Source of the DNA: an uncultured Desulfospira sp.
GTDB lineage: Bacteria; Desulfobacterota; Desulfobacteria; Desulfobacterales; Desulfobacteraceae
Direction: 5' to 3'
DNA length: 64,000 nucleotides
NCBI GenBank assembly: GCA_963663165.1
Contig: OY760175.1
Location: 5,440,001-5,504,000, forward strand
Part shown: one piece after another, positions 1 through 64,000 of the stretch
Numbering within the stretch: the stretch's first letter is position 1
Layout: every line of letters starts with the position of its first letter
The notes under the pieces: model-generated
What the model saw: only the letters and a program-made list of their open reading frames with translations
Database searches by the model: none
What the model was told of the DNA's origin: nothing
Program-made: the position numbers and the translations under genes

Positions 1-912
1 CTCTTTTGACTCTTTTTGGGCCAGGGTCTCAAATGAATACCAGTCCAACCGGGTATTGCCGAAGCTGTCAACCCCGGGGGGCACCCCGGTAATCAGTTCA
101 AATACGGAGACCGCCAGGGTGTACACATCCACGGCCGGACTTAAAAACATGGCCTGGTCGTGCCGCAGCTCCGGCGCACAGTATCCCGGTGTTGTGGTGA
201 TGCCGCCCACAAGTCGGCCATCGACCTTTATGGCAAAACTGCCCATATCAATAAGCACAATCCGTTTGTCTTGAGTCAGCAGGACATTATCAGGCTTTAA
301 ATCACAATAAAAAAATTCAAACAACCTGCCGCCGCTTTTATAAGGCTGATGAAAGCGGGAAAGCACATTGGCAATGCTTCGAATATAAAACTGTGCAAAT
401 CCCAGGGGATTGCTTTTAATCTGGGGATGTTCCGGTTTTACAGGGCCGCCGGAAAAATAATTGATGACAAGGTAAGATTCCTTTGTGTACAGTTCCGGCT
501 CTGCGTAAAAAGAATTCCCTGCCTGGTCAGTGTGGGGGCCAAACAGGTCAGGATTGATATCGGTGATAAGATCGAGAGGGACCGGGATGTTGGGAATTCC
601 CCTGGCCCATCCATGTCGCATGGCACCGAATTCACGGTCCAGTGCCTTGCGTCTGAAGGGGATTTCGTTGAGTCGGTGTTTGTCATTTTTGTGTTCAAAC
701 AGGACCGGTTCATAAAGGCAGCGTTTGATCAGCACTTTTTTGTTGTGTAATTGCGTGTCGTTTGCGATAAAAATGACGCCCATACCGCCTGCAGCCAGGA
801 TATCACGGATTTTATAGCGGTTGTCCAGCATGCGTGGCACCTGAAAACGCCGACCGTTAAGATTCAGAACTGCAATCTCCCTGTCCAGGGCTGAATTAAA
901 GGAAAATTTCAT
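1..912 (-). CDS. Hanks-type Ser/Thr protein kinase (3' end outside the window; absent from the ORF track)
   Basis: Manual translation from ATG 912: MKFSFNSALD...RYKIRDILAAGGMGVIF (Gly loop)...KVLIK...YCDLKPDNVLL (catalytic loop)...LIDMGS...TPGYCAPE...DVYTLAVSVFELITG. The frame is open to base 1. Confidence 0.92.
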   Translation of the reverse strand, partial: MKFSFNSALDREIAVLNLNGRRFQVPRMLDNRYKIRDILAAGGMGVIFIANDTQLHNKKVLIKRCLYEPVLFEHKNDKHRLNEIPFRRKALDREFGAMRHGWARGIPNIPVPLDLITDINPDLFGPHTDQAGNSFYAEPELYTKESYLVINYFSGGPVKPEHPQIKSNPLGFAQFYIRSIANVLSRFHQPYKSGGRLFEFFYCDLKPDNVLLTQDKRIVLIDMGSFAIKVDGRLVGGITTTPGYCAPELRHDQAMFLSPAVDVYTLAVSVFELITGVPPGVDSFGNTRLDWYSFETLAQKESKE

Positions 913-913
913 C

Positions 914-1942
914 TCAAACCTCCACAACAGTCAGAACCAGGTCTGCCACGCTGATCCGGCCGCCTGCTTTCAATACAGCGGTCTGGCCGGGAAATAGATC
1001 CTGGCCTGCATATTCCACACGGTGGGAGCCAATGTTTTTCATCATCAGATATTCTCCGCTTATCCAGATTTTTAAATGATTTCTGGAAATAGCCTGTGTC
1101 TGGCTGCTGAACTGGCCCAGGTCAAGATCCACCACCTTCCCGGATCTGCTTTTTTTCCCTACAAGCAGGCTTCTGGCCGGGGGAATGGGAATCGTACGGT
1201 TGTGCCCACTGATTTCAAGCCCGCAGGCCACAGTGGTTTTTGGCCACTCTTTTGGGGGACCATCCTGCTCCTGGGAATGGGAAGCTTTTGCGCTTCCGGT
1301 TTCAGGAGGCTGTACCGGCATCAACGGCTGTCCGGAATTTTGATCTGGCATCTTTATTTGTTTCGGCCGGGGTGCTGCCTTAGGCGGTTTTGCCGGATCA
1401 GGTCCGGACCGGTCTTTGGCCGGTGCAACGGACTGAATCAGGATTTCCTGTTCAGCCCGGTCTGCAGGTTGGCAGCAAAGGGTATAAATGCCGGAAGGCA
1501 GGTTTTCGATATATACACCGCGGGCGGTCACGGTCAGGTGGTTGTCAAACCCGGGATCGGAAAATGACCACAGGGTGTTTGCCGGCAATTGCGCTGTGCC
1601 GGGAATCTCCAGCCTTTCCCCGGGTGCGGTTTTCAGTACCCCGGGCATGGGAAACGTATCAGCACCGGAAGGCGTCTGTACGGCAGCGTCCCTTGCCTGA
1701 CTGTCCTCTTCCCGGCGAATTTCAATTTTGATTTCCCCGGATTCACCGGTCTCCTCCACAGTATACCGCAGGACTCTTTGGGGATTTGCCAGGGCCGGGG
1801 GCTCTGGGGTGAGCCTGATTCCCTTTGCTGTAATCCCGATATCCATATGGGCGTCATTGTCAATCTCCCATTCCAGATTTCCGGACAGTCCGGACGGAGA
1901 AGCAATAAGGCAGGATTGGTTGACATAGATTATTTCAGCCAT
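914..1942 (-). CDS. FHA domain protein (C-terminal FHA after a Pro-rich linker)
   Basis: The C-terminal LLVGKK...DLDL...AISRNHLKI...MMKNIGS resembles the FHA G-R/S-x-x-H motifs; adjacent to the kinase. Confidence 0.75.
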   Translation of the reverse strand: MAEIIYVNQSCLIASPSGLSGNLEWEIDNDAHMDIGITAKGIRLTPEPPALANPQRVLRYTVEETGESGEIKIEIRREEDSQARDAAVQTPSGADTFPMPGVLKTAPGERLEIPGTAQLPANTLWSFSDPGFDNHLTVTARGVYIENLPSGIYTLCCQPADRAEQEILIQSVAPAKDRSGPDPAKPPKAAPRPKQIKMPDQNSGQPLMPVQPPETGSAKASHSQEQDGPPKEWPKTTVACGLEISGHNRTIPIPPARSLLVGKKSRSGKVVDLDLGQFSSQTQAISRNHLKIWISGEYLMMKNIGSHRVEYAGQDLFPGQTAVLKAGGRISVADLVLTVVEV

Positions 1943-1952
1943 AAATGAACTC

Positions 1953-3269
1953 CTAGTAGATTGGGGTGTCAGAATATTGGCTTGAATGAATCCTGGACCT
2001 TACTGACGACCTTGAAGAGGTATAGGCGATATCATTGAGATCCGCCTGGGTAAGGTTCTGGTCCCTCATCAGTTTGTTTTTCATCTCCCTGAATCCTGTG
2101 GCCTTGTCGTAATCTCCGATTTGTTCCGCCAGTGAGGCCATAGCTTCAAGGCGAAGTGCTGCCTCATCGTATTTTTTCTGATCGATGAGCTTGAACACTT
2201 CATTCTGGTTAACCAGTATCTCAATATCTTTGTATCCGGCATCAATGCTGGAGTCCATGATCTCTTCGGCAGAAGTGTCGGCAAAATTCAGATAAAGCGG
2301 CAAATCAACTTCTTTTCCGGCAATATTCCGGCTGGGGCAGTCAAAATGAATGACGGCCCTGCCAATTTTCATGCTGGCAGTGTCCGGGGTGTCCAGGGTG
2401 AAATCAAAGAGGAATTCCTTGAATCCCTGCTGTTCAATATCCCCGGCATTAATTTGCACCAGGGTGCCTTTATCACTTTGATGAATAAAATCGTGCAGGT
2501 TTTTCTGCTCAGGTTCGTGCATATAAAAATGGACATCCCTGACCATGTTTTCCAGGTGAATATTGATGAACACCTTTTTTAAAAACAGGTTGGATAACTG
2601 GGTGTAAATCTGGGAGAATACTTTGGGTGCAGGCATGTTGGGGGTGATGTTTTCGGTCAGGGACCCTGAAAAATCTGAAAACTGCTTCATAAAATCAAAT
2701 TTAAACGTCTCCCCGATCCCCATGGCATCGGTTGTAATCCCGGACTGCGCCAGGGCTTTGCAGGTCTCAAACGCCTTTTGATTATTCCCGGTATAGGCAT
2801 GGCCGTCAGTTAGAAAAATAAGTTTGTAATGGCCTTTGGCTCCTTTGCTTGTGACGGATCGGGCCATATTCATGGCAGCTTCGAAATTGGTTGCACCGTT
2901 ATCTTTCAAATAGCTGTCCAAAGCGGTTATTAAAACAGATTTTGCCCCGCCCGGGGCATGATCGGCATGGACAATGGCCTGGGAATTAAATGACACCAGG
3001 GTCACCGTATCCTGGGTTTCCACCTGTTCAAACAGGGTCTGGACAGCCTGGAACACCGCATCCCGTTTGATCATGCCGGTATCGTAATACGCCTCGTCCA
3101 TGGACGCGCTGCTGTCCAGCAGAAAAACCAGGTTGGTTTTTTCTTTCTGCAAGGGGTTTTCCCGGGTTCCGGCCAGGATCTGCAGCCTGGCCCTGACAGT
3201 TTGATCCATCTGGTTTTTGATTATTCTGTCCCGGTTGAACTCAAGCGCTGTTTCCAGTTCGTATCCCAT
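1953..3269 (-). CDS. von Willebrand factor A domain protein
   Basis: MIDAS motif FLLDSSASM, GATNFEAAM and LIFLTDG; helical C-terminus. Confidence 0.9.
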   Translation of the reverse strand: MGYELETALEFNRDRIIKNQMDQTVRARLQILAGTRENPLQKEKTNLVFLLDSSASMDEAYYDTGMIKRDAVFQAVQTLFEQVETQDTVTLVSFNSQAIVHADHAPGGAKSVLITALDSYLKDNGATNFEAAMNMARSVTSKGAKGHYKLIFLTDGHAYTGNNQKAFETCKALAQSGITTDAMGIGETFKFDFMKQFSDFSGSLTENITPNMPAPKVFSQIYTQLSNLFLKKVFINIHLENMVRDVHFYMHEPEQKNLHDFIHQSDKGTLVQINAGDIEQQGFKEFLFDFTLDTPDTASMKIGRAVIHFDCPSRNIAGKEVDLPLYLNFADTSAEEIMDSSIDAGYKDIEILVNQNEVFKLIDQKKYDEAALRLEAMASLAEQIGDYDKATGFREMKNKLMRDQNLTQADLNDIAYTSSRSSVRSRIHSSQYSDTPIY

Positions 3270-3287
3270 ATGTCCTCCCTTCTGGCT

Positions 3288-5000
3288 TTAATTCTGTGGT
3301 TTTTTCTTTAATTTTACCCATGGTTTCTTTTCTTCGGCACTCATGGTTGAATCCGGCCCCGGCCCGGTTTTGGACCTGGGCTCCCCGGTATCCGGCATTT
3401 GTTCGGCCCGCCGGCCGGTGAGGACCACCAGGGTAATGTTATCAACCCCGGCGGCCTCATCCGCCGCACGGCCCATTTGTCTGGCAATTCCGGCCGATGT
3501 ATTGTCATGGGAGGCCGCCCGGGTAAAGGCCTTTAAAATGTCCTGTTCGTTTTCAAATTCATTCCGGGTGGTGCCCAGGCTGTCAATGAGCCCGTCGGTT
3601 GCGGCGATAAAAGATGCTCCCGGTTCTGGATACAGTTCAATAAAAGAGATCTGATCATCCGGCCGGACCGGGATATATTTTTTACTTTTGCTGTCCAGTT
3701 CGGCCAGGGGGATAACCCGGTCCAGGTGGCTGTCATTTTCTTCACCCCCGAAGGCCGGGAGGGCCGGGTTGTCTATATAGGCTGCAATCCGCCGGGCCAG
3801 GATGTTATGCTCTTCATTGAGTCGCATAAGCCGGCCCCCGGCGATGTAGAAAATGTGGGAGTCTCCCAGGTGGCCGAATACGGCCCGGTTTTGGTTTACC
3901 ATGCCCAGGATTATGGTGGCGCTCATGGGCAGGGCTTCCGGAGATACTCTTTTGATGTCGGCTTCCCGGTTCAGACGTTCCGTACATGTCTGGTTGATAT
4001 CGGCCATCAGTTCAATGATTTTGCTGCGGCATGTTTTCATCCACAGCTCTGATGCCTCTTTCCCGGTTTCTTCCATAAATGCCAGAAGCTCTTGTTTTTT
4101 AAGTTCCAGGGTTTCCATGATCAGGTTGGCGATCATTTTACCGTTTCCAATATCTGCCGCAGATACCCCGTCCGATACCATGACCAGCATTGATTTTTTG
4201 TCTGGTGTTGCGATCAGGTGGTAGGCATCCTCATTTTGCACAGCCTTTTTCTTTCTGCCCTGTTCTGTATGAAATCCCGCATCCCATACCAGAGCACAAA
4301 CCGGGGCCGGGACACAAACGGAATTTGTTTGTGCCTCAAAAAGGCCGGTAACGATTTCCCGGCAGGTGCCGGGCGTATGGGCATTGTGAAAAATCGACCT
4401 GAGCCTGTATTTTTCTTCAGGCAGCAGGCCCAGTTTCATCAGGGCCACGGCAAGCCAGTGTTCAGGGGAAAGCCGGGTAAGGGGAGGAAGCTGGGGATAG
4501 AGCATCTTCACCATAAACCGGACAAAGGCCTCCCGGGTCATTGCAGGGCTGATCATGTCCGGCTTAATCATCCCCGAGTTGAGCCGGGGGGGCAGATCCA
4601 GGTTATAAGCCTGTTTCACACCGGACGGAATGCGCTTTGCATCCGTTGCCGTATACGCGTCAAACTCAAACCAGTCGACAACTATCTGGTCTTTTTCCGT
4701 GATAAACAGTTTGTCATGGGGAATGATAAACCAGAACCGGTTGTTCTCCGCCATCCGATCCAGAAAGTCAGCAAGCAGGAGAAACAACCCCTTCCGATCT
4801 TCGGATCCTGTGCAGGCTTCCAGGCGTTCTTTGAACAGGGAGATCTCCAGGTCAGGGTCATTAATTATGCTTTCCCGGGGGATGCCTTCCGTTTTCTGAT
4901 AGTTGGAAATGCCGTATTCAAGCAGCAGGTCATCTGCCTCACCGGTACTGTCCTGTGATGTTTCAGCCAGATTCCTCTTGAAAAAATCTTTAAACTTCAT
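3288..5000 (-). CDS. PP2C/PPM-family phosphatase with an N-terminal extension (possible degenerate kinase lobe)
   Basis: PPM motifs QNEDA, VSDGV, SATI, GHLGDS, ATDGLID and GVDNITLVV in the C-terminal ~330 aa. Confidence 0.88.
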   Translation of the reverse strand: MKFKDFFKRNLAETSQDSTGEADDLLLEYGISNYQKTEGIPRESIINDPDLEISLFKERLEACTGSEDRKGLFLLLADFLDRMAENNRFWFIIPHDKLFITEKDQIVVDWFEFDAYTATDAKRIPSGVKQAYNLDLPPRLNSGMIKPDMISPAMTREAFVRFMVKMLYPQLPPLTRLSPEHWLAVALMKLGLLPEEKYRLRSIFHNAHTPGTCREIVTGLFEAQTNSVCVPAPVCALVWDAGFHTEQGRKKKAVQNEDAYHLIATPDKKSMLVMVSDGVSAADIGNGKMIANLIMETLELKKQELLAFMEETGKEASELWMKTCRSKIIELMADINQTCTERLNREADIKRVSPEALPMSATIILGMVNQNRAVFGHLGDSHIFYIAGGRLMRLNEEHNILARRIAAYIDNPALPAFGGEENDSHLDRVIPLAELDSKSKKYIPVRPDDQISFIELYPEPGASFIAATDGLIDSLGTTRNEFENEQDILKAFTRAASHDNTSAGIARQMGRAADEAAGVDNITLVVLTGRRAEQMPDTGEPRSKTGPGPDSTMSAEEKKPWVKLKKKPQN

Positions 5001-5571
5001 TGATGCGTTCCCTCAGCATGGTAATGGTTTCCTGTTTTTTCCGGGTCATGATCCTGATTTTATCCTCCAGTCCTGAGATCATGTCGGCACACTGCACAAG
5101 CTCCCGGGATACCTCGTCCATGTTCCGGCCCATATACTCCAGGGTTTTAAATTTCCCGGCCAGGGTTTCCAGTTCCGGTCCGGGGATGTGGAGCTGATAG
5201 GCCAGTTTTTCAATCTGCCCCAGCACTTCAGCCCGGTCTTTGAGTTCGGACAGGGGTTGGTCTGCTGCGTTGTACTCCTGTTCCAGGGCGCTGTTCTTTG
5301 ATTTCAGGGCGGCAATTTCCTGTTGACGTTCAGCCAGAAGGGCAGCCTGATTTTCAGCATGATCTGACAACGTCTTTGTTCGGGTCAGCAGCAGGTATTT
5401 GACCAGGGAGACCACCGGTTCTATCTGCCGGTCCAGGCCGGGACCCGAAACCCGGGTCAGGTCGGGCAGTGTTTTTATGCAGTGGGCAATGATGCCCAAA
5501 AGGTAATCTGCCTGTCCGTTTTCGTTCAAATGTGCTGTCTTTTCATCAATCTGTGAGGGTATCAGGTCCAT
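4990..5571 (-). CDS. Coiled-coil hypothetical protein
   Basis: Heptad-rich 193-aa ORF overlapping both neighbours. Confidence 0.7.
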   Translation of the reverse strand: MDLIPSQIDEKTAHLNENGQADYLLGIIAHCIKTLPDLTRVSGPGLDRQIEPVVSLVKYLLLTRTKTLSDHAENQAALLAERQQEIAALKSKNSALEQEYNAADQPLSELKDRAEVLGQIEKLAYQLHIPGPELETLAGKFKTLEYMGRNMDEVSRELVQCADMISGLEDKIRIMTRKKQETITMLRERINEV

Positions 5572-8057
5572 TCAGTTTCCACCTTTTTAATATGGGCCGG
5601 TGTGATGCATACCGTGTGTGCATCCAGGTCCGCGTCGGCCACGGCAGCCCCTTTTAGTTTTTCAATAAAACTTCTGACAAAGCGGGCATTGGCAAAATTG
5701 TTTCCCTCAATTGTGCGTATCCGTTCAAAAACCGGGATAAGCATCTCAGCTTTAAGCAGGCTAAAATCATATACGGCCCCAATGCCGGAGGTTTTCAAAA
5801 AAAAGATCTGTGCCAGTTCCTCAGCAGAATAATCCGGAAAGTCCAGAATCCGGTCAAACCGCCCTCTAAGCCCGGAATCATGGTCAAAAAGCGCTGTTAT
5901 CTTGTCAGGATACCCGGCAAAAATCAGGCAGAGCCGGCTGCGGTTGTCCTCCATGAACGGAAGAATGGTATTAAGGGCACTTTCTCCATAAGAACTGCGG
6001 TTCGGCCCCGGTGCGAGTTGATGGGCCTCGTCAATGAACAGCACCCCGTCCAGGGACTGATTCAGAATCCGGTTTGTTCTGTTTTCGGTTTCTCCCTGGT
6101 ATTGTCCTATTAGCTGCGAGGCTGTATGGGCATTGAGCTTTGCAGAATTTAAAAGTCCCATGCGAAAGAACTGCTTTGCCATCTGCCTTGCTGCAATGGT
6201 TTTGCCTGTACCCGGGCTTCCCTGGAAAATGTAGTGGCCGGGGACAGTTTTTTCTTTTTCCAGGCGGGCCTGCTTCTCAAAATTCACCAGGAACCCTTTT
6301 ATATTTCCAAGTCCGACAAGGGTGTTGATGTCGTCCTCCTGCTGCCGGCGAGCTTCAAACAGCTTTGGCATTTCAAAATGTGATGTGGACAGGGTTGGGG
6401 AAGAATTTGCCCTGGCGTTCTGCAGGGCTGTTTCAATCTGATTGATTACCACACCGGCATTGCCGAAATGATTTGCACCAAACAGTTCCCTTTGATCCAG
6501 CAGATTGGTGCAGAACAGCGTGACTTTTTCCTTAAGGTCGGCTTCCGGATGCAAGGGACTGTTATTGAGGTGCTGCATCATGATTTCAGCCAGCTCCTGT
6601 GCGGAATAATCAGGCAGGTCAATATATGATATCCGCCTGGCACATCCGGGATTTGTATTCAGCATGGCCCGTGTTTCATCGGGATAACCTGCAAAGATAA
6701 CCATGAACCTGCCTTGAAAATCGGACATGGCCTTTACCAGTTCGGCCAGGGCTTCAGTGCCGAAACTGTCCCGGTCATCATTGACCAGTTCATAGGCCTC
6801 ATCAATAAAAAGTACACCTCCCAACGCTTTTTCCACCAGGGCTCTGGTTTTTCCGGCTGACTGGCCCATGTATCCGGCCACAAGTTTTTCACGGGTGGCC
6901 TCAACCATGTGACCGGATTCCAGGAGTCCCTCTTCCTTTAAAATCTTTCCTATGAGCCTTGCCACTGTTGTTTTTCCGGTGCCGGGATTTCCTAACAGCG
7001 CCAGATGGGGGATGGCCGGCAGGGTTCCGGCCTTGATCCGCCGGAACCGGTCAGGGGTCAGCGGCTGATCCGATTCAAATTCAGGTGTTTTCTTTTCAAT
7101 CCCCCGGACCAGCCGGGTGACGGTCTCTTTAACCCGGGTCAGGCCTGTCATGGAACGAAGCTGGTCAAAGGCTGCGGGCATGCCTGATTGAAGTCCGTAA
7201 ACCTGTCGGAGGTGATCGAAAAACGCTTCTTCTTCACCCATGTACTGCACCAGATTTTTTATGGACTCTCCACGATGGCGCATGGCACCGGCAACGGAGG
7301 GGGACAGGCTGTCAAAATCATTGAAGGCCGGGACACATCCTTTTTCCAGTCCGTGAAGTGCCATGGCCCTGAAAACTTCATCCCGGCCGGCCGTTTCCAC
7401 CCGGACCACCCGGGCCGATCCCGAGGCTGCCCTTTTGCCGGGTTCCAGAGAAAAAACAAAATCCAGGCCAAGGCGCATGAACCGTCTTGCCACGGAAGCC
7501 TCATCATCTCCGTCCACCCAGATCCAGATATTTCTGCAGGCACCGGGCAGGGAAAAAATACTGTTTCTGAGCAACCCCTGGATCTGTATTCCAATATCCG
7601 ATGCCGGGGGCAGCTTTTCAAACAGGGCACCGTCATAAACCACAAAGGCCAGGTGCCGCCCGGGATCAGAAAGATGGGCTGTCATAAACTGGGCAATCTC
7701 ATTAATGTCCCCGTCATAGGTATACCTTAACCGCCCCCGGGGAGTGCTTGGGCTTTTGGACGGGGGGGATTTCATGGTAAGGCCCATGGGGGCGTGCTTG
7801 AGTTTATCCAGACCCTTGGCCGGGCGATGCGTTTTCTTTTCTTTGCGGGATCTGAGGTGGTCAAGGCTATGGGCGTCAAAATAGTAAAGTCCCCTGGCAT
7901 CCAGAAAGGCCACTGCTTTATACCCCAATTCACAGGTGAGATACCAGTAAAGGTAATGGTCAAGCTGGATACGGGAATTGTCCTTTAAGATAAACTCATC
8001 CCGGACATGTCCGAGAATAAGAAACAGGCGGTCCGCGTAGTTTTTTAACGCTTTCAT
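5562..8057 (-). CDS. Tandem AAA+ ATPase, CbxX/CfxQ/SpoVK-like
   Basis: Two modules, GNPGTGKTT...VLFIDEAY and GSPGTGKT...VLFIDEAH, each followed by IFAGYPD and GNA/ANAR motifs. Confidence 0.9.
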   Translation of the reverse strand: MKALKNYADRLFLILGHVRDEFILKDNSRIQLDHYLYWYLTCELGYKAVAFLDARGLYYFDAHSLDHLRSRKEKKTHRPAKGLDKLKHAPMGLTMKSPPSKSPSTPRGRLRYTYDGDINEIAQFMTAHLSDPGRHLAFVVYDGALFEKLPPASDIGIQIQGLLRNSIFSLPGACRNIWIWVDGDDEASVARRFMRLGLDFVFSLEPGKRAASGSARVVRVETAGRDEVFRAMALHGLEKGCVPAFNDFDSLSPSVAGAMRHRGESIKNLVQYMGEEEAFFDHLRQVYGLQSGMPAAFDQLRSMTGLTRVKETVTRLVRGIEKKTPEFESDQPLTPDRFRRIKAGTLPAIPHLALLGNPGTGKTTVARLIGKILKEEGLLESGHMVEATREKLVAGYMGQSAGKTRALVEKALGGVLFIDEAYELVNDDRDSFGTEALAELVKAMSDFQGRFMVIFAGYPDETRAMLNTNPGCARRISYIDLPDYSAQELAEIMMQHLNNSPLHPEADLKEKVTLFCTNLLDQRELFGANHFGNAGVVINQIETALQNARANSSPTLSTSHFEMPKLFEARRQQEDDINTLVGLGNIKGFLVNFEKQARLEKEKTVPGHYIFQGSPGTGKTIAARQMAKQFFRMGLLNSAKLNAHTASQLIGQYQGETENRTNRILNQSLDGVLFIDEAHQLAPGPNRSSYGESALNTILPFMEDNRSRLCLIFAGYPDKITALFDHDSGLRGRFDRILDFPDYSAEELAQIFFLKTSGIGAVYDFSLLKAEMLIPVFERIRTIEGNNFANARFVRSFIEKLKGAAVADADLDAHTVCITPAHIKKVETEWT

Positions 8058-8058
8058 C

Positions 8059-8625
8059 TTATATTTCTCCGGAAACCAGGGTCCGGGTCTTTAAAGGGGG
8101 AATCCCGCAGAAAAAAAGTCCGTCCATGTTTACATCCACCTCAAGGGTGCGTGGTCCAAACAAGAAGGCCTCTTTTTCCGTGATATACCTGTCGGTTAAA
8201 AAAAGAACCCGTTGGTTTTCCGATCCCCTCAGGCCCCGCCCCCTGTTTTGCTTTTCCAGGTAGGGCCCGCAGATAACCACATCGCAAAGTTCTAAAACCC
8301 GATTAAAATTCATTTCAATTTCCTGATAACTGAATCCTGTGTAAAGTATGATTCCCATTTCATTTTTTCCGGCACATGCCATTAAATCCAACACGTCATA
8401 GTACTGGACCAGGGGTTCACCGCCTGAAATGACCAGCCCCCTGGTTCCGGCCTTTGAAAGAAAGGCGGCCACCTGTCCTTTGCCAATTTGCCGGCCGCCA
8501 TCCATGTCCTGCCATTGTGGCGCAATGCAGCCCGGGCAAGACCTGGGACAGCCCTGGAACCAGACAGCGGATTTCACGCTTTTTCCAAAACTTCCGGTAT
8601 GGGCTTTCCAGGCAGCAATTCGCAT
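8059..8625 (-). CDS. Short radical SAM / 4Fe-4S protein, NrdG-activase-like
   Basis: VWFQGCPRSCPGC (CxxxCxxC), ISGGEP, YTGF, DVVICGPY and RGSENQR. Confidence 0.88.
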   Translation of the reverse strand: MRIAAWKAHTGSFGKSVKSAVWFQGCPRSCPGCIAPQWQDMDGGRQIGKGQVAAFLSKAGTRGLVISGGEPLVQYYDVLDLMACAGKNEMGIILYTGFSYQEIEMNFNRVLELCDVVICGPYLEKQNRGRGLRGSENQRVLFLTDRYITEKEAFLFGPRTLEVDVNMDGLFFCGIPPLKTRTLVSGEI

Positions 8626-9767
8626 CAGACCTTCCTTTCCCGATACCGGGCCAGATCAAAAAAATGTTCCTCGGCCGGGCGGTTTTCATACCCTCTCACC
8701 GTGGCGTAATCCTTTGCCCCCACTGCAGCCATAATCCCTTCCAGACGCTGGGCGTGGGTCAGGGGATCCAGGGTGTTGAAATCGACTTCCATGGAAAGTT
8801 CATCCGCCTCCTCGCCAATGTTCACCAAAATTTTTTCCCCCCGTTCATTTTCCATGAGCAGAATATTGTTAAGGCGCGGGTCATCTTCCTGGAAAAGATT
8901 ATCTACCACTTCAAAGCCCCGGCGAACCATCTTCTCAGCAATATCTGACTGTAGATCCATTTTACGGATATAGCGGATAAAGGCGCCTTCCGCAGAGAAC
9001 CCGGCATGGTTTACCCGGTCAACAACCGTATCAAGCAGACGTTCCAGTTCCTTCATCTGATCCAGATTCATCCTGCCAAGCCCGGTTTTCAGTTTTCGGG
9101 CGTTTTCAAATTCCTGTTTTGCCGCCAGCCACTCTTTTTCCGCCCAGAGGGGAATCTCAATGTCAACCACCTGGTTCGCCCCCTGTTTTGTGGAGAATTC
9201 CCGTTTTACAAGGGTGATGTTCATCATCTTTGCAACCTGGTCAAAGCTGTCGTTCAATTCTATTTCAAGGGCCTGTCCTTCAATACAGGTCTGTTCAATC
9301 CCGGGGACATCCCGGGCCAGCAGGGTATGCCAGTTCTGGGCCAGGGCCGTACACGCCTGGTACTGCCCGTTTTGCAGATTGGCTTCCATATTCCGGATCT
9401 GGTCGGTATAGGTTCCGAATTCCCGGGGAAAAAATCGTTCCATCTCCATTTTCTCAAGCGCCTGATATAATTCTTTTACCAGGTTCAGGCTATGTTCGGC
9501 AAACTCCCTGCTGTCCCTTTCCTTCTGTTCCAGGGTGCCGATCCTGCCTGAAATCCGGTCAATGGCCTGTTTCTGCTCCCGGATTCCGGACTCGGCCGCC
9601 CGGATGCTTTTTTGAGCCTGCTCCAGCCTGCCGGACAACTTCCTGTTTTCTCTTTCCTGCCGGTCAATATGGTTGCGAAGCTTTTTAATTTCCAATCGTC
9701 TGAATATGTAGTCAATCACTTCGGCCGGAACTGCCGGCTGTTTTCTTCCACTCATTTTGTCCTCCAT
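8625..9767 (-). CDS. Coiled-coil hypothetical protein, first gene of the kinase operon
   Basis: 380-aa ORF with a long N-terminal coiled coil; its stop overlaps the next start. Confidence 0.75.
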   Translation of the reverse strand: MEDKMSGRKQPAVPAEVIDYIFRRLEIKKLRNHIDRQERENRKLSGRLEQAQKSIRAAESGIREQKQAIDRISGRIGTLEQKERDSREFAEHSLNLVKELYQALEKMEMERFFPREFGTYTDQIRNMEANLQNGQYQACTALAQNWHTLLARDVPGIEQTCIEGQALEIELNDSFDQVAKMMNITLVKREFSTKQGANQVVDIEIPLWAEKEWLAAKQEFENARKLKTGLGRMNLDQMKELERLLDTVVDRVNHAGFSAEGAFIRYIRKMDLQSDIAEKMVRRGFEVVDNLFQEDDPRLNNILLMENERGEKILVNIGEEADELSMEVDFNTLDPLTHAQRLEGIMAAVGAKDYATVRGYENRPAEEHFFDLARYRERKV

Positions 9768-9890
9768 GTATAGCCATAATAGCGCTTAATGTTTCAGGTA
9801 TTTTGAAAATATTTTTTTGTTAAAAAAGGAAATTTTTTTTCAACTGGTTGAGACCAGGAAATCAATTTTTTGCTTTTTGGGGGTTAAAAT

Positions 9891-10665
9891 TTTTCAATCC
9901 TCTCTAATCGAGGCGGTGTTTCTAACTTTTCGGTGTGGTTGTTGTCAACACACTTTCCGTCTAGAAAAGTCTCAATCCTCTCTAATCGAGGCGGTGTTTC
10001 TAACCTGCCATGAAGGCTGAAAACGAAGCCAAACGTGCGGCTGTCTCAATCCTCTCTAATCGAGGCGGTGTTTCTAACAGCGAATCCCAGCAATGTTTCT
10101 TATGTCGCCGATACCGTCTCAATCCTCTCTAATCGAGGCGGTGTTTCTAACTTGGTATATGTATTTCAAGAAGGATGATGAGCCAGGATGTCTCAATCCT
10201 CTCTAATCGAGGCGGTGTTTCTAACAAAATAAACACTTTTCCGAAAAACTTATTCCTATTTGTCTCAATCCTCTCTAATCGAGGCGGTGTTTCTAACAGC
10301 GAATCCCAGCAATGTTTCTTATGTCGCCGATACCGTCTCAATCCTCTCTAATCGAGGCGGTGTTTCTAACTTGGTATATGTATTTCAAGAAGGATGATGA
10401 GCCAGGATGTCTCAATCCTCTCTAATCGAGGCGGTGTTTCTAACAAAATAAACACTTTTCCGAAAAACTTATTCCTATTTGTCTCAATCCTCTCTAATCG
10501 AGGCGGTGTTTCTAACCGTGAAAAGGGCCGTCAAGGCTCAAAGAACCAGGGGTCTCAATCCTCTCTAATCGAGGCGGTGTTTCTAACGTTGGGGTGATGC
10601 CAAATTGGTATTTCGATGCCCCAGATAATGTCTCAATCCTCTCTAATCGAGGCGGTGTTTCTAAC
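9891..10665 (-). CRISPR. CRISPR array 1: 11 repeats (GTTAGAAACACCGCCTCGATTAGAGAGGATTGAGAC) and 10 spacers of 35-42 nt
   Basis: 36-bp repeats start at 9891 (degenerate, trailer end), 9969, 10043, 10116, 10190, 10262, 10335, 10409, 10481, 10552 and 10630. The CCTC/GAGG hairpin and ATTGAGAC 3' end give minus-strand orientation. Confidence 0.98.
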
Positions 10666-11289
10666 AACTCAATATTACTGTGTAAATCCATTTGTAAAAT
10701 TTCAAACTATTTTTTAACCCATTGAAAACAGGGATAGGCTAACATCCAGTAAAAAGTTCGTCAATGATAAAATAAAAGGGGTGAAGTTGTTGCATTTCTG
10801 GTCCGTCAAACAATGCATCTTATTGATTTTATTGCTATAAAGAGAAAACAAAATCCTCGCCAATCTGTTTTTTAACAGCTATGTTCCGGGCATTTTCGAA
10901 AAACAGCCCTTTGGCGCATTTATAACACCTTGATATTATAGCTTTCTAAAAACCTCTAGAACCCATTTGTTCGCCAACTCCTGTGGCAAAGGCCGGGAAA
11001 TGGCAGTTGGCGAACTTTTTTAAAAAAGGAGTTTAAGGCCCTGATTAAGGATTGCGCTTTAATATCAATTGGTTACACTTAAAATGCCGCTAATCAAAAA
11101 GTTCGCCAATTGAATTGACCAGAAAAAACGCCTGAAACCGGCGACCCCAGGCCTTATGCGCATTTTAAAGGCCGGGGTGCGCCGGATAGTCCTGATTCGC
11201 TTCCCCGAAGATTTTTTTCAAACCCATGATCAAGGCATGCCCTCAAAATTTTGTAAACAAATTGTCAAAGATCAATAAGCGATAATGCC
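10666..11289 (-). promoter_or_regulatory. Leader region of array 1
   Basis: AT-rich non-coding DNA on the non-degenerate side; IHF-consensus matches at 10923-10935 and 11063-11075; the distal part resembles the array 2 leader. Confidence 0.65.
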
Positions 11290-11328
11290 TTATAACACGG
11301 AACTGGCCTTTGTCCCGGGCCGATTTTC
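11290..11328 (-). pseudogene. cas2: Relic of a cas2 3' end
   Basis: Translates ENRPGTKASSVL* versus GNLPNTKAYSVS* of the cas2 at 32814. The nearby AACAAATTGTCAAAGATC(A/G)ATAAG is shared with about 31814-31837. Confidence 0.6.
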
Positions 11329-11339
11329 GGTTTTACGGA

Positions 11340-12452
11340 TTAAATAAGCTTTAGCCGGACATTACCATTGCGTCCAAACCAGGTATGCCCTGGATAATGG
11401 AAAACCCTTGGATCTGCGGGATCCCATACCAGAACTTTTCTCAGTTGATCCATTGCCGGGCAATGATCCCTAACGAATTGTCTGATTCTATACTCAATTT
11501 CTCTGGCTAAGCGGTCGCAGGAAAGCGTGGCGTTTCCATTTCCATTATTGCTGTCCAGTGGCGCAAGTGTAAGGAACCGTGAGGCCGGGTCCGCAAAAAT
11601 GGTTAATGATTCTATTCTGATATGGCAGCTTCCCATCCCCATGGGTTTAGCATTGCCGATTTTATGCCTGAGCGGCCCGTTCAGCCGAATCCGATTTTCT
11701 TCCCCCCCAATGGTGACCTGAACATCTTCCTCCAAAATTAATATATAAATAAGGAGATCAAGTTCTTCATCCCGTAAATTGGAAAAGGTTATATCAAATT
11801 CAAAGCGATGCCCCGGTGTGAGCGCGGGCACGGTCCATGCGCGATCTGCCAAATTATTAGGGATGCCGGGAAAGTTAGTGTTGATCCCAGGCTGGTGAAA
11901 ATAAAATTTCCTGCACCGCCCATCAAAATCCCCTGTATGCGGCGAGATATAAAAAGAGCGATGAGTGCTTTTAGGACCGTTGAGCAGGACTTGATAGTTC
12001 TGAGTCTGTGCGTTCTCCGCCTGGATAACGGCATCACTGATACTGACCTTGCCTGTATGCACCTTTGCATTTGCGCGCTGTTCCATCATGCCGAACATTC
12101 TGCAGGCCACACAAAGGCTGGTGACTTGATCGCAGCTTTTGAAGTCATTGTGGCAGTTTCGTCCGTTTTTATCCGTGACAAAACAGCCCCCCCCCACAAC
12201 TTCGGCAAGGGAGCGGAGCATTCCTTTTAAAGAGCTGCCCGGAATAATATGTTTGCGATCTCTGGTTAAAAATGTTCTGGGGTTGCCTTCATTGTTTTTT
12301 GCAATAAATAAAGGGGTTAAATTTTCCAAGGTGCAGGTCAGTTTCCCGCTTTTTCCTTGGAATTTTTCATGGGTGACCGGCGGCATTCTGTTTATAACCT
12401 CCCGGACCGGAACCATCCTGTACGGATTCCAAAAGTGTTCTCCCTGGGGCAT
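11340..12452 (-). CDS. Type III-D terminal Cas7-group RAMP (TIGR03986-like, short insertion), module A
   Basis: FWNPY, LENLTPLFI, IPGSSLKGMLRS, RKFYFHQ and G-rich loop HKIGNAKPMGMG. Confidence 0.85.
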   Translation of the reverse strand: MPQGEHFWNPYRMVPVREVINRMPPVTHEKFQGKSGKLTCTLENLTPLFIAKNNEGNPRTFLTRDRKHIIPGSSLKGMLRSLAEVVGGGCFVTDKNGRNCHNDFKSCDQVTSLCVACRMFGMMEQRANAKVHTGKVSISDAVIQAENAQTQNYQVLLNGPKSTHRSFYISPHTGDFDGRCRKFYFHQPGINTNFPGIPNNLADRAWTVPALTPGHRFEFDITFSNLRDEELDLLIYILILEEDVQVTIGGEENRIRLNGPLRHKIGNAKPMGMGSCHIRIESLTIFADPASRFLTLAPLDSNNGNGNATLSCDRLAREIEYRIRQFVRDHCPAMDQLRKVLVWDPADPRVFHYPGHTWFGRNGNVRLKLI

Positions 12453-12964
12453 CAGACTCCTCCTTTGGTTTCTTTTAGCGAATGATACCGGCTGAACCTG
12501 GCATCACCCGATGCATCAATCCATTTTTCAACCACCAGTTTAATGCGTCCTCTGGGATATTGGTTTTCTGTGACAGGATATTTAAATTCCACAGGAACTT
12601 GTTGTTCGATCCACCTGTTTTCCTTCTCCGTAAGAACACCCCATAAAAAAAATTCACCTGTCTCCCGCTCAAGCTGGTCAAGTTCTTTTGAACAATTCTC
12701 CAGCCCCTCGGGCGGAAGTGATTCTCCAAGATAGACCAGGCGAAGTTTTTCTCCCATACGGCGCCACTGCAGTTCACTTTCCGGTGAAAAGATTCGGCCC
12801 TGGGCACTTTTTTCCAACACAATTTTTTCCAGAGCGCTTTTTTCAAATATAAACCGGTCGGGATAGAACACAATTGATACGCAGGGTTCTTTACGCTTCA
12901 CCCGCCTGACAAATGCCCGGGCTTCTTCCTCCACAAGGTCTTTTGAAAAAAGATAGGCCATCAC
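12452..12964 (-). CDS. csx19: Csx19-like subunit, module A
   Basis: GRIFSPESELQWRR and FFLWG; typical III-D position before the terminal RAMP. Confidence 0.75.
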   Translation of the reverse strand: MMAYLFSKDLVEEEARAFVRRVKRKEPCVSIVFYPDRFIFEKSALEKIVLEKSAQGRIFSPESELQWRRMGEKLRLVYLGESLPPEGLENCSKELDQLERETGEFFLWGVLTEKENRWIEQQVPVEFKYPVTENQYPRGRIKLVVEKWIDASGDARFSRYHSLKETKGGV

Positions 12965-13953
12965 GCCCTCCTTTCATTTAATTGCTCCAGAGCAACGGGC
13001 CATTCACTTGTTTGAATCATTTGCACCAGATCATCCACGGCTAGGGCAAGATGGTCTTTCCAGCCCCTGGTGATATCGTATTCGTTTCTAAGACTCAGTC
13101 CCAGTTTAGAGCTTGAGGAAAGAGATGGGCCGTTTTGACCGGTTTCCTGAAAAAATCCGTATGACTGACAAATATCCTCAGAGCAAGCAGCACCCAGGCC
13201 GGTTAATGAGGAGAGCCGGCGGTGGTAGGAGGTGATTTGAAACCGGGTAATCCGGGCTTTGAACCTTCCTAAGCCTTTGCTCTTTCCGAAACCGATACGA
13301 AGTTTCTCCTCCTCCATTTCCTGCAATATCAGTCCAAGGAGACCTAACTGCCACCGTTCAAAATTACGAATCTCTATGGATGTGGAAAATTCCCCCCGGG
13401 TCAGCACTTCAAAGTCATACAGTGCCCCGGGAACAGTTCCCCCGGTAAACCGGTCAATGGCCACGCCGTTTCGAACCTCAAAGACAGGAGATCCTACCGC
13501 CCTGAATTCATCAGAGAGGCCGGCATCTGAAACAGCGCATCTTCCGATAAATTCATGGGATCCAAACATACGGCAGACAGGGCATGAAACCCGGTAAGCT
13601 GTGGCTGACGGGACACGCTCCAGACCATGATCTTTTTTATATTTTTCCAGCATCAAACCGCATGACGCCTGGCGCTGCTCCCGGGGATCCCTGCTGCCGG
13701 GTTTTAAATAGGGCAGACACACTGGAACCGGATCCTCTTTCAACGTCCTGCAGATTTTTTCCGCATACGATCGAATCATTCCTTTTAATGAGCTTCCCGG
13801 GATAAAAGGTTCTTCTTTGCCGCCGTGCCGGTGGGTACGGACAAACGCCATGTCGACCCCGGCCACAGTTGCCTGGCCGGACTTAATTAATAACGGGTCG
13901 ACAGGGATAATGGTCAACTCTATGAGGGCATTGTTGATCAATTGTTTGAGCAT
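12961..13953 (-). CDS. csm3: Cas7-group RAMP (Csm3-like), module A
   Basis: PFIPGSSLKGMIRS, CPVCRMFGS, VAIDRFTG and IGFGKSKGLG. Confidence 0.88.
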   Translation of the reverse strand: MLKQLINNALIELTIIPVDPLLIKSGQATVAGVDMAFVRTHRHGGKEEPFIPGSSLKGMIRSYAEKICRTLKEDPVPVCLPYLKPGSRDPREQRQASCGLMLEKYKKDHGLERVPSATAYRVSCPVCRMFGSHEFIGRCAVSDAGLSDEFRAVGSPVFEVRNGVAIDRFTGGTVPGALYDFEVLTRGEFSTSIEIRNFERWQLGLLGLILQEMEEEKLRIGFGKSKGLGRFKARITRFQITSYHRRLSSLTGLGAACSEDICQSYGFFQETGQNGPSLSSSSKLGLSLRNEYDITRGWKDHLALAVDDLVQMIQTSEWPVALEQLNERRA

Positions 13954-13954
13954 A

Positions 13955-14761
13955 TCAGTCTCCTTGTTTCATGGTGGCGGCCAGTTTCTCTTCCAGACAT
14001 TTTCCTAAAAGGTCGCGGGCCGGTGTCATCTGTTTTTCCACCAGGTATTTGATCAGCTCCGCTGGATTGGTATAATCCACGGATTCTACTTCTATGTCCG
14101 TCAACTGTACCTTTCCAAGCCCTCGGGATGAAAATCCCCCCAATTTAAAACCGTTTTCCCACTCCGCCAAAGCGGCACCAACCAGGGCAAGTTCATCATT
14201 CTCCGGATTTTCGATCTCAATGGTAATCTGAAAGGAGGCGCCGGCCGGCACCACTTCGTAGTCAAATTTGGCTTTGGGGCGGGCAGTTTCCGTATCCCGG
14301 TCAATGCAGACGCCGTCACGGATGCAAATGGCAGTCCCCCCTTCAACGGGAATACCGTCACTGAAAAAGATGCGGGATGCCATCATGGGGGAACCAAATA
14401 GTTTACATACATCGCAGGTGTGGGTGTCCAGCCAGTCCAATTGCTCTTTCCCGGCCCGGAGCGCCTTAAAGGCCTCCTGATTTTTTCGTCGAAAGGGCTC
14501 ATCACTGACACAATCTACTTTGGAAAGGGAGGTATCCAGCAAACATGCGGTCATGTCCAGATGGGGCGCCAGACGCTCGGAAAATGCCCTGAAGTTTCCT
14601 TTCAGGGTCGATCCCGGCAGGACAGGGTTTCCATCCGGATCAAGCAGAACCCCCATATCCGTGGACAACGCCCCCTCTTGTCCCGATCCGATATGAAAGG
14701 CCGTGTGAAACGTCAATTTTGCCGTAATTTTTACTTTTTGAAAATATGTATTATAAGTCAT
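13955..14761 (-). CDS. csm3: Cas7-group RAMP (Csm3/Csx7-like), module A
   Basis: FHIGSG, LPGSTLKGNFR, CDVCKLFGS, CIDRDT and LGGFSSRGLG; start moved to ATG 14761 (AGGAGA RBS). Confidence 0.88.
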   Translation of the reverse strand: MTYNTYFQKVKITAKLTFHTAFHIGSGQEGALSTDMGVLLDPDGNPVLPGSTLKGNFRAFSERLAPHLDMTACLLDTSLSKVDCVSDEPFRRKNQEAFKALRAGKEQLDWLDTHTCDVCKLFGSPMMASRIFFSDGIPVEGGTAICIRDGVCIDRDTETARPKAKFDYEVVPAGASFQITIEIENPENDELALVGAALAEWENGFKLGGFSSRGLGKVQLTDIEVESVDYTNPAELIKYLVEKQMTPARDLLGKCLEEKLAATMKQGD

Positions 14762-14762
14762 G

Positions 14763-15278
14763 TTATTCTCTCCTTTCTGGGGGGCTGACGCTGTTGAGTG
14801 CGGCGCAATAGGCATAATGCGAGGTAAGGTGTTCGCAATATACAGACAGGACTTTGGAAATGGCCGAATCAATTTTGTTTTTATTCATTTTTTTGATTTT
14901 ATTTCTGAGCGGTTTGTCATCCCCTGCGGATATTTCGTCTTCAAGAAAAGAGGCCAATTGGTCTTTAACCGCCATGTACAGGCAGTCGCGGCTCTCTATT
15001 GTGCGCGATATCTGGTTGGACATAAAATTCCAAAACACCTTTTTTTTCTCATTTGAATTTTTTTGCCTTTGATGATCAATCAGTCTGGTAAGGGCATTTT
15101 TCCCCCCTGACTGAATAGCGGCGGGAATGCTGTGAAGCTGGGAAGTCGTTATAAAATCTTTGGCTCCGTAATTGCCGCATAGTTCTTCCACAGCTTCACA
15201 GGCGTGGTCCCGCAGGGTTTTATCCAGAAACAGGTGAAATGCGTCTGAGTTTAGATATGCTTCATATGCCTTGTCCAT
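14763..15278 (-). CDS. Small alpha-helical protein, probable second Cas11-like subunit
   Basis: 171-aa helical ORF embedded in the effector operon; its ITTSQLHSI segment recalls the Csm2 'xxxQLR' motif. Confidence 0.5.
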   Translation of the reverse strand: MDKAYEAYLNSDAFHLFLDKTLRDHACEAVEELCGNYGAKDFITTSQLHSIPAAIQSGGKNALTRLIDHQRQKNSNEKKKVFWNFMSNQISRTIESRDCLYMAVKDQLASFLEDEISAGDDKPLRNKIKKMNKNKIDSAISKVLSVYCEHLTSHYAYCAALNSVSPPERRE

Positions 15279-15681
15279 GATGCCCGGCCTCCTCCTGGTT
15301 TAGCTGCAATTTATATAAGCAGTGAAAAATAACTTGCTTGCCCCATCCTCTGGCCAGTTTCATTTTGATATCAAGAACAAGGGATGGGTCCCCGCTGCCT
15401 ATCTCCTGGGCCTTGACCTCCAATGCTTCCAGTTGGCGGATCACCCCTGGTGCCACCCGGATCCATGTTGTTTTTTTGGTATCCTTTGCCGCCTGGTTTT
15501 TAATGTAATTGATAATTTCAGAAAACCGGCTGGTGGAAGTGATCAGTGTTTCAAGCCCGCGCAGTTGTGTTTTTCCCAGCCCCACCGCAGCCAGTTCATC
15601 TCCCATCTGTTTTGAATCACCATAAATTTGTTCGAGAAAGAGATCAATTTCTCTGGAGATTGTTTCATTGATGTGTGTCAT
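15262..15681 (-). CDS. csm2: Cas11/Csm2-like small subunit, module A
   Basis: LGKTQLRGL...IINYIKNQAAK helical pattern; follows csx10; start ATG 15681 overlaps the upstream stop. Confidence 0.65.
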   Translation of the reverse strand: MTHINETISREIDLFLEQIYGDSKQMGDELAAVGLGKTQLRGLETLITSTSRFSEIINYIKNQAAKDTKKTTWIRVAPGVIRQLEALEVKAQEIGSGDPSLVLDIKMKLARGWGKQVIFHCLYKLQLNQEEAGHHGQGI

Positions 15682-16865
15682 ATCCTCTCCCTGGTGTGTA
15701 ATGCATCGCAAATTGATATTTGACCAAATCCCTGTTCTTTCCTCAAACCGACACCGTTAATCAAAAGCGGTTCAAGAAATCGTTGTAATTTTCCAGGAGA
15801 ATCCCCTGTATATTTAAACAGATATACGCTTCCCATGGAAACACCGATGTCATCATTTCTGGCAAGCCCCATGGCGGCCTGCCACCCCCGTATTGTCTGT
15901 GTACTGGTGATTTGGGTAACCGGTCGGATATCCGGGTGCCGGAATTCTTCGATTTCCAAGACCGGCCGCAAAAAACGATCTACAAAAACCGCATGGGACT
16001 CAAGGGTCACACTGAAAAAGATCCCCTGGCCGGTTGATTCAGGTTTTAAAGGCATCAATTTTGATAATTTTTCTGTAAACGCATTGTGCCACGACTGGAT
16101 AGCCTCAGCAGATCCGGTTGGAAGTCTTTTGTCGTCAACAGGGGCCAAGGTGAGTTTGATTTCTCCAAATCCTCTTGTCCGGTCTGCACCAACAAAAATA
16201 GTGTTTTCAAGCAAAGGAGTTAAACAATTTACCTGCTCCTCGTTTAAAAACAGTTGCCCGCTAAGGTGCTGCCGGGAATAGAGATCCTGCCCTTGATCCG
16301 AATGTTTGTAAAAATCGGCTATGGATTGCGTGATAAAAAACATGGCGTTGGCAACCGTCCCTGTTGACCGGTCAATACCGGTATGACGGTTCACCAGGAT
16401 ATCCGGTTCAAACGCTTCAGGCGTATCCAGATTGCCGTTCCAGAAACCGGAAAAGGGTTTCATATCTTCTCCGCAGTTCGGGCCGGGGCATTTCCAGATT
16501 GCTTTATCCGGCGGTGTGCCGCCAATACGACTGGCTGCTGTAGCAGCAAGTGTGTCAAACACGCCATGTTGATCAAATCCAGGCTCCCGCTTACACGAAA
16601 TCAGGGTTGCTGGTAATATCCGCGAGTAATCCTGAGGGCCTTTCCCGGGTAAAAGGTTGCAGAACCGTACCGGATTCTCCAGAAAAAGGGTACGAAACGC
16701 ATCATCTTCCGCATTTTTGCCTTCCCTTAGATAACTTGCAGCCAAAGCCCCCCGCAAGGTGCCGCCGGGAATATAATTTAGCGTTTGAGGGGAACTGTTC
16801 CGGCGATCCTGCTGGATGATCAGCGGTGATAGCAGCTTTGCCGTCATGCGATAGTAAGTATTCAT
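15678..16865 (-). CDS. csx10: Csx10 (Cas5-group RAMP), module A
   Basis: YIPGGTLRGALA, HTGIDRSTG, VGADRTRGFG and C-terminal GVGLRKEQGFGQI. Confidence 0.85.
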   Translation of the reverse strand: MNTYYRMTAKLLSPLIIQQDRRNSSPQTLNYIPGGTLRGALAASYLREGKNAEDDAFRTLFLENPVRFCNLLPGKGPQDYSRILPATLISCKREPGFDQHGVFDTLAATAASRIGGTPPDKAIWKCPGPNCGEDMKPFSGFWNGNLDTPEAFEPDILVNRHTGIDRSTGTVANAMFFITQSIADFYKHSDQGQDLYSRQHLSGQLFLNEEQVNCLTPLLENTIFVGADRTRGFGEIKLTLAPVDDKRLPTGSAEAIQSWHNAFTEKLSKLMPLKPESTGQGIFFSVTLESHAVFVDRFLRPVLEIEEFRHPDIRPVTQITSTQTIRGWQAAMGLARNDDIGVSMGSVYLFKYTGDSPGKLQRFLEPLLINGVGLRKEQGFGQISICDALHTRERI

Positions 16866-17587
16866 TATTCCCTCATTTCCTGGTAATTCGAAGGGTCCAG
16901 ATAAAATTCTCCTTTTTCATTCAGATAGTTGTCTGCAGAAAAAGAGATGTCGTTATATAGCATCCGGGTAATGGTAAGGTGCCGGCCGATATGCCCTCCC
17001 CCGGTACTTTTGTCACCACCAAGACGATTAACCATGCCGATGGAGGCAATCAACAGGCAGTATGCAAACGGGGGATCTGTTTCTTCAAAAACAGCTAAAT
17101 CCCGGTGCCGCGCTGAAATTGTTGTTTGAAATTTTCCTGGAGGCGCATATTCAGTTGTAAACAGATGATTTTGTTTAGCTGTCCCTAATTTGCGGTTTAT
17201 TTTTACCCGGTTCCGGATCTGAAAGTTTCGGCTGGTGAAATTTGGATCTCCAACAGGGTAAGCATTTCGAAAATAGAGCCCCCCTTCTTCAAATTTATTT
17301 CCAAAAAGACGATCCACTGGTGACGGAGCCCGGCTCAGGGGGCCAAAGGCGCCGGGAAAATGCAGATCAATACTGTGGGGGTCCGAAGGTTCCGGGAAAT
17401 TGAGCGTCCGACAGAGTTTTTCACACGATTCCCGTATAACGCCCTTTAAAGTGCCTGCCGGTAAATAGGGATTGCCTCTGGCGTCTCTTTGAAGCAGACG
17501 ATCCGTGAGAATATTTCCATCTCCCGATCCTGTATGCCATATGGTTTCAAATTGGAAACTAAGTGTCAGTTCGAGTTTATGATGCAT
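16865..17587 (-). CDS. csm3: Cas7-group RAMP (Csm3-like), module A
   Basis: WHTGSG, PYLPAGTLKGVIRE, RLFG and LGGDKSTGGG. Confidence 0.85.
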   Translation of the reverse strand: MHHKLELTLSFQFETIWHTGSGDGNILTDRLLQRDARGNPYLPAGTLKGVIRESCEKLCRTLNFPEPSDPHSIDLHFPGAFGPLSRAPSPVDRLFGNKFEEGGLYFRNAYPVGDPNFTSRNFQIRNRVKINRKLGTAKQNHLFTTEYAPPGKFQTTISARHRDLAVFEETDPPFAYCLLIASIGMVNRLGGDKSTGGGHIGRHLTITRMLYNDISFSADNYLNEKGEFYLDPSNYQEMRE

Positions 17588-19151
17588 CGTTCCATCCTTT
17601 CTGATGTGTCATGGAAATATTGCAGAACTGGCAGATTTCCATTAAATCTGTAATCATTGTGGTTGTCCATTCTTGACTGTCTGCGCTATCATCGGGTTCT
17701 TTCCAGGGCATGTTCGGAACGCAGCCGAAACTTTCCATGGCGTTTCTAATGGCCAGTCTTTCTTTGCCCGGTTTGGAGCGGGTATACAGCTTTAAAAAAT
17801 CCAATGTCCCGTTCATTTTACCCTCAAACGGCGTGTAGCCAAGTCGCTTGAGCCGTGTCCGGGGAATGCCGGAATGCAAAAGTTCACGGGCACACTTCAG
17901 AAGACGTTCGGCATCTTCCAGCAGGTAAGGTTTTTGATATAGTTTGAGTTGGCCGTCATATTGGTGCAAATAATTATTCCTGCTGTGATGAACATGTAAA
18001 TGATTAAATTGGGGCGTGATATGAAAATCAATGTATGACGGGGCAAAAAAGCCCTCGGCAGACGGGTCCTTTGCGCCGGCTCGTTTTGCAGATGAGAGTA
18101 ACTCCTGGGCCTGGGTGAAAATCTGTGAAAATGGAGAATGGCTTTTGGCATAGGCGATCCCCAGGGAAACAGTAAGGCCTTTACCGTTTAACAGGTTGCT
18201 GAAAAAAGGATTTTCAGAAAATCGGCGTTGGGTTTTATCTGAAAATTTTTTGGATACCCCAATGGCAAATTCCAGGGCATGATTCGCCGACATATAAACC
18301 AGCAGGTCATCCCCGCCTAAAAGCAGGATATTGGCGGGCATAACGCCGGACACCGGGATACAATTTTCATAAAGAGCCTCATGACACGCCTGAGTAATGG
18401 ATTCATCAACTACATGCGAAAAGAAACGGAAATGATCTTTGTGATCAATCTGTCTGACTAATTTCCCCATGGCATTGCCGTCTGCATAAATTAAGGCCGT
18501 ATACCCCTTTTTCCCCTGACTGCATTCTCCGATTTCTTCAAATGTATTTGGTCTTTTAAACTGCTGGAGATCTTCATTTTTTGTTTCTACAAAAGCTGAA
18601 AAGTTCTTCCACAGTCCTTTTTTCTTGCCCCAATGGAGTTTGGTCGCACAGACATCGCAAAGTAAGAACTCACTGTCAGCATAATTGATGTATTGTGAGC
18701 CCGGTCCCCCACAACTGTCGCATTCACGAATAAACCCCGTGTGCAGAAGGGAACATGGAACCAAAGGGCTTTCATCTTTCATTCTTTTTAATTGAACAAA
18801 AGCTTGATCCAAAGACTCTGAGTAACGCTCTTCTTCATATTTCGCGATACCAAAAATGATTTTTAATGCCCCCCGACTTTCCCGGTTAAATACATGTTGC
18901 AGTGCCTTCATGGCTGCTTCCAAGGTGGCGGGTTCCGCATGGATAATGAACTGAGCGGCACCACCGCTGGAAAAGACACATTCAAAATCATCTTCGTTCA
19001 GTATTTCAGATAACAAGGCAGGGATTGTGTTTTTATTCAGCTCCGCCAGCAGGGCGCTGGCCCCTCGAATTTCCGCCAGTCGATCCGTTCCAAAGACATA
19101 TTTTTTAATGCCCGGCACATCCATAACAACAATAAATTTCTTTTTTTTCAT
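17577..19151 (-). CDS. cas10: Cas10, HD-less with intact GGDD palm, module A
   Basis: MDVPGIKKYVF, CDSC/CDVC Zn finger, YADGNAMG and LLGGDDLL; start ATG 19151 with GGAGG RBS. Confidence 0.93.
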   Translation of the reverse strand: MKKKKFIVVMDVPGIKKYVFGTDRLAEIRGASALLAELNKNTIPALLSEILNEDDFECVFSSGGAAQFIIHAEPATLEAAMKALQHVFNRESRGALKIIFGIAKYEEERYSESLDQAFVQLKRMKDESPLVPCSLLHTGFIRECDSCGGPGSQYINYADSEFLLCDVCATKLHWGKKKGLWKNFSAFVETKNEDLQQFKRPNTFEEIGECSQGKKGYTALIYADGNAMGKLVRQIDHKDHFRFFSHVVDESITQACHEALYENCIPVSGVMPANILLLGGDDLLVYMSANHALEFAIGVSKKFSDKTQRRFSENPFFSNLLNGKGLTVSLGIAYAKSHSPFSQIFTQAQELLSSAKRAGAKDPSAEGFFAPSYIDFHITPQFNHLHVHHSRNNYLHQYDGQLKLYQKPYLLEDAERLLKCARELLHSGIPRTRLKRLGYTPFEGKMNGTLDFLKLYTRSKPGKERLAIRNAMESFGCVPNMPWKEPDDSADSQEWTTTMITDLMEICQFCNISMTHQKGWNDAS

Positions 19152-19224
19152 AAGACCTCCAATCTTTACTTTGACTACGGAATTCAATAGGCGTCCTTTA
19201 AAATTATTTTTCGAAATAAGTGAC

Positions 19225-19455
19225 TCAAAAGACAATCGAACCTTTCAAAAGGGAAATCTGCCATTCGTTAAAATCCGGCAGTTTTTCAGGGATGATGTCC
19301 AGATTTGGGACCTCAAGGTAAGTTTTTATGCAGGACGACAGGGTGCCGTCCATATCCCCGGCGTCCACACGGGCCAGGGCATGGTTAAAAAAATCCGCTA
19401 CCAGGTTGATATCCTCAAAGATCCGCTCCAGGCTGCCCGTTGCAATCAGGTTCAT
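19225..19455 (-). CDS. Hypothetical protein, 76 aa (MNLIATGSLE...)
   Basis: ATG 19455 overlaps the TGA of the reconstructed upstream gene (ATGA coupling). Confidence 0.55.
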   Translation of the reverse strand: MNLIATGSLERIFEDINLVADFFNHALARVDAGDMDGTLSSCIKTYLEVPNLDIIPEKLPDFNEWQISLLKGSIVF

Positions 19456-19584
19456 GGAAGTCGGCCCTGGGTCAAGGCCTTCAGGGCCTGATTCATGCCT
19501 CCCATGAAAAAGAAATTCTTCCGCCATACAGATACCGGCTGCCGGGCTCTGTCTACCTCTATGACCGCAAATGACGGTTGGTAT

Positions 19585-21339
19585 TTATTTTGCATCTGCT
19601 GGACAAAACAGCGTTGAGATTTTTACCGTTAATTCAGTATCCCTTATCATTTTTTTGATCCCCGGGAATATTTTGCAATTGTTTTCAGCCGCCTTGGTCA
19701 GCTCTTTTTGTACCAGATCAGCATCAATTTGTGAAAACCTTTCTGCCAGGTTGGAACATCCATTGAGAATAATCTCCATATACTTGTCGTTTTTTAAATT
19801 TTGCACCAGCGGCGTGTCGGCAAGGACCGCTTTTAGCATTTTGTTCAGCGATCCCATGCCGGTTTTTTTCCGACCTCGTCGTTTTTCATCCCGGAAAAAT
19901 CTCTCCAGAAGGTTATTCGTCCTCTGTGGTTGGACCGTAAAAATTCCGTCCGATGTGACGACTGGTATCGGGTCGGCAAAGAGCTTTTCCCAGTATTTGT
20001 CAATCTGTGCCACCATGTTAGCATAGGTTTTTTGTCTGTGTTTATTCTCAAGGAGCCAGTTCCTGAATTCAGTCACTTTTTCTTCAATACTTTTCATGTT
20101 CATGGAATCGCCATTATCATTAATGCCATTTTTGCCATCAGGAAGGGCAATTCGCATAGCACAACGCAGCTTGTCAAATACGGCTGCCTTTGATTCCATG
20201 TTTTTGGCAAGATCATTAAGACGCTTATCTTCTACGACTTTTATGACTACTTTATATAATTGGGAAAAGGCTCTGTTTAAATTTGCTGCCTCACTGAGGT
20301 TCACGGTCATGATTTGTTCCAGCAACCGGAGAACATCTTGAAGACGTCGATAAAAATCAAGGTATGGACGGTCAAAAGGGAAACCATATCCGTTGGATTG
20401 ATTTGGATAGTCAAATATCCAATGGATTAAAGCATATGCCATAATCGTGGGGATATGATCGAAATCAGTTGCCTGCCAATTCCCACTTTGAAGGCTCTCA
20501 ATAATTTCATCAATATCCTTGCCGACCGGATCAATTTTTTTCTCAAGATACTTGGCCTGCCTCCTCAATGCAGGTCGAACCTTGAGTTTCTTTAACCGTT
20601 TCTGCAAAAAACTATATTCATCAGCTAGCAGGTCTTTGCCAATGTCACGCAGGAAATGAAAATGACATATAAAATCGGGTGTCCCTGGGAAAACTTCCTC
20701 CACCGCACTGACAATCCCTTTACCCATATCGTGTACGAGTGCCCTTGGTTCACCATACTGCTCTTTGATGCTACGGAAAAATGGGATGAGCTCATCTTTT
20801 TTCTCTGAAGAAATTTTTACCGTATCAAGGACCAGTTCTGAGAGTCCGTCAAGGCCGCAAAATAGATTGGGGCTATCACCTTCACAAGTTCCATCCACAT
20901 GAAGGATATATCCTCCCCTGCTTGTGAAGAACTTTCGCAGAGCCGGCCGGCTCTGTCGGTGAGCCAGGGCAAGATAAATGATAAACTTACGGCCCAGAAA
21001 GCTGATCTCCCGTTCAGAGATGAATACATTCTTGATCGCCAATTCAGCCATGACCTCCTGATTGCTGAGACAACGGACAAAAAGTGCAAACCCCACCTCC
21101 ACAATGACATCAAACCCGAAAGTGCCGCCCCTGGGTACAAGGTTTCGAAGCTGTTCGGACCTGAACGTTCCGTGACCGTGGGGGCAATACAATACCGTTT
21201 CCTTGGCAAAATAGGCACCGATGTCCATGGTGACCCTGGTCTTCGTATCGGTTTTCTGAACATGGAGTGTAGAATTACAATCAGGGCATTTTAAAATTTC
21301 CGGGTAAAAATGCAAAGTCGGCTTTGCTGAGAATAGCAC
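19585..21339 (-). CDS. Transposase catalytic ORF (OrfB)
   Basis: CPDC...CPHGH Zn ribbon, LHVDGT, LVHDMG, CHFH and RTNNLLERFFR. Confidence 0.85.
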   Translation of the reverse strand: MLFSAKPTLHFYPEILKCPDCNSTLHVQKTDTKTRVTMDIGAYFAKETVLYCPHGHGTFRSEQLRNLVPRGGTFGFDVIVEVGFALFVRCLSNQEVMAELAIKNVFISEREISFLGRKFIIYLALAHRQSRPALRKFFTSRGGYILHVDGTCEGDSPNLFCGLDGLSELVLDTVKISSEKKDELIPFFRSIKEQYGEPRALVHDMGKGIVSAVEEVFPGTPDFICHFHFLRDIGKDLLADEYSFLQKRLKKLKVRPALRRQAKYLEKKIDPVGKDIDEIIESLQSGNWQATDFDHIPTIMAYALIHWIFDYPNQSNGYGFPFDRPYLDFYRRLQDVLRLLEQIMTVNLSEAANLNRAFSQLYKVVIKVVEDKRLNDLAKNMESKAAVFDKLRCAMRIALPDGKNGINDNGDSMNMKSIEEKVTEFRNWLLENKHRQKTYANMVAQIDKYWEKLFADPIPVVTSDGIFTVQPQRTNNLLERFFRDEKRRGRKKTGMGSLNKMLKAVLADTPLVQNLKNDKYMEIILNGCSNLAERFSQIDADLVQKELTKAAENNCKIFPGIKKMIRDTELTVKISTLFCPADAK

Positions 21340-21389
21340 ACTAGTTTGGACGGACCCAGTCAGCTTGGAGATAAAGCTTTTGAGCAGTT

Positions 21390-22055
21390 TTAATGCTTGG
21401 AATCCGGAATTTTTTTTAACAACTCATGAGACTCCATAAATCCTTGGATATTAGCCGGCTTTAGTTTGCTCTTTTTGATCTCCGGCAAGCCCAAAATGTC
21501 TTCTGCGGATATGCCATGATGCCTGATAATAGCAACCAGAATCATGACTGCTTCCTGGTCAGAAATGGAAATAGCCGCTTGACGGAGGACAAGGGAACTC
21601 CTTTGTTTTACTTGATTTTTAAATATTGAAATGTTGTCAGAGAAGTAGACATAGACACCAGCGTGCTTTTCTCGACAGATACCCGGACAACTACGGAAAT
21701 GATGCACAAAGGATTGTGGTGATAACCCAAGAAGTTCACCAAGTTGTCTGCCGGTAAGCCCTTCAGATGAGGAGTTCACTAAATGGATAATGGTTTTTTT
21801 TAGATTACCATACTTAGAGAACGCGGCATTTTTAAATTGCCATATACCATAAACGTCAAATTGAGGGATTTCAGGCAAAGTATAATACTTCCCGTTTTGA
21901 TTGTAACTTGTGTAGGTCTTCCACTGTTTAAGTTTTGTTTGGGCAGTTCTGGAGGAACAATCCAGAATTGAAACAAGCTTTTTGAGGGTAAAAATTTTTT
22001 GTTTTTTAAGCGTTGATCTGGCCGATTCAATTTTTTGAACGTCGATAATAGGCAT
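21390..22055 (-). CDS. IS OrfA (probable HTH protein)
   Basis: Lies inside the IRs; HTH-like segments such as GLTGRQLGELLGL; start ATG 22055 with GAGG RBS. Confidence 0.7.
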   Translation of the reverse strand: MPIIDVQKIESARSTLKKQKIFTLKKLVSILDCSSRTAQTKLKQWKTYTSYNQNGKYYTLPEIPQFDVYGIWQFKNAAFSKYGNLKKTIIHLVNSSSEGLTGRQLGELLGLSPQSFVHHFRSCPGICREKHAGVYVYFSDNISIFKNQVKQRSSLVLRQAAISISDQEAVMILVAIIRHHGISAEDILGLPEIKKSKLKPANIQGFMESHELLKKIPDSKH

Positions 22056-22355
22056 GACAACCTCTCTTCGTAGTATATGATATTTGTGCCAAATAATATC
22101 ATATACTACGAAGCAATAACAGGAAAAATAATCCATTTCGCCCAGAATCTTAGAGTTTTTCGATTCAACGACTAAAACATATACTTTGCAAATTGAAACA
22201 AGTTGTATTAATTGAATTAAAAATCAGTTGGTTGAAAAAATCCAACTGTCATTTGCGGTTATAGGTCTACCTGTACCCTTTCAAGGTCTGTTTCGGCGGT
22301 GATGGTACGGCGCGGTTTTCCCCAGATAGAATTAAAAGTGAGTCTGGTTACGTCT

Positions 22356-22643
22356 TCAGGCATGACAACTTTCCTTTACTTTCATTGAGGCAGTTTTTGC
22401 GACACGGGATGACCAGCAGAATATTTTCCCGTCAGATGCCTCAGACCCCAAAGATCGAGGCCGTTTTATGAATTTTACCGGGTGTATTTTAATATGACGT
22501 TGGTACACCCGTTCCTTGAATATGACCTTTTTACAACCGATTATGCTAACTTTGTTGTTCTTTCCTACCAAGTCCCTGAGGTGCTTGTCAATTAATATCG
22601 GCTTGACTTTTTGAGAAACAGGCAATAATTGTATACTTCTCAT
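22356..22643 (-). CDS. Basic hypothetical protein, 95 aa
   Basis: AAGGA RBS-like sequence upstream; follows the ATPase stop and overlaps the next start. Confidence 0.45.
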   Translation of the reverse strand: MRSIQLLPVSQKVKPILIDKHLRDLVGKNNKVSIIGCKKVIFKERVYQRHIKIHPVKFIKRPRSLGSEASDGKIFCWSSRVAKTASMKVKESCHA

Positions 22644-22657
22644 TAAAAGCAGTCCTT

Positions 22658-25162
22658 TCAGGCGTATGCCTGCCAGACGGCACGGCGATGCCGAATTTCC
22701 CTGTCAATGGCTGCAACATCCATCCCGTATTTCAGCGATGACGCTCTTTTTATTCCGGCAGCAATGCTTTCGTCATACCGGGTGTCATCCAGTACTGTCT
22801 CTAGGCTGAAAGGCGCAAGGGCGTTATTTTTTGTCTGCATCCGGACGTAAGCATGCCAATTGGGCAAAGAGATGATATCCTGCTTATCAAATACCGGTGA
22901 AAGTGAAACAGCCATCTCTTTTGCATCCTCCTGCCCAAGACGGAATATGGCAATCTGGCCTACATTTCCAAGAACGGCTGAAAGCAAATTATTCCGGGTG
23001 TTTTTGCCTCTGTTTTTCAACTGACCGGCATACTGGGTGGACAGAACAAGTCCCAACCGGTACTTCCGGGCCTCGGACAAAAGTTCCATAAAATTTTCAG
23101 CCGGAAGGTTGTGGGCTTCATCCACATAAAGAAAAAAGTCCCGGCGCTCTGACGGCGGCATTACAGCTCTTTTCATGGCAGCCAGTTTAAACCGGCTGAC
23201 AATCATGTTGACCAGGAACGCGGAGACCATGCTGCCAAACCGGCCCTTGCCCAGCTTCATTAAAAAAATTTTCCCCTGGTCCAGAATCTGTTCAAAACTA
23301 AAAGTGGTGTGTGACTGGCCGACAATTCTTTTCAGGACGGTATCCTGGAATCGTGAAAATTTGGAAATGACATAAGGCGCGATATTGGCAAGGGTAGCCT
23401 CGCCCCCGGCCCGTTCCGCCTGCGCCAGGAAATCATGGAGCTGATAATCATCCACTGTGGACTTAAGATAATCCCTGAATTCTTCATCCAGGAAAAAGGT
23501 GGGGAAATCCAGTATGGTGGGCGTAAAACCAGCCCTTTTTTTGTCACCCATCAATAATCCCATCGCCCCCCTGAAGTACTGCTCAAAAATAGGCCCCCCG
23601 GTCTGGGAGAGATCGTAACTATGGTGAATACACTGGTATATTTCATCAACGATAAGATCACGTTCCTGGAGCGTGTTCCATTCCAAAACATTAAAACCCA
23701 TGGGCCTTGACGGTTCAAGAGGATCAAAAAAGATCACGTCATCCGCCCGGTCTTCGGGAATCCGGGCCATGATATTATCAATCATATCCCCGTGAGGATC
23801 TATGACAGCCACACCTTTGCCGTTTTGAATATCCTGAACAATCATATTGCTCATCTGCGTGGATTTGCCGGTGCCTGTCTGCCCAATGATAAAGCTGTGC
23901 CGGAACCGGTCCTCATTGTTGATTCGAACAGGCTTTTGCCTCCCCTGGTACGTGTTCATACCAATGAGGACATCATCTGCGGCCAGGGGGTTTTCTTCGA
24001 TCATGGATAAAGCACTCCGGAATTTTTTTACCGGGAATCCGGGCGGGATCTCTTCAAAAGGAGGATTGGGCAGCCGGAAAGCACAGGAGGCCTCAAGGGC
24101 GGAGAACGGTTCAATGCTTTTTGGGATGTATTGCATTTCAACAGCGTTCTCAACACGGATCTGTGAAATCCGTGTGCCTGATTTCCATAAAGGATTCTGC
24201 TCGGAACGGCCTGACGGCCCGGTGATGGAATCGGCCAGAAGCTTGCCTAAAAACCCGTCCGGCTGACCGGCAGTCAACAGAAATACGCCAAGATCAAAGC
24301 TGCCCTCTGAAAGCTGATTCATCCGGTCAAGGATTTGCCTGCGAATGTCATCTGCCTGCTCTCTTAACGTCACATTATTATTAAACTTCATGTCCAGAAA
24401 CCGGTCGCACTTTTTTATCTTTTCTTCCATATTCCCGATATTTTTTGCAGTGAGCGCATGCTGCCTGATTCTGATGATAATTCTGACCGGATCAATATGA
24501 CTGAGCATCACATTCATCAGGGTGGACCAGTCGTCATCTGATGGGTACCAGGAAAAAACATGGCGAACCATATAGTTTTCTGAACCGCCAAAATTGTCGG
24601 CGGCCGGGGCGGTATACCCGATTCTGCCCGGGGAGAACGGGGCTTGCAGACAGACCTTTTCCGTCTTCCGATGGATCATCAGGGCAGAGTGAAACGGCGT
24701 TGTATTTGTTATCAGCATCACTTTCCTGTGATCGGAAACCACCCGGAAATCCGCTTCAGGGAAACATGAGGACAGAAGCGGCTTAACACTTAAGAAAGTT
24801 GCAATGATTTTTTCTTTAACTGTCTGTTCACTGGCATTCTTACAATGGATGGCCAATGCAATTTCCAGCCTGTTTCCTGCCGGATCACTCAGGCTGGGAA
24901 AAGAGGTCATTATCAGCTCCAGGGAAACTGATTTATCAAGGAACGACAAGGACCGGGTGAATGCAAGCCGTTTTTTCTGCAGATTGGCAGGACTGATCCT
25001 GTTAAGGGCTGCAATGCGGCTGTCCCTGACCTGTGAATCAATCATCAAAAGTTCTCCCTGGAGAATAGAATCCAGACGCAGCAGGGCCGTACCCTCAAAC
25101 GCATCCTTTGCTTTTCGGATCACAATTGCCGGGAAAAATGTCAATGGTTTCTCCTTATACAT
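22658..25162 (-). CDS. HerA/FtsK-superfamily ATPase (VirB4/VirD4-TraG-like)
   Basis: RHSFIIGQTGTGKST, VIDPHGD, LYVDEAH and SEARKYRLGLVLSTQ. Confidence 0.88.
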   Translation of the reverse strand: MYKEKPLTFFPAIVIRKAKDAFEGTALLRLDSILQGELLMIDSQVRDSRIAALNRISPANLQKKRLAFTRSLSFLDKSVSLELIMTSFPSLSDPAGNRLEIALAIHCKNASEQTVKEKIIATFLSVKPLLSSCFPEADFRVVSDHRKVMLITNTTPFHSALMIHRKTEKVCLQAPFSPGRIGYTAPAADNFGGSENYMVRHVFSWYPSDDDWSTLMNVMLSHIDPVRIIIRIRQHALTAKNIGNMEEKIKKCDRFLDMKFNNNVTLREQADDIRRQILDRMNQLSEGSFDLGVFLLTAGQPDGFLGKLLADSITGPSGRSEQNPLWKSGTRISQIRVENAVEMQYIPKSIEPFSALEASCAFRLPNPPFEEIPPGFPVKKFRSALSMIEENPLAADDVLIGMNTYQGRQKPVRINNEDRFRHSFIIGQTGTGKSTQMSNMIVQDIQNGKGVAVIDPHGDMIDNIMARIPEDRADDVIFFDPLEPSRPMGFNVLEWNTLQERDLIVDEIYQCIHHSYDLSQTGGPIFEQYFRGAMGLLMGDKKRAGFTPTILDFPTFFLDEEFRDYLKSTVDDYQLHDFLAQAERAGGEATLANIAPYVISKFSRFQDTVLKRIVGQSHTTFSFEQILDQGKIFLMKLGKGRFGSMVSAFLVNMIVSRFKLAAMKRAVMPPSERRDFFLYVDEAHNLPAENFMELLSEARKYRLGLVLSTQYAGQLKNRGKNTRNNLLSAVLGNVGQIAIFRLGQEDAKEMAVSLSPVFDKQDIISLPNWHAYVRMQTKNNALAPFSLETVLDDTRYDESIAAGIKRASSLKYGMDVAAIDREIRHRRAVWQAYA

Positions 25163-25221
25163 TTTTAAAAACCTCTCCTGGTTACGCCGGGTAAAAATCT
25201 CGCAGCAGGCAGGACGCCGTG

Positions 25222-25431
25222 TTATCCTGGTAAATTTAGATTCAACTGCCTTGATATGGCCTCGTCAGGCAACCCCATGCGCTTAAGTTCGGCCGCCATC
25301 TCACGCTTGACGGCATTATTCCGCAGATGCCGTAAGGTATTGCACCCATCCCCTTTTACCGTCTCTGCCGGTCTCTGCTCTGGCCGGCCTGCCAACCTGC
25401 CTTTTTCCGGGATATTTATCAACTCTGCCAT
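25222..25431 (-). CDS. Small hypothetical protein
   Basis: AGGGGAG RBS; co-oriented 69-aa ORF. Confidence 0.5.
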   Translation of the reverse strand: MAELINIPEKGRLAGRPEQRPAETVKGDGCNTLRHLRNNAVKREMAAELKRMGLPDEAISRQLNLNLPG

Positions 25432-25438
25432 ACTCCCC

Positions 25439-25636
25439 TTACAATAATTTTTCTTTCAGAAAACGGATGGTTTTGCCCGTCGCAATACTGATGCCCCTGG
25501 CGCAGCCGTTCATATCATCACAGTATGACTGGGGTGCATCCATGCTGATTTTACGTTCGACATCCCTTTGCGCCTCAATCAACATCTGCTCCAGTTCTTC
25601 AATTACTTTTTTGATCCTGTACTTTGTTTTAATCAT
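25439..25636 (-). CDS. Small helical hypothetical protein
   Basis: AGGAGG RBS; 65-aa ORF. Confidence 0.6.
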   Translation of the reverse strand: MIKTKYRIKKVIEELEQMLIEAQRDVERKISMDAPQSYCDDMNGCARGISIATGKTIRFLKEKLL

Positions 25637-25672
25637 TGTCCCCTCCTTTTACTGTTTTTGCGGGCAAGCACA

Positions 25673-26194
25673 TCACCTGACCGGTTTACCGGATTTAATG
25701 ATCTTCGGGTGTTTCCCGTACACGTCGGCCGGGATAAAAACGCAAGACTGCCCCGGAGATTTAACAGACTGGTACTTTATGGCCTTTCCTTTTTTTGCGG
25801 CTGCTGCTCCCATCTTTCCCCCGAGTTTTGGGCCGATGACATTTTTTTTTACAGTGCCCCTCAAATCTTTGTACTTTACCTGTTTTTTGATGCTGGCAGG
25901 GGTGGGCTTTCTCATATTGATTGTATTGTTCTTCAGGTAATTGCTTTCCTTGAATCTGATTACGGCATCAGCGGCTTTTGATTCCACTTTTGCGGTTTTC
26001 CCTTTAGGGGCCAGATACACCCCTTTGCCGAATCTGGCGGCGCTTTTCATTTTTGCTCGGCTGAAGCCTTTCTGCAGAATTTTCCTGGCTGCCGCTTTCC
26101 GGGTGGCGTGAAATAAAAACGCATGGCAGGGCGCATGGTACAGCCCGGCATCCAGCAGCATAATACAGGCCAAACACAGCATTGATCGTTTCAT
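25673..26194 (-). CDS. Signal-peptide-bearing RES/ADP-ribosyltransferase-fold protein
   Basis: MKRSMLCLACIMLL...CHA signal-like N-terminus; LFHAT...KGF...RFGKGVYLA...TAKVE...IKYQSVKSPG; GGAGG RBS. Confidence 0.6.
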   Translation of the reverse strand: MKRSMLCLACIMLLDAGLYHAPCHAFLFHATRKAAARKILQKGFSRAKMKSAARFGKGVYLAPKGKTAKVESKAADAVIRFKESNYLKNNTINMRKPTPASIKKQVKYKDLRGTVKKNVIGPKLGGKMGAAAAKKGKAIKYQSVKSPGQSCVFIPADVYGKHPKIIKSGKPVR

Positions 26195-26313
26195 TGGATT
26201 CCTCCTTCCATTCAAGGTTTTGATTCAAGGTTTTGATGCCCCCTTATTTTAATTCTTCACCTGTAACAGAATATACGGAGATGATTTTTTAAATTTCAAA
26301 AAAATCTTGTGAG

Positions 26314-26757
26314 TCATGGCTGCAAGTCTTCCCAGAGTTCCCTGGCCTCATCAATCCACCCCTCACATTGTTCCTGGGTGAACTCATCCATGGGAATCCG
26401 CGTGACCCAGTAATTAAATTTCCGCAGCCGTTTCACCATGGCAGGCCCCCGGGTCTGGTTGACGGAATGAACCAGTATGGGCACATCATTGGGAATGTGA
26501 CGGATCAGGGTGTCCACCACCGTCATCCCGGTTAAAAGCTGATCGGCATCATTCACCGTATGTTCCTGGAGATCATGATCCAGCATTATCCCGGCATATA
26601 CATGGCCTTTGTCCCTCCGGATTAAACCGATTGCCTTGCCTGCACTGGTAACGACCACAGGCCTTGCATCCGCAGGCAGCCAGGCTTTAAGCAAATTGGC
26701 CCGCTCAATATTATCCTCCACGATAAGAATGCGAAAAAACCGCTTTGGTCCGGCCAT
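26314..26757 (-). CDS. Cyclic-phosphate-processing receiver (cREC)-like protein
   Basis: ILIVED...IMLDHDL...TGMTVV...ILVHSVN; LDHDL and HSxN are characteristic of this receiver clade. Confidence 0.7.
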   Translation of the reverse strand: MAGPKRFFRILIVEDNIERANLLKAWLPADARPVVVTSAGKAIGLIRRDKGHVYAGIMLDHDLQEHTVNDADQLLTGMTVVDTLIRHIPNDVPILVHSVNQTRGPAMVKRLRKFNYWVTRIPMDEFTQEQCEGWIDEARELWEDLQP

Positions 26758-26929
26758 ACCTTTTCTCCTGTATTTTAAAATCCGAGGAATTGAGGGGGGG
26801 GTGATAACATACGCCAGGCACATCAACTGATGCCTGGCATATGTTCTTTATTCCTGGCAGCGTCCTGGAGCAGATGCCGTCATTATGATAAGAGATACGG
26901 AGATGTTTTTTGAAAATTAAAAAATCAGA

Positions 26930-27271
26930 TTAACGCCTTCTTCCAAATCCGAGTATACGTCCCAGGATTTTAAACGGCAGAACAATCAGCTCAAAAATTA
27001 TCATGCTGGCCACCCGTTCAAATATCTTTTCGCCCATTACAATCTTTAAGGTTGCGATGACCATCCACACGCATAGCAGCAGGAATGCCCAGAACGGCAG
27101 CATTTCTATAATCTGGCCGATGAAAGGCGCAAGGACGGCGAGCAGACAGACCGTCACTGCGATGGCCCATGCCTTTGACATGCTTATCAGGCCAAGCATC
27201 AGGGCAAAACCAGCACCGACCAAAACCAGAATATATGCCTCTTCCGGTATGACCATCCAAAGTGTCTGCAT
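26930..27271 (-). CDS. Small membrane protein
   Basis: 113 aa with about four hydrophobic helices; AGGAG RBS. Confidence 0.7.
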   Translation of the reverse strand: MQTLWMVIPEEAYILVLVGAGFALMLGLISMSKAWAIAVTVCLLAVLAPFIGQIIEMLPFWAFLLLCVWMVIATLKIVMGEKIFERVASMIIFELIVLPFKILGRILGFGRRR

Positions 27272-27299
27272 ATTGTCTCCTTATATTGGGCGTTCCTGT

Positions 27300-27473
27300 T
27301 TACCGATTCTTTTTTGCATTATCCCGGCCAGACTTGTAAGTATCTCTATCGGCTTTGTTTTTCGGAGGTCTGTAATGGGGGCTTGACCCTCCGGATCGGA
27401 TAATATCCACGAAACTGTCGTTCCTGCTTTTCTTTTGATCCTGCTGCCCTTTCTTGTGATAATCTCTTCCCAT
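27300..27473 (-). CDS. 57-aa basic hydrophilic protein (MGRDYHKKGQQD...AKKNR), below the ORF-track cutoff
   Basis: Manual translation; GAAGGG RBS; preceded by the shared TCCGTA motif. Confidence 0.55.
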   Translation of the reverse strand: MGRDYHKKGQQDQKKSRNDSFVDIIRSGGSSPHYRPPKNKADRDTYKSGRDNAKKNR

Positions 27474-27782
27474 TTTGTTTCCCTTCTTTTTTGGGTAGTT
27501 TGCTCTCTAATAAGAAATGTATTCTTGACCTGGAGATATATACGGAAGTGTTTTTCAGATTTTAAAAAAATAATTTGTAACTATTTAGCTAATTCTGAAA
27601 AATAAGCAAAAATCAGGGCCTGTAACTGTTGATCATTGTTTGACATGAAATTTTTACCAGATGAAAAGGCATCTGCATCCCTTCCACGGTCTTGATTCGG
27701 ATAATAGTTTAGATACCATTCATCTATTAACTCTTTGACGGATTTTACAATCATGAAAATAAAGATTTTATTTTAGACCCAG

Positions 27783-30086
27783 TCACCACCGGCTAAGATA
27801 AGGCTTGTAACTCTTTTTGCCATACAGATATTCCCGAAGCGTCACCGCCTGCTGAAACAGCACCTCCTGCAGGGTCTTTCGCCCGCCTTTGTGGCTGACT
27901 TCCGTCCCCAGCCGGGCCATGGTGGCTCCCGCCATTTTTTTGCAGCACTCTTTTGTTAAGAGGCCGTCCCTGCGCTGTTCAATTTTTCCACCCCTGTTCA
28001 GCATGCTGATAACTGTCCGGTCAATCACTGGTGCCCGGAATTCCTCCACCAGATCGTAAGTAAGGACAGGTTTGCCCGGCTGGTAGGAATGAAGAAAGCC
28101 GGCGGCAGGGCTGAGTCCGGCTTTGATAACAGCATTTAACGCTTGGGAATAAAGGATGCCATATCCGTAATTGAGCAGCGAGTTGACCGGATCACCAGCC
28201 CCTCTTCGTTTCCGGCCCGGGAAATTAACCTCACCGGGAAGGATATGGGAAATGAGACGCCAGTATCTAGTGGCAAACGTGCCTTCCAGCCCCATAATTC
28301 CATTTCTGAAGTTCCGGGGAGCCCGGCCTTCCGTCTTTAGCGAGCTAATTTTATGGATGAGACGTTCAAGCTGCGCCCTTTCGTGTTCAAAAGCCGCCTT
28401 GTACCCGTTGTCCCTTTTTTTATATTTTCCGTATGATTTCAACAGGGCGAGCTGATTTTTTGTCTTGCCCCAGATGAACATCCTGGCCAGTTGCAACCCT
28501 TCTGAATGATCCTTGAGTGCCACCTGTTTCTGGATCGTTTCCGCCCGGAGACCGGCAGGATGCTGCAAAACGGCAGTAATGGTGCCAAGGCCGTTAATTA
28601 TATGAAACGGAATATCCTTTTCAGCACAATGATGCAGGATATTTGTTGACACAGAAAGGGCGTGTTCTGCAACAGTGATGCCTTTCAGTTCCGAGACCGG
28701 CACTTCAGATACAATCTTTTGCTTTTGCCGGACAACAACCCGATTGGACTGAAGACCGATATAATGACCCGGGCTGAGGACAAAAATCTCGCCCCCGGCC
28801 ACCTGCTTGCGCTGAAACTGCCTCCTTTTGACATTGGCTTTTTTATCTGCCTGTTTAATTGGCTGCTCTGATGTTAAAGCCTTTCGGCCCTCTTTCCAGA
28901 TGGCCACCAGCTGTGCCTTTTTTTCTTTTCCCGAAAGACTGTATTCCGAGGCAGGCAGCGGCAGCCGCAGATGGGGCGGCGGGGTCCTGGGCCATTTCCC
29001 CTGCTTCAGCCGGTGCTGCACAAGCCGTTCAAACAGGGAGATCAGTTTTTTCTCAATGAATAGAAACTGCTCGCCGGAACCCAGGAACCCATAATGAAAC
29101 TGCCAGCCTTTGACCGATTGTTCAAGGCGGGCAAACACCTCTTCCAGGCCAAGGCGGCTATTGGGAGAAAGAAGATAACCAAGTTTTCCCAGCATTTTGT
29201 TCTGCTTTTTTTCGCTGATGCGCCGGTCTTCACCTTTAAAATAAATTCCGAGAAAGTCAAAGCCCCCGGCAAGACTCGCAACCGGTGATTTATTTTCGTT
29301 CAGCTGCAGTGACAGTTTTTGGGAAAGGAACGCCTTGACCGCGAGATCCGCCTCTATGGCCTGTTTCTCGTGCGCGCACTGTAAGACATAATCATCAGCG
29401 TAACGGACCCATCCCCATTGTTTTTCCCTGACAAAGAGATCCAGTTCATGAAGATAAAGATTGGCAAGCAGCGGTGAAATAACCTGCCCCTGCCGAACCC
29501 CCTCTTTAACATCTTTCCATTTTCCGCCCCTGGCGACAATGCCGGAACGGCACCACAGCGCCACCAGATCCACAACTGTTTTCTCCCCGCCCACCAGGTT
29601 GCTGAACAATGATATAAGCAGGTCATGATTCAACCGGTCAAAAAAGTTATCAACATCCTGACGAACCACCCACTGCAGCTTTCCGGCATTGAGATTATGC
29701 TCCACCCGGCGGATGGCACGGTAATGACCTTTGCCTTTTCTATAGGCATAACTGGTGTCCAGGAACAGTTTTTCCGCCAGGGGTTCAACAACCTGGAGCA
29801 ATGCTGTCTGCACAACTTTATCAGCAACAGTGGGCAGTCCGAGATGGCGCCACTCTTTTTTTTCATTAAATTTCGGGGTGCGGACCTCCTGAACCGGCTC
29901 CGGGGTGTATCTGCCGGCTGAAATATCCTGTCTCAGCCGGCGAAGATTTTTATGAAGGTCTTTTTCAAATGAATCAACACTGACTTTATCCACGCCGCCC
30001 AGGGAGCCTTTTTTCCTCACCCGGCGAAAGGCGCCAAGCAGGTTGGATTCATCCAGAAAGGCATCAGTAATGGTACCTGTTCTCAT
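27783..30086 (-). CDS. cas1: Reverse transcriptase-Cas1 fusion
   Basis: RT motifs LGLPTVADKVVQ, DVDNFFD, GVRQGQVISPLLANLYL and RYADD; Cas1 motifs GLEG, NSLLNYGY, GFLH and DLVEEFR. Confidence 0.96.
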   Translation of the reverse strand: MRTGTITDAFLDESNLLGAFRRVRKKGSLGGVDKVSVDSFEKDLHKNLRRLRQDISAGRYTPEPVQEVRTPKFNEKKEWRHLGLPTVADKVVQTALLQVVEPLAEKLFLDTSYAYRKGKGHYRAIRRVEHNLNAGKLQWVVRQDVDNFFDRLNHDLLISLFSNLVGGEKTVVDLVALWCRSGIVARGGKWKDVKEGVRQGQVISPLLANLYLHELDLFVREKQWGWVRYADDYVLQCAHEKQAIEADLAVKAFLSQKLSLQLNENKSPVASLAGGFDFLGIYFKGEDRRISEKKQNKMLGKLGYLLSPNSRLGLEEVFARLEQSVKGWQFHYGFLGSGEQFLFIEKKLISLFERLVQHRLKQGKWPRTPPPHLRLPLPASEYSLSGKEKKAQLVAIWKEGRKALTSEQPIKQADKKANVKRRQFQRKQVAGGEIFVLSPGHYIGLQSNRVVVRQKQKIVSEVPVSELKGITVAEHALSVSTNILHHCAEKDIPFHIINGLGTITAVLQHPAGLRAETIQKQVALKDHSEGLQLARMFIWGKTKNQLALLKSYGKYKKRDNGYKAAFEHERAQLERLIHKISSLKTEGRAPRNFRNGIMGLEGTFATRYWRLISHILPGEVNFPGRKRRGAGDPVNSLLNYGYGILYSQALNAVIKAGLSPAAGFLHSYQPGKPVLTYDLVEEFRAPVIDRTVISMLNRGGKIEQRRDGLLTKECCKKMAGATMARLGTEVSHKGGRKTLQEVLFQQAVTLREYLYGKKSYKPYLSRW

Positions 30087-30103
30087 ATGTCCTGATCCTC
30101 TTT

Positions 30104-30379
30104 TTAAATGATCGTGTCATATTTTTCCTTTTTGATGCCGCTCTGCTCTCTTTGATCCGCACATTTCCCGCAAAGGAAATAGTAGAGGACGGAATCCTGC
30201 CCGGAGTTGATAATGGCTTCAATCTTTTTTTTCAGGGGGAAAATTCCGGATTTTCGGATGCGGCATTCAAAAACAGAATAATTCACCCGGATGCCATATC
30301 CCTTAAGCAGCTTGACAAGTGCATTCCGCCTTTTATTGCTGGCAACATCATAGGCAATCACCACATACTGTTTTGACAT
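30104..30379 (-). CDS. cas2: Cas2
   Basis: VIAYDV...RR...GYGIRVNYSVFEC...DSVLYYFLC. Confidence 0.95.
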   Translation of the reverse strand: MSKQYVVIAYDVASNKRRNALVKLLKGYGIRVNYSVFECRIRKSGIFPLKKKIEAIINSGQDSVLYYFLCGKCADQREQSGIKKEKYDTII

Positions 30380-30651
30380 GTTGAATCACTCCGGCCTTTT
30401 TCTCGTGTTAAACCCGTTTCTCTTATTTTTTACGGAGCCGGCCGACTGTTTTTAAAATAATTTTGAACTGAATGGATTAAATGAAATTTATTGGGGGAGG
30501 AGGAAAATCTTCTTGAACAAGCCAGGGCACTATCACCAAAGCCTGTTAATTTAGCTTTTCAAGGTCACCGTACATGATGCATGCGTTTAAATATGCCCGT
30601 TCAGCATAACTGCCTTTGCCTGACTCACGATAAAGGCGCCTCAGGCCGCCT

Positions 30652-31640
30652 ATCTTAATCCTCTCTAATCGAGGCAGTCTTTCTGACGCAGAGGTGCTAT
30701 ATATGTTCGCGGAACGCTCTTGAAGTCTTAATCCTCTCTAATCGAGGCAGTCTTTCTGACTTGACCTTCGTGCCCGGTTTCGGCTGGTTAAAAAGTCTTA
30801 ATCCTCTCTAATCGAGGCAGTCTTTCTGACGAAAAGCCGGGTTTTACCACAACGGGTTGTTTGATAGTCTTAATCCTCTCTAATCGAGGCAGTCTTTCTG
30901 ACCAAAAGAATGTATGGCCCAGGGGATTGTGGCAGAAGTCTTAATCCTCTCTAATCGAGGCAGTCTTTCTGACTTAGGGGATTTGTCAAAAGAACGGGTA
31001 AGGCCCCATGTCTTAATCCTCTCTAATCGAGGCAGTCTTTCTGACTTCCAGGGATTAGATTTTAAAGGCTATGAAATTGAGTCTTAATCCTCTCTAATCG
31101 AGGCAGTCTTTCTGACGAAAAAATGGAAGACCGACTGTTACAAAAATATAAGTCTTAATCCTCTCTAATCGAGGCAGTCTTTCTGACCTGGTAACCTTCA
31201 TCGTATGATCAATAATGTCGAATCGTCTTAATCCTCTCTAATCGAGGCAGTCTTTCTGACAAGTTCATGGCACCGCCAATCCTAAATTGGACAAAGTCTT
31301 AATCCTCTCTAATCGAGGCAGTCTTTCTGACCACTTAATGTGTATTTCGTTGGGCTTGAGATTGGTATGTCTTAATCCTCTCTAATCGAGGCAGTCTTTC
31401 TGACAAAAAATTATTTTTTGTGACAAAAAATTATTTTTTGATACAGAATTAAGCAAAGCGTCTTAATCCTCTCTAATCGAGGCAGTCTTTCTGACTGCTA
31501 AATTAAAAAATACCTTAAATTATTTGTATTGGTCTTAATCCTCTCTAATCGAGGCAGTCTTTCTGACTAAATTCGAACATCGGGATGGTTGTAAACAAAC
31601 GTGAGTCTTAATCCTCTCTAATCGAGGCAGTCTTTCTGAC
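30652..31640 (-). CRISPR. CRISPR array 2: 14 repeats (GTCAGAAAGACTGCCTCGATTAGAGAGGATTAAGAC) and 13 spacers
   Basis: Repeats start at 30652 (one mismatch, trailer end), 30725, 30795, 30867, 30938, 31010, 31081, 31152, 31225, 31296, 31369, 31460, 31532 and 31605. Confidence 0.98.
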
Positions 31641-31840
31641 TCTGGGTATCTGGAACGCTTGTCCGGCAAGGCTTTTCAAGGCCGTTTTGCCGGACCTACC
31701 TTGTTTTCGGGTTTCGGAAAAAAATTTCACACTTAAATGCAGGCTGTTTTTTGTATAACACTTTGATTTTAAATACGATACAAAAATGCCGGACCTCTTT
31801 TGGATTTTTTGCGAACAAATTGTCAAAGATCGATAAGGCC
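31641..31840 (-). promoter_or_regulatory. Leader of array 2
   Basis: 200-bp non-coding stretch between the cas2 fragment and the first repeat; IHF consensus AATCAAAGTGTTA at 31756-31768 (minus strand). Confidence 0.75.
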
Positions 31841-32041
31841 TCATGACACGGAATACGCCTTTGTATTGGGCAGATTCCCGGTGCCGGAGAATTCAACATG
31901 CCCTACGCAATGCCTGCAAAGCGGGTAATGCCGGATGGTGTCCTCCCCATGGTCAATGAATTCTTCCAAATCGGACTGCATCTTCATAAATTTATATTCG
32001 GTCATGTTGGCGCATTCGAACACGGATTTCTGGACCCGGGT
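31841..32041 (-). pseudogene. cas2: 5'-truncated cas2 copy
   Basis: 201 bp with 14 mismatches (hand count) to 32814-33014; lacks the N-terminal metal-binding Asp strand. Confidence 0.9.
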
Positions 32042-32070
32042 CTCATCTATGTCAATATGATCTCAAATCT

Positions 32071-32526
32071 TTAACTGCCCCCCGTTTTTTCCCCAAGGTT
32101 ATTAATAGCCAGTGTTTGGATTGAAGGGATGTTCGGAAGCCTGATGTCATTGGTTAAAAAATATGTGGCTCCGGACTGAAGGGCCGTACCGATTTGGATA
32201 GCATCCGGTGTTCGGATATTGTGGGATGCCCTGAGCGTGGCAGCCTGTTCGGCAATCTCGGAGGATACATCCATGGTGATTAAGCCGGAATTCAGCAGAA
32301 TATCACGATATTCTGAAGCTATTTCTGTATTGTTGCTTCGCATTGGATGCACAAGCACTTCCAATAATGTAACGGTAGATGTAACAACCCGAAAGTCGCC
32401 TTTATCCATTGCTTCAAAAAACGGCTTTACAATATCAATGTAAACAGGGTGTTCTTCAATAAAATAAATTAAGGGGGCAGTATCAAGACCCACGGTCTTT
32501 CCTTGAAGTTTTTCTATCCATTCCAT
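32071..32526 (-). CDS. vapC: PIN-domain toxin (VapC family)
   Basis: VGLDTAPLIYFIE, TLLEVLV, IRTPDAIQIGTA and FLTND. Confidence 0.9.
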   Translation of the reverse strand: MEWIEKLQGKTVGLDTAPLIYFIEEHPVYIDIVKPFFEAMDKGDFRVVTSTVTLLEVLVHPMRSNNTEIASEYRDILLNSGLITMDVSSEIAEQAATLRASHNIRTPDAIQIGTALQSGATYFLTNDIRLPNIPSIQTLAINNLGEKTGGS

Positions 32527-32735
32527 GAGGACCTTTCCCGGTCGATGTATGAATTAACGTCTATCCCTTTCCAGATATGCTTGCCTTTGCCCTTAAGTTC
32601 CAAAATACTCCGTGATCTGTTTTTGCCGGCATTTTCACGGATCAGTACCACCATGTCTTCCAGGAGACGCAACTGATCTGCCAGATCCAGTGTCTTTATT
32701 TCGGATATGACTTGCTGATAATTTGCCTGAGCCAT
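32514..32735 (-). CDS. Probable antitoxin of the PIN toxin
   Basis: 73 aa overlapping the toxin start; ELKGKGKHIWKGID...ERSSW tail as seen in small VapC partners. Confidence 0.75.
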   Translation of the reverse strand: MAQANYQQVISEIKTLDLADQLRLLEDMVVLIRENAGKNRSRSILELKGKGKHIWKGIDVNSYIDRERSSWNG

Positions 32736-32813
32736 GGTTTATCTCCCTGCTTTTTTAATACATGTTTATTATTTGTACGCCGATTACCCAAAAGAATCAA
32801 ATCCTTCATCCTT

Positions 32814-33092
32814 TCATGACACGGAATAGGCCTTTGTATTGGGCAGATTCCCGGTGCCGGAGAATTCAACATGCCCGACACAATGCCTGCAAAGCGGGTA
32901 ATACCGGATGGTATCCTCGCCATGGTCAATGACCTCTTCCAGGTCAGACTGCATCTTCATAAATTTATATTCGGTCATGTTGGCACATTCGAATACAGAT
33001 TTCTGGACCCGGGTCCCGTACCCTTTCAGGATTTTCACTACCCGGTACCGGACCCGGTTGTCAACTATGTCAAAGCAGACCAGGAAAAACAT
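32814..33092 (-). CDS. cas2: Cas2
   Basis: FLVCFDIVDNRVR...GYGTRVQKSVFEC...DTIRYYPLC. Confidence 0.95.
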   Translation of the reverse strand: MFFLVCFDIVDNRVRYRVVKILKGYGTRVQKSVFECANMTEYKFMKMQSDLEEVIDHGEDTIRYYPLCRHCVGHVEFSGTGNLPNTKAYSVS

Positions 33093-33098
33093 GAAAGT

Positions 33099-33488
33099 TT
33101 ATTCCCCGTATTTCCGGAATCGGCAGAACCGGAATTCATGCTCCATCTTAACGGTCCCATCAGGCAGGCGGGTTTCTCTTGCCTTTCTGCCGGTGGTGGC
33201 ATGGATCGGAACAAGGCCAAGCTTAAACGCATAATTGACCATCAGGTAAGCGGCCCCGAAATCCCCCTGAATTAAGACCAGGTCTCCTTTTTTCCCCTCC
33301 CGGCCGACCCATTTGCGAAAGGGTTTGGTCCAGGACAACAGGGACTTTGTTTGAGAAGGGACCTGAGCCCAGGCTTCTTTCAGATCATCGGGCATCACAA
33401 TAAAGCGGCATGGACCAAAATGTTCTTTAGCCCACTCTTTTTGCTCCGGTGCAAGCGTGTGGTTGAATATGAGAAGAAAGTTTTTCAT
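33099..33488 (-). CDS. csx20: Csx20 (CARF-related, candidate ring nuclease)
   Basis: FNHTLAPEQ...VLIQGDFG...HATTGR...FRFCRFRKY family pattern. Confidence 0.75.
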   Translation of the reverse strand: MKNFLLIFNHTLAPEQKEWAKEHFGPCRFIVMPDDLKEAWAQVPSQTKSLLSWTKPFRKWVGREGKKGDLVLIQGDFGAAYLMVNYAFKLGLVPIHATTGRKARETRLPDGTVKMEHEFRFCRFRKYGE

Positions 33489-35737
33489 TCGTTTAACTCG
33501 TCAATAATAAGGTCTATTGTATCTTGATCCAGATTTGAACTTTTAACTGCATGGATAAAGTCGTTTTTAGGAGGCCACACTCTGATTTTGCACTGTTTTA
33601 TCCAGTAATCACAGTTGTCTTCTGTAATACCCTCATTCCCAAAAAGGTCTGCCCAGGTATATTTCAAGGGTTCCAGGTAGCGGGGAATACCGTCCGCCGG
33701 AACAACTGAATCATACAGTTTTTTTAGGATAGTATCGAATAACTCCTGAAATGCCGAGTGTGATCTGTCAATATCGTTTCCCATTTTTTTGATACAGGGC
33801 TCGATAATTGGTTTTTTCGGACTGTCCAACCCGTTTATATATTTTGCTGCAATCAATGGATTGGCACAGAATTTTTGATAAAATTCAAGAAAATCGGAAT
33901 TAAAAGCATCTGTTTCAAGAAAAAATTCTAACGCAGAATTAAAATTTTCAATCTCCTTGTTGTTAGTGTAGTAATTTTTAAGGTCATCCGGGCTTTTTTC
34001 CCTGATCTTACATAGGTAATCGTCACGGGACATTGTTGAAAAAATCTGGATACCCTGCAACTTAGAGTATTGAAGCAGGTTCTCCTCATTTTTTGCTTGT
34101 GCAAATTCGGTCAATTCCATGTAGGCAAGCTCAGAATTGCCGGAATTATTCTGTTCTTTTGCCATTGTCAATAATTCAAGAATCTGCTTGGACCCGGCCC
34201 AGTTAAGGTTCAGTTTTGATTCAATGTCTTTGACAAAAGTGCTCATATAAGTCTCTTTGTCGTGTTTCAGGCCTTCGGGAGATACTTCAATTTTTATTTT
34301 ACCAAAACCCAGGGGCTTGCCCATACCGATGGAGTGAAAAAGCTGGTCATTGTTACCGTGGAACGTAAGTGCGGAAAAAAGGGCCCCGATTTCCACCGGC
34401 CGAAGATTATGAAACCGAATTGGGCAATCAAAAACAACACCGGCATCAAGAGGAGTAAATTCTGTGCTTACGTTCTCGGCCCCCGGGTTAAAATTGACCG
34501 GGGGATTCTTGTGAACAGGATATCGTTTCCGGCCGGAAAGCTGCAGGTCCTTGGAGTGATACCCGTCTTTGCCCTTGATATAGGTCGGATAATATGAAGG
34601 TTTCGGAGAGCCAAGAACTGCATTTACCGGCGCCAACGGATTTGCCGTATCAGGCCGGGCAAACGCCGGAGAGAAATATACCCTTCCTTTTAAGAGAATT
34701 TTTTTGGTGCAGACCCCGAACATGGATTCAGCCAGATCAAAAGCTTCGGAGCGGTGATCGCCCCCGAGGTTTTCAACGGCCTGTTCGATGCCGTGCGGAT
34801 AAGGCAATTTATACAGGTACGAAAGACCAAAATGCAAAACTTCTCCATTACTATTTTTTTTAAAAAATACGGGAATTGACTCTCCGGCATGCAATTTTGT
34901 TTTCCAATATTGCCAGTCCGGAGATTCATTTCTCAGGTCTCCATCGTAATATGCATACCTGAAATTGTTGAATACTTTTTCAGATACAGGAAGAGTTTGG
35001 GAATTTTCCTGTTCCTCAAAAATGAATTCCAGATGCTTGCCTTTCCCTTCTTTCTCGTTTCTTTTGCCGGGCTGCCCAGTTACCACTAATTTGCCTTTAA
35101 GATTATTACCATTATCAGAGAATTCGAATCTTTCAGGACCTTCTCCTGCGTTTTTAATGACATTAAAAGAATAAATCGTATGGATATTGAATCCATTATT
35201 TTCCAAATCCTTTATTTTTCTTTCTGCTTTTTTATACTCAGCGTTAAAATTATTACTGAATATTTCAAAGAACTCCGTTCCCCACTTCTCATCAATACTT
35301 CTGTGGCTTATGCGTTTTGGTTCCCCGCACTCTTTTATCTCATATTTTTCAGGATCATCAGGGGACATTTGCAGCCAGCCACAACTAACACCTCTTATGG
35401 CATTCAGATATTTTTGATTTCTAAGATCCCTGAAGGTCGGTGTCCATTTGGTGACATTCCCTATTTTTGCAAAACTCATAATCTCCAGAACTGAGCGAAC
35501 CATGCCTTTGACAGAGGTCCCTGGAATAAAGTACCGGCCGTCAATGTTGGAAAATTCAGTATTGTCTTCCCCGGAAGATCCATTCCGGACAAAAACAGGG
35601 GAATGGGCCGTGAGGGTCACCCGGATTGTTCCGCTTTCACCGTCTGAAAAAGGCACATCATGGGAAATCATATCAGACCAGTCGGGGAAATAGACCTTGT
35701 CATGAATTGGTACAAAATTATACGGTGCTTTAATCAT
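33485..35737 (-). CDS. Cas7 with large insertion (TIGR03986 family) and C-terminal extension, module B
   Basis: APYNFVP, IPGTSVKGMVRS, LVVTG, KGRVYFS, GRKRYP and IGMGKPLGFG; start ATG 35737. Confidence 0.9.
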   Translation of the reverse strand: MIKAPYNFVPIHDKVYFPDWSDMISHDVPFSDGESGTIRVTLTAHSPVFVRNGSSGEDNTEFSNIDGRYFIPGTSVKGMVRSVLEIMSFAKIGNVTKWTPTFRDLRNQKYLNAIRGVSCGWLQMSPDDPEKYEIKECGEPKRISHRSIDEKWGTEFFEIFSNNFNAEYKKAERKIKDLENNGFNIHTIYSFNVIKNAGEGPERFEFSDNGNNLKGKLVVTGQPGKRNEKEGKGKHLEFIFEEQENSQTLPVSEKVFNNFRYAYYDGDLRNESPDWQYWKTKLHAGESIPVFFKKNSNGEVLHFGLSYLYKLPYPHGIEQAVENLGGDHRSEAFDLAESMFGVCTKKILLKGRVYFSPAFARPDTANPLAPVNAVLGSPKPSYYPTYIKGKDGYHSKDLQLSGRKRYPVHKNPPVNFNPGAENVSTEFTPLDAGVVFDCPIRFHNLRPVEIGALFSALTFHGNNDQLFHSIGMGKPLGFGKIKIEVSPEGLKHDKETYMSTFVKDIESKLNLNWAGSKQILELLTMAKEQNNSGNSELAYMELTEFAQAKNEENLLQYSKLQGIQIFSTMSRDDYLCKIREKSPDDLKNYYTNNKEIENFNSALEFFLETDAFNSDFLEFYQKFCANPLIAAKYINGLDSPKKPIIEPCIKKMGNDIDRSHSAFQELFDTILKKLYDSVVPADGIPRYLEPLKYTWADLFGNEGITEDNCDYWIKQCKIRVWPPKNDFIHAVKSSNLDQDTIDLIIDELNE

Positions 35738-36173
35738 TGTCTGTCTCCTTTCCAAATCCGATAAATCCGACAGGTCCAGGGACAAGGACTGCCATGCCCC
35801 CGCAGTTTTCCAGGTTTTGTTCCTGCCAGTATCGCCTGAAGTGCAATGTTCTTATTCCGGATTTTTTAAACAAAGATCCGGCCAGATAAGTGTACGGTTC
35901 CTCTGTGATGACATCTTCCGGTGTATCCGGTAACCAGGACATTCTGTAAATATGGTACTGTCCGTCAATGTGCCGGATGGAGATACTGGCATTATCTTTT
36001 GCCGAAAACAGGTGCCCTTCAATGATAAACGGGTTCAATACCGGTGTGTAAGTTAGAGGTTGATTTTGCAGGATGACCGGATGGTCGGCATCAGACAGCC
36101 AGTAATAGCCTGTGTACGTCCCTGTGGATATCAGATCCGAAAGTTGAATTTTTTCGCAATTAATATTCTGCAT
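35730..36173 (-). CDS. csx19: Csx19 (TIGR04423-like), module B
   Basis: YTGYYWLSD...PFIIEGHL...ISIRHIDG...FRRYW...GFIGF. Confidence 0.8.
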   Translation of the reverse strand: MQNINCEKIQLSDLISTGTYTGYYWLSDADHPVILQNQPLTYTPVLNPFIIEGHLFSAKDNASISIRHIDGQYHIYRMSWLPDTPEDVITEEPYTYLAGSLFKKSGIRTLHFRRYWQEQNLENCGGMAVLVPGPVGFIGFGKETDND

Positions 36174-36175
36174 GG

Positions 36176-37561
36176 CTAAACCTCCTCCCAGGTTCCATTA
36201 AAAGCACCATGGCCCCTCATGGAGCCGCCCCCCAGAGGAAGGAATCCCCGGGTTAAGTCATCCAGTGTTTTTTCCAGGGCTGATTTAATCGTCTCGTCTG
36301 AAAGAACCGCTTTTTTCACCAAAATTTTCATGCAGGGAAGAGAAGTGGAACCGGCAATCACCTTTTCATCAAAAAGTGCCCCGTCCCGGCTTCCACCGGT
36401 AAAACGGTCAATGGAGACATGGTTTAAAATTTTTGTGGACGCGTCGTCCATATAAAGGTCCGAAAAAATGACATTTCCTCTTGAAATTAATATGTTCCCC
36501 GGATCAATTAAGTTGTCCTCCTCGGACAGGGTACAGCCGAACAGCTCTCTGACGGCTTTATTGTTCCCGTTGATATGCTTTTGGATGTTGTCTGTCTGAT
36601 CAGCAAACACGCCGGAAAGCCGGTTGTAATGATACGCCACCCTGTGGGCAATGGTCCCTTTTACAGCAGATGCAGGGATCAGTACTTTTCTGGGAGAAAA
36701 AACAGGGATATGGTCCTGCCAGACAACGCACTCCTCGTATACCGGAGTGATGTCTGTCTGATCGTCACCAAATCCGGACCCGAAATACCAAAAATTTTCC
36801 GGAGCCAGTTCAAGGCGGTACTCGACCCATTCTCCACCTCTTCTTGCTTCCGGAGAATAAGGTTCCAGTCCTGCGGAATCATTCAAAGATGAGGTTTTCT
36901 TTAAATATTTGCGCCGTTGCTCCGGGTCTTTCAGATCAAAGACGTTTTCCATCCAGGATATAACGGCAAGATGGCCGAATCCCCGGCGCGTTCCTCCGCC
37001 CACCCTTAATTGCGCGTCCAAAAAAATTTGCCTGATTGTTTCCCACTGCCCGGCGTCGTCACGGTTTCCCACCAGTTCAAATTCACACTTGAACCGGGTC
37101 CCTGCGTACACCACTTGTTCATCGAATTTGCCCCGCGTTTCAGGGTCTGTCCCCCCGGTATGTGAAATTTTGACATGCTGTCGTATGGGCAGGCTTTGAA
37201 ACCTGGCGTAAAAGTCATCTTCCCAGTCAATGGGTACCAGTCCTTCGACCGCCTTCCCGTCTTTGCCCACAAAAACGGCATCACTGAAAATTAACCGGGA
37301 GCCACAACCCTCTTTTTTTTGTTCATCCTGAAATCCAAAAATCTGATTCAGATTTTTTTCATCAAGCCTACCAAAAGCTGCGCGCAGGACACCGGCAAGA
37401 GAAGACCCGGGTATGACGGGCAGGCCGTTGGCATCTTTTAAAATAACGGCGTCTGTCAGAATGTCATTCTCCCCGGAGGAGACTGCCAAGGGAGTCATAG
37501 ATTCAAGTGTAACCTGGGCTGTATATCGCAGAGGATAATCTTCAAATCTTATAGTTTTCAT
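36176..37561 (-). CDS. Cas7-Cas7 fusion RAMP, module B
   Basis: Two RAMP units: IPGSSLAGVLR...VGGGTRRGFG and IPASAVKGTIAHR...LGGGSMRGHG. Confidence 0.87.
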   Translation of the reverse strand: MKTIRFEDYPLRYTAQVTLESMTPLAVSSGENDILTDAVILKDANGLPVIPGSSLAGVLRAAFGRLDEKNLNQIFGFQDEQKKEGCGSRLIFSDAVFVGKDGKAVEGLVPIDWEDDFYARFQSLPIRQHVKISHTGGTDPETRGKFDEQVVYAGTRFKCEFELVGNRDDAGQWETIRQIFLDAQLRVGGGTRRGFGHLAVISWMENVFDLKDPEQRRKYLKKTSSLNDSAGLEPYSPEARRGGEWVEYRLELAPENFWYFGSGFGDDQTDITPVYEECVVWQDHIPVFSPRKVLIPASAVKGTIAHRVAYHYNRLSGVFADQTDNIQKHINGNNKAVRELFGCTLSEEDNLIDPGNILISRGNVIFSDLYMDDASTKILNHVSIDRFTGGSRDGALFDEKVIAGSTSLPCMKILVKKAVLSDETIKSALEKTLDDLTRGFLPLGGGSMRGHGAFNGTWEEV

Positions 37562-37562
37562 T

Positions 37563-39023
37563 TTATTTCCCCTTTATTTTCTGGATTTCAGTTGCCGCTT
37601 TAATCAGGAACAGCCGGGCGGATCCCATGGGCAGATCCCGATGAAGTTCCTGCATCTTATCTTCCAGAATATCCCAATGATTTCGCCAGCTTTTTTCGCT
37701 TTTTCCATGGCGTAAAAATCCTGTTTCCGGGGTAAACAAAGAATTCATAAGCCGTTCAAAATCCGGTTCCCGCTGGGCCCTCTCCCGTAAGGCACCCCAC
37801 TGGCTGGAAGTTATCCCCCTAAACCGTGTCCTGTGTTTTTTTAGAAAACTCGACACCTGGTTTATTATCCGGTAGTGATTGTCTATATCTTGTTTTTTGC
37901 TGTTCAGCCATTGGATGGTATTTTCATCAGATCGGTCCTGAGTTTTAACAGATACAGGTTCACGGTCAATCTCACGTTCCAATATTTTAAGGGTGGTATC
38001 TTCCTTTATATTTAAAAACCCGGGATTGATGATAACGGCGCCAAACCCTTCTGTTCTGAACAGACCAATTCCCTGACGGATTTGTTTCGACCAGACATTC
38101 AGGTCCAGATTCTGATCATAATCCCTGATCAGGATCACGCTTCCCTTGTCTATAAACACACGGTCCTGATCCCGCCCCCTTCGCTTGCCGTTCCAGGGGG
38201 CAAAACTGCGGTGGCGGATCTGGGATGCCGTCCAGTCAATTTGGCCTGAACTCAAACCAAAATCTGATACTTCGGGCTGAACCGTCCAGTTTCCCCGTGG
38301 ATCCAGGAAGGCGGCCGGACTCTCAAAATAGAGGATCAGCCGGTTGCCTTTCTCTTTTTCAAACGCGCCTGTCTCTGCTGAAAATGAAGGCATTTCCGTA
38401 ATTTCGACACTGCCGTATTGTGCTGTCTTTGACCTGCCGATATGCCGGTCACCAATAATTACTTGATGAATTTTTTCAAGAAGGCCATGATCCTGGCCTG
38501 ATATAGTAAATATCCACTGACTGCCCCGGTTCAAAGAATCATAGCCAAACATCTGTTCATCTTTTGATTTTCTCATATGCATGTCATAGGCAGACTTGAT
38601 TGAAAATTGATGGGGGCTGGATACTTTGAAAAAACAATCATGATCCTGGATAAAAAAACCGGTTCGGACCTGTTTGAGTTGAGGCCCCTTTTCTCTGAAA
38701 AGCTGCCGCTTTTCAGGTGAGATGGCATGATGAATATAGCATTCATCAAGTCTTTCCGAACCTTTGGGATAGTGCCAGGAATATGGCATTTTCAAGCTTC
38801 TTTTACCGTCCACAGCAAGATGGGCATCCCCGAATCTGATGTTCCCAGAGTGAAAAATTTCATAGGCTGTGTCACTGCCGAATTTGTCATAAGATCCGGC
38901 GGCAATTCCCATGAAATTGCTGCCTGGAATATAGTCCAGGGAAACGGAAGCCCCCTCAGTGGCAGTTTTGGCGCTGATGATTATGTCTGACAGAAGCCGG
39001 CATATATAATGTCTTTCAATCAT
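37563..39023 (-). CDS. Csx10/Cas5 fused to a Cas11-like C-terminal domain, module B
   Basis: YIPGSNFMG, IGRSKTAQYG and GIGLFRTEGFG, then a helical tail containing ITSSQWGALR. Confidence 0.75.
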   Translation of the reverse strand: MIERHYICRLLSDIIISAKTATEGASVSLDYIPGSNFMGIAAGSYDKFGSDTAYEIFHSGNIRFGDAHLAVDGKRSLKMPYSWHYPKGSERLDECYIHHAISPEKRQLFREKGPQLKQVRTGFFIQDHDCFFKVSSPHQFSIKSAYDMHMRKSKDEQMFGYDSLNRGSQWIFTISGQDHGLLEKIHQVIIGDRHIGRSKTAQYGSVEITEMPSFSAETGAFEKEKGNRLILYFESPAAFLDPRGNWTVQPEVSDFGLSSGQIDWTASQIRHRSFAPWNGKRRGRDQDRVFIDKGSVILIRDYDQNLDLNVWSKQIRQGIGLFRTEGFGAVIINPGFLNIKEDTTLKILEREIDREPVSVKTQDRSDENTIQWLNSKKQDIDNHYRIINQVSSFLKKHRTRFRGITSSQWGALRERAQREPDFERLMNSLFTPETGFLRHGKSEKSWRNHWDILEDKMQELHRDLPMGSARLFLIKAATEIQKIKGK

Positions 39024-39571
39024 TTTTCATCTCCTTGAATGGTAAATCTGCATCTGCCAAGGCCCCGGTTCCGGCCAAGCCCCATCCGCCTGGTAAAGGC
39101 AAGACAGTCCCTGATTTTATCCATATGCACATCCTTAACCCCTGAGATGCTGAAAAACAGGGATGCCGGGATAGTGGTTTGAATTTTTCTTAATGTTTTA
39201 TTCATGGCAACACCACTCTCATCAATGGCTGTGGATGATATTTTCCTGTATAAGAGGCTGGACATGTCATTTTCTTTAATGGCCTTTTTCAATTTTATGG
39301 TCATTTCCGCATTGGAAAAATGACAATCCCCCTGTCTTGTACCTTCTATGCCAAAGCAGGCGTCAATGAAATCAGTCCATTCCCGGCTGCCGGAAAACGC
39401 AGCCAGGGTTATGGCGCTGTCTTTGAGCAGTCCTTTCAGTGTCTTGCCTGGGATATAAGGGAAATGGTCCATATCTTTCAGCACAAGTGCGTCAAGATCT
39501 GTTCCCGCAGACATGCCGGATCCCGCATGCCAGTCTGAAAAAAAACTAATTTTGCATGTTATTGTCGTCAT
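39020..39571 (-). CDS. csm3: Cas7-group RAMP (Csm3-like), module B
   Basis: WHAGSG, PYIPGKTLKGLLK, TAID and MGLGRNRGLG; start ATG 39571 (GGAGGAG RBS). Confidence 0.87.
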   Translation of the reverse strand: MTTITCKISFFSDWHAGSGMSAGTDLDALVLKDMDHFPYIPGKTLKGLLKDSAITLAAFSGSREWTDFIDACFGIEGTRQGDCHFSNAEMTIKLKKAIKENDMSSLLYRKISSTAIDESGVAMNKTLRKIQTTIPASLFFSISGVKDVHMDKIRDCLAFTRRMGLGRNRGLGRCRFTIQGDEK

Positions 39572-40997
39572 GATCAATCTCCTCCAGGGAACAAATGGCC
39601 AGAACATCATGAAAAATAGTTCTGCCTTTTTTAAACGGGTTTTCAAGACCAAGCTTCATTACATAATTTTCAGAGGTTATTTCCCTGATCCGGGTCAGCA
39701 GAAAATCTGCGTTCCCGGGGTCGTCGTGAAGGGCGGACAGCCATTTGCGCAGCCCGGATTTGGGGGCACCTGGTTCTTTAATAAGCCTGACCTTGTCTTG
39801 CAGTTCTTTAATTGAAATCAATGTATCCGGTACATGGTCATCAATCCCATAGGGGCCGTACTGAAGGGAGTTATCTCCGGCGGTCAGTTCTCTTTTTGTG
39901 ATGGTGGCGTAATCATCTACAAAACTAGAATGTACTTTATGAAACATAAGGCTGGCTGCAACCTGATCCGAGCCTGATTGCCGGGATTTAAGCTTTGCAA
40001 AGGCGCATAACTGCTCCGCCATATCAACACCATAATGGAAAGGAAAGCTGTCCTTAATATAGGCTATGCCGGCACATGCTGTGATCCGGTTTTCCTTGCC
40101 GAAATGAAAGGCTGTCAGGTCCTGGAAATTTTTCAAAAATGATTGTGTGAAGTCCAATGCCAGGTCCGCCCTGCAGATAACAGTCAGGTCATCACCGCCA
40201 AGCACAACCGGTCGAATTTGATATTCTTCTCTATTGTTATTTTGGAAATCTCTTTCTATTACAGCATCAAATGCGGCCTGGGCAGCGCCTATCGTGGATA
40301 GATCCAGTTTTTCCGAAAATTCACTGAACTGTTTGACATTAAATTCATTCCGGGCACTATTCATTCGCTGGATGGTTCTTCCCAGACTGTTACCGTCGGC
40401 GTGGATCACCGCCACCCAGGAATTAACACCTGAAATGTCTTCCATATTTTTTGAAAAATTTTTCCCGGATTCTTTTGCAAGTTTTTGGACCAAGGTCGTC
40501 TGCTCTTTTTCAAATTTAAGTTTTGCCCTGGTGCTGTTATCAAGAAATTCCCGATCAAAATAGACAGCCGATTTACCGGTCCGGGGAGCCCTTGTTATTG
40601 CCAGTCCGGAAACATCCAACTGCGGAAATGCCCGATTCCTTTCTGATTTCAGTTTATCCTCAAGCACATTGATATGAGTACTGGATATCTGATCCCCGGC
40701 TTCGACCTGGGTAAGCTCCACCACCGCCTGGGATATGGTGATGCCCGGTGCTGTTTCCATAACGGTTTTAGGAAACAGGCGGACAAGCTTTTCCAATCCC
40801 TGCCGTTCCTTGGAAAACAGTTTGATATTTCCGGCAGCTTTTAAGAGGATCTCCACGTCATTATCAATGAATTTTTTAAAAAGCCGTGTGGAAATATATT
40901 CCACGATCTCGCTTGCACCAATGACCTCTCTGAGCCGGTCAGTTTCAAATATAAACCCCTGAATCCCCTGAACTGCCGCTCCGTATAAATATCCCAT
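39546..40997 (-). CDS. cas10: Cas10, compact HD-less with intact GGDD, module B
   Basis: VQGIQGFIF, HADGNSLG, VLGGDDLTVI and TACAGIA. Confidence 0.93.
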   Translation of the reverse strand: MGYLYGAAVQGIQGFIFETDRLREVIGASEIVEYISTRLFKKFIDNDVEILLKAAGNIKLFSKERQGLEKLVRLFPKTVMETAPGITISQAVVELTQVEAGDQISSTHINVLEDKLKSERNRAFPQLDVSGLAITRAPRTGKSAVYFDREFLDNSTRAKLKFEKEQTTLVQKLAKESGKNFSKNMEDISGVNSWVAVIHADGNSLGRTIQRMNSARNEFNVKQFSEFSEKLDLSTIGAAQAAFDAVIERDFQNNNREEYQIRPVVLGGDDLTVICRADLALDFTQSFLKNFQDLTAFHFGKENRITACAGIAYIKDSFPFHYGVDMAEQLCAFAKLKSRQSGSDQVAASLMFHKVHSSFVDDYATITKRELTAGDNSLQYGPYGIDDHVPDTLISIKELQDKVRLIKEPGAPKSGLRKWLSALHDDPGNADFLLTRIREITSENYVMKLGLENPFKKGRTIFHDVLAICSLEEIDHDDNNMQN

Positions 40998-41036
40998 GAT
41001 GTGCCCTCCTGTTCGGATTTAAAAATGAAAATTCAT

Positions 41037-42266
41037 TTATTCTTTATCCATTCGTTTGAGCCGTAATGTCTCAAGAAGCGTTTTTATATCAAGTATCTCC
41101 ATTATTTTTTCATTTTCCCTGTCTGCCTGCTCCGCAGATATCATTTTCACCTTGTTTTTCTTACCTTTTTGAATAAAAACCGAATGGGGCTGACCAGTAA
41201 CTGCCAAAAGTTTGCTTTTTAGCTCATTCAATTTAAACGGCTGCAGTCTTGCTTCTTTACCCTTGTCTCCATAAGCGGTCCAGAACGCTTCATCTTCCAG
41301 ATCTTCCTTCATGTATGGAATTATCAACCAGAACTGTCCGTATACACCGGTGGCTCTTTCCAAATTATATAATCGGGCGTCCTCATCCTTTTGTCCAAAT
41401 TGTCCTGTTTTAGCATCCAGAATAATCAATGTTCCAAAGTCAGTCACAAGGACTATGTCCCATTCGGCAATTTCGACTCCCCGGCCGTCCTTAACCCGAA
41501 CATTTGCCCAGGCTTCATTTACATGATGTGCTTCAGGGTTTTCTGCCAGTATCTTTACCACCTCAAACTGTACGACCCGCTCAAAATAGTCAGCAAATCC
41601 TTTTGGATATTTTTCAAGCAATGACGGTTTTTCGCCTTCATGGGTTAGACTCCATTCGATCAGTTTTTTTCTGCAGTTTTGATCCCAAAATTCGTTTACA
41701 TCAGCATACTCAGGAATTTCATGAGAAGGCTGCATCTGTGTAGTTCGTTTCCACAACAGGCAAGGGGTATTATTTTTTTGCTGATCTAAAGCGAATATTT
41801 TTAAGATCATCTCAATATTAACTGCCGTATTAAGGGAGACAGCCCGGCTCAACAAATTTGCTCCGTCACTTGTTATTTTAAAAATTTTTCTACTTTGGGG
41901 ATCTGCATAACAGGCCCAATCAGCCAATCCGCATCCTAACCTTTCATGAAATACCCTGAAAGAAGCCAACTGCTGCATTTTCTGACCACCTCCAATATTC
42001 CAGCAAACTGGACGGTCTGAATCAACAGCCCCCTTGATTTGCGGAAGCATTTCCTCCAGTTCTGTTCCCTCACCTATAGGGCAGACCAATACTTTTTTCC
42101 CCTGATCTTCCACAACCGTACGAATACCTTTCGACCATTCCTCCTTGGCTGCGAAGTTTGTCTCCAATAAAATCAGAAGGTCCATATCAAACTGTAAAAA
42201 CGGCAAAATATTAACTGTATTCTGCCTGGTGGAAATGCACACCATTGCTTTGGGTTCTTGTTCCAT
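41037..42266 (-). CDS. CARF plus PD-(D/E)xK nuclease effector, Card1/Can2 (DUF1887)-like
   Basis: CARF-like N-terminus (NIGGGQKM) and C-terminal EWDIVLV...IILDAKTG. Confidence 0.78.
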   Translation of the reverse strand: MEQEPKAMVCISTRQNTVNILPFLQFDMDLLILLETNFAAKEEWSKGIRTVVEDQGKKVLVCPIGEGTELEEMLPQIKGAVDSDRPVCWNIGGGQKMQQLASFRVFHERLGCGLADWACYADPQSRKIFKITSDGANLLSRAVSLNTAVNIEMILKIFALDQQKNNTPCLLWKRTTQMQPSHEIPEYADVNEFWDQNCRKKLIEWSLTHEGEKPSLLEKYPKGFADYFERVVQFEVVKILAENPEAHHVNEAWANVRVKDGRGVEIAEWDIVLVTDFGTLIILDAKTGQFGQKDEDARLYNLERATGVYGQFWLIIPYMKEDLEDEAFWTAYGDKGKEARLQPFKLNELKSKLLAVTGQPHSVFIQKGKKNKVKMISAEQADRENEKIMEILDIKTLLETLRLKRMDKE

Positions 42267-42377
42267 TCATCAGCCCCTATTGTTTCCCTTATTTCATGGG
42301 TTGTTTATACTCAAATATGTAAACCAACTCAGATAGTTTACCCTATAAAATCTATTTAACTTTTTGTTTTCATAGGT

Positions 42378-43313
42378 TTATATTGTCTCATCCACCTCAA
42401 TCATCCCTAGCCCGAAAAACGTATTCTTCCCCGCGTGGACGATCCGGGCCATGTCAAGAAAGGGCATGAAGGGGCCAAGGTTTCCCTGGTAGGAGATCCG
42501 GCCCACCAGGCCGCCCATGGCCATTTTTTTGTCCTGGCGGGCGGAGTAGCGCTGCCAGTCGAACCAGGACAGGCTATTGTCCGTTACCTTGATCTCGCCG
42601 GCTTTTCTGACCAGCTCCGGGTAATCCAGATCGGGCTCTCCATTGCCATAGGTGTTGAACAGGGCCGTACACCGCCGGACCAGGGAGCGAATCAGCAGGT
42701 CAAAGGGCAGGTCGGGGGGATTTGTGGGGTTCCCGTTTACCCTGAAAGGGGTTTTGATGTTAAGGGTGATCCGGTCCGTGTCCCGGTCCGGACAGCCGGA
42801 AAGGGTGAATTCCGGCAGGCAGGACGGCAGGGTGACGCGGCCGTCCTGTCTCGTGTAGACCGGCTCTCCTTCATGGGTGACGGATTCAAGAGTGAAACCG
42901 GCCCGCCGGCCCTGAACCTTTTTGCCCAGGCCGATCTTGCCCATCTGGTCAAAGGCGTAAATAAAATAGGGCAGGTTTTGGTTAAGGGCTCCGAAAAGAA
43001 CCAGGCCGCAGTTAAGAAATTCTCCGGATGCGAAATCGGTTTTCAGGGTTAAGGGCGGCTCTAAGACCATGGGGCAGGGTGGTGCCGATATCCGGCTGTT
43101 TTCAGGGGCCGGCAGGGCATGGGCGGTTTCAAAGACCAGGGCGTAGGTACAGCTGGACCTTAAAATGCACGAGGGGCACGCCTGGTTTTTAAGGGCGCAG
43201 ACGGTTCTCTTGAGTGCATGGCCGAAAAGGCCTCTGAAGGTGGAGCCTTTGTACCGGGGAAGGGACGCATCCCGGTTGAGCTTGATCTGAAAAGTGTAGT
43301 TTCCGTATTCCAT
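42378..43313 (-). CDS. cas6: Cas6 pre-crRNA endoribonuclease
   Basis: GSTFRGLFGHALK, CPSC..C Zn cluster and C-terminal HAGKNTFFGLG. Confidence 0.93.
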   Translation of the reverse strand: MEYGNYTFQIKLNRDASLPRYKGSTFRGLFGHALKRTVCALKNQACPSCILRSSCTYALVFETAHALPAPENSRISAPPCPMVLEPPLTLKTDFASGEFLNCGLVLFGALNQNLPYFIYAFDQMGKIGLGKKVQGRRAGFTLESVTHEGEPVYTRQDGRVTLPSCLPEFTLSGCPDRDTDRITLNIKTPFRVNGNPTNPPDLPFDLLIRSLVRRCTALFNTYGNGEPDLDYPELVRKAGEIKVTDNSLSWFDWQRYSARQDKKMAMGGLVGRISYQGNLGPFMPFLDMARIVHAGKNTFFGLGMIEVDETI

Positions 43314-43600
43314 AAGATAAGGTTCCCGTTCAAAAAGGGTTGTTGTCTCTTTTTTACTTATACGGAGTTCGACAGATTGGTTTTAAAAAAAAATTACAAT
43401 CCGGCTTGTACAAAACAAAACTGCTTGAAGCTGATAGGAAATTAAGAACAATTTTGTTTGTTCTGCTTAATCATCTTTTGCTTGGCGTGTCAACAATTTA
43501 TGGAAGCTTCGTAGCATACTTTTGCTATGTGAGAAGGCCTTAAATGAGCGAAGATGGGGCACTGCTGAACAGTTACAATCCGTTTTGATCAGCGTCAGGG

Positions 43601-44083
43601 TTACATATCCGGAACGGTTTTGGTCAGGCAGATCAGGTTGGTGAATGACCAGTTCTGGTCCTGGTAGAATTTAAGGGCAGGGGGGTTGTCTTTATCGGCC
43701 AGAAGCCAGATATGGAAAATTCCTTTTGCCCGGCACCAGGCATAGGCCCCCTGGATCAGCGCTTTGCCTATGCCGTTGCCCCGGCAGGATTCGTCCACCA
43801 CCAGGTCTTCGAGGATGGCACATTGCTTTGCCTTTGCCGTGGAAATCCGGGTCTGGACCGAACACATTCCTTTGACCTGGCCGTTGAGGCAGGCCACCTG
43901 GATGGTCCGGTTGCCGCTGTTTTGTTCAAGCATCATGGCCAGCCCTTTATGCTGGACGTTGGCGTCAAACACAAAATCCTTTTCAATGGAAAACAGCTGT
44001 CTGAGCAAATCGACCAGACAGGGAATATCAGCGGGGACGGCGGATCTTATCTCTATAGCGGCTGGGTTCATGGGGGGCCTCAA
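43601..44083 (-). CDS. GNAT acetyltransferase
   Basis: LVVDESCRGNGIGKALI and NPPALKFY. Confidence 0.88.
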   Translation of the reverse strand: MRPPMNPAAIEIRSAVPADIPCLVDLLRQLFSIEKDFVFDANVQHKGLAMMLEQNSGNRTIQVACLNGQVKGMCSVQTRISTAKAKQCAILEDLVVDESCRGNGIGKALIQGAYAWCRAKGIFHIWLLADKDNPPALKFYQDQNWSFTNLICLTKTVPDM

Positions 44084-44113
44084 CTTGTCAAAAAATGGTT
44101 CAATTCGGTTTAA

Positions 44114-44938
44114 TCAATCCAGGATGCCGTTAAGGATTTCAAACCGGTCAAAGGGGGGCATGACACAGGCCCCGGCAAAGTACTTTCTGGCAAGGGTCAG
44201 CATCTCTTTGGCCTGGGCCGTCCCGGCTGAAAGGGGGTCTTTGGCCTGGGCCATGGTGGCGCGAAGGGCATCAGGCACGGCAATTCCGGCCACCTTGTTG
44301 TGGAGAAATTCAGCATGGCGGGGCGACACAAGGGGCAGGATTCCCATGATCACGGGCAGGTTTAAAAACGCTGCGGCATCATGAATCTTTAAGGCCGTCT
44401 GTTCATCATACACCGGCTGGGTGACGATGAATTGGGCCCCGGCTTCGGCCTTTCGTTGCAAACGCTTTATTTCATTGGCCAGCCCGTCGATTTCAGGCCG
44501 ATAGTCCAGTACGGCCCCGGTGGAAAGACCGGCCTGTCTGGCCATGGTGATCAGTTCAAAGACATTGGCATCCAGCACCGTAACGGCCGGGTGATCGGAT
44601 TTTCGGGCAGACGGGTCTCCGGTAAGACAGATTACCGTGTCAATGCCAAGGGCTCTGGCCCCGTAAATCTCGCTTTGAAGGCCAAGGCGGTTATGGTCCC
44701 GGACGGTCAGGTGGAGGATGGCCGGTTTTCCGGTGGCTTCCCGGACCAGGCGGCAAAATGCCATGGCCGACATCCTGGGTTTGGCCACGGGATTGGAGGC
44801 AATGCTGAACCCATGAAAATCAAGGCCGGACACCGCGTTCATCTTTTCCAGAAGCCCTGACGGATCATGGTCTGCCGGCGGCACCGCCTCAATGGTTATG
44901 GTGAAATTATTTTTATCATCAAAGGGAAAAGGCATCAT
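44114..44938 (-). CDS. Methylenetetrahydrofolate reductase-family protein
   Basis: HLTVRDHNR, LTGDP, KAEAGAQFIVTQPVYD and GILP. Confidence 0.88.
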   Translation of the reverse strand: MMPFPFDDKNNFTITIEAVPPADHDPSGLLEKMNAVSGLDFHGFSIASNPVAKPRMSAMAFCRLVREATGKPAILHLTVRDHNRLGLQSEIYGARALGIDTVICLTGDPSARKSDHPAVTVLDANVFELITMARQAGLSTGAVLDYRPEIDGLANEIKRLQRKAEAGAQFIVTQPVYDEQTALKIHDAAAFLNLPVIMGILPLVSPRHAEFLHNKVAGIAVPDALRATMAQAKDPLSAGTAQAKEMLTLARKYFAGACVMPPFDRFEILNGILD

Positions 44939-45054
44939 TAACCTCCTGTTGTTTAGACGGTAGATTTTAGACTGTAGACTATAGACTTCAGACTTCAGAC
45001 TTCAGAAAAACGGCCGCAGAGCCGCCCCAAATCCCATATCCCAAGTCTCAAATT

Positions 45055-45762
45055 CTACATCCCCAGATACGCCTTTTTAACGGCCTCGTCAGCCAGAAGG
45101 GCGGCCCCGGAATCGGTCATGGTAATTTTTCCGGTTTCCATGACATAGCCCCGGTCCGCCACCTTAAGGGCCAGGTTGGCGTTTTGTTCCACCAGAAAGA
45201 TGGTGACCTTGTCCTCTTTATTGATTTTCCGAATGATATCAAAAATCTGCTGGACAATGATAGGGGCAAGCCCGAGAGAGGGTTCGTCTAAGAGCAGCAG
45301 TTTGGGGCGGCTCATGATGGCCCGGGAAATGGCCAGCATCTGCTGTTCCCCGCCGCTCAAGGTGCCGCCCTGCTGGCTGCGCCGTTCCGCCAGGATGGGA
45401 AACAGGTCAAACACGTGGTCCAGGTCGGATTTGATCCGGGCCTTGTCCTTTCGCAGAAAGGTGCCCATGTCCAGGTTTTCCATGACCGTGAGATAGGGGA
45501 AGATCCGTCGGCCTTCGGGGACCTGGCTGATGCCCAAAGCCGCAATTTTATTGGGGGGCAGGCCCGTGATATCCCGGCCCTGGAATTCAACTTTTCCCGA
45601 TGTGGGCGGCACAATGCCGCAGATGGTCATGAGGGTGGTGGATTTCCCGGCGCCGTTGGCCCCGATCAGGGTGATAATTTCCCCTTCCTGCACATGGATG
45701 TCGATCTGTTTTAAGGCCTGGATATTCCCGTAAAAGGTCTGAATGTTCGTAAGCTTAAGCAT
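45055..45762 (-). CDS. livF: Branched-chain amino acid ABC transporter ATPase
   Basis: GANGAGKST, LSGGEQQM and LLLDEPSLGL. Confidence 0.93.
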   Translation of the reverse strand: MLKLTNIQTFYGNIQALKQIDIHVQEGEIITLIGANGAGKSTTLMTICGIVPPTSGKVEFQGRDITGLPPNKIAALGISQVPEGRRIFPYLTVMENLDMGTFLRKDKARIKSDLDHVFDLFPILAERRSQQGGTLSGGEQQMLAISRAIMSRPKLLLLDEPSLGLAPIIVQQIFDIIRKINKEDKVTIFLVEQNANLALKVADRGYVMETGKITMTDSGAALLADEAVKKAYLGM

Positions 45763-46561
45763 CAATCTCTTCTCCCAGGTAAGCTTTGATGACCACCGGA
45801 TTGTTCCGGATGTCCTCGGGGCGGCCTTCTCCGATTTTTTTCCCGTAGTCCACCACAAAAATATTTTCAGACAGGCTCATGACCAGTTTCATGTCATGTT
45901 CGATTAAGAGGATGCTGATGCCTTCCTCGTTCCGGATTTTTAAGATCAGCTCATCGAGCTGCTGGGTTTCTTTGGGGTTCATGCCGGCGGCTGGTTCATC
46001 TAAAAGAAGCAAAAACGGGTCTGTGGCCAGGGCCCTGGCGATTTCAAGACGCCGCTGGGCCCCGTAGGGAAGGTTGAGGGCCAGTTCATCCACATATTGC
46101 TCAAGGCCGATTTTTTCCAGGATCTCGTAGCTTTTATCCACGATGAACTGTTCTTCTTTTCTGGTCCGGCTTCCCCTGAAAAGGGCGCCGAGAATGCCTT
46201 CCCGGGTTACCGGGTGGCAGCCGATCATGACATTTTCCAGCACGGTCATGGACGAGAACAGCCGGATGTTCTGAAAGGTTCTGGCAAGCCCTTTCCGGGT
46301 GACCAGGTTGGGTTTTAACCCGTTGATCCGCTGGACTGAGCCATCGGTGCCGTCGGGCCGGATCACCACGTCTCCTCTGGTGGGGGTGTAAATGCCGGTA
46401 ATGCAGTTGAAAAAGGTGGTTTTGCCGGCACCGTTGGGGCCGATGAGGGCCGCGATTTCCCCTTTGTTGATGGAAAGGTTCAGCTTGTCAATGGCCTTTA
46501 GCCCGCCAAAGCTCATGGTCAGGTTGCTGACTTCTAAAATCGGTTTTATGGGGTTAGTCAT
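45755..46561 (-). CDS. livG: Branched-chain amino acid ABC transporter ATPase
   Basis: GPNGAGKTT, LPYGAQRRLEIARA and DEPAAGMN. Confidence 0.93.
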   Translation of the reverse strand: MTNPIKPILEVSNLTMSFGGLKAIDKLNLSINKGEIAALIGPNGAGKTTFFNCITGIYTPTRGDVVIRPDGTDGSVQRINGLKPNLVTRKGLARTFQNIRLFSSMTVLENVMIGCHPVTREGILGALFRGSRTRKEEQFIVDKSYEILEKIGLEQYVDELALNLPYGAQRRLEIARALATDPFLLLLDEPAAGMNPKETQQLDELILKIRNEEGISILLIEHDMKLVMSLSENIFVVDYGKKIGEGRPEDIRNNPVVIKAYLGEEIDA

Positions 46562-47762
46562 GATTTGCTTTAAATTTATAGGTTTTTCGTACGTTTTCGA
46601 TCATGCCGCCGGGTTTGAACACCATCATCAGGACCAGAATGACCCCGAAACAGATCATTCGGTATTCGGAAACCGCCCTTAAGTACTCGGGCAGCAGGAT
46701 CAGCAAAAAGGCCCCGGAAATCACGCCGGCAATGGAGCCCATGCCGCCCAAGACCACGGTGCACAGGATGATCACCGATTCCCAGATGGTGAAGCTGGCC
46801 GGGTTGACAAAGGCGGTTTTGGCCGCAAACACCACCCCGCCCATACCGGCCCAGGTGGCCCCTAAGGCAAAGGCCCGCAGCTTGGTTTTGGCCTTGTCAA
46901 TGCCCATGGCCTGGCAGGCGATTTCATCATCTTTCAAGGCGATCCAGGCCCGGCCGATCCGGGAGTTTTCCAGGCGGTTGATAAAAAAGATGGTAAAGAT
47001 GACCAGGCAGACAATAATGTAAAAAAGGTAGACCGTGCTCTGTTCAAGAGACAGGTCAAGGCCGAAAAATCCGGGCTTGGGGATATTGGGAATCCCGGAA
47101 GGCCCCTTGGAAAAATCGTTCCAGTTTTCAAGGACCAGCCGGATGATCTCCCCGAACCCCAGGGTGACAATGGCCAGGTAATCGCCCCGGAGGCGGAGGA
47201 CGGGGTACCCCAGGATAATGCCGAAAATGGCGGACAATACCCCGCCAAGGGGCAGGGCGATCCAGAAACTGATGCCGTAATGAAGGTTTAACAGGGCATA
47301 GGAGTAAGCGCCCACGGCAAAAAAGGCCACATATCCCAGGTCAAGGAGCCCGGCAAGGCCGATCACAATATTGAGCCCGAGTCCCAGCATCACATAGATC
47401 AGGGCCGATATCATGATATTGGTCTGGTACATGGAGACCACATGGGGAAAGGCCAGGGCACCAATCCCTAAGAGGATGCAGATGGCGGTCTGCCGCTTTT
47501 TATCAGCAAAAATTTGCTGGACCCACCCCAGTTCGGTTGATTTTGTCTTTTGGGCGTTCAGCTCTTTTTTCTTAAGAAAATACCGCCAGAAAAAGGAGAG
47601 GACGAAAAATCCAAGGCCGATATAGAGCATGTTCCAGAACCGCCACTCAATGGTTTTGGTAACGGTGTTGACCCGGATCACCATGATGGGAAAGGTCAGC
47701 AGGATAAACCAGAGGCCGGTCAGGGTCGATTTCTTGATTTCTTTGGTAATGTTCATAGTCAA
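46554..47762 (-). CDS. livM: Branched-chain amino acid ABC permease
   Basis: GLLDLGYVAF and LRGDYLAIVTLGFGE. Confidence 0.93.
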   Translation of the reverse strand: MTMNITKEIKKSTLTGLWFILLTFPIMVIRVNTVTKTIEWRFWNMLYIGLGFFVLSFFWRYFLKKKELNAQKTKSTELGWVQQIFADKKRQTAICILLGIGALAFPHVVSMYQTNIMISALIYVMLGLGLNIVIGLAGLLDLGYVAFFAVGAYSYALLNLHYGISFWIALPLGGVLSAIFGIILGYPVLRLRGDYLAIVTLGFGEIIRLVLENWNDFSKGPSGIPNIPKPGFFGLDLSLEQSTVYLFYIIVCLVIFTIFFINRLENSRIGRAWIALKDDEIACQAMGIDKAKTKLRAFALGATWAGMGGVVFAAKTAFVNPASFTIWESVIILCTVVLGGMGSIAGVISGAFLLILLPEYLRAVSEYRMICFGVILVLMMVFKPGGMIENVRKTYKFKANHD

Positions 47763-47780
47763 TTTCTTTTTACGGTCATT

Positions 47781-48689
47781 TTAAACTTTTTGGGTTTCAG
47801 ACCGGCCCAGAATGCCCGAGGGCCTGAAAATCAGGATCAGGACCAGGAATAAAAAGGCAAACACGTCTTCATAGTCACTGGAGATGTACCCGGTAAAAAA
47901 GCTTTCCGTCCACCCCAGGACCAGAGATCCCAACACGGCACCGGGGATGCTGCCGATGCCGCCCAGGACGGCGGCCACAAAGGCCTTGATCCCGGCAATG
48001 AAGCCCATGTAAAAGTTGATCTGCCCGATGTGGGAGGCGATCAGAAGCCCGCCTATGGCAGCCGTGGCCGATCCCACAATAAAGGTGATGGAGATGATCT
48101 TGTCCACGTCGATCCCTAAAAGCGAGGCCATGGTCTGGTCCTGGGAAGTGGCCCGCATGGCCTTGCCCACGGTGGTGAATTTGATCAGAATGGTCAACAG
48201 GATCATGACCGCCACCGTGGTGATCAAAATCACCAGCTCCGGTGAGGTGATGATATGGGAATAGGGTTCCCAGAATTCAAAATCCGGTATCAGGCTGGGA
48301 AAGGGAAGAAAGTCCGAGGTCTGGGCCAGCAGGACATAATTTTGAAGAAACAGGGACATGCCGATGGCACTGATCAGGGCGGAGAGCCGTGGCGCGGTCC
48401 GCAAGGGCTTGTAGGCGATTTTTTCCATGGTGTAGCCGTAGCCGCATGAATAGAGGACGGCGGCGCAGGCCGCAACAATGACCACGGCAAGGGCTGGGAA
48501 CCCCATCATGGTCAATACGCTGGAAACGATCAGGCCGGTAAAGGCGCCGATCATGTAAATTTCACCATGGGCAAAGTTGATCAGCTGGATAATCCCGTAT
48601 ACCATGGTGTAGCCCAGTGCAATGAGCGCGTAAATGCTGCCTCGGGTCAGTCCACCGAGAAAAAGTTCCAGAAAAAAGTCTAACTCCAT
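47781..48689 (-). CDS. livH: Branched-chain amino acid ABC permease
   Basis: YALIALGYTMVYGIIQLINFAHGE. Confidence 0.94.
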   Translation of the reverse strand: MELDFFLELFLGGLTRGSIYALIALGYTMVYGIIQLINFAHGEIYMIGAFTGLIVSSVLTMMGFPALAVVIVAACAAVLYSCGYGYTMEKIAYKPLRTAPRLSALISAIGMSLFLQNYVLLAQTSDFLPFPSLIPDFEFWEPYSHIITSPELVILITTVAVMILLTILIKFTTVGKAMRATSQDQTMASLLGIDVDKIISITFIVGSATAAIGGLLIASHIGQINFYMGFIAGIKAFVAAVLGGIGSIPGAVLGSLVLGWTESFFTGYISSDYEDVFAFLFLVLILIFRPSGILGRSETQKV

Positions 48690-48784
48690 AAATACCTTTT
48701 TTTATATGGGCTATTAGCCGTTAGCTGTGGGGAATGTTGGCCGTCAGCCAACAGCTAATAGCTAAAGGCTAATAGCTAAAAGCT

Positions 48785-48825
48785 AAATAAAAAGGGCAGG
48801 TCATAGTTCCCTGCCCTTTTTATTT
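48785..48825. terminator. Intrinsic hairpin downstream of livK
   Basis: AAATAAAAAGGGCAGG-loop-CCTGCCCTTTTTATTT perfect stem with A/T tails. Confidence 0.7.
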
Positions 48826-48852
48826 GGTTTATTGCGCATTGAATTAATCGGC

Positions 48853-49968
48853 TTATTTTTGCTCTACAAACTGGCCGCCGTCGACCCTGTAAACTGTGAA
48901 ACCAATACCCGTGGCATCTCCGTTTTCATCAAATCTGATTTTTCCAAGGGGGGTATCCACATATTCGGTTTTCAGTGTCTTTACAATGGCGTCATAGTCG
49001 GTTGACCCGGCTTTTTCAATGGCATTGAGCAGGGCAAGGGTGGCCGCATAGGCGGCGTCAAAAAAGGCACCGGGATCAGATCCGTATTTTTTCTGATGCT
49101 CTTCTTTTGCCAGCTTGGCCAGGGGATTGCTGGAAATATCCATGGGTCCGGTGGCATAAACGCCTTCGGCATATTCTCCGGCAACTTTTATAAAGGTGTC
49201 GTCTTTGACGCCGTCAGCCCCCATGAACAGGGTATCCATTTTCTTTTTTCTCATCAGGGTCACAATCTTTGAGGCTTCGGGATGGTATCCGCCCCAGACC
49301 ACCAGTTCCGGTTTTTTGCGCTTTACTTTGGTCACAATGGCGGAATAGTCGACCGCCCCCGGGGTTACCCCTTCGAACAGGACAATCTCGACGCCCGCTT
49401 CTTTAAAATATTTTTCAGCCAGTTCTGCCTGGCCCTTGCCATAGTCCCCTTTGTCGTGGAGAATGGCTACTTTTTTGACTTTCAGGACTTCGGTGGCGAA
49501 TTTGACCTGGAGCTGGGCCTGTTTGGCGTCATGGGGAATGGTCCTGAAAAAGTTGGGATAATCACCGGACAGGGTCAGGTCCGGATTGGTTGCGGAAGGG
49601 GACATGGCCACGATTTTAGCCTCTTTGTAGAACCCCATGGCCGCTTTGGTGGCGCCGGAGCAGATATGGCCCATGACCACGTTAGCGCCTTCTGAAACCA
49701 GTTTGGTGGCGGTGTTACCGGCCACTTCAGGCTTGCATACGTCATCTTCCACCAAGAGCTCAACCTGTTTGCCGAGAACCCCGCCGGCGGCATTGATTTT
49801 TTCAACCACCAGTTCGGCAGCTTTGACCGAGGGCAGGCCGTAGGAGGCAAGGTCACCGCTGTGGGCACCGGCCACCCCTAATTTAATGGTATCGGCCGCA
49901 AACACCGGCACGGACAAAACCGCCATGGATACGAGTGTAAGAATGAATCCTTTTAACAGCCCTTTCAT
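48853..49968 (-). CDS. livK: Branched-chain amino acid ABC substrate-binding protein
   Basis: Signal peptide; GHICSGAT, SPSATNP and FFRT. Confidence 0.92.
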   Translation of the reverse strand: MKGLLKGFILTLVSMAVLSVPVFAADTIKLGVAGAHSGDLASYGLPSVKAAELVVEKINAAGGVLGKQVELLVEDDVCKPEVAGNTATKLVSEGANVVMGHICSGATKAAMGFYKEAKIVAMSPSATNPDLTLSGDYPNFFRTIPHDAKQAQLQVKFATEVLKVKKVAILHDKGDYGKGQAELAEKYFKEAGVEIVLFEGVTPGAVDYSAIVTKVKRKKPELVVWGGYHPEASKIVTLMRKKKMDTLFMGADGVKDDTFIKVAGEYAEGVYATGPMDISSNPLAKLAKEEHQKKYGSDPGAFFDAAYAATLALLNAIEKAGSTDYDAIVKTLKTEYVDTPLGKIRFDENGDATGIGFTVYRVDGGQFVEQK

Positions 49969-50278
49969 ACATTTTCCTCCCTTTTTAAAGATTCAATTGG
50001 TCCTGCAATAATAATGATGACTTAAGAAATTAAATCATAAACGGGTAAAAATATAGGAATAAGCAGGCCGGGAGTCAAGAAAAAAAGGATTCTCAGGTGT
50101 ATTCATTTCTTGACAAAAGGGGCGTTCCTATCTTAATTTGTCTTAAATCATTCTGATAACTCATTTAACGTTTCTAACCTGACATTTTTTTAGGCCCTGG
50201 CCATGAGCGCGTTCCCGAATGTCCGTTGCCTCGGGGTGAACTTAACGCAAATCCAACCACTTAAGTTAAGGATGAATC

Positions 50279-52783
50279 ATGTTAAAAGACAGTTCTTTTT
50301 TTTCCAACTGGGGAATTTTTGCCAAAGGCATGGATAGCAAGAGCATACAGCTGTCTTTGGGAAACCATCTGGAGTATTCACTTTCAAAAGATCAGTTTAC
50401 GGCCACCATGCGCGACCTTTACCATGCCCTGGCACTGGCGGCCCGGGACCGGATGGTGGAGCGCTGGATTCAGACCCAGCAAACCTACCATTACAAGAAT
50501 TCAAAACGGGTTTACTATCTTTCGGCCGAATACCTGATGGGCCGGATTCTGATTAACAGCCTGATTAACCTGGGGATTTATGATGAGACCATTGATGCGT
50601 TACAAGATCTTGGCCTTGACTTGGAAGAAATTGCCCAGGAAGAGCCTGACATGGGGCTGGGCAACGGGGGGTTAGGACGGTTGGCCGCCTGTTTTCTGGA
50701 TTCGGCGGCATCTTTGGAAATCCCTTGCCAAGGGTACGGGATCCGGTATGAGTTCGGCATATTTGATCAGGCCATCAGAAACCTGGGGCAGGTGGAACTG
50801 CCTGAAGTCTGGCTCAAGTATGGCAACCCCTGGGAGATCGCCCGGCCTGAGTACAATTTTTCGGTTCATTTTTACGGCCATGTGGAACAGGAAACCCTGC
50901 CCGACGGCACCCTGAAAACCGAATGGAAAGACACCAGTGATGTTATCGGCATTGCCTATGATACCCCCATTGACGGCTACGGCAATGAAACGGTAAATAC
51001 CTTACGGCTGTGGTCCGCCAGGGCCTCCAAAGAGTTTGACCTGAATTATTTTCAAGGCGGCGATTACATGGGGGCAGTGGAAGAAAAGAACCTGTCTGAA
51101 AATATTTCCAAAGTGCTCTATCCCAATGATTCGTTTTTTGAGGGCCGGGAACTGCGCCTAAAACAGCAGTACTTTTTTGTTTCCTGTTCCGTGCAGGATA
51201 TTATTCGCCGCTACTTTAAAGATCATGAAAATTTTGATCAATTTCCCGATAAGGTGGTGATTCAGCTCAACGATACCCATCCTTCCCTGGCCATTCTCGA
51301 GCTGATGCGGCTGCTGCTCGATGAGCACTGCCTTTCCTGGGAAAAGGCCTGGGAAATTACCCAGAACACCTGCGCCTACACCAACCATACCCTGTTGTCC
51401 GAGGCCATGGAAAAATGGCCCATGGAGATGTTTGAAACTTTACTGCCCCGCCATTTGCTGATTCTGTTTGAAATTAACCGGCGGTTCATGCGGGACGTGG
51501 CCGTACGGTTTCGGGGAGATGATGCGCGCCAAAGCCGCATGTCCATCATCGAAGAAGGATCGGAAAAAAAGGTTCGCATGGCCAACCTGGCCATTGTGGG
51601 GTCACGGTCCGTCAACGGGGTGGCGGCCCTGCACAGCCAGTTGCTGCGGGAGCGTGAGTTCGCCGACTTTGAACAGATGTATCCGGGCCGGTTTAACAAC
51701 AAAACCAACGGGGTGACTCCGCGCCGCTGGTTGTATACGGCCAATCCGCTGCTGTCCGAGCTGATCATGTCCCGCATCGGAAAGGAGTGGATCAAGGATT
51801 TAACCCATATTAAACAGATAGAGCCCCTGGCCGATGACGAAAGTTTTCAAAGCGCCTGGGCCGAGGTAAAGCAGAACAACAAGATCCAGCTGGCTGAAAT
51901 CACCAAATCCTTAACCGGCGTGAATGTGGATCCCACCTCTATTTTTGATGTGCAGGTCAAACGGATTCATGAATATAAACGCCAGCTGCTCAATATCCTG
52001 AATGTGGTTTACTGCTGGCTCAAGCTCAAAGAAGACCCTTCATTTGACATGCATCCCAGAACCTTCTTTTTTGGGGGCAAAGCGGCCCCCGGATACTGGG
52101 TGGCCAAGAATATCATCCAGCTGATCTGTCATGTGGCTGAAATGATCAACCGCGATACCGCCACCAATGACCGGATCAAGGTGGCCTTTCTGCCCAATTA
52201 CCGGGTCACCCTGGCGGAAAAAATTTTCCCGGCCGCTGAGGTTTCCGAGCAGATTTCCACGGCCGGGTATGAGGCATCCGGCACCTCAAATATGAAATTC
52301 GCCCTTAACGGCAGCCTGACCATCGGCACCCTTGACGGCGCCAATGTGGAAATGCTCGAAGAAATCGGCAAGGACAATATTTTCATCTTCGGCCTGACCA
52401 CCGAGGAAGTGATTGAGCTTCGGTCCCATTATAATGCCAATGAATATTATTATAAAGATCCGTTGTTGAAAGAAACCATTGATATGATCCGCAGCGGCTT
52501 TTTCAGCCCCGAAGACCAGGCGATTTTTCAAAACCTGATGGACCGGCTCATCCACCAGGATGAATACCTGGTGCTGGCCGATTTTCACGCCTACCATGAC
52601 TGCCAGATGCGTATAGACAAATTGTACCGGGACCGGAAGGCGTGGAATCAAAAGTCTGTTATCAATACGGCGCGGATGGCCAAATTTTCCAGTGACCGGA
52701 CCATTTTTGAGTATAACCGGGATATCTGGCATGCCGACCCGGTTCACATTGAAATGGAAAACCGGCCGGTATCCCCGATTTGA
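50279..52783 (+). CDS. glgP: Glycogen/maltodextrin phosphorylase
   Basis: GLGNGGLGRLAAC, QLNDTHP and the PLP motif EASGTSNMKFALNG. Confidence 0.97.
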   Translation: MLKDSSFFSNWGIFAKGMDSKSIQLSLGNHLEYSLSKDQFTATMRDLYHALALAARDRMVERWIQTQQTYHYKNSKRVYYLSAEYLMGRILINSLINLGIYDETIDALQDLGLDLEEIAQEEPDMGLGNGGLGRLAACFLDSAASLEIPCQGYGIRYEFGIFDQAIRNLGQVELPEVWLKYGNPWEIARPEYNFSVHFYGHVEQETLPDGTLKTEWKDTSDVIGIAYDTPIDGYGNETVNTLRLWSARASKEFDLNYFQGGDYMGAVEEKNLSENISKVLYPNDSFFEGRELRLKQQYFFVSCSVQDIIRRYFKDHENFDQFPDKVVIQLNDTHPSLAILELMRLLLDEHCLSWEKAWEITQNTCAYTNHTLLSEAMEKWPMEMFETLLPRHLLILFEINRRFMRDVAVRFRGDDARQSRMSIIEEGSEKKVRMANLAIVGSRSVNGVAALHSQLLREREFADFEQMYPGRFNNKTNGVTPRRWLYTANPLLSELIMSRIGKEWIKDLTHIKQIEPLADDESFQSAWAEVKQNNKIQLAEITKSLTGVNVDPTSIFDVQVKRIHEYKRQLLNILNVVYCWLKLKEDPSFDMHPRTFFFGGKAAPGYWVAKNIIQLICHVAEMINRDTATNDRIKVAFLPNYRVTLAEKIFPAAEVSEQISTAGYEASGTSNMKFALNGSLTIGTLDGANVEMLEEIGKDNIFIFGLTTEEVIELRSHYNANEYYYKDPLLKETIDMIRSGFFSPEDQAIFQNLMDRLIHQDEYLVLADFHAYHDCQMRIDKLYRDRKAWNQKSVINTARMAKFSSDRTIFEYNRDIWHADPVHIEMENRPVSPI

Positions 52784-52800
52784 TAGACCAGGAGACGCCT

Positions 52801-53976
52801 ATGTCATTATGGGAAAAAGCCAAAAACGAATTTATCGATATTGTGGAGTGGACCGATGATTCCACCCATACCATGGTCTACCGGTTTCCCGGCAATGACA
52901 ATGAAATCAAATACGGGGCAAAGCTTGTGGTCCGCCAGGCCCAGGCCGCTGTTTTCGTCAATAAAGGGAAAATTGCCGACATTTTTCCATCGGGCCATTA
53001 CACCCTTGAAACAGACAATTTGCCGGTTCTGACCACCCTTGCCGGATGGAAATATGGGTTTCACAGCCCGTTTAAAGCGGAGGTCTATTTTGTAAATCTG
53101 AAAAATTTTACCAACCTTAAGTGGGGCACCCGGAACCCGGTGATTGTAAAAGATCCGGAATTCGGCCCCTTGCGCCTGCGCGCCTTTGGGACCTACGTCA
53201 TCAAGGTGGCCGACCCCGGCCGGTTTATTGAGGAGATCGTGGGGACGGACGGCCTTTTTACAGTGGAAAAGGTGGCCGATCAGCTCAGAAATCTGATTAT
53301 CTCCCGGTTCTCCGACCTGCTTGGGGAAAAAAAGCTGCCCATCACAGAGCTTACGGCCAATTACAGTGAACTGTCGGATATCTTAACCCGGGTCATTTCT
53401 CCGGAATTCATGGCCTACGGGCTGGAACTGACCAAGTTCCTGGTTGAAAACATCTCGCTTCCCGAAGAGGTGGAAAAGGCCCTGGACAAACGCAGCAGCA
53501 TGCAGGTTATCGGGAATCTGGATGACTATTTTAAATTTCAAAGCGCCAATGCCATGGAAGAGGCGGCCCAAAATCCGGGGGGAGATGCTGCCAGCGGTAT
53601 CGGCATGGGCATGGGGTTTGCCATGGCCGGGCAGATAGGCAAGACCATGGCAGCAGGACAACAGCAGCCGTTCAGCCGCGGCCCGGGTTCCCCTCAGCCG
53701 GACACCGGTGCCGCTGCCCGGCCGGCCGGCGGTCCGCCCCCGCTGCCGGGCTCCCATGGGAATCTTCAATACTTTGTGGCCATTAAAGGGAAACAAATTG
53801 GCCCTCTGGAACTTGAGACGGTTCTTCACAACATCAAAAAAGGCAACATCGGCCGGGATACCCTGGTATGGCATTCCGGGCTTGAAAGCTGGCAAAAAGC
53901 CCATACCATTGCGGCGTTGTCCCATGGGTTTGCCCTGGTGCCCCCGCCCCTTGACCCCAGGGAGACCAACCCATGA
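52801..53976 (+). CDS. SPFH (band 7-like) protein with a C-terminal GYF_2-like domain
   Basis: FIDIVEW, PFKAEVYF and LRAFGTY; C-terminal QIGP...TLVWHSGLESW. Confidence 0.85.
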   Translation: MSLWEKAKNEFIDIVEWTDDSTHTMVYRFPGNDNEIKYGAKLVVRQAQAAVFVNKGKIADIFPSGHYTLETDNLPVLTTLAGWKYGFHSPFKAEVYFVNLKNFTNLKWGTRNPVIVKDPEFGPLRLRAFGTYVIKVADPGRFIEEIVGTDGLFTVEKVADQLRNLIISRFSDLLGEKKLPITELTANYSELSDILTRVISPEFMAYGLELTKFLVENISLPEEVEKALDKRSSMQVIGNLDDYFKFQSANAMEEAAQNPGGDAASGIGMGMGFAMAGQIGKTMAAGQQQPFSRGPGSPQPDTGAAARPAGGPPPLPGSHGNLQYFVAIKGKQIGPLELETVLHNIKKGNIGRDTLVWHSGLESWQKAHTIAALSHGFALVPPPLDPRETNP

Positions 53977-54629
53977 AATGCATGAACTGCTCAGCCCCGC
54001 TTCCGCCCAACGCCGTTGTGTGCGAATACTGCGGCAGTCGAAACGATACAGATTTGATGGGGATTCATACCTATACCACCCATGAACTGGAATCGGGCCG
54101 GATGTGTCCCCATTGCCATGTTGCCCTGGCCACCATTGACCTGAAGATCGGCGGTAAATTTTTTATTGAACGGTGTGAACAGTGCCTGGGGCTTTTTTTC
54201 GATCCCGGAGAATTAGAGGCGTTACTGGAAGATTCGGTCAAACATGTTTATACCGTCAACCTTGAAAAACTGGCCAATATCACCAATGCCATGTCTAAAG
54301 ATGATCAGCCGATAACCTATATCAAATGCCCGGCCTGTTCAAAAATTATGAACCGCGTGAACTTTGGTGCCCGAAGCGGCGTGATTGTTGACGTCTGCAA
54401 GGCCCATGGCATCTGGCTGGACAGCGGTGAACTGCGGCGCCTGCTGGAATGGAAAAAGGCCGGCGGCACCCTGCTTCATGAACAGCGAAAGATTGAAGCG
54501 GCAAAGGCAAAAGAAAAGATGGAAAAACAAAAAATTACCGATGCCGGCATTTTTGCCCAGTTGAATAAACAGCCGGAATGGGAGAGCGATTCCCTGTTTG
54601 ACCAGGTGGTTTCCTGGTTGTTTTTTTAA
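53973..54629 (+). CDS. Zinc-ribbon (zf-TFIIB-like) protein
   Basis: Repeated CxxC pairs with GLFFDPGEL and GIWLDSGEL. Confidence 0.8.
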   Translation: MKCMNCSAPLPPNAVVCEYCGSRNDTDLMGIHTYTTHELESGRMCPHCHVALATIDLKIGGKFFIERCEQCLGLFFDPGELEALLEDSVKHVYTVNLEKLANITNAMSKDDQPITYIKCPACSKIMNRVNFGARSGVIVDVCKAHGIWLDSGELRRLLEWKKAGGTLLHEQRKIEAAKAKEKMEKQKITDAGIFAQLNKQPEWESDSLFDQVVSWLFF

Positions 54630-54653
54630 AAAGGTCTCCGGTCAAGAGCAATC

Positions 54654-54698
54654 TTGACAAAAAATGATTTGAACATATAATTTGACCGTGTAGTCAAA
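54654..54698 (+). promoter_or_regulatory. Sigma70 promoter with an adjacent palindromic operator upstream of the MFS gene
   Basis: TTGACA (54654)-N16-TATAAT (54676), followed by TTTGAC-N6-GTCAAA. Confidence 0.65.
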
Positions 54699-54784
54699 AT
54701 TGTGACTTTTGAGTCAGGCCATACCAGAGGTTCCTTTGGGGAAGCATCCAAAGGAACCTCTTAACTTTTTTGCAAGAAGGATAT

Positions 54785-55978
54785 ATGAACCAGAAACAAC
54801 GTTTTTTCGGGGACCGGACAATGCCTGTCATGCTGGCGCTTCTCAGCGCCTTTCCGCCGCTTTCCGTTGACCTTTACCTGCCGGCCCTGCCCCATATGGT
54901 TGAGGCCATGAATACCAATGAAACCTGTATCAACATGACCTTAAGCCTTTTTCTGCTTTTCTTTTCCTTAGGGATACTGGTCTGGGGGCCTGTCAGTGAA
55001 AAGTACGGCCGCAGACCCATTGCCCTGGCCGGCCTTGCCCTGTATGCCCTGGCCAGCTTTGGCTGTGCCCTGTCCGGCAACGTTTATCAGCTCATTGTGT
55101 GGCGGGTGGTTCAGGCCTTTGGCGGCGGCGCCTCCACGGCCGTTTCCACGGCCATGGTCAAGGATATGTACAGCGGACGGCAGCGGGAGTCAGTTCTGGC
55201 CATTGTCATGGCCATTGTGGTGGTGGCGCCGGTGGTGGCACCGGTGATGGGGGCCATGCTGCTTAAGATTGCGTCCTGGCGGGTGATTTTCGGGGCCCTG
55301 GGGGTGATTGGCGCTCTGGTTTTCAGTTTGTCCCTGTTACTGACTGAAACCCTGGAAGAGCGGTACTCCGGTTCTTTAATCCGGTCCATCGGCCGCCTGG
55401 CCGTGGTGTTGAAAAATCCGGGATTTTCCTTTCTGCTGGTGGTGTTTTCCCTGGTTCCCGTCCCTTTGCTGGCCTTTATTGCCGCCTCTTCTTTTATTTA
55501 TATCCGGGATTTTGGCCTCACCGAAACCGTGTACAGCTGTTTTTTCGCCTTTAATGCGTTAGGTGCCCTTGTGGGTCCGCTGCTGTATATCCGGATCTCT
55601 GAGCGGATACCGTCCGGCCATATCATTTCAGGGTGCTTTGGTATTGCGACCGGGGCCGGCATTCTTTTAATGGCCTGGGGAGCGAAGTCCCCGGTGGCCT
55701 TTGCCCTGATCATGGGTGCCGCCACCTGGGCCATGAGCCTGATGCGGCCCCCCACCGCCAACCTGCTGCTGGCCCAGCAGCAGAAGGACACCGGTTCGGC
55801 CGCCTCCCTGATTAACTTTACGGGCATGGCCATGGGCAGTGTCGGCATGTTTATGGTATCCCTGGTGACCGGGGATCTGATTTCCTGGCTGGGAATGATG
55901 CTGCTGTTAATGGGAGTGGTGTGCGGGGCGCTCTGGCTTTGGGTTAAGAACCGGCCGTGTATCCGCCAGTCTGATTAG
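54785..55978 (+). CDS. Bcr/CflA-family MFS efflux transporter
   Basis: SVDLYLPALP, GPVSEKYGRRP and about 12 transmembrane segments. Confidence 0.92.
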   Translation: MNQKQRFFGDRTMPVMLALLSAFPPLSVDLYLPALPHMVEAMNTNETCINMTLSLFLLFFSLGILVWGPVSEKYGRRPIALAGLALYALASFGCALSGNVYQLIVWRVVQAFGGGASTAVSTAMVKDMYSGRQRESVLAIVMAIVVVAPVVAPVMGAMLLKIASWRVIFGALGVIGALVFSLSLLLTETLEERYSGSLIRSIGRLAVVLKNPGFSFLLVVFSLVPVPLLAFIAASSFIYIRDFGLTETVYSCFFAFNALGALVGPLLYIRISERIPSGHIISGCFGIATGAGILLMAWGAKSPVAFALIMGAATWAMSLMRPPTANLLLAQQQKDTGSAASLINFTGMAMGSVGMFMVSLVTGDLISWLGMMLLLMGVVCGALWLWVKNRPCIRQSD

Positions 55979-55988
55979 CCCCGGGGGG

Positions 55989-57578
55989 TCAGTAAAGCCG
56001 GATCAAGGTCTGTTTTTCTGTCTGGCTCAGGGAGTGGATATAGTGAAGCAGCTTTCTGCGCTCATCCATTTTCATGGTCACGAACTCAACCCCCATCAGA
56101 TACCTTCCGATGGGCCGGGGCCTGACCCGGACCACTTTGGAAAGAACGGAAAGGCATACGGATTTGACATGGATTTCCATGATCACCAGGTTGTCGACCG
56201 GGAAATAATACCCGGTTTCAAACTGCATGCCCCCTTCACTGATATCATCCACCCGGATGCCCAGTTTTTCTCCAAAAACTTCCGGCAGGCCGGACTCTTC
56301 ACACGCTTCAACCGGAGGACGGTTTTCAGGGGCCTGTCCGCCCATTAACTTTCCCCAGTAATTGATCTGATCGTCGTAGGAAAGAAAAACAATTTCAAAT
56401 TTAAGGTTTACAGAGACCCGTTGGAACTGTCGGCGCTCGATATTATAGCACCTTTCTTTAATGAACAGGTCCACCAGCTCTGCGTCGAACTGGGTACCCT
56501 TTCCTTTTTCAAGAACCCCAATGGCCTTGTCAAGGGACATGACCTGTTTATAGGGCCGGTCATAGGCGGTAATGGCATCAAACACATCGGCGATAGAGAT
56601 AATCCGGGCCGGAAGGGGCAGATCTTCCCCGGCCAGTCCATAGGGGTATCCCTTGCCGTCTATCCGTTCATGATGGACCGATGCCAGGAACGGCACCTTT
56701 TTCAACTCCTCTGAGAAATGAACCTGTTCAAGGATCTGGTTTGTATAGGCGGCATGCTCTTTGACCTGTTTGTATTCTTCGCTTGTCAGGGTCCCGGGTT
56801 TGAGCAGAATATTGTCCCTGACGCCCAGTTTTCCGATATCGTGTAAAAAGGAAGCCACCTCCACTTCATTAACGGTCTGGTCGTCCAGATGGCAGGCTCT
56901 GGCCAGGCGGACAGCATACAGGGCCACTCGCTGGGAATGGCCTGCCGTAATCGGGTCCCGGGCGTCAATGGTTTTTGAAAGGGTGTGAATCAGGCTTTTA
57001 AAAAGGCGCTTTTGTTCTTCTGCCAGCAGCGTATTTTCAATGCAGATGGTGGCCTGGAGGGAAAACATGGCCAACAGCTCTTCGTCATAGGCGGAAAAGG
57101 CCCCTTCTTTTTTATTTAATACCTGGGTGACGCCGATCACCTGTCCCTGGCGGGAAATCAGGGGCATACACAAAAGGCTTTGGGTCTGGTACTGGGTCTG
57201 CCGGTCAATATCCGGATTAAACCGGGGGTCCTGGTAGGCATCTTTGATGTTGACGGTCTGTTTTGTCTTAACGACGTCTCCGGCAATCCCTTTGTCTATG
57301 GGAAACCTTATTTCGTTGATATGGGCCTGCTGGATAAACCGGCTGTACAGCTCGTTATGGGTATAGTCGCACAGGAAAATAGAGCTGACATCGGCGTCAA
57401 GGACCCGGCTTGCCCCGTTCATGATCAAGCTGAGCAGATACTCAAGCCGCTTTTCAGCCGCCATGAGATTGGTAATCTCAAGGATTCTTTGTAAATCGTG
57501 AAGTTGTTTTTCGTTGTTCATCTCAGCCAGACACGAATTTAGCGGCTTACCGCTCGTTAATGAGAGTTCATCTCTCAC
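55989..57578 (-). CDS. GAF-HD-GYP-PilZ protein
   Basis: GAF domain (DAYQDPRFN), LHDIGK, HHERIDGKGYP and PilZ RRQFQR...DISEGG. Confidence 0.88.
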   Translation of the reverse strand: MRDELSLTSGKPLNSCLAEMNNEKQLHDLQRILEITNLMAAEKRLEYLLSLIMNGASRVLDADVSSIFLCDYTHNELYSRFIQQAHINEIRFPIDKGIAGDVVKTKQTVNIKDAYQDPRFNPDIDRQTQYQTQSLLCMPLISRQGQVIGVTQVLNKKEGAFSAYDEELLAMFSLQATICIENTLLAEEQKRLFKSLIHTLSKTIDARDPITAGHSQRVALYAVRLARACHLDDQTVNEVEVASFLHDIGKLGVRDNILLKPGTLTSEEYKQVKEHAAYTNQILEQVHFSEELKKVPFLASVHHERIDGKGYPYGLAGEDLPLPARIISIADVFDAITAYDRPYKQVMSLDKAIGVLEKGKGTQFDAELVDLFIKERCYNIERRQFQRVSVNLKFEIVFLSYDDQINYWGKLMGGQAPENRPPVEACEESGLPEVFGEKLGIRVDDISEGGMQFETGYYFPVDNLVIMEIHVKSVCLSVLSKVVRVRPRPIGRYLMGVEFVTMKMDERRKLLHYIHSLSQTEKQTLIRLY

Positions 57579-57743
57579 ATTGCCGGAATACCATCCCCCG
57601 GAGCCGTTTTAAATGTCAAACAGCTTTGGACTGTTTTTATGAAAGTCTCACCGACATCCTGAGAAGACTTTCATTTTTTGTTGTGGGCGGTTCTTGGTTG
57701 GATAACCAAGGCGGCCCGGTTTTTGCCCTTTAGGGTATGGCCG

Positions 57744-59189
57744 TTATCCGGAAACTGTTCCCCTTAAAAAAGGCGGTAACAGATCAAACACATCTTTGGG
57801 GGCTTTTATGCTTCGTCTGCTGTCAATCAGGAGGGAATCTTCGACATCCGGGGAGTTGATATCAATGGGCTCTGCTTTTTCCCTTAATGTCTGCTCATGG
57901 GAGTCTGTAAACGGAATGACAATCGGCCCTTTGCTTTCAAGGACATAGGCCATCTGGCCGTTTCTTAAATAAACAATACTGCCGGGGGGATAAATGCCGA
58001 TGCTTTTCACAAAAGAGTGGAGAAGGAACTGCAACACGGGATCTTTTTTCGCATATGTTCTGAAAATCGTCGTTACCACGCTGATGGGATTGACCGCTTC
58101 GCCGTAACATCGTTTAGATGTCATGGCATCATAGATATCGGCCAGTTTGCATATCTTGGTATACAGCGGGACTGTACTGTAAGGTCTTCCCGATGGGTAG
58201 CACCGCTCTTCGCCGTCAATCAGGGGGGCATGATGATACTTGACGATATTCTGGATATAGGCATTTTTAATCCGGTTTTTTTCCAGAAGCTGAACCCCGT
58301 ATTCATAGGAGTGGCGCCTGACCTCTTCATACTCTTCTTTGGTGAGCTTCCCCTCTTTATTGAGGATCTCGTCGGCCACCAGCACTTTACCGATATCATG
58401 GAGAAAAAAACCCAGGGCAATGTCTTGAAGATCTTCTTTGTAATAGCAGAAAAAGGACGATTTGGCGCTTAATTTTTCTTTTCCAAAGGGATCATGCACA
58501 TCCTGGGAGTTTCCTTTGATCAAATGGTCCACATAGTTTGAAAAATGGGTATTGAACCGGTTGAGCATGGTGGTGCCGGTGGTCAGTACATTGATGGAGT
58601 GATTGTACAGATAATCGTTAAAGGAAAATATTTCCTGGGCCAGGTAAGAAAACGGGTTTTCGTCGGTCTGTAGAAATTTAACCATGTCGCCCACATGGGA
58701 TTCCACCACATTATAATCAAACTCCCCGCCGGTTTCCTTTATGTCGCCGACAATTTTTTTAACGCATCCTTTAACGTTTTTGTATTTTTCCCGGGCCTGG
58801 GCCTTTATTTCTTCGATTTCAACCAGGCGGGTTTCAATTTCCCCTGTGACGGTATCGGGAAAGGGGCGTTCCGGCATTTTTTCAGGTTCCGTAGCCGGGG
58901 AATCGGCCCGGTCCTGTTCCGCCCCGCCATCGCCGCCGGATTCATCGGCCCCGGAATCGTCACCATCGCTGATGGGGTTATTGTTTTCATCCCACAACCC
59001 CCCTTCCACCACCACGGAATCAATCCCGTTTTCCTTGATGATTTCCAGAATTCTAACTTTTTCTACCAGGACATCCTTGTCTAGAAGAAGGATTCCTTTG
59101 GAGTTGAAGACATCGACCCCTGTTTTTACCTTTCCACCACCGTTTACGATCTTTATCAACTGCTCAATTGAAAATCTCGTCTCCGCCAT
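57744..59189 (-). CDS. HD-GYP domain protein
   Basis: LHDIGK, YHH and ADIYDAMTSKRCY. Confidence 0.85.
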   Translation of the reverse strand: MAETRFSIEQLIKIVNGGGKVKTGVDVFNSKGILLLDKDVLVEKVRILEIIKENGIDSVVVEGGLWDENNNPISDGDDSGADESGGDGGAEQDRADSPATEPEKMPERPFPDTVTGEIETRLVEIEEIKAQAREKYKNVKGCVKKIVGDIKETGGEFDYNVVESHVGDMVKFLQTDENPFSYLAQEIFSFNDYLYNHSINVLTTGTTMLNRFNTHFSNYVDHLIKGNSQDVHDPFGKEKLSAKSSFFCYYKEDLQDIALGFFLHDIGKVLVADEILNKEGKLTKEEYEEVRRHSYEYGVQLLEKNRIKNAYIQNIVKYHHAPLIDGEERCYPSGRPYSTVPLYTKICKLADIYDAMTSKRCYGEAVNPISVVTTIFRTYAKKDPVLQFLLHSFVKSIGIYPPGSIVYLRNGQMAYVLESKGPIVIPFTDSHEQTLREKAEPIDINSPDVEDSLLIDSRRSIKAPKDVFDLLPPFLRGTVSG

Positions 59190-59449
59190 AAATTTCGATC
59201 CCTTTTGACAGGTCTTTTTTTCGGATTAGTAACGTATTTTGTATTTGTTAGAATTTTGATAAGTTATACTAGAAAAAGTGAGTAGTTTTCAACGAAAAAA
59301 TTTTTCTTATGAAAACCGGGGTTGGATTTTAATCCTGCCTCTGGTTATGATAAGCAAGAAATTGTCTTTAAAAGGTGTGAAACTTGGGAAAAAGATTACA
59401 CAAAAACAGTGAAAGTCAATCCATTTAAAAATGTTTTGGATAAAAAAAA

Positions 59450-60475
59450 ATGACGATTCTTACAAAAAAAAGCAGGCCGGCCCGGCCCAGGGTGGTCATC
59501 CTTGCCACCGGGGGAACCATTGCCGGGGCCGCCGGATCTTCAACCCAGGCCGGGTACCGTTCCGGCCGCCTGGACATTGACCGCCTGATCCGGGCAGTTC
59601 CTGAACTCAAACAGGTTGCCCGGATCAGCGGGGAGCAGATCTCCAATGTGGGCTCTCAGGACATGTCCTTTGAAATCATGACAAGGCTTGCCCGGAAAAT
59701 CAATTCGCTGTCAGCCGACAAGGATGTCCACGGGATCGTGGTGACCCATGGGACCGACACCATGGAGGAAACCGCCTATTTTCTTAACTTGACGGTAAAA
59801 AGCCCCAAAACCGTGGTCATGACCGGTGCCATGCGGCCGGCCACGGCCATCAGCGCCGACGGCCCCTTAAATATTTACAACGCCGTTGCCGTGGCCGCTG
59901 ACCCCAAAGCCAGGGACAGGGGAGTTTTGGTGGTCATGAACGACCGGATCCACGGGGCCCATTCCCTGACCAAAAGCAATACCACATCTGTGGAAACCTT
60001 TGTTTCCCCCATCAACGGATTGATCGGCACGGTGATTTACGGCAAGACCACCTATTTCAGGACCCCATCCCGCACCCACACGGTTTCCAGCCGGTTTTCG
60101 CCCCCTGCTATCCTTCCCCTTCCCCGGGTGGACATTGTCTATGCCTGTGCCGACATGCCCCCGGATCTCATTGAATGCTCTGTGGCCAGCGGCGCCCGGG
60201 GGATTGTCATTGCCGGTGATGGAAACGGGAACATGAATGCGGCCGGCATAAAAGCGGCTGCGGCACTGGCAAAAAAGGGCATATGGATTGTCCGAAGTTC
60301 CAGGGTTGCCACGGGAACAGTGGGCCGGAATATGGAGGTGGATGATGATCTCAACGGTTTTATCGCATCCGATGACCTTAACCCGGCCAAGTCCAGAATT
60401 CTTCTCATGCTGATTCTGGCCCTTATCCCGGACCCGGCCCCTGAACAGGTCCAGGCTTGTTTTTATGAGTATTGA
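59450..60475 (+). CDS. L-asparaginase/glutaminase
   Basis: ATGGTIAG, HGTDTMEETAY and SADGPLN. Confidence 0.95.
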   Translation: MTILTKKSRPARPRVVILATGGTIAGAAGSSTQAGYRSGRLDIDRLIRAVPELKQVARISGEQISNVGSQDMSFEIMTRLARKINSLSADKDVHGIVVTHGTDTMEETAYFLNLTVKSPKTVVMTGAMRPATAISADGPLNIYNAVAVAADPKARDRGVLVVMNDRIHGAHSLTKSNTTSVETFVSPINGLIGTVIYGKTTYFRTPSRTHTVSSRFSPPAILPLPRVDIVYACADMPPDLIECSVASGARGIVIAGDGNGNMNAAGIKAAAALAKKGIWIVRSSRVATGTVGRNMEVDDDLNGFIASDDLNPAKSRILLMLILALIPDPAPEQVQACFYEY

Positions 60476-60496
60476 GTTTTTTTAAGGAAAGCGGAA

Positions 60497-61297
60497 ATGA
60501 AAATTATTGGCTATCTTCTGCTGGCAACCCTGTTGTTTCTATGTGGCCTGGCCGTATTTTCAAGGCGGCTGCTCTATTTCCCCGCTGCCATGGAAAGGGG
60601 GCGCCTGGAATATATCCAACATCATTTTAACACCGTGGAAGAGGTCACCGTCCCGGCGCAGCAGGGTGTTGTGCTTCACGGCTGGATCATAAAAAAAGAC
60701 ATGGGAAATCTTCCGGTTGTCTTTTATTTCGGGGGAAATGCCGAGGAGGTTTCCCTGAACCTGGAAGCCTATCGCATCAACCTTGATGCCAATGTCATCC
60801 TGATCAATTACCGGGGATATGGAAAAAGCCAGGGCCGCCCGGAAGAAAAGGCCCTTAAAGCCGATGCCCTGGCGGTTTATGAGACCATGGTTTCCAGATA
60901 TAACCTTGACGTTTCAAGGACGGTTGCCTGGGGACGGAGCATTGGGTCCTCCATGGCCTGTTACCTGGCCTCCCAAAAAAAACTTAAAGGGCTTATCCTG
61001 ACCTGTCCTTTTGACAGTATTGAGCAGGTTGCCGCCGCCTATTACCCGGCCTGGCTGGTCCGGCTTGTCTTAAGAGACCGGCACCAGACAACGGATTTTT
61101 CTTCCACCATTACCGCCCCGACCCTGATTCTGGCCGCAGGGCAGGATGAAGTTATCCCAAGGCAAATAACCCTGGGGCTTTATGACAGCCTGACCTGCAC
61201 CAAAGAACTGGTGACCATCGAAACTGCAGGGCACAATACGATTTGCGGGTTTAATGAATACTTCCCCGCGGTAAACCGGTTTTTATCCGGCCTTTAG
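60497..61297 (+). CDS. Alpha/beta hydrolase
   Basis: YFGGNAE, YRGYG, GRSIG, DEVIP and AGHN. Confidence 0.88.
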   Translation: MKIIGYLLLATLLFLCGLAVFSRRLLYFPAAMERGRLEYIQHHFNTVEEVTVPAQQGVVLHGWIIKKDMGNLPVVFYFGGNAEEVSLNLEAYRINLDANVILINYRGYGKSQGRPEEKALKADALAVYETMVSRYNLDVSRTVAWGRSIGSSMACYLASQKKLKGLILTCPFDSIEQVAAAYYPAWLVRLVLRDRHQTTDFSSTITAPTLILAAGQDEVIPRQITLGLYDSLTCTKELVTIETAGHNTICGFNEYFPAVNRFLSGL

Positions 61298-61812
61298 TTT
61301 GGGGGGGGGCTGTCAGGGTAACCACTTGTGACATGATCCGACATCTATCGCTCCATTTTGGGTCAATGCAAAGTTGGAGCGGGCATGGCCCGCTCCAACC
61401 CTACCGCTCAAACCAGGGAACTTGACGGTTTTGGTCTCCCGTCTCCTTTTCTCCGGTTTCCTTTTTTTATTAAATTTACCAGCAAGGAACACATCTTTTG
61501 GTTGCGGCTTTGCCGCGCTGTGTTTCTCTGTGCCCCTCTGTGGTTAAATTTAAAGCGTGGGCGAAGCCCACAATTTATAAAACCAGGAGGTTAAAGAAGA
61601 ATAATTCAACCCCTTCGGGATTTCATGTTTTTAAACCACAGAGGACACCGAGGTTTGGCTTTCGCCAAACACCACAGAGAGGCGGGATTTTGAATGTATA
61701 TTTTTTGCATGGGTCAACCCTGGGGTAGATTTGTAAAAATGTCTTGACAACTTTACAGATTCTGTTTACCATCGGCCTGACACTATTTAAGGACCAAGCC
61801 AAAGGACCGCAT

Positions 61813-62547
61813 ATGCTTAACCCAAAATCCCCTCTTCCCCTTTACCAGCAACTGGCCGATATCCTGGCAGAACGGATTCGGTCCGGGGAGTATGAGCCGG
61901 GCCGGGTGATTCCCTCTGAAACCGGATTGGCCCGGCAGTACGGGATTGGGCGGCCCACGGTCCGCCAGGCCATGGATACCCTGGTCCGCAAGGGGCTGGT
62001 CCATCGAAGAAGAGGTGCCGGGACCTTTGTAAAACGGCCGGAACCCCGGGTGGATCTGTTTTCCCTGGCCGGAACCTCCCGGGCGTTTTCAACCCGGGGG
62101 ATTCAGACCACCAGGAAATTGATGGGTCTGTTGTCCTTGAAGCCGGTTGAAAATCAGCCGGACAATCCGTTCGACCGGAAAAAGGCATTTTTCCTCTCCC
62201 GGCTGACCCTGGCCCAGGGCAGGCCTGTCCTGGCAGAAGATATTTACCTGGACCCGGAACTGTTTCTGGGCCTGGACAAGATCGATCTGGAGAATAAATC
62301 CCTGTCCCAGGTGGTATCGGATCACTATTACCTCAAGCCGGAAAACGGGGTCCAGACCTTTACCGTGGAAACCCCGCCGGCATCAACGGCCCGTATCCTG
62401 GAACTCGGGCCGACAGATCCGGTTCTGGTGGTCAAGCGGGAAATCAATTTTCCGGATGCCCCTGGCGCGGTTTACGCCATCCTGTATTGCCGGACCGATA
62501 CGTTTGCCTTTTCTCAGACCATATCAATTGAGAAGGATGAAGGATGA
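61813..62547 (+). CDS. GntR/HutC-family regulator with UTRA domain
   Basis: PLYQQLA...IPSE...TVRQA...GAGTFV. Confidence 0.92.
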   Translation: MLNPKSPLPLYQQLADILAERIRSGEYEPGRVIPSETGLARQYGIGRPTVRQAMDTLVRKGLVHRRRGAGTFVKRPEPRVDLFSLAGTSRAFSTRGIQTTRKLMGLLSLKPVENQPDNPFDRKKAFFLSRLTLAQGRPVLAEDIYLDPELFLGLDKIDLENKSLSQVVSDHYYLKPENGVQTFTVETPPASTARILELGPTDPVLVVKREINFPDAPGAVYAILYCRTDTFAFSQTISIEKDEG

Positions 62548-62612
62548 AGGATGAAAATTCAACATTCCCGGGTGAACCGCCAATGGCTAACAGCTAAAAG
62601 CTTTTTTACGAG

Positions 62613-63843
<1,231 letters not shown>

Positions 63844-63851
<8 letters not shown>

Positions 63852-64000
63852 ATCCTATATTAGAGAAAAACTTGGAACCAAAGACATCCTGCTCATGACC
63901 CACATTGTCATGGGGTATCCGTCCTTTGACGATTCTTTTGCCATTGTAAAGGAAATGGTTGAGGCCGGGGTGGACTTAATGGAACTTCAGATTCCTTTTT
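63844..64000 (+). CDS. trpA: Tryptophan synthase alpha chain (partial)
   Basis: MLESYIREK...LMTHIVMGYPS...GVDLMELQIPF; overlaps the trpB stop. Confidence 0.85.

Follow-up and report, generated by a model that had tools for sequence, protein, structure and literature searches.

The window analysed here, a stretch of 64,000 nucleotides from an uncultured Desulfospira sp., carries a dense block of kinase, phosphatase, vWA, AAA+ and radical-SAM genes directly downstream of a type III-D CRISPR array, which raises the question whether the block belongs to the CRISPR system and what it would do there. An earlier note made from the sequence had described an operon of eight genes and proposed a phosphorylation-switched conflict system with a radical-SAM step, either standalone in the island or acting downstream of the adjacent module A. 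The features concerned are given below; positions marked L001 refer to G000:C1:5422001-5442000, the flank of this genome (G000) used for genes beyond the window edge.

about 9891..10665, minus strand: array 1, 11 repeats and 10 spacers (7 distinct), trailer facing the operon
11340..19235, minus strand: type III-D module A, upstream of array 1, cas10 with intact DGN and GGDD and no N-terminal HD
33099..43313, minus strand: type III-D module B, with csx20, CARF-PD-(D/E)xK, cas6 and cas10 with intact GGDD
41037-42266: CARF-PD-(D/E)xK gene, in the island
8625..9767, minus strand: gene A, soluble protein, coiled coil/helical bundle followed by an alpha/beta domain at the C-terminus, 376 aa if begun at the probable start 9755, no Pfam name
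8059..8625, minus strand: gene B, NrdG-like radical-SAM protein, 188 aa, CxxxCxxC at 26-33, Fer4_12
5562..8057, minus strand: gene C, SpoVK/CbxX/EccA-like AAA+ protein with two ATPase modules, by profiles and Walker motifs
4990..5571, minus strand: gene D, coiled-coil protein, 193 aa, homologues in the same position in L008, L009 and L044
3288..5000, minus strand: gene E, PP2C phosphatase, 570 aa, PP2C_2, N-terminal region without identity
1953..3269, minus strand: gene F, vWA protein, 438 aa, VWA_2, DxSxS motif at 52
914..1942, minus strand: gene G, protein with degenerate C-terminal FHA-like domain, 342 aa, GarA/OdhI match
1..927 (whole gene L001:16558-18927), minus strand: gene H, Ser/Thr kinase, 789 aa, first 309 aa in the window, Pkinase and motifs
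L001:15216-16583, minus strand: gene I, soluble histidine kinase (HK), 455 aa, TPR-like N-terminal half, H259, HATPase
L001:14225-15202, minus strand: gene J, receiver protein (REC), 325 aa, with a second REC-like domain, D12/D13/D60/S94/K116
L001:13537-14253, minus strand: gene K, PIN-like predicted RNase (PIN), 238 aa, D17 and E62, weak PIN profile matches
L001:13226-13549, minus strand: cas2-like gene with in-frame stop, overlapping the PIN stop, identified from its translation, not by profile scan
about L001:12053-12995: array past the cas2-like gene, 14 repeats
L001:6075-7352: Csx1 CARF-HEPN gene, about 11 kb beyond the window start

The eight co-oriented minus-strand reading frames A to H are present where they had been described, and their tight packing holds, with gaps of -1, +1, -10, -11, +18, +10 and -14 bp. 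The distance of about 120 bp from the trailer of array 1 was confirmed as well: the array has its degenerate repeat at the end facing the operon, and 123 bp separate this repeat from the annotated ATG at 9767. The true start of gene A is probably 9755, since homologues begin with MSG. The eight genes are real but do not make up the whole operon, as the kinase gene is cut by the window and HK, REC and PIN extend the block past its left edge to 11 genes; PIN is followed by the overlapping cas2-like gene and another array. Between the trailer of array 1 and gene A no minus-strand terminator was found and a promoter scan gave matches at chance level only. Array 1 contains a 219-bp tandem duplication among its spacers, none of which is self-targeting except for one 17-nt match. 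Hydropathy revealed no transmembrane segment in any of the 11 operon proteins. The signal would therefore be cytoplasmic, and a membrane role for the operon was ruled against. The island also collects other defence-type genes, e.g. HipA.

Profile searches bore out the NrdG-like, double AAA+, PP2C, vWA and kinase assignments within the window. Gene B matched Fer4_12 (NrdG-like) at E 6.6e-24, its CxxxCxxC (26-33) being invariant in all seven aligned homologues. Gene C matched SpoVK/EccA/CbbX profiles at E 4e-95 to 1e-81, below the equivalog cut-offs, and not the MoxR clade that accompanies the vWA protein in vWA-MoxR ternary systems; both ATPase modules are intact (Walker A at 356 and 613, Walker B at 418 and 675), and the 290-aa N-terminal domain gave neither a library match nor a PDB sequence match. 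Gene E (PP2C_2, E 4.6e-12) has its motif aspartates, gene F matched VWA_2 at E 2.9e-13, and gene H matched Pkinase at E 4.8e-15 with the VLIK, DLKPDN and DMG motifs present. A second kinase-like region of gene H is a separate gene in two other genomes, G033 and G1090. An NYN-like fold for its C-terminal tail, a motif impression, was discarded given no Pfam match and a poor alignment. The FHA call is weak. FHA phospho-threonine readers have conserved Gly-Arg, Ser-x-x-His and Asn-Gly elements; in the gene G alignment Ser-Arg is invariant, Gly-Lys/Arg variable and Asn-Gly absent, and no Pfam profile matched, only GarA/OdhI at E 0.005.

By their motif sets, HK and REC are predicted to form a two-component pair. 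H259, N353/N357, D389 and the G-boxes of HK are invariant in 7/7 sequences, and its model aligned with solved histidine kinases at Z 16.8 (rmsd 8.5, 189 aligned). The N-terminal half of HK is a TPR-like helical solenoid, a half that the fold search barely probed because the kinase domain filled the match list. REC matches solved receivers (E 9e-8) and keeps D12, D13, D60, S94 and K116 in 18/18 sequences, at an identity between the compared lineages of only 22-52%; no DNA-binding domain was found in it. In PIN, D17 and E62 are invariant and later aspartates largely retained, and five homologues together with the genome's own protein gave PIN_4/PIN_12 matches at E 4e-5 to 8e-3, most of which miss the Pfam cut-off. 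PADLOC and Pfam yielded no CARF, SAVED, CorA or NucC match across the 11 operon proteins, and HK, REC and PIN had no PADLOC match at E<=1e-4.

The neighbourhood survey that the earlier note had called for gave a divided result, depending on which part of the operon was followed. For the HK-REC module a type III gene or array is adjacent in 8 of 11 lineages, spread over two phyla:

G000: array before the operon; cas2 and array after it
G033: 18-repeat array 174 bp before the operon; cas10 94 bp after it
G985: PIN-csx20-cas10
G315: HK-REC-PIN between cas7 and cas5, a three-gene minimal version
G1090: cas6-vWA-cas10...cas7-FHA-kinase-HK-REC-PIN-cas2, a compact locus
L010/G401: PIN-cas6
L013: CARF-deaminase before PP2C
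G013: CRISPR-type RT after PIN

The CRISPR link of the HK-REC module is thus strong, which supports the proposed phosphorylation-switched conflict system and the option of a role downstream of type III-D, and a chance island neighbour was rejected for the HK-REC-PIN core. In two lineages, G315 and G1090, the III-D cas operon itself contains module genes, which weakens the standalone option; G1090 was found after the linkage prediction had already been made, in a bin with 15% contamination. Gene order within the module differs between lineages, as does the gene 3' of PIN (cas2, cas5, cas6, csx20, RT or gene A). The conserved core is HK-REC-PIN, usually joined by kinase, FHA and vWA genes; no vWA was found at E<=1e-15 in G013, G315 and G401. 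The three other lineages comprise one deleted remnant without cas genes and two that were not judgeable. The remnant, G1074, is the sole non-CRISPR copy: HK is retained along with part of REC, but the second REC domain is gone, as is most of PIN, and 15.6 kb of sequence contain no cas gene. Among the 11 lineages, an intact HK-REC-PIN never occurred in a setting clearly free of CRISPR. L009 showed no cas gene in the 13 kb covered, its upstream flank lying outside, and no cas10 was found in the fragmented G401. The sample is small and several contigs are short. Of 23 metagenome matches, 17 (L015-L031, E 2e-6 to 2e-4), which cover the receiver domain only, were left out of the count; L012 was merged with G985 (REC 100% identical) and L010 with G401 (REC 97%), and L014 was grouped with L010/G401 by visual likeness only. 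The REC profile had no match in viral contigs, and plasmids had no match with REC or a gene-A homologue.

The coiled-coil/radical-SAM/AAA+ part, on the other hand, is optional and also occurs without CRISPR. Its genes are absent from three CRISPR-linked loci (G315, G1090, L013), so the emphasis that the earlier note put on the radical-SAM step was misplaced, the CRISPR-linked trio HK-REC-PIN lying outside what it covered, and a SAM-AMP link via the radical-SAM gene is unsupported for the same reason. At gene-A loci in genomes without a REC match, cas genes were found in 0 of 6 cases (5 genomes, 4-39 kb of context, four of the six contigs under 9 kb), as judged by blastp against the Cas proteins of this window and an array finder, only four neighbour ORFs being passed through PADLOC. 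For the gene A/radical-SAM/AAA+ part a chance neighbourhood is plausible. In G258 a 3-copy repeat, not scored as an array, lies 16 kb from gene A.

A mechanism can start from what was observed directly: which genes are present, their adjacency to CRISPR, catalytic motifs that are intact, proteins that are soluble, and the cyclase motifs of Cas10. It comes near to an even chance, in our estimate, that type III-D is wired to phosphorylation: target recognition would fire the soluble HK, whether by direct contact or through a novel fold that senses the messenger, the double receiver would unleash the PIN RNase, and the kinase-FHA-vWA-PP2C set together with radical-SAM and AAA+ proteins would set the threshold and reset the response. 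More narrowly, and somewhat more tentatively, the sequences suggest that the 11-gene block with its HK-REC-PIN core serves type III-D as an ancillary phosphorelay, which a Cas10 messenger likely sets off and which likely ends in the predicted PIN RNase. Upon recognition of target RNA, Cas10 would make a cyclic oligoadenylate-type messenger, to be read by a non-CARF sensor for which the helical N-terminal half of HK and the second receiver-like domain of REC are candidates. The phosphate would move from HK H259 to REC D60, and REC, having no DNA-binding domain, would release or activate PIN by contact. The Ser/Thr kinase, FHA-like and vWA proteins may form a second gate that PP2C resets where present, while the coiled-coil, radical-SAM and AAA+ genes could be an accessory unit for remodelling, taken over from a cassette that exists outside CRISPR settings as well. 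Switching on the PIN RNase would arrest the infected cell.

DGN and GGDD are kept in all six Cas10s checked, and an N-terminal HD is absent from all seven examined. The partner Cas10s fall into three groups only 18-28% identical to one another, and a module portable between Cas10s this far apart would more readily respond to a diffusible messenger than depend on a fixed contact. Which Cas10 is concerned in this island is a separate matter. Action downstream of module A was one of the two options in the earlier note; the link to type III-D stands, but a pairing with module A in particular is unsupported: this HK is 41% identical to the HK beside a module-B-type cas10 (G985) and 27% to the HK inside a module-A-type operon (G315). 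The cas10 of module B is 68% identical to the one after the operon in G033. Module A indeed has no CARF gene beside it, as had been claimed of a cyclic oligoadenylate effector, but the island has the Csx1 CARF-HEPN and CARF-PD-(D/E)xK genes. Among the ORFs scanned at the III-D loci of G033 and G1090 there was neither a CARF nor a SAVED gene. A missing local effector is not decisive, because in each of G000, G033 and G1090 a Csx1-type gene at another site could respond to the messenger in trans.

The relay to PIN might also work with no messenger at all. In the type III-E CASP/Craspase system (Cas7-11, TPR-CHAT Csx29, Csx30, sigma), as described in PMC10028731, a TPR-type enzyme starts a protein-level cascade, and the helical solenoid of HK resembles the Csx29 that binds Cas7-11; Craspase is a protease with a single-protein effector, whereas the operon encodes a kinase next to a multi-subunit III-D complex, to which HK binding is putative. 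The TPR-like half of HK would bind this complex and sense the target by conformation, a reading favoured by the position of HK-REC-PIN between cas7 and cas5 in G315 and by the lack of a messenger-binding domain among those found in the operon. We nevertheless regard it as unlikely, since the module travels with Cas10 groups of such low mutual identity and these Cas10s retain their cyclase motifs. In G985, moreover, csx20, which we take to encode a messenger-degrading enzyme, sits between PIN and cas10.

Less probable again is that the operon is an abortive-infection system in its own right, responding to phage proteins or stress and sharing only location and transcription with type III. TerY triads bring kinase, PP2C and vWA genes together, and no Ter genes were seen among the annotated neighbours here. 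The GAP1-N2 neighbourhoods treated in PMC7159879 likewise hold an active kinase, PP2C and standalone vWA side by side, as in the operon; such sets thus occur in other conflict systems. The operon differs from both in having no GTPase or Ter genes and in adding a CbxX-type AAA+ protein, radical SAM, HK-REC-PIN and type III linkage. The gathering of genes such as HipA in the island and the CRISPR-free occurrence of the coiled-coil/radical-SAM/AAA+ part fit independence, but the only non-CRISPR copy of HK-REC-PIN is internally deleted, and in G315 and G1090 the module genes are mixed in among core cas genes. Least probable is a relay upstream of CRISPR that senses infection or cell state and tunes type III (by Cas or adaptation phosphorylation, AAA+ complex disassembly, or PIN trimming or turnover of crRNA): processing or adaptation genes do lie directly 3' of PIN (cas2 in G000 and G1090, cas6 in L010, RT in G013) and the operon begins just past an array in G000 and G033, but REC lacks a DNA-binding output, and the variety of genes after PIN is better explained by insertion into cas operons than by a single fixed target.

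We favour the Cas10-triggered phosphorelay, of which parts may have been noticed before. Altae-Tran et al. 2023 (PMC10910872) reported vWA/kinase/phosphatase modules linked to CRISPR loci (UAS-7, 87, 91, 100, 129, 139, 149, 155), with Table S3 labels such as 'vWA + FHA + PP2C', 'vwa + PPC + kinase system', 'TPR HATPase' and 'Recep domain + 4 unknown genes'. CRISPR-associated vWA, kinase, phosphatase and FHA genes are shared with the operon; in the main text of that paper the terms histidine kinase, response regulator, FHA and radical do not occur, and no mechanism is given. Compared by labels, not by locus maps (Fig. S14, Data S2), one of its entries may include some of the genes described here. 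Cam2 (Hoikkala 2024, PMC11229360), predicted to be a type III effector, contains a REC domain that was proposed to bind cyclic oligoadenylate, and shares with the operon a receiver domain in type III loci. Cam2 has a transmembrane domain and no partner HK, whereas the REC of the operon is soluble and doubled, retains the phosphorylation site and is accompanied by its own HK and PIN; with a maximal 19-residue hydropathy of 0.99 and HK adjacent, it was not assigned to Cam2. C3a189 is listed as a kinase accessory family of type III-B/D loci with 3 members (Shah 2019, PMC6546367); only about 80 kinase-core residues of gene H match its 840-position profile (E 1.3e-6), which does not imply the same family.

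The type III effectors in the literature searched are nucleases, proteases, membrane proteins, NADases and transcription regulators, with no histidine kinase-receiver relay among them, and no description of an HK-REC-PIN module or its type III wiring was found there. If the module responds to Cas10, phosphorylation would be added as a type III output and a new messenger sensor implied. This would amount to a CRISPR-controlled two-component system and an RNA-programmable kinase, and such an RNA-triggered kinase would be a useful signalling tool. The function of CRISPR-linked vWA/kinase/phosphatase genes, left open by the 2023 census, would then become testable, the three-gene version inside the III-D operon of G315 and the compact G1090 locus offering small constructs.

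The family of gene A is broad, with 231 clusters at E<=0.001. Its model (pLDDT 92.6) had no Foldseek match at E<=0.001, the best hits being generic helical bundles (Z 10.6, rmsd 4.1, 111 aligned), and the PDB fold search gave no match for a PspA/ESCRT-III identity. Were gene A and the radical-SAM protein of gene B a glycyl-radical enzyme and its activase, a conserved C-terminal V-x-G-Y site would be expected in gene A. In the tail of gene A, G355-Y356 is invariant in seven close homologues; across the family the position holds Gly in 60/137 and Tyr in 22/137 sequences, and G-[YTFSA]-E occurs in the tail of 49/137, compared with a shuffle mean of 11.

Eight co-oriented, tightly packed ORFs were confirmed on the minus strand beside array 1, with intergenic gaps of -14 to +18 bp in the window. 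Array 1 holds 11 repeats at about 9891-10665, with a degenerate repeat on the side of the first gene, 123 bp from position 9767; at window positions 10042-10479 three of its repeat-spacer units are duplicated in tandem as an exact 219-bp copy. Profile scans upheld the identities of the NrdG-like radical-SAM, double SpoVK/CbxX-type AAA+, PP2C, vWA and kinase proteins, all with intact catalytic motifs, while the FHA assignment depends on GarA/OdhI, to which the profile fit is weak (E 0.005). Each gene of the operon is present as a single copy in the source genome (E<=1e-15), and the GC content of the operon equals that of the genome (0.498 vs 0.500). The kinase, read in the genome, has a full length of 789 aa, and the operon extends past the window. 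Three further genes follow in L001, the region that contains the window's left edge, with successive gaps of -26, +13 and -29 bp:

L001:15216-16583, minus strand, histidine kinase (HK), 455 aa
L001:14225-15202, minus strand, receiver protein (REC), 325 aa
L001:13537-14253, minus strand, PIN-like protein (PIN), 238 aa

No transmembrane segments were found in the 11 proteins. The PIN stop codon is overlapped by a cas2-like gene that is interrupted by an in-frame stop; a leader and a 14-repeat array follow. Since arrays were found on both sides, the block sits between two arrays, and the surrounding CRISPR region of about 64 kb contains four arrays of one repeat family and two III-D modules. Three near-identical cas2-like copies occur in this region (window 31780-33100 and L001:13226-13549): one is apparently intact, one is truncated and lies beside a PIN toxin-antitoxin-like pair, and the one after the operon carries the stop.

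The module is rare. With the REC profile, 4 of the 401 genomes scanned in the class gave a match, as did 2 of 401 scanned in the phylum and 2 of 232 in the phylum that includes G401, another REC-carrying genome; the HK profile matched 5 of 341 genomes of the order, and a metagenome scan returned 23 rows, 6 of them strong. With near-identical copies merged, 11 lineages were counted, and the gene-neighbourhood survey proposed by the earlier note placed 8 of them, the source genome included, beside type III genes or arrays. One of these, G1090, turned up only after the linkage prediction had been made. No P value is given for CRISPR adjacency because related lineages are not independent. Divergence is considerable: REC identities are 22-52%, gene orders vary, and the partner Cas10s fall into three groups that are 18-28% identical.

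Block-containing loci of other genomes (G) and contigs (L) beside type III or CRISPR genes
G033: 18-repeat array, whole block in a different order, cas10 94 bp on, full III-D locus
G985 (another phylum): AAA through PIN, then csx20 and cas10
G315: HK-REC-PIN only, between cas7 and cas5 of a III-D operon
G1090, first half: cas6, vWA, cas10, effector genes
G1090, second half: FHA, kinase, kinase-like gene, HK, REC, PIN, cas2, RT, cas1, very long array
L010: PIN, then cas6
L013: CARF-deaminase, PP2C, FHA, vWA, kinase, HK, REC, two PINs
G013: PIN, then CRISPR-type RT

PP2C, AAA+, radical-SAM and gene A (the first coiled-coil gene) are all absent at the G1090 locus, whose array (L090:10241-20000 and L092:1-16700) has roughly 350 repeats and follows an RT-primase-like gene and cas1. 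At L013:1-1776 the CARF-adenosine-deaminase effector lies directly upstream of the PP2C-FHA-vWA-kinase-HK-REC-PIN block, and the second PIN there is degenerate.

HK-REC-PIN is present in every CRISPR-linked locus and kinase-FHA-vWA in most, while PP2C and the unit of gene A, radical-SAM, AAA+ and gene D (the second coiled-coil gene) occur in some. The gene A family is broad (231 clusters at E<=0.001), and its profile matched 8 of the 301 genomes scanned in the class. As a control we used six gene A loci in five genomes lacking a REC match, the REC sample of 401 apparently overlapping. A radical-SAM gene was near four of the six and a CbxX-type AAA+ near three; cas genes were seen at none of the six in the available context, four of the contigs being shorter than 9 kb. 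The gene A unit thus also lives alone, and from the control and the locus contents we conclude that the block is built in layers. Two standalone loci possibly represent another variant of the gene A cassette: L078:226-4788 encodes a helical protein of 348 aa and also holds an Hsp70-like gene, and L077:244-10502 encodes a similar 346-aa protein. Of the coiled-coil proteins, for which the earlier note had suggested structure prediction, gene A was modelled (pLDDT 92.6) and matched generic helical bundles only; a weakly conserved glycyl-radical site is possible in its tail.

A helical solenoid is seen in the HK model (pLDDT 87.5), together with a HATPase domain and a DHp whose H259 is invariant. 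In REC, D12, D13, D60, S94 and K116 are kept in 18 of 18 sequences; compared by language-model features, the second domain of REC comes closest to the wing domain, itself receiver-like, of Orn/Lys/Arg decarboxylases (0.92, from fewer than 170 shared features, a lead only). The DGN and GGDD motifs of Cas10 are kept in all 6 checked and an N-terminal HD is absent in all seven examined, therefore messenger signalling is expected of these complexes, as proposed for III-D (PMC11229360). In G033 and G1090, the ORFs scanned at the III-D locus included no CARF or SAVED gene, with Csx1 located elsewhere in both genomes. Given the Cas10 motifs and this local lack, we interpret the block as an ancillary effector. 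That it is functionally linked to type III is likely; the route from messenger through HK and REC to PIN is tentative, each step after Cas10 being inferred. In this route a new fold, located in the HK or in the second domain of REC, would detect the messenger; H259 would then hand its phosphate to D60, and PIN, once released, would cleave RNA. Gating and resetting would fall to the Ser/Thr layer, with the radical-SAM/AAA+ unit as a possible optional remodeller.

Activation by direct contact instead of a messenger seems unlikely. We give slightly less credit to a standalone system, which the earlier note had offered beside action downstream of module A. Counting against the CRISPR linkage, no cas gene lies in 15.6 kb around HK and REC of G1074, where REC is joined by deletion to the final 57 residues of PIN, and none in 13 kb of L009, where the upstream view stops within the operon and the downstream gene presumably resembles an IS21 transposase; L011 (1.7 kb) is too short to inform. 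A regulator upstream of CRISPR is the least probable, and no DNA-binding domain was found in the receiver protein.

The lead given by the earlier note holds: the phospho-signalling block is real, rare and linked to type III, but its central part, HK-REC-PIN, lies just outside the window. What appears new is the signalling logic of this type III ancillary module, its vWA/kinase/phosphatase part having already been noticed in part. Altae-Tran 2023 (PMC10910872) reports vWA-related systems accompanying CRISPR loci together with kinases and phosphatases; among the labels of its Table S3 are 'vWA + FHA + PP2C' and 'TPR HATPase', and the present system may already be contained in its Data S2, Table S1 or supplementary PDF. 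The REC-domain effector proposed in Hoikkala 2024 (PMC11229360) differs, as described there, in having no kinase. One kinase family with three members is listed in Shah 2019 (PMC6546367), and GTPase systems with kinase-PP2C-vWA sets are described in Kaur 2020 (PMC7159879). A term search of the main text of Makarova 2025 (PMC12669027) gave no mention of kinase, vWA, FHA, receiver or phosphatase, and the block is not described in the accessible portions of PMC10936438, PMC11237479, PMC10028731 and PMC13294483. In our literature search, no paper was found to describe type III loci that carry an HK-REC-PIN module.

The CRISPR region contains further genes. Between module A and RT-cas1 a block is inserted (window 19585-27271) with a Mutator-like transposase, an HTH protein, a VirD4-like ATPase, a small ADP-ribosyltransferase-like protein and a cREC receiver domain. 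Three linked genes lie on the minus strand downstream of the next array, 6-11 kb left of the window (L001:7389-11690). They encode a 349-aa protein resembling sigma-70 region 4, an uncharacterised protein of 383 aa and a 700-aa Lon protease-domain protein with a long C-terminal region; the trio gave no PADLOC match and no SAVED domain, and appears to be an analogue of CalpL-CalpT-CalpS or CASP-sigma that uses another sensor. A HipA-like kinase and its HTH partner lie at L001:4077-5706. Before a 30-repeat array, a TPR protein, a CRISPR-associated primase-polymerase (CAPP type A1) and cas1 are encoded (L001:691-3759 and L046:19661-20000), a trio also present in the III-A locus of G033 with 66-79% identity.

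Follow-up and report, generated by a model that had tools for sequence, protein, structure and literature searches.

Protease-released sigma factors are already known as an output of type III CRISPR systems. In the accessible passages of the reports on CalpL-CalpT-CalpS (bioRxiv 10.1101/2024.05.08.593097, PMC11229360, PMC12751052), the three proteins are a type III SAVED-Lon protease that is activated by cA4, an anti-sigma factor with a MazF-like domain that is cut between its two domains, and a sigma factor that is ECF-like; CCaCalpT is cleaved in an LAAA motif, and these passages name neither a promoter nor a target list for CalpS. The type III-E system CASP-sigma/Csx30/Csx29, as the available part of its report describes it (PMC10028731), uses the motif TCACAT-N14-CGAC at three sites and a TPR-CHAT protease on Cas7-11. 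In Myxococcus xanthus, DdvS/DdvA form a sigma-controlled type III island with four GTAA-n16-CGT promoters located by 5′ RACE, according to the accessible portions of PMC6061681 and PMC11506125.

Here, a 64,000-nt window of an uncultured Desulfospira sp. (GCA_963663165.1, contig OY760175.1, positions 5,440,001–5,504,000) was analysed, and all coordinates below refer to this window. A preliminary description of it had proposed one promoter-like motif upstream of six CRISPR-associated transcription units. We consider it likely that this motif is a −35/−10 promoter read by a sigma-70-like protein of 349 aa that the island itself encodes, and that an anti-sigma factor would hold this protein until a Lon protease cuts the anti-sigma. 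The genes behind the motif most likely constitute the regulon of a CalpS-like, protease-released sigma factor, and we infer that the nine motif-headed gene blocks of this RNA-targeting CRISPR island are co-induced by this one sigma.

As far as the published passages allow a comparison, the locus resembles CalpL-CalpT-CalpS in that Lon protease, anti-sigma and sigma genes are neighbours within type III loci. The Desulfospira Lon profile matches CalpL (E 3e-6), in the Lon core only (positions 190–255), and a conserved LPLAAA motif in the anti-sigma family recalls the LAAA motif of CCaCalpT. Unlike CalpL, the 700-aa Desulfospira protease has a helical C-terminal part and no detected SAVED domain; unlike CalpT, the anti-sigma-like protein has an added N-terminal zinc motif and no sequence match to CalpT; and unlike CalpS, the sigma-like protein has 349 residues with an insert, its gene being usually preceded by a fourth gene of MazF fold. 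CalpL responds to cA4; both Desulfospira Cas10 proteins keep GGDD, but no sensor was found on the protease. Nine targets are predicted here. With CASP-sigma, as that system is described in the available text, the locus shares a protease-released sigma (predicted here), motif copies within its own CRISPR locus, including one before cas1, and next to no strong sites elsewhere. It differs in being a multi-subunit III-D system with a Lon protease and nine sites, interference genes included, and TCACAT-N14-CGAC is not matched. No CHAT match was obtained among the proteins scanned, nor was a Cas7-11/TPR-CHAT arrangement found.

The comparison with DdvS and DdvA is similarly limited to the accessible text. 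The Desulfospira geometry, AA(A)-n16/17-CGT, is that of the DdvS promoters with different −35 letters, and several distant relatives read exactly GTAA-N16-CGT. A CHCC zinc site is common to both anti-sigmas. DdvA sits in the membrane and carries a periplasmic TPR-CHAT; in the 383-aa Desulfospira protein no TPR or CHAT match was found, and the presumed protease is encoded separately, by the Lon gene. DdvS, an ECF with just sigma-2 and sigma-4, requires CarD-CarG; the Desulfospira motif has extra invariant positions (CC and a purine). No description of a SAVED-less Lon/sigma family or of its motif was found in the largely open-access literature searched, nor did a term search in a preprint on ECF classification (10.1101/2019.12.11.873521) turn up any passage.

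The motif and its copies in the island

On the + strand, TACGGA is present at 19176, 26274, 26896, 27541, 30431 and 43361, as the preliminary description had claimed. With TACGGA-N13-17-TTYAAA, 5 of these 6 sites match against 0.06 expected, and five matches were reached in 0 of 100 shuffles. The form N14-15-TTTYAAA taken literally fits only two. Because site 26896 carries TTAAAA, TTHAAA describes the second element better on this strand. This element is absent from the remaining 9 of the 15 + strand TACGGA copies and from all 14 minus-strand copies. The six sites hold, and the regulon comprises 9–10 sites rather than 6. Nine island sites share one spacing on the minus strand, TTT[ATG]A[AC]-N15-TC[CT]GTA, and the full motif on the gene strand is TTTDAA(A)-N11-R-N3-CCGTA-N9-A. 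Two columns left unconstrained by the search occur in 9/9 island sites against a joint background of 0.13: a purine located 4 nt ahead of CCGTA and an A located 10 nt behind it. These columns were chosen after the fact from about 30. Among the collected sites, the purine is found in 48/48 and the A in 43/48. Both columns fit a −35/−10 geometry: with the A, the likely +1, taken as the start, TTTRAA is located at −36 to −30.

All sites in the window lie on the minus strand, as do the genes that they head. Site 1 (19166..19202, TTTAAA-N15-TCCGTA, with its +1 A predicted at 19166) stands in front of type III-D module A, whose cas10 (17577..19151) has an intact GGDD. All six sites had been called intergenic; for 19176 this is true only if cas10 starts at ATG 19151, which is preceded by GGAGG, and not at the upstream TTG 19235. 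A collapsed second-cassette relic (19225..22363) contains a MazF-fold gene start in two pieces (22363–22265 and 19562–19455) split by an IS, and scraps of a Lon gene (19464–19246), where the 100-aa ORF is not an intact gene. Sites 2, 3 and 4 are all conserved in a relative (genome G023). Site 2 (26264..26300, TTTGAA-N15-TCCGTA, predicted +1 26264) heads an ART-like gene (25673–26194, ATG 26194) with a PARP match (E 4e-5); site 3 (26886..26922, TTTTAA-N15-TCCGTA, predicted +1 26886) heads a cREC gene (26314–26757, ATG 26757); and site 4 (27531..27567, TTTTAA-N15-TCCGTA, predicted +1 27531) heads a 57-aa gene (27300–27473) together with a 113-aa hydrophobic gene (26930–27271). In G023, a 70%-identical homologue of the 57-aa ORF stands behind a motif copy. 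Site 5 (30421..30457, TTTTAA-N15-TCCGTA, predicted +1 30421) heads the unit 27783..30379, made of cas2 (30104–30379) and RT-cas1 (27783–30086). Site 6 (43351..43387, TTTAAA-N15-TCCGTA, predicted +1 43351), which is conserved upstream of cas6 in relatives, heads cas6 (42378..43313) and type III-D module B with its cas10 (39546..40997, GGDD intact). The ART-like, cREC, cas2, RT-cas1, cas6 and cas10 labels of the preliminary description were retained; no RES match was obtained. From site 1 to site 6, the motif lies 24, 79, 138, 67, 51 and 47 nt from the start codon, consistent with the 25–140 bp reported earlier. Sites 2–4 have spacer letters in common; the spacers of the other sites are unrelated.

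Just outside the window, three extra sites precede a second cas6, a TPR/primase/cas1 operon and the 349-aa sigma-70-like gene. A weaker tenth candidate (5762..5798, minus strand, TTGAAAA-N11-G-N3-CCGTA) is located inside the 3′ end of an AAA gene, about 200 nt ahead of coiled-coil/PP2C/vWA/kinase genes; it has the tenth-ranked island score, and both unconstrained columns are present in this genome. CRISPR array leaders carry no copy among the island scores above 10.

When a matrix was trained on the six window sites alone, the three untrained island sites ranked 8, 10 and 17 in 6.74 Mb. A strict pattern, composed after all nine sites had been seen, has 11 non-coding matches genome-wide, 9 of them in the island. 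Their density is 9 in 15 kb of island against 2 in 1,200 kb elsewhere at practically the same AT content of the non-coding DNA (57% and 56%), so the equal frequency in unrelated intergenic DNA that would have spoken against a promoter was not observed; the reversed pattern gave 0 in the island and 5 elsewhere. Among spacer lengths of 8–25, those outside 14–16 gave 1 match. The top matrix matches beyond the island are mostly within ORFs, and a genome-wide regulon was therefore rejected.

The candidate sigma, anti-sigma and Lon protease

The preliminary description had placed the responsible sigma factor outside the window. A strong candidate for it is the 349-aa sigma-70-like gene, which lies 6.3 kb to the left of the window and opens a trio (6.3–10.6 kb): after it come an anti-sigma-like gene with a zinc (CHCC) site and the gene of a Lon protease. 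The bipartite, strand-specific, fixed-spacing putative promoter stands also ahead of the sigma-like gene's own operon. The protein has a sigma-4 domain: 62 of 139 family members match Sigma70_r4_2 (PF08281), the C-terminus aligns with ECF sigma-4 (hhalign E 4e-10, probability 97%), and the fold resembles that of SigK (Z 7.1, rmsd 1.5, 62 aligned). The N-terminus is in register with sigma-2, with a weak score (hhalign E 0.008, probability 5%) and a weak similarity of fold to a SigR N-terminal fragment (Z 5.5, rmsd 4.2, 78 aligned). The 349-aa protein was not matched in a Pfam sigma-2 (PF04542) search of the genome; PF04542 is found on 15% of the members in one look-alike Atlas cluster. Its predicted model has a pLDDT of 89, and the top fold rows are sigma factors; Foldseek returned no match at E 0.001 for either model (best E for the 349-aa protein 0.01), and a single-sequence PDB search returned none. 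The protein also has a folded insert of ~105 residues (about 107–215) and a C-terminal extension. An ECF sigma is defined as having only sigma-2 and sigma-4 with a short linker (PMC11506125, in the part available), and the 349-aa protein does not fit this definition.

The Ser-Lys dyad of the Lon protease (S194/K237) is invariant in 28/28 sequences, and no SAVED domain was found on it in Pfam or NCBIfam searches. A protease linked to sigma and anti-sigma genes had been anticipated, of CHAT or Lon-SAVED type; the Lon protease is there, and its helical C-terminal part is neither. In the anti-sigma-like protein, C17, H35 and C39 are invariant in 32/32 sequences and C42 is present in 90% or more of the 32. 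One homologue gives an antisigmaE match (E 0.02), and the family profile found no real relative in the PDB.

The weak sigma-2 evidence could mean that the sites are housekeeping sigma-70 promoters (TTRAAA, 18-nt spacer, TAnnnn), with CCG and the purine serving as contacts for an island-encoded activator, possibly the 349-aa protein through its sigma-4-like domain. At an 18-nt spacer, 9/9 hexamers begin with TA and six with TAT, site 26274 scores 10/12 as a sigma-70 promoter, and such promoters would supply basal expression. Against this, CCG stands in the island sites in place of the usual TG extension, the final T of the −10 hexamer is found in only 2 of 9 island sites and 11 of 48 collected ones, CCGTT variants break the TA start, and a zinc anti-sigma-like gene and a Lon protease alongside suit a sigma. 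Nor does the housekeeping pattern TAnnnT at 16–18 nt apply, the shorter spacers having no TA start. We regard this reading as unlikely.

Could an ordinary host sigma, namely FliA or one of two ECFs, read the motif instead, with the trio serving something else? The genome has five sigma-2 genes by Pfam search, and the layout is reminiscent of sigma-28 promoters, which read TAAA-N15-GCCGAT. It also resembles the general ECF pattern AA-n16-CGT, as given in the accessible part of PMC6061681. Two genomes (G116 and G126) carry the motif with no trio found. In this genome, flagellin heads read TAAAG followed by [GC]CGATA (2 of 6 flagellin-domain genes), and the CCGTA motif heads none of them; the CCGAT −10 element of flagellin promoters is accordingly not shared by the island motif. 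A CCGT[AT] site is absent upstream of the two ECFs, FliA and a 346-aa sigma, the mere 2 strict non-coding matches outside the island leave no host regulon, and across families the motif tracks the trio. A host reader is thus quite improbable; FliA, the host ECFs and sigma-70 were each tested as readers and judged unlikely.

Conservation of the motif beside the trio

A locus search with the close alignment gave six loci. The motif heads cas6 in 12 of the 15 genomes with the sigma family and in 0 of 17 without a detected family; it heads the TPR-primase gene in 14 of those 15, and 3 of 5 TPR heads carry it in genomes without a detected sigma. Of these three genomes, G006 holds part of a Lon gene at the edge of a contig, and G116 and G126 show none. 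Before cas10 of the module A orthologues in G018, G099 and G100, which have no sigma family, no strict site was found. Motif-bearing cas6 genes are those closest to the Desulfospira cas6, motif and trio being co-inherited; G089 has the sigma family and a distant cas6 that lacks the motif. The motif matches near the sigma-like gene were 6/13 in G023, 3/12 in G043, 3/12 in G113, 2/15 in G038 and 1/6 in G025, and the clustered copies in relatives precede differing cas modules. Three apparent exceptions with a CCGTT variant (G101, G015 and G021) belong to the only 4 genomes, out of 161, in which a divergent sigma-4 protein is present. Since these three hold the divergent sigma, a plain division of genomes by presence or absence of the sigma was dropped. 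In the divergent-sigma genomes, 0/4 cas6 heads pass the same regex and no site was seen ahead of their own anti-sigma-like genes; the G101 protease matches TPR_12.

In distant families, 11 of 16 phylum members have the motif no more than 200 nt ahead of the anti-sigma gene (opposite strand 0, shuffles mean 0.05, random windows 0.14), at about 22–27% sigma identity. The +10 A is kept in only 6 of 26 matches there, and the relaxed pattern overall is barely more frequent than its reversed control (26 vs 19). Chance matches in AT-rich DNA, or functionless relics of local duplication, might be suspected from the genome-wide counts, which are not above the reversed pattern, and from sites 2–4, whose similar spacers may make them local duplicates. 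The spacers of the other sites give no such hint, and between G000 and G023 the motif is conserved while the flanking intergenic DNA has diverged. This reading is largely refuted by the enrichment at equal AT content and the conservation in distant families, and its probability is negligible.

The motif may also be the sigma's promoter while the circuit of this strain, instead of being an inducible switch gated by the protease, is constitutive or vestigial. In this strain the fourth gene, of MazF fold, is broken and the second cassette has collapsed; in G111, which keeps a sigma-like gene, the anti-sigma gene is split and there is neither a Cas10 match nor a strict site. Nevertheless, the sigma-like, anti-sigma-like and Lon genes are full length with dyad and zinc ligands intact, G113, a member of this genus, shows the same arrangement of three genes, in which the motif immediately precedes sigma, and the conserved columns are kept in 9/9 sites. 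Loss of the switch is therefore very improbable.

A proposed circuit and its meaning

We propose that the zinc anti-sigma binds the sigma-like protein and keeps it inactive. The helical part of Lon would read a signal and activate the protease, which would then cut the anti-sigma near the conserved LPLAAA. The freed sigma would initiate transcripts at the A that follows CCGTA by about 10 nt, presumably raising both III-D modules, cas6, the two acquisition units (RT-Cas1/Cas2 and Cas1/primase), its own operon and the small genes (ART-like, cREC and 57-aa). A site stands ahead of the anti-sigma gene in many relatives, an arrangement expected to feed back negatively. Since the motif lies upstream of cas6 and of both cas10 genes, the trigger probably either does not depend on CRISPR signalling or relies on read-through at a basal level.

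A broader picture is offered tentatively, and we would not count it as probable: a switch of four genes, encoding a MazF-fold protein, an enlarged sigma, a zinc anti-sigma and a sensor-less Lon, may be spread phylum-wide and place the whole of type III immunity on one inducible promoter. A signal other than cyclic oligoadenylate might be read by the helical domain of Lon, and a single cut might release the sigma together with a MazF-like nuclease. The motif might then act as a regulon barcode that marks out new defence genes, namely the ART-like, cREC, 57-aa, 113-aa and vWA/PP2C/kinase genes.

The locus offers an exactly defined putative promoter with predicted start sites and nine predicted targets, together with candidates for the sigma, the anti-sigma and the protease, and the regulon is therefore testable with simple reporters. 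With interference and crRNA-processing genes placed under the sigma, the question arises of what trips a protease in which no nucleotide sensor was detected. Uncharacterised genes that belong to the defence response can also be recognised by the conserved motif.

Motif sites in the type III CRISPR island

TACGGA is present at each of the six window positions named in the preliminary description (19176, 26274, 26896, 27541, 30431 and 43361), which had claimed a second element at all of them; TTYAAA follows at a gap of 13-17 nt at five of the six sites, against 0.06 expected, whereas 26896 reads TTAAAA. All sites share one alignment on the gene (minus) strand, TTT[ATG]A[AC]-N15-TC[CT]GTA. They lie upstream of start codons as described, at a distance of 24-138 nt, and the labels given to the downstream genes hold (the cas10 modules, cas6, cas2/RT-cas1, cREC, the ART-like gene and the 57-aa ORF). 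Both effector modules of the window are multi-subunit type III-D, each with a GGDD-containing Cas10.

In the matrix scan that had been proposed, a matrix whose training set was only the six window sites placed three untrained island sites at ranks 8, 10 and 17 of the 6.74-Mb genome, with eight non-island matches above rank 17, mostly within ORFs. The three sites are at most 27 kb left of the window, co-oriented and each at a gene head, namely before a 349-aa sigma-like gene (G000:C1:5433746-5433782, on the contig whose positions 5440001-5504000 are the window), a TPR/primase-polymerase/cas1 operon (G000:C1:5425810-5425846) and a truncated second cas6 (G000:C1:5413621-5413657). The comparison with unrelated non-coding DNA, also suggested at the outset, came out in favour of the motif: the strict pattern occurs 9 times in 15 kb of the island versus 2 times in 1,200 kb of equal AT content outside it, an enrichment whose p-value is inflated because the pattern was composed after all nine sites had been seen. 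Coding DNA holds 1 island match and 18 elsewhere, and the reversed-pattern control gives 0 and 5, respectively. All island matches except one fall at spacers of 14-16.

Two columns that no search constrained, namely a purine located 4 nt upstream of CCGTA and an A located 10 nt downstream, are found at 9/9 island sites and have a joint frequency of 0.13 in background CCGTA. Among 48 collected sites (orthologues included, and probably also a few matches by chance), the purine is present in 48, the A in 43 and a pyrimidine preceding the A in 37. With the A set as +1, TTTRAA(A) spans -36 to -30 and CCGTA spans -14 to -10, which is the layout of alternative-sigma promoters; this predicted start is accurate only to a base or two, since distant families keep the A in 6 of 26 matches and often have the purine one base later. 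It is very improbable that sigma-70 promoters with an activator are used instead of a dedicated sigma: with an 18-nt spacer the hexamers do start with TA, and one site matches 10-of-12, but the final T occurs in just 2 of 9 sites. More doubtful still is a reading of the sites by host FliA or ECFs, given that flagellin heads carry CGATA and that a host regulon for the motif is absent.

The four CRISPR arrays (window 9877-10671 and 30638-31646; G000:C1 about 5434000-5435000 and 5419100-5421400) use two related repeat variants, and in array 1 three spacers (219 nt) are duplicated. The array leaders gave no motif match, so transcription of the arrays may come by read-through from operons that the motif drives. 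Inside the island, between two arrays, sits a coiled-coil, radical SAM, double AAA, PP2C, vWA, kinase-like, histidine kinase, receiver and PIN block (window 914-9767, minus, on to G000:C1:5435537) with a motif-like site at 5762-5798; receiver and PIN homologues also lie next to the III-D locus of another genome, G018. A 202-nt duplicate (93%) of the 3′ part of cas2 (window 31841-32042 and 32814-33015) encloses a PIN gene, with array 2 just after. The ART-like protein (window 25673-26194, minus) gives weak PARP and Tox-ART-HYD1 matches, and its N-terminus is a hydrophobic, signal-peptide-like segment, odd in a cytoplasmic defence enzyme. Directly after its gene lies an 834-aa HerA/TraD-like ATPase gene (window 22658-25162, minus), missing there in the relative G023 and possibly co-transcribed from site 26274. 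After cas6, a 409-aa gene (window 41037-42266, minus) has a weak Card1-type CARF match (E 0.025), and its product is a probable divergent cyclic-oligoadenylate effector.

A candidate sigma, anti-sigma and Lon protease

The dedicated sigma had been predicted to be encoded outside the window, and candidate genes were found to its left, all on the minus strand: the 349-aa sigma-like gene (G000:C1:5432641-5433690 = L002:12641-13690, a fetched locus), next a 383-aa anti-sigma-like gene (G000:C1:5431476-5432627 = L002:11476-12627), and then a 700-aa Lon protease gene (G000:C1:5429389-5431491 = L002:9389-11491), which is followed by a CARF gene. The family of the 349-aa protein has 172 cluster representatives at E 0.001 and no family name, and 62 of 139 members match Sigma70_r4_2. 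Its C-terminus matches ECF sigma-4 (E 4e-10), its N-terminus is in register with sigma-2 (E 0.008, probability only 5%), and its ~105-residue insert matched none of three sigma profiles tried. When its model (pLDDT 89) was compared by fold, sigma factors ranked first, with 162 of 174 residues aligned to SigL spanning both ends (rmsd 15) and a match to the SigR N-terminal fragment (Z 5.5, rmsd 4.2); the best Foldseek E was 0.01.

The 383-aa protein has a CHCC zinc motif and an LPLAAA motif common to its family; CCaCalpT is cleaved within LAAA (bioRxiv 10.1101/2024.05.08.593097). The 700-aa protein carries a Lon domain, its S194/K237 invariant in 28/28, and gives no match to a SAVED domain; its putative TPR label comes from the look of the sequence and from a TPR_12 match in the divergent protein of genome G101. 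We consider it likely that the candidate sigma reads the motif promoters: the Lon protease would cut the candidate anti-sigma and release the 349-aa sigma, which would transcribe from the island's motif promoters. The motif stands ahead of cas6 and of both cas10 genes, which makes it likely that the trigger either does not depend on CRISPR or relies on basal expression. That the circuit is constitutive or vestigial is hardly to be expected.

Motif and sigma-like family in relatives

The family is present in 21 of 161 Desulfobacteraceae genomes and 17 of 401 genomes sampled from the phylum, and the order sigma, anti-sigma, Lon is conserved almost everywhere among relatives' loci. A Cas10 match (E under 1e-10) was obtained in 17 of the 21 genomes with the family versus 25 of 140 others. 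The motif precedes cas6 in 12 of 15 family-bearing genomes versus 0 of 17 that lack both sigma types, and it precedes TPR-primase in 14 of 15 that have the family, counts that are not independent given the relatives' kinship, with the motif following the cas6 clade (a single cas6 lacking upstream sequence was excluded, as were genes with an unaligned start). Fetched loci give 40 gene-head matches in 448 kb with the family versus 7 in 506 kb without it (reversed controls 0 and 2), and among 16 loci of other families 11 have the motif no more than 200 nt ahead of the anti-sigma gene (0.05 in shuffles, 0.14 in random windows, 0 on the opposite strand). In five near-complete genomes strict matches cluster near the sigma gene, with 6/13 of them there in G023, 3/12 in G043, 3/12 in G113, 2/15 in G038 and 1/6 in G025, although genome-wide strict totals are no higher than the reversed control. 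G018, G099 and G100, with module A orthologues and no family member, have no strict site before cas10.

The motif stands before TPR in G006, G116 and G126 although no sigma was found there; Lon pieces are at contig edges in G006, with none in G116 and G126. A CCGTT variant occurs at gene heads in G015, G021 and G101. Only 4 of the 161 genomes, these three among them, encode a divergent sigma-4 protein of 348 aa, and this favours co-variation of motif and sigma. In these divergent-sigma genomes 0 of 4 cas6 heads pass the regular expression, and no site was found before their anti-sigma-like genes. The divergent gene of G101 is between a Lon/TPR gene and a zf-HC2 gene; this second Lon-TPR/sigma-4/zf-HC2 cassette (L183:5736-13616 on G101:C8; L193-L195) is followed by an unannotated 1165-aa gene, and an att-CCGTT variant precedes cas6 and cas10. 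In the closed genome G111 (L060, G111:C1:4382000-4400000) the sigma-like and Lon genes accompany an anti-sigma gene that is split, and neither a Cas10 match nor a strict motif is present; its cassette is likely orphaned and decaying.

Known switches and the history of the island

The candidate switch resembles CalpL/T/S, CASP-sigma and DdvS/DdvA but belongs to none of them. CalpL/T/S is described with SAVED (PMC11229360, PMC12751052), which the island's Lon does not match, and DdvS/DdvA with a TPR-CHAT anti-sigma (PMC11506125), unlike the island's anti-sigma-like protein; the CASP-sigma system has Cas7-11 and CHAT, neither of which was found here. The CASP-sigma motif is TCACAT-N14-CGAC, with three sites in its locus (PMC10028731, table S2), and DdvS reads GTAA-n16-CGT at four sites, the geometry closest to the island motif (PMC6061681). 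No prior account of the 349-aa family or the motif was found in the partly accessible literature searched.

Most relatives have a fourth gene of ~155 aa upstream of the sigma gene, found at more than 20 loci across the phylum (intact, for example, at L011:578-1057, minus). In the fold comparison of its model (pLDDT 85), MazF, Kid, CcdB and CptN toxins are among the top 12 rows, the best match having Z 7.7 and rmsd 2.7 over 86 aligned residues; this MazF-fold protein may belong to the switch as its fourth component. In the window only two pieces of the gene remain, around an IS, and then, joined on, Lon gene scraps that share 61-64% identity across 44-45 residues with proteins of G038 and G023, and window 19225-22363 (minus) is therefore read as a collapsed second cassette, after which motif site 19176 comes. 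In G023 the 113-aa, cREC, ART-like and 57-aa genes recur immediately ahead of an intact four-gene cassette, and three matching heads keep the motif. By inference, two loci with one promoter type in common appear to have merged into this island.
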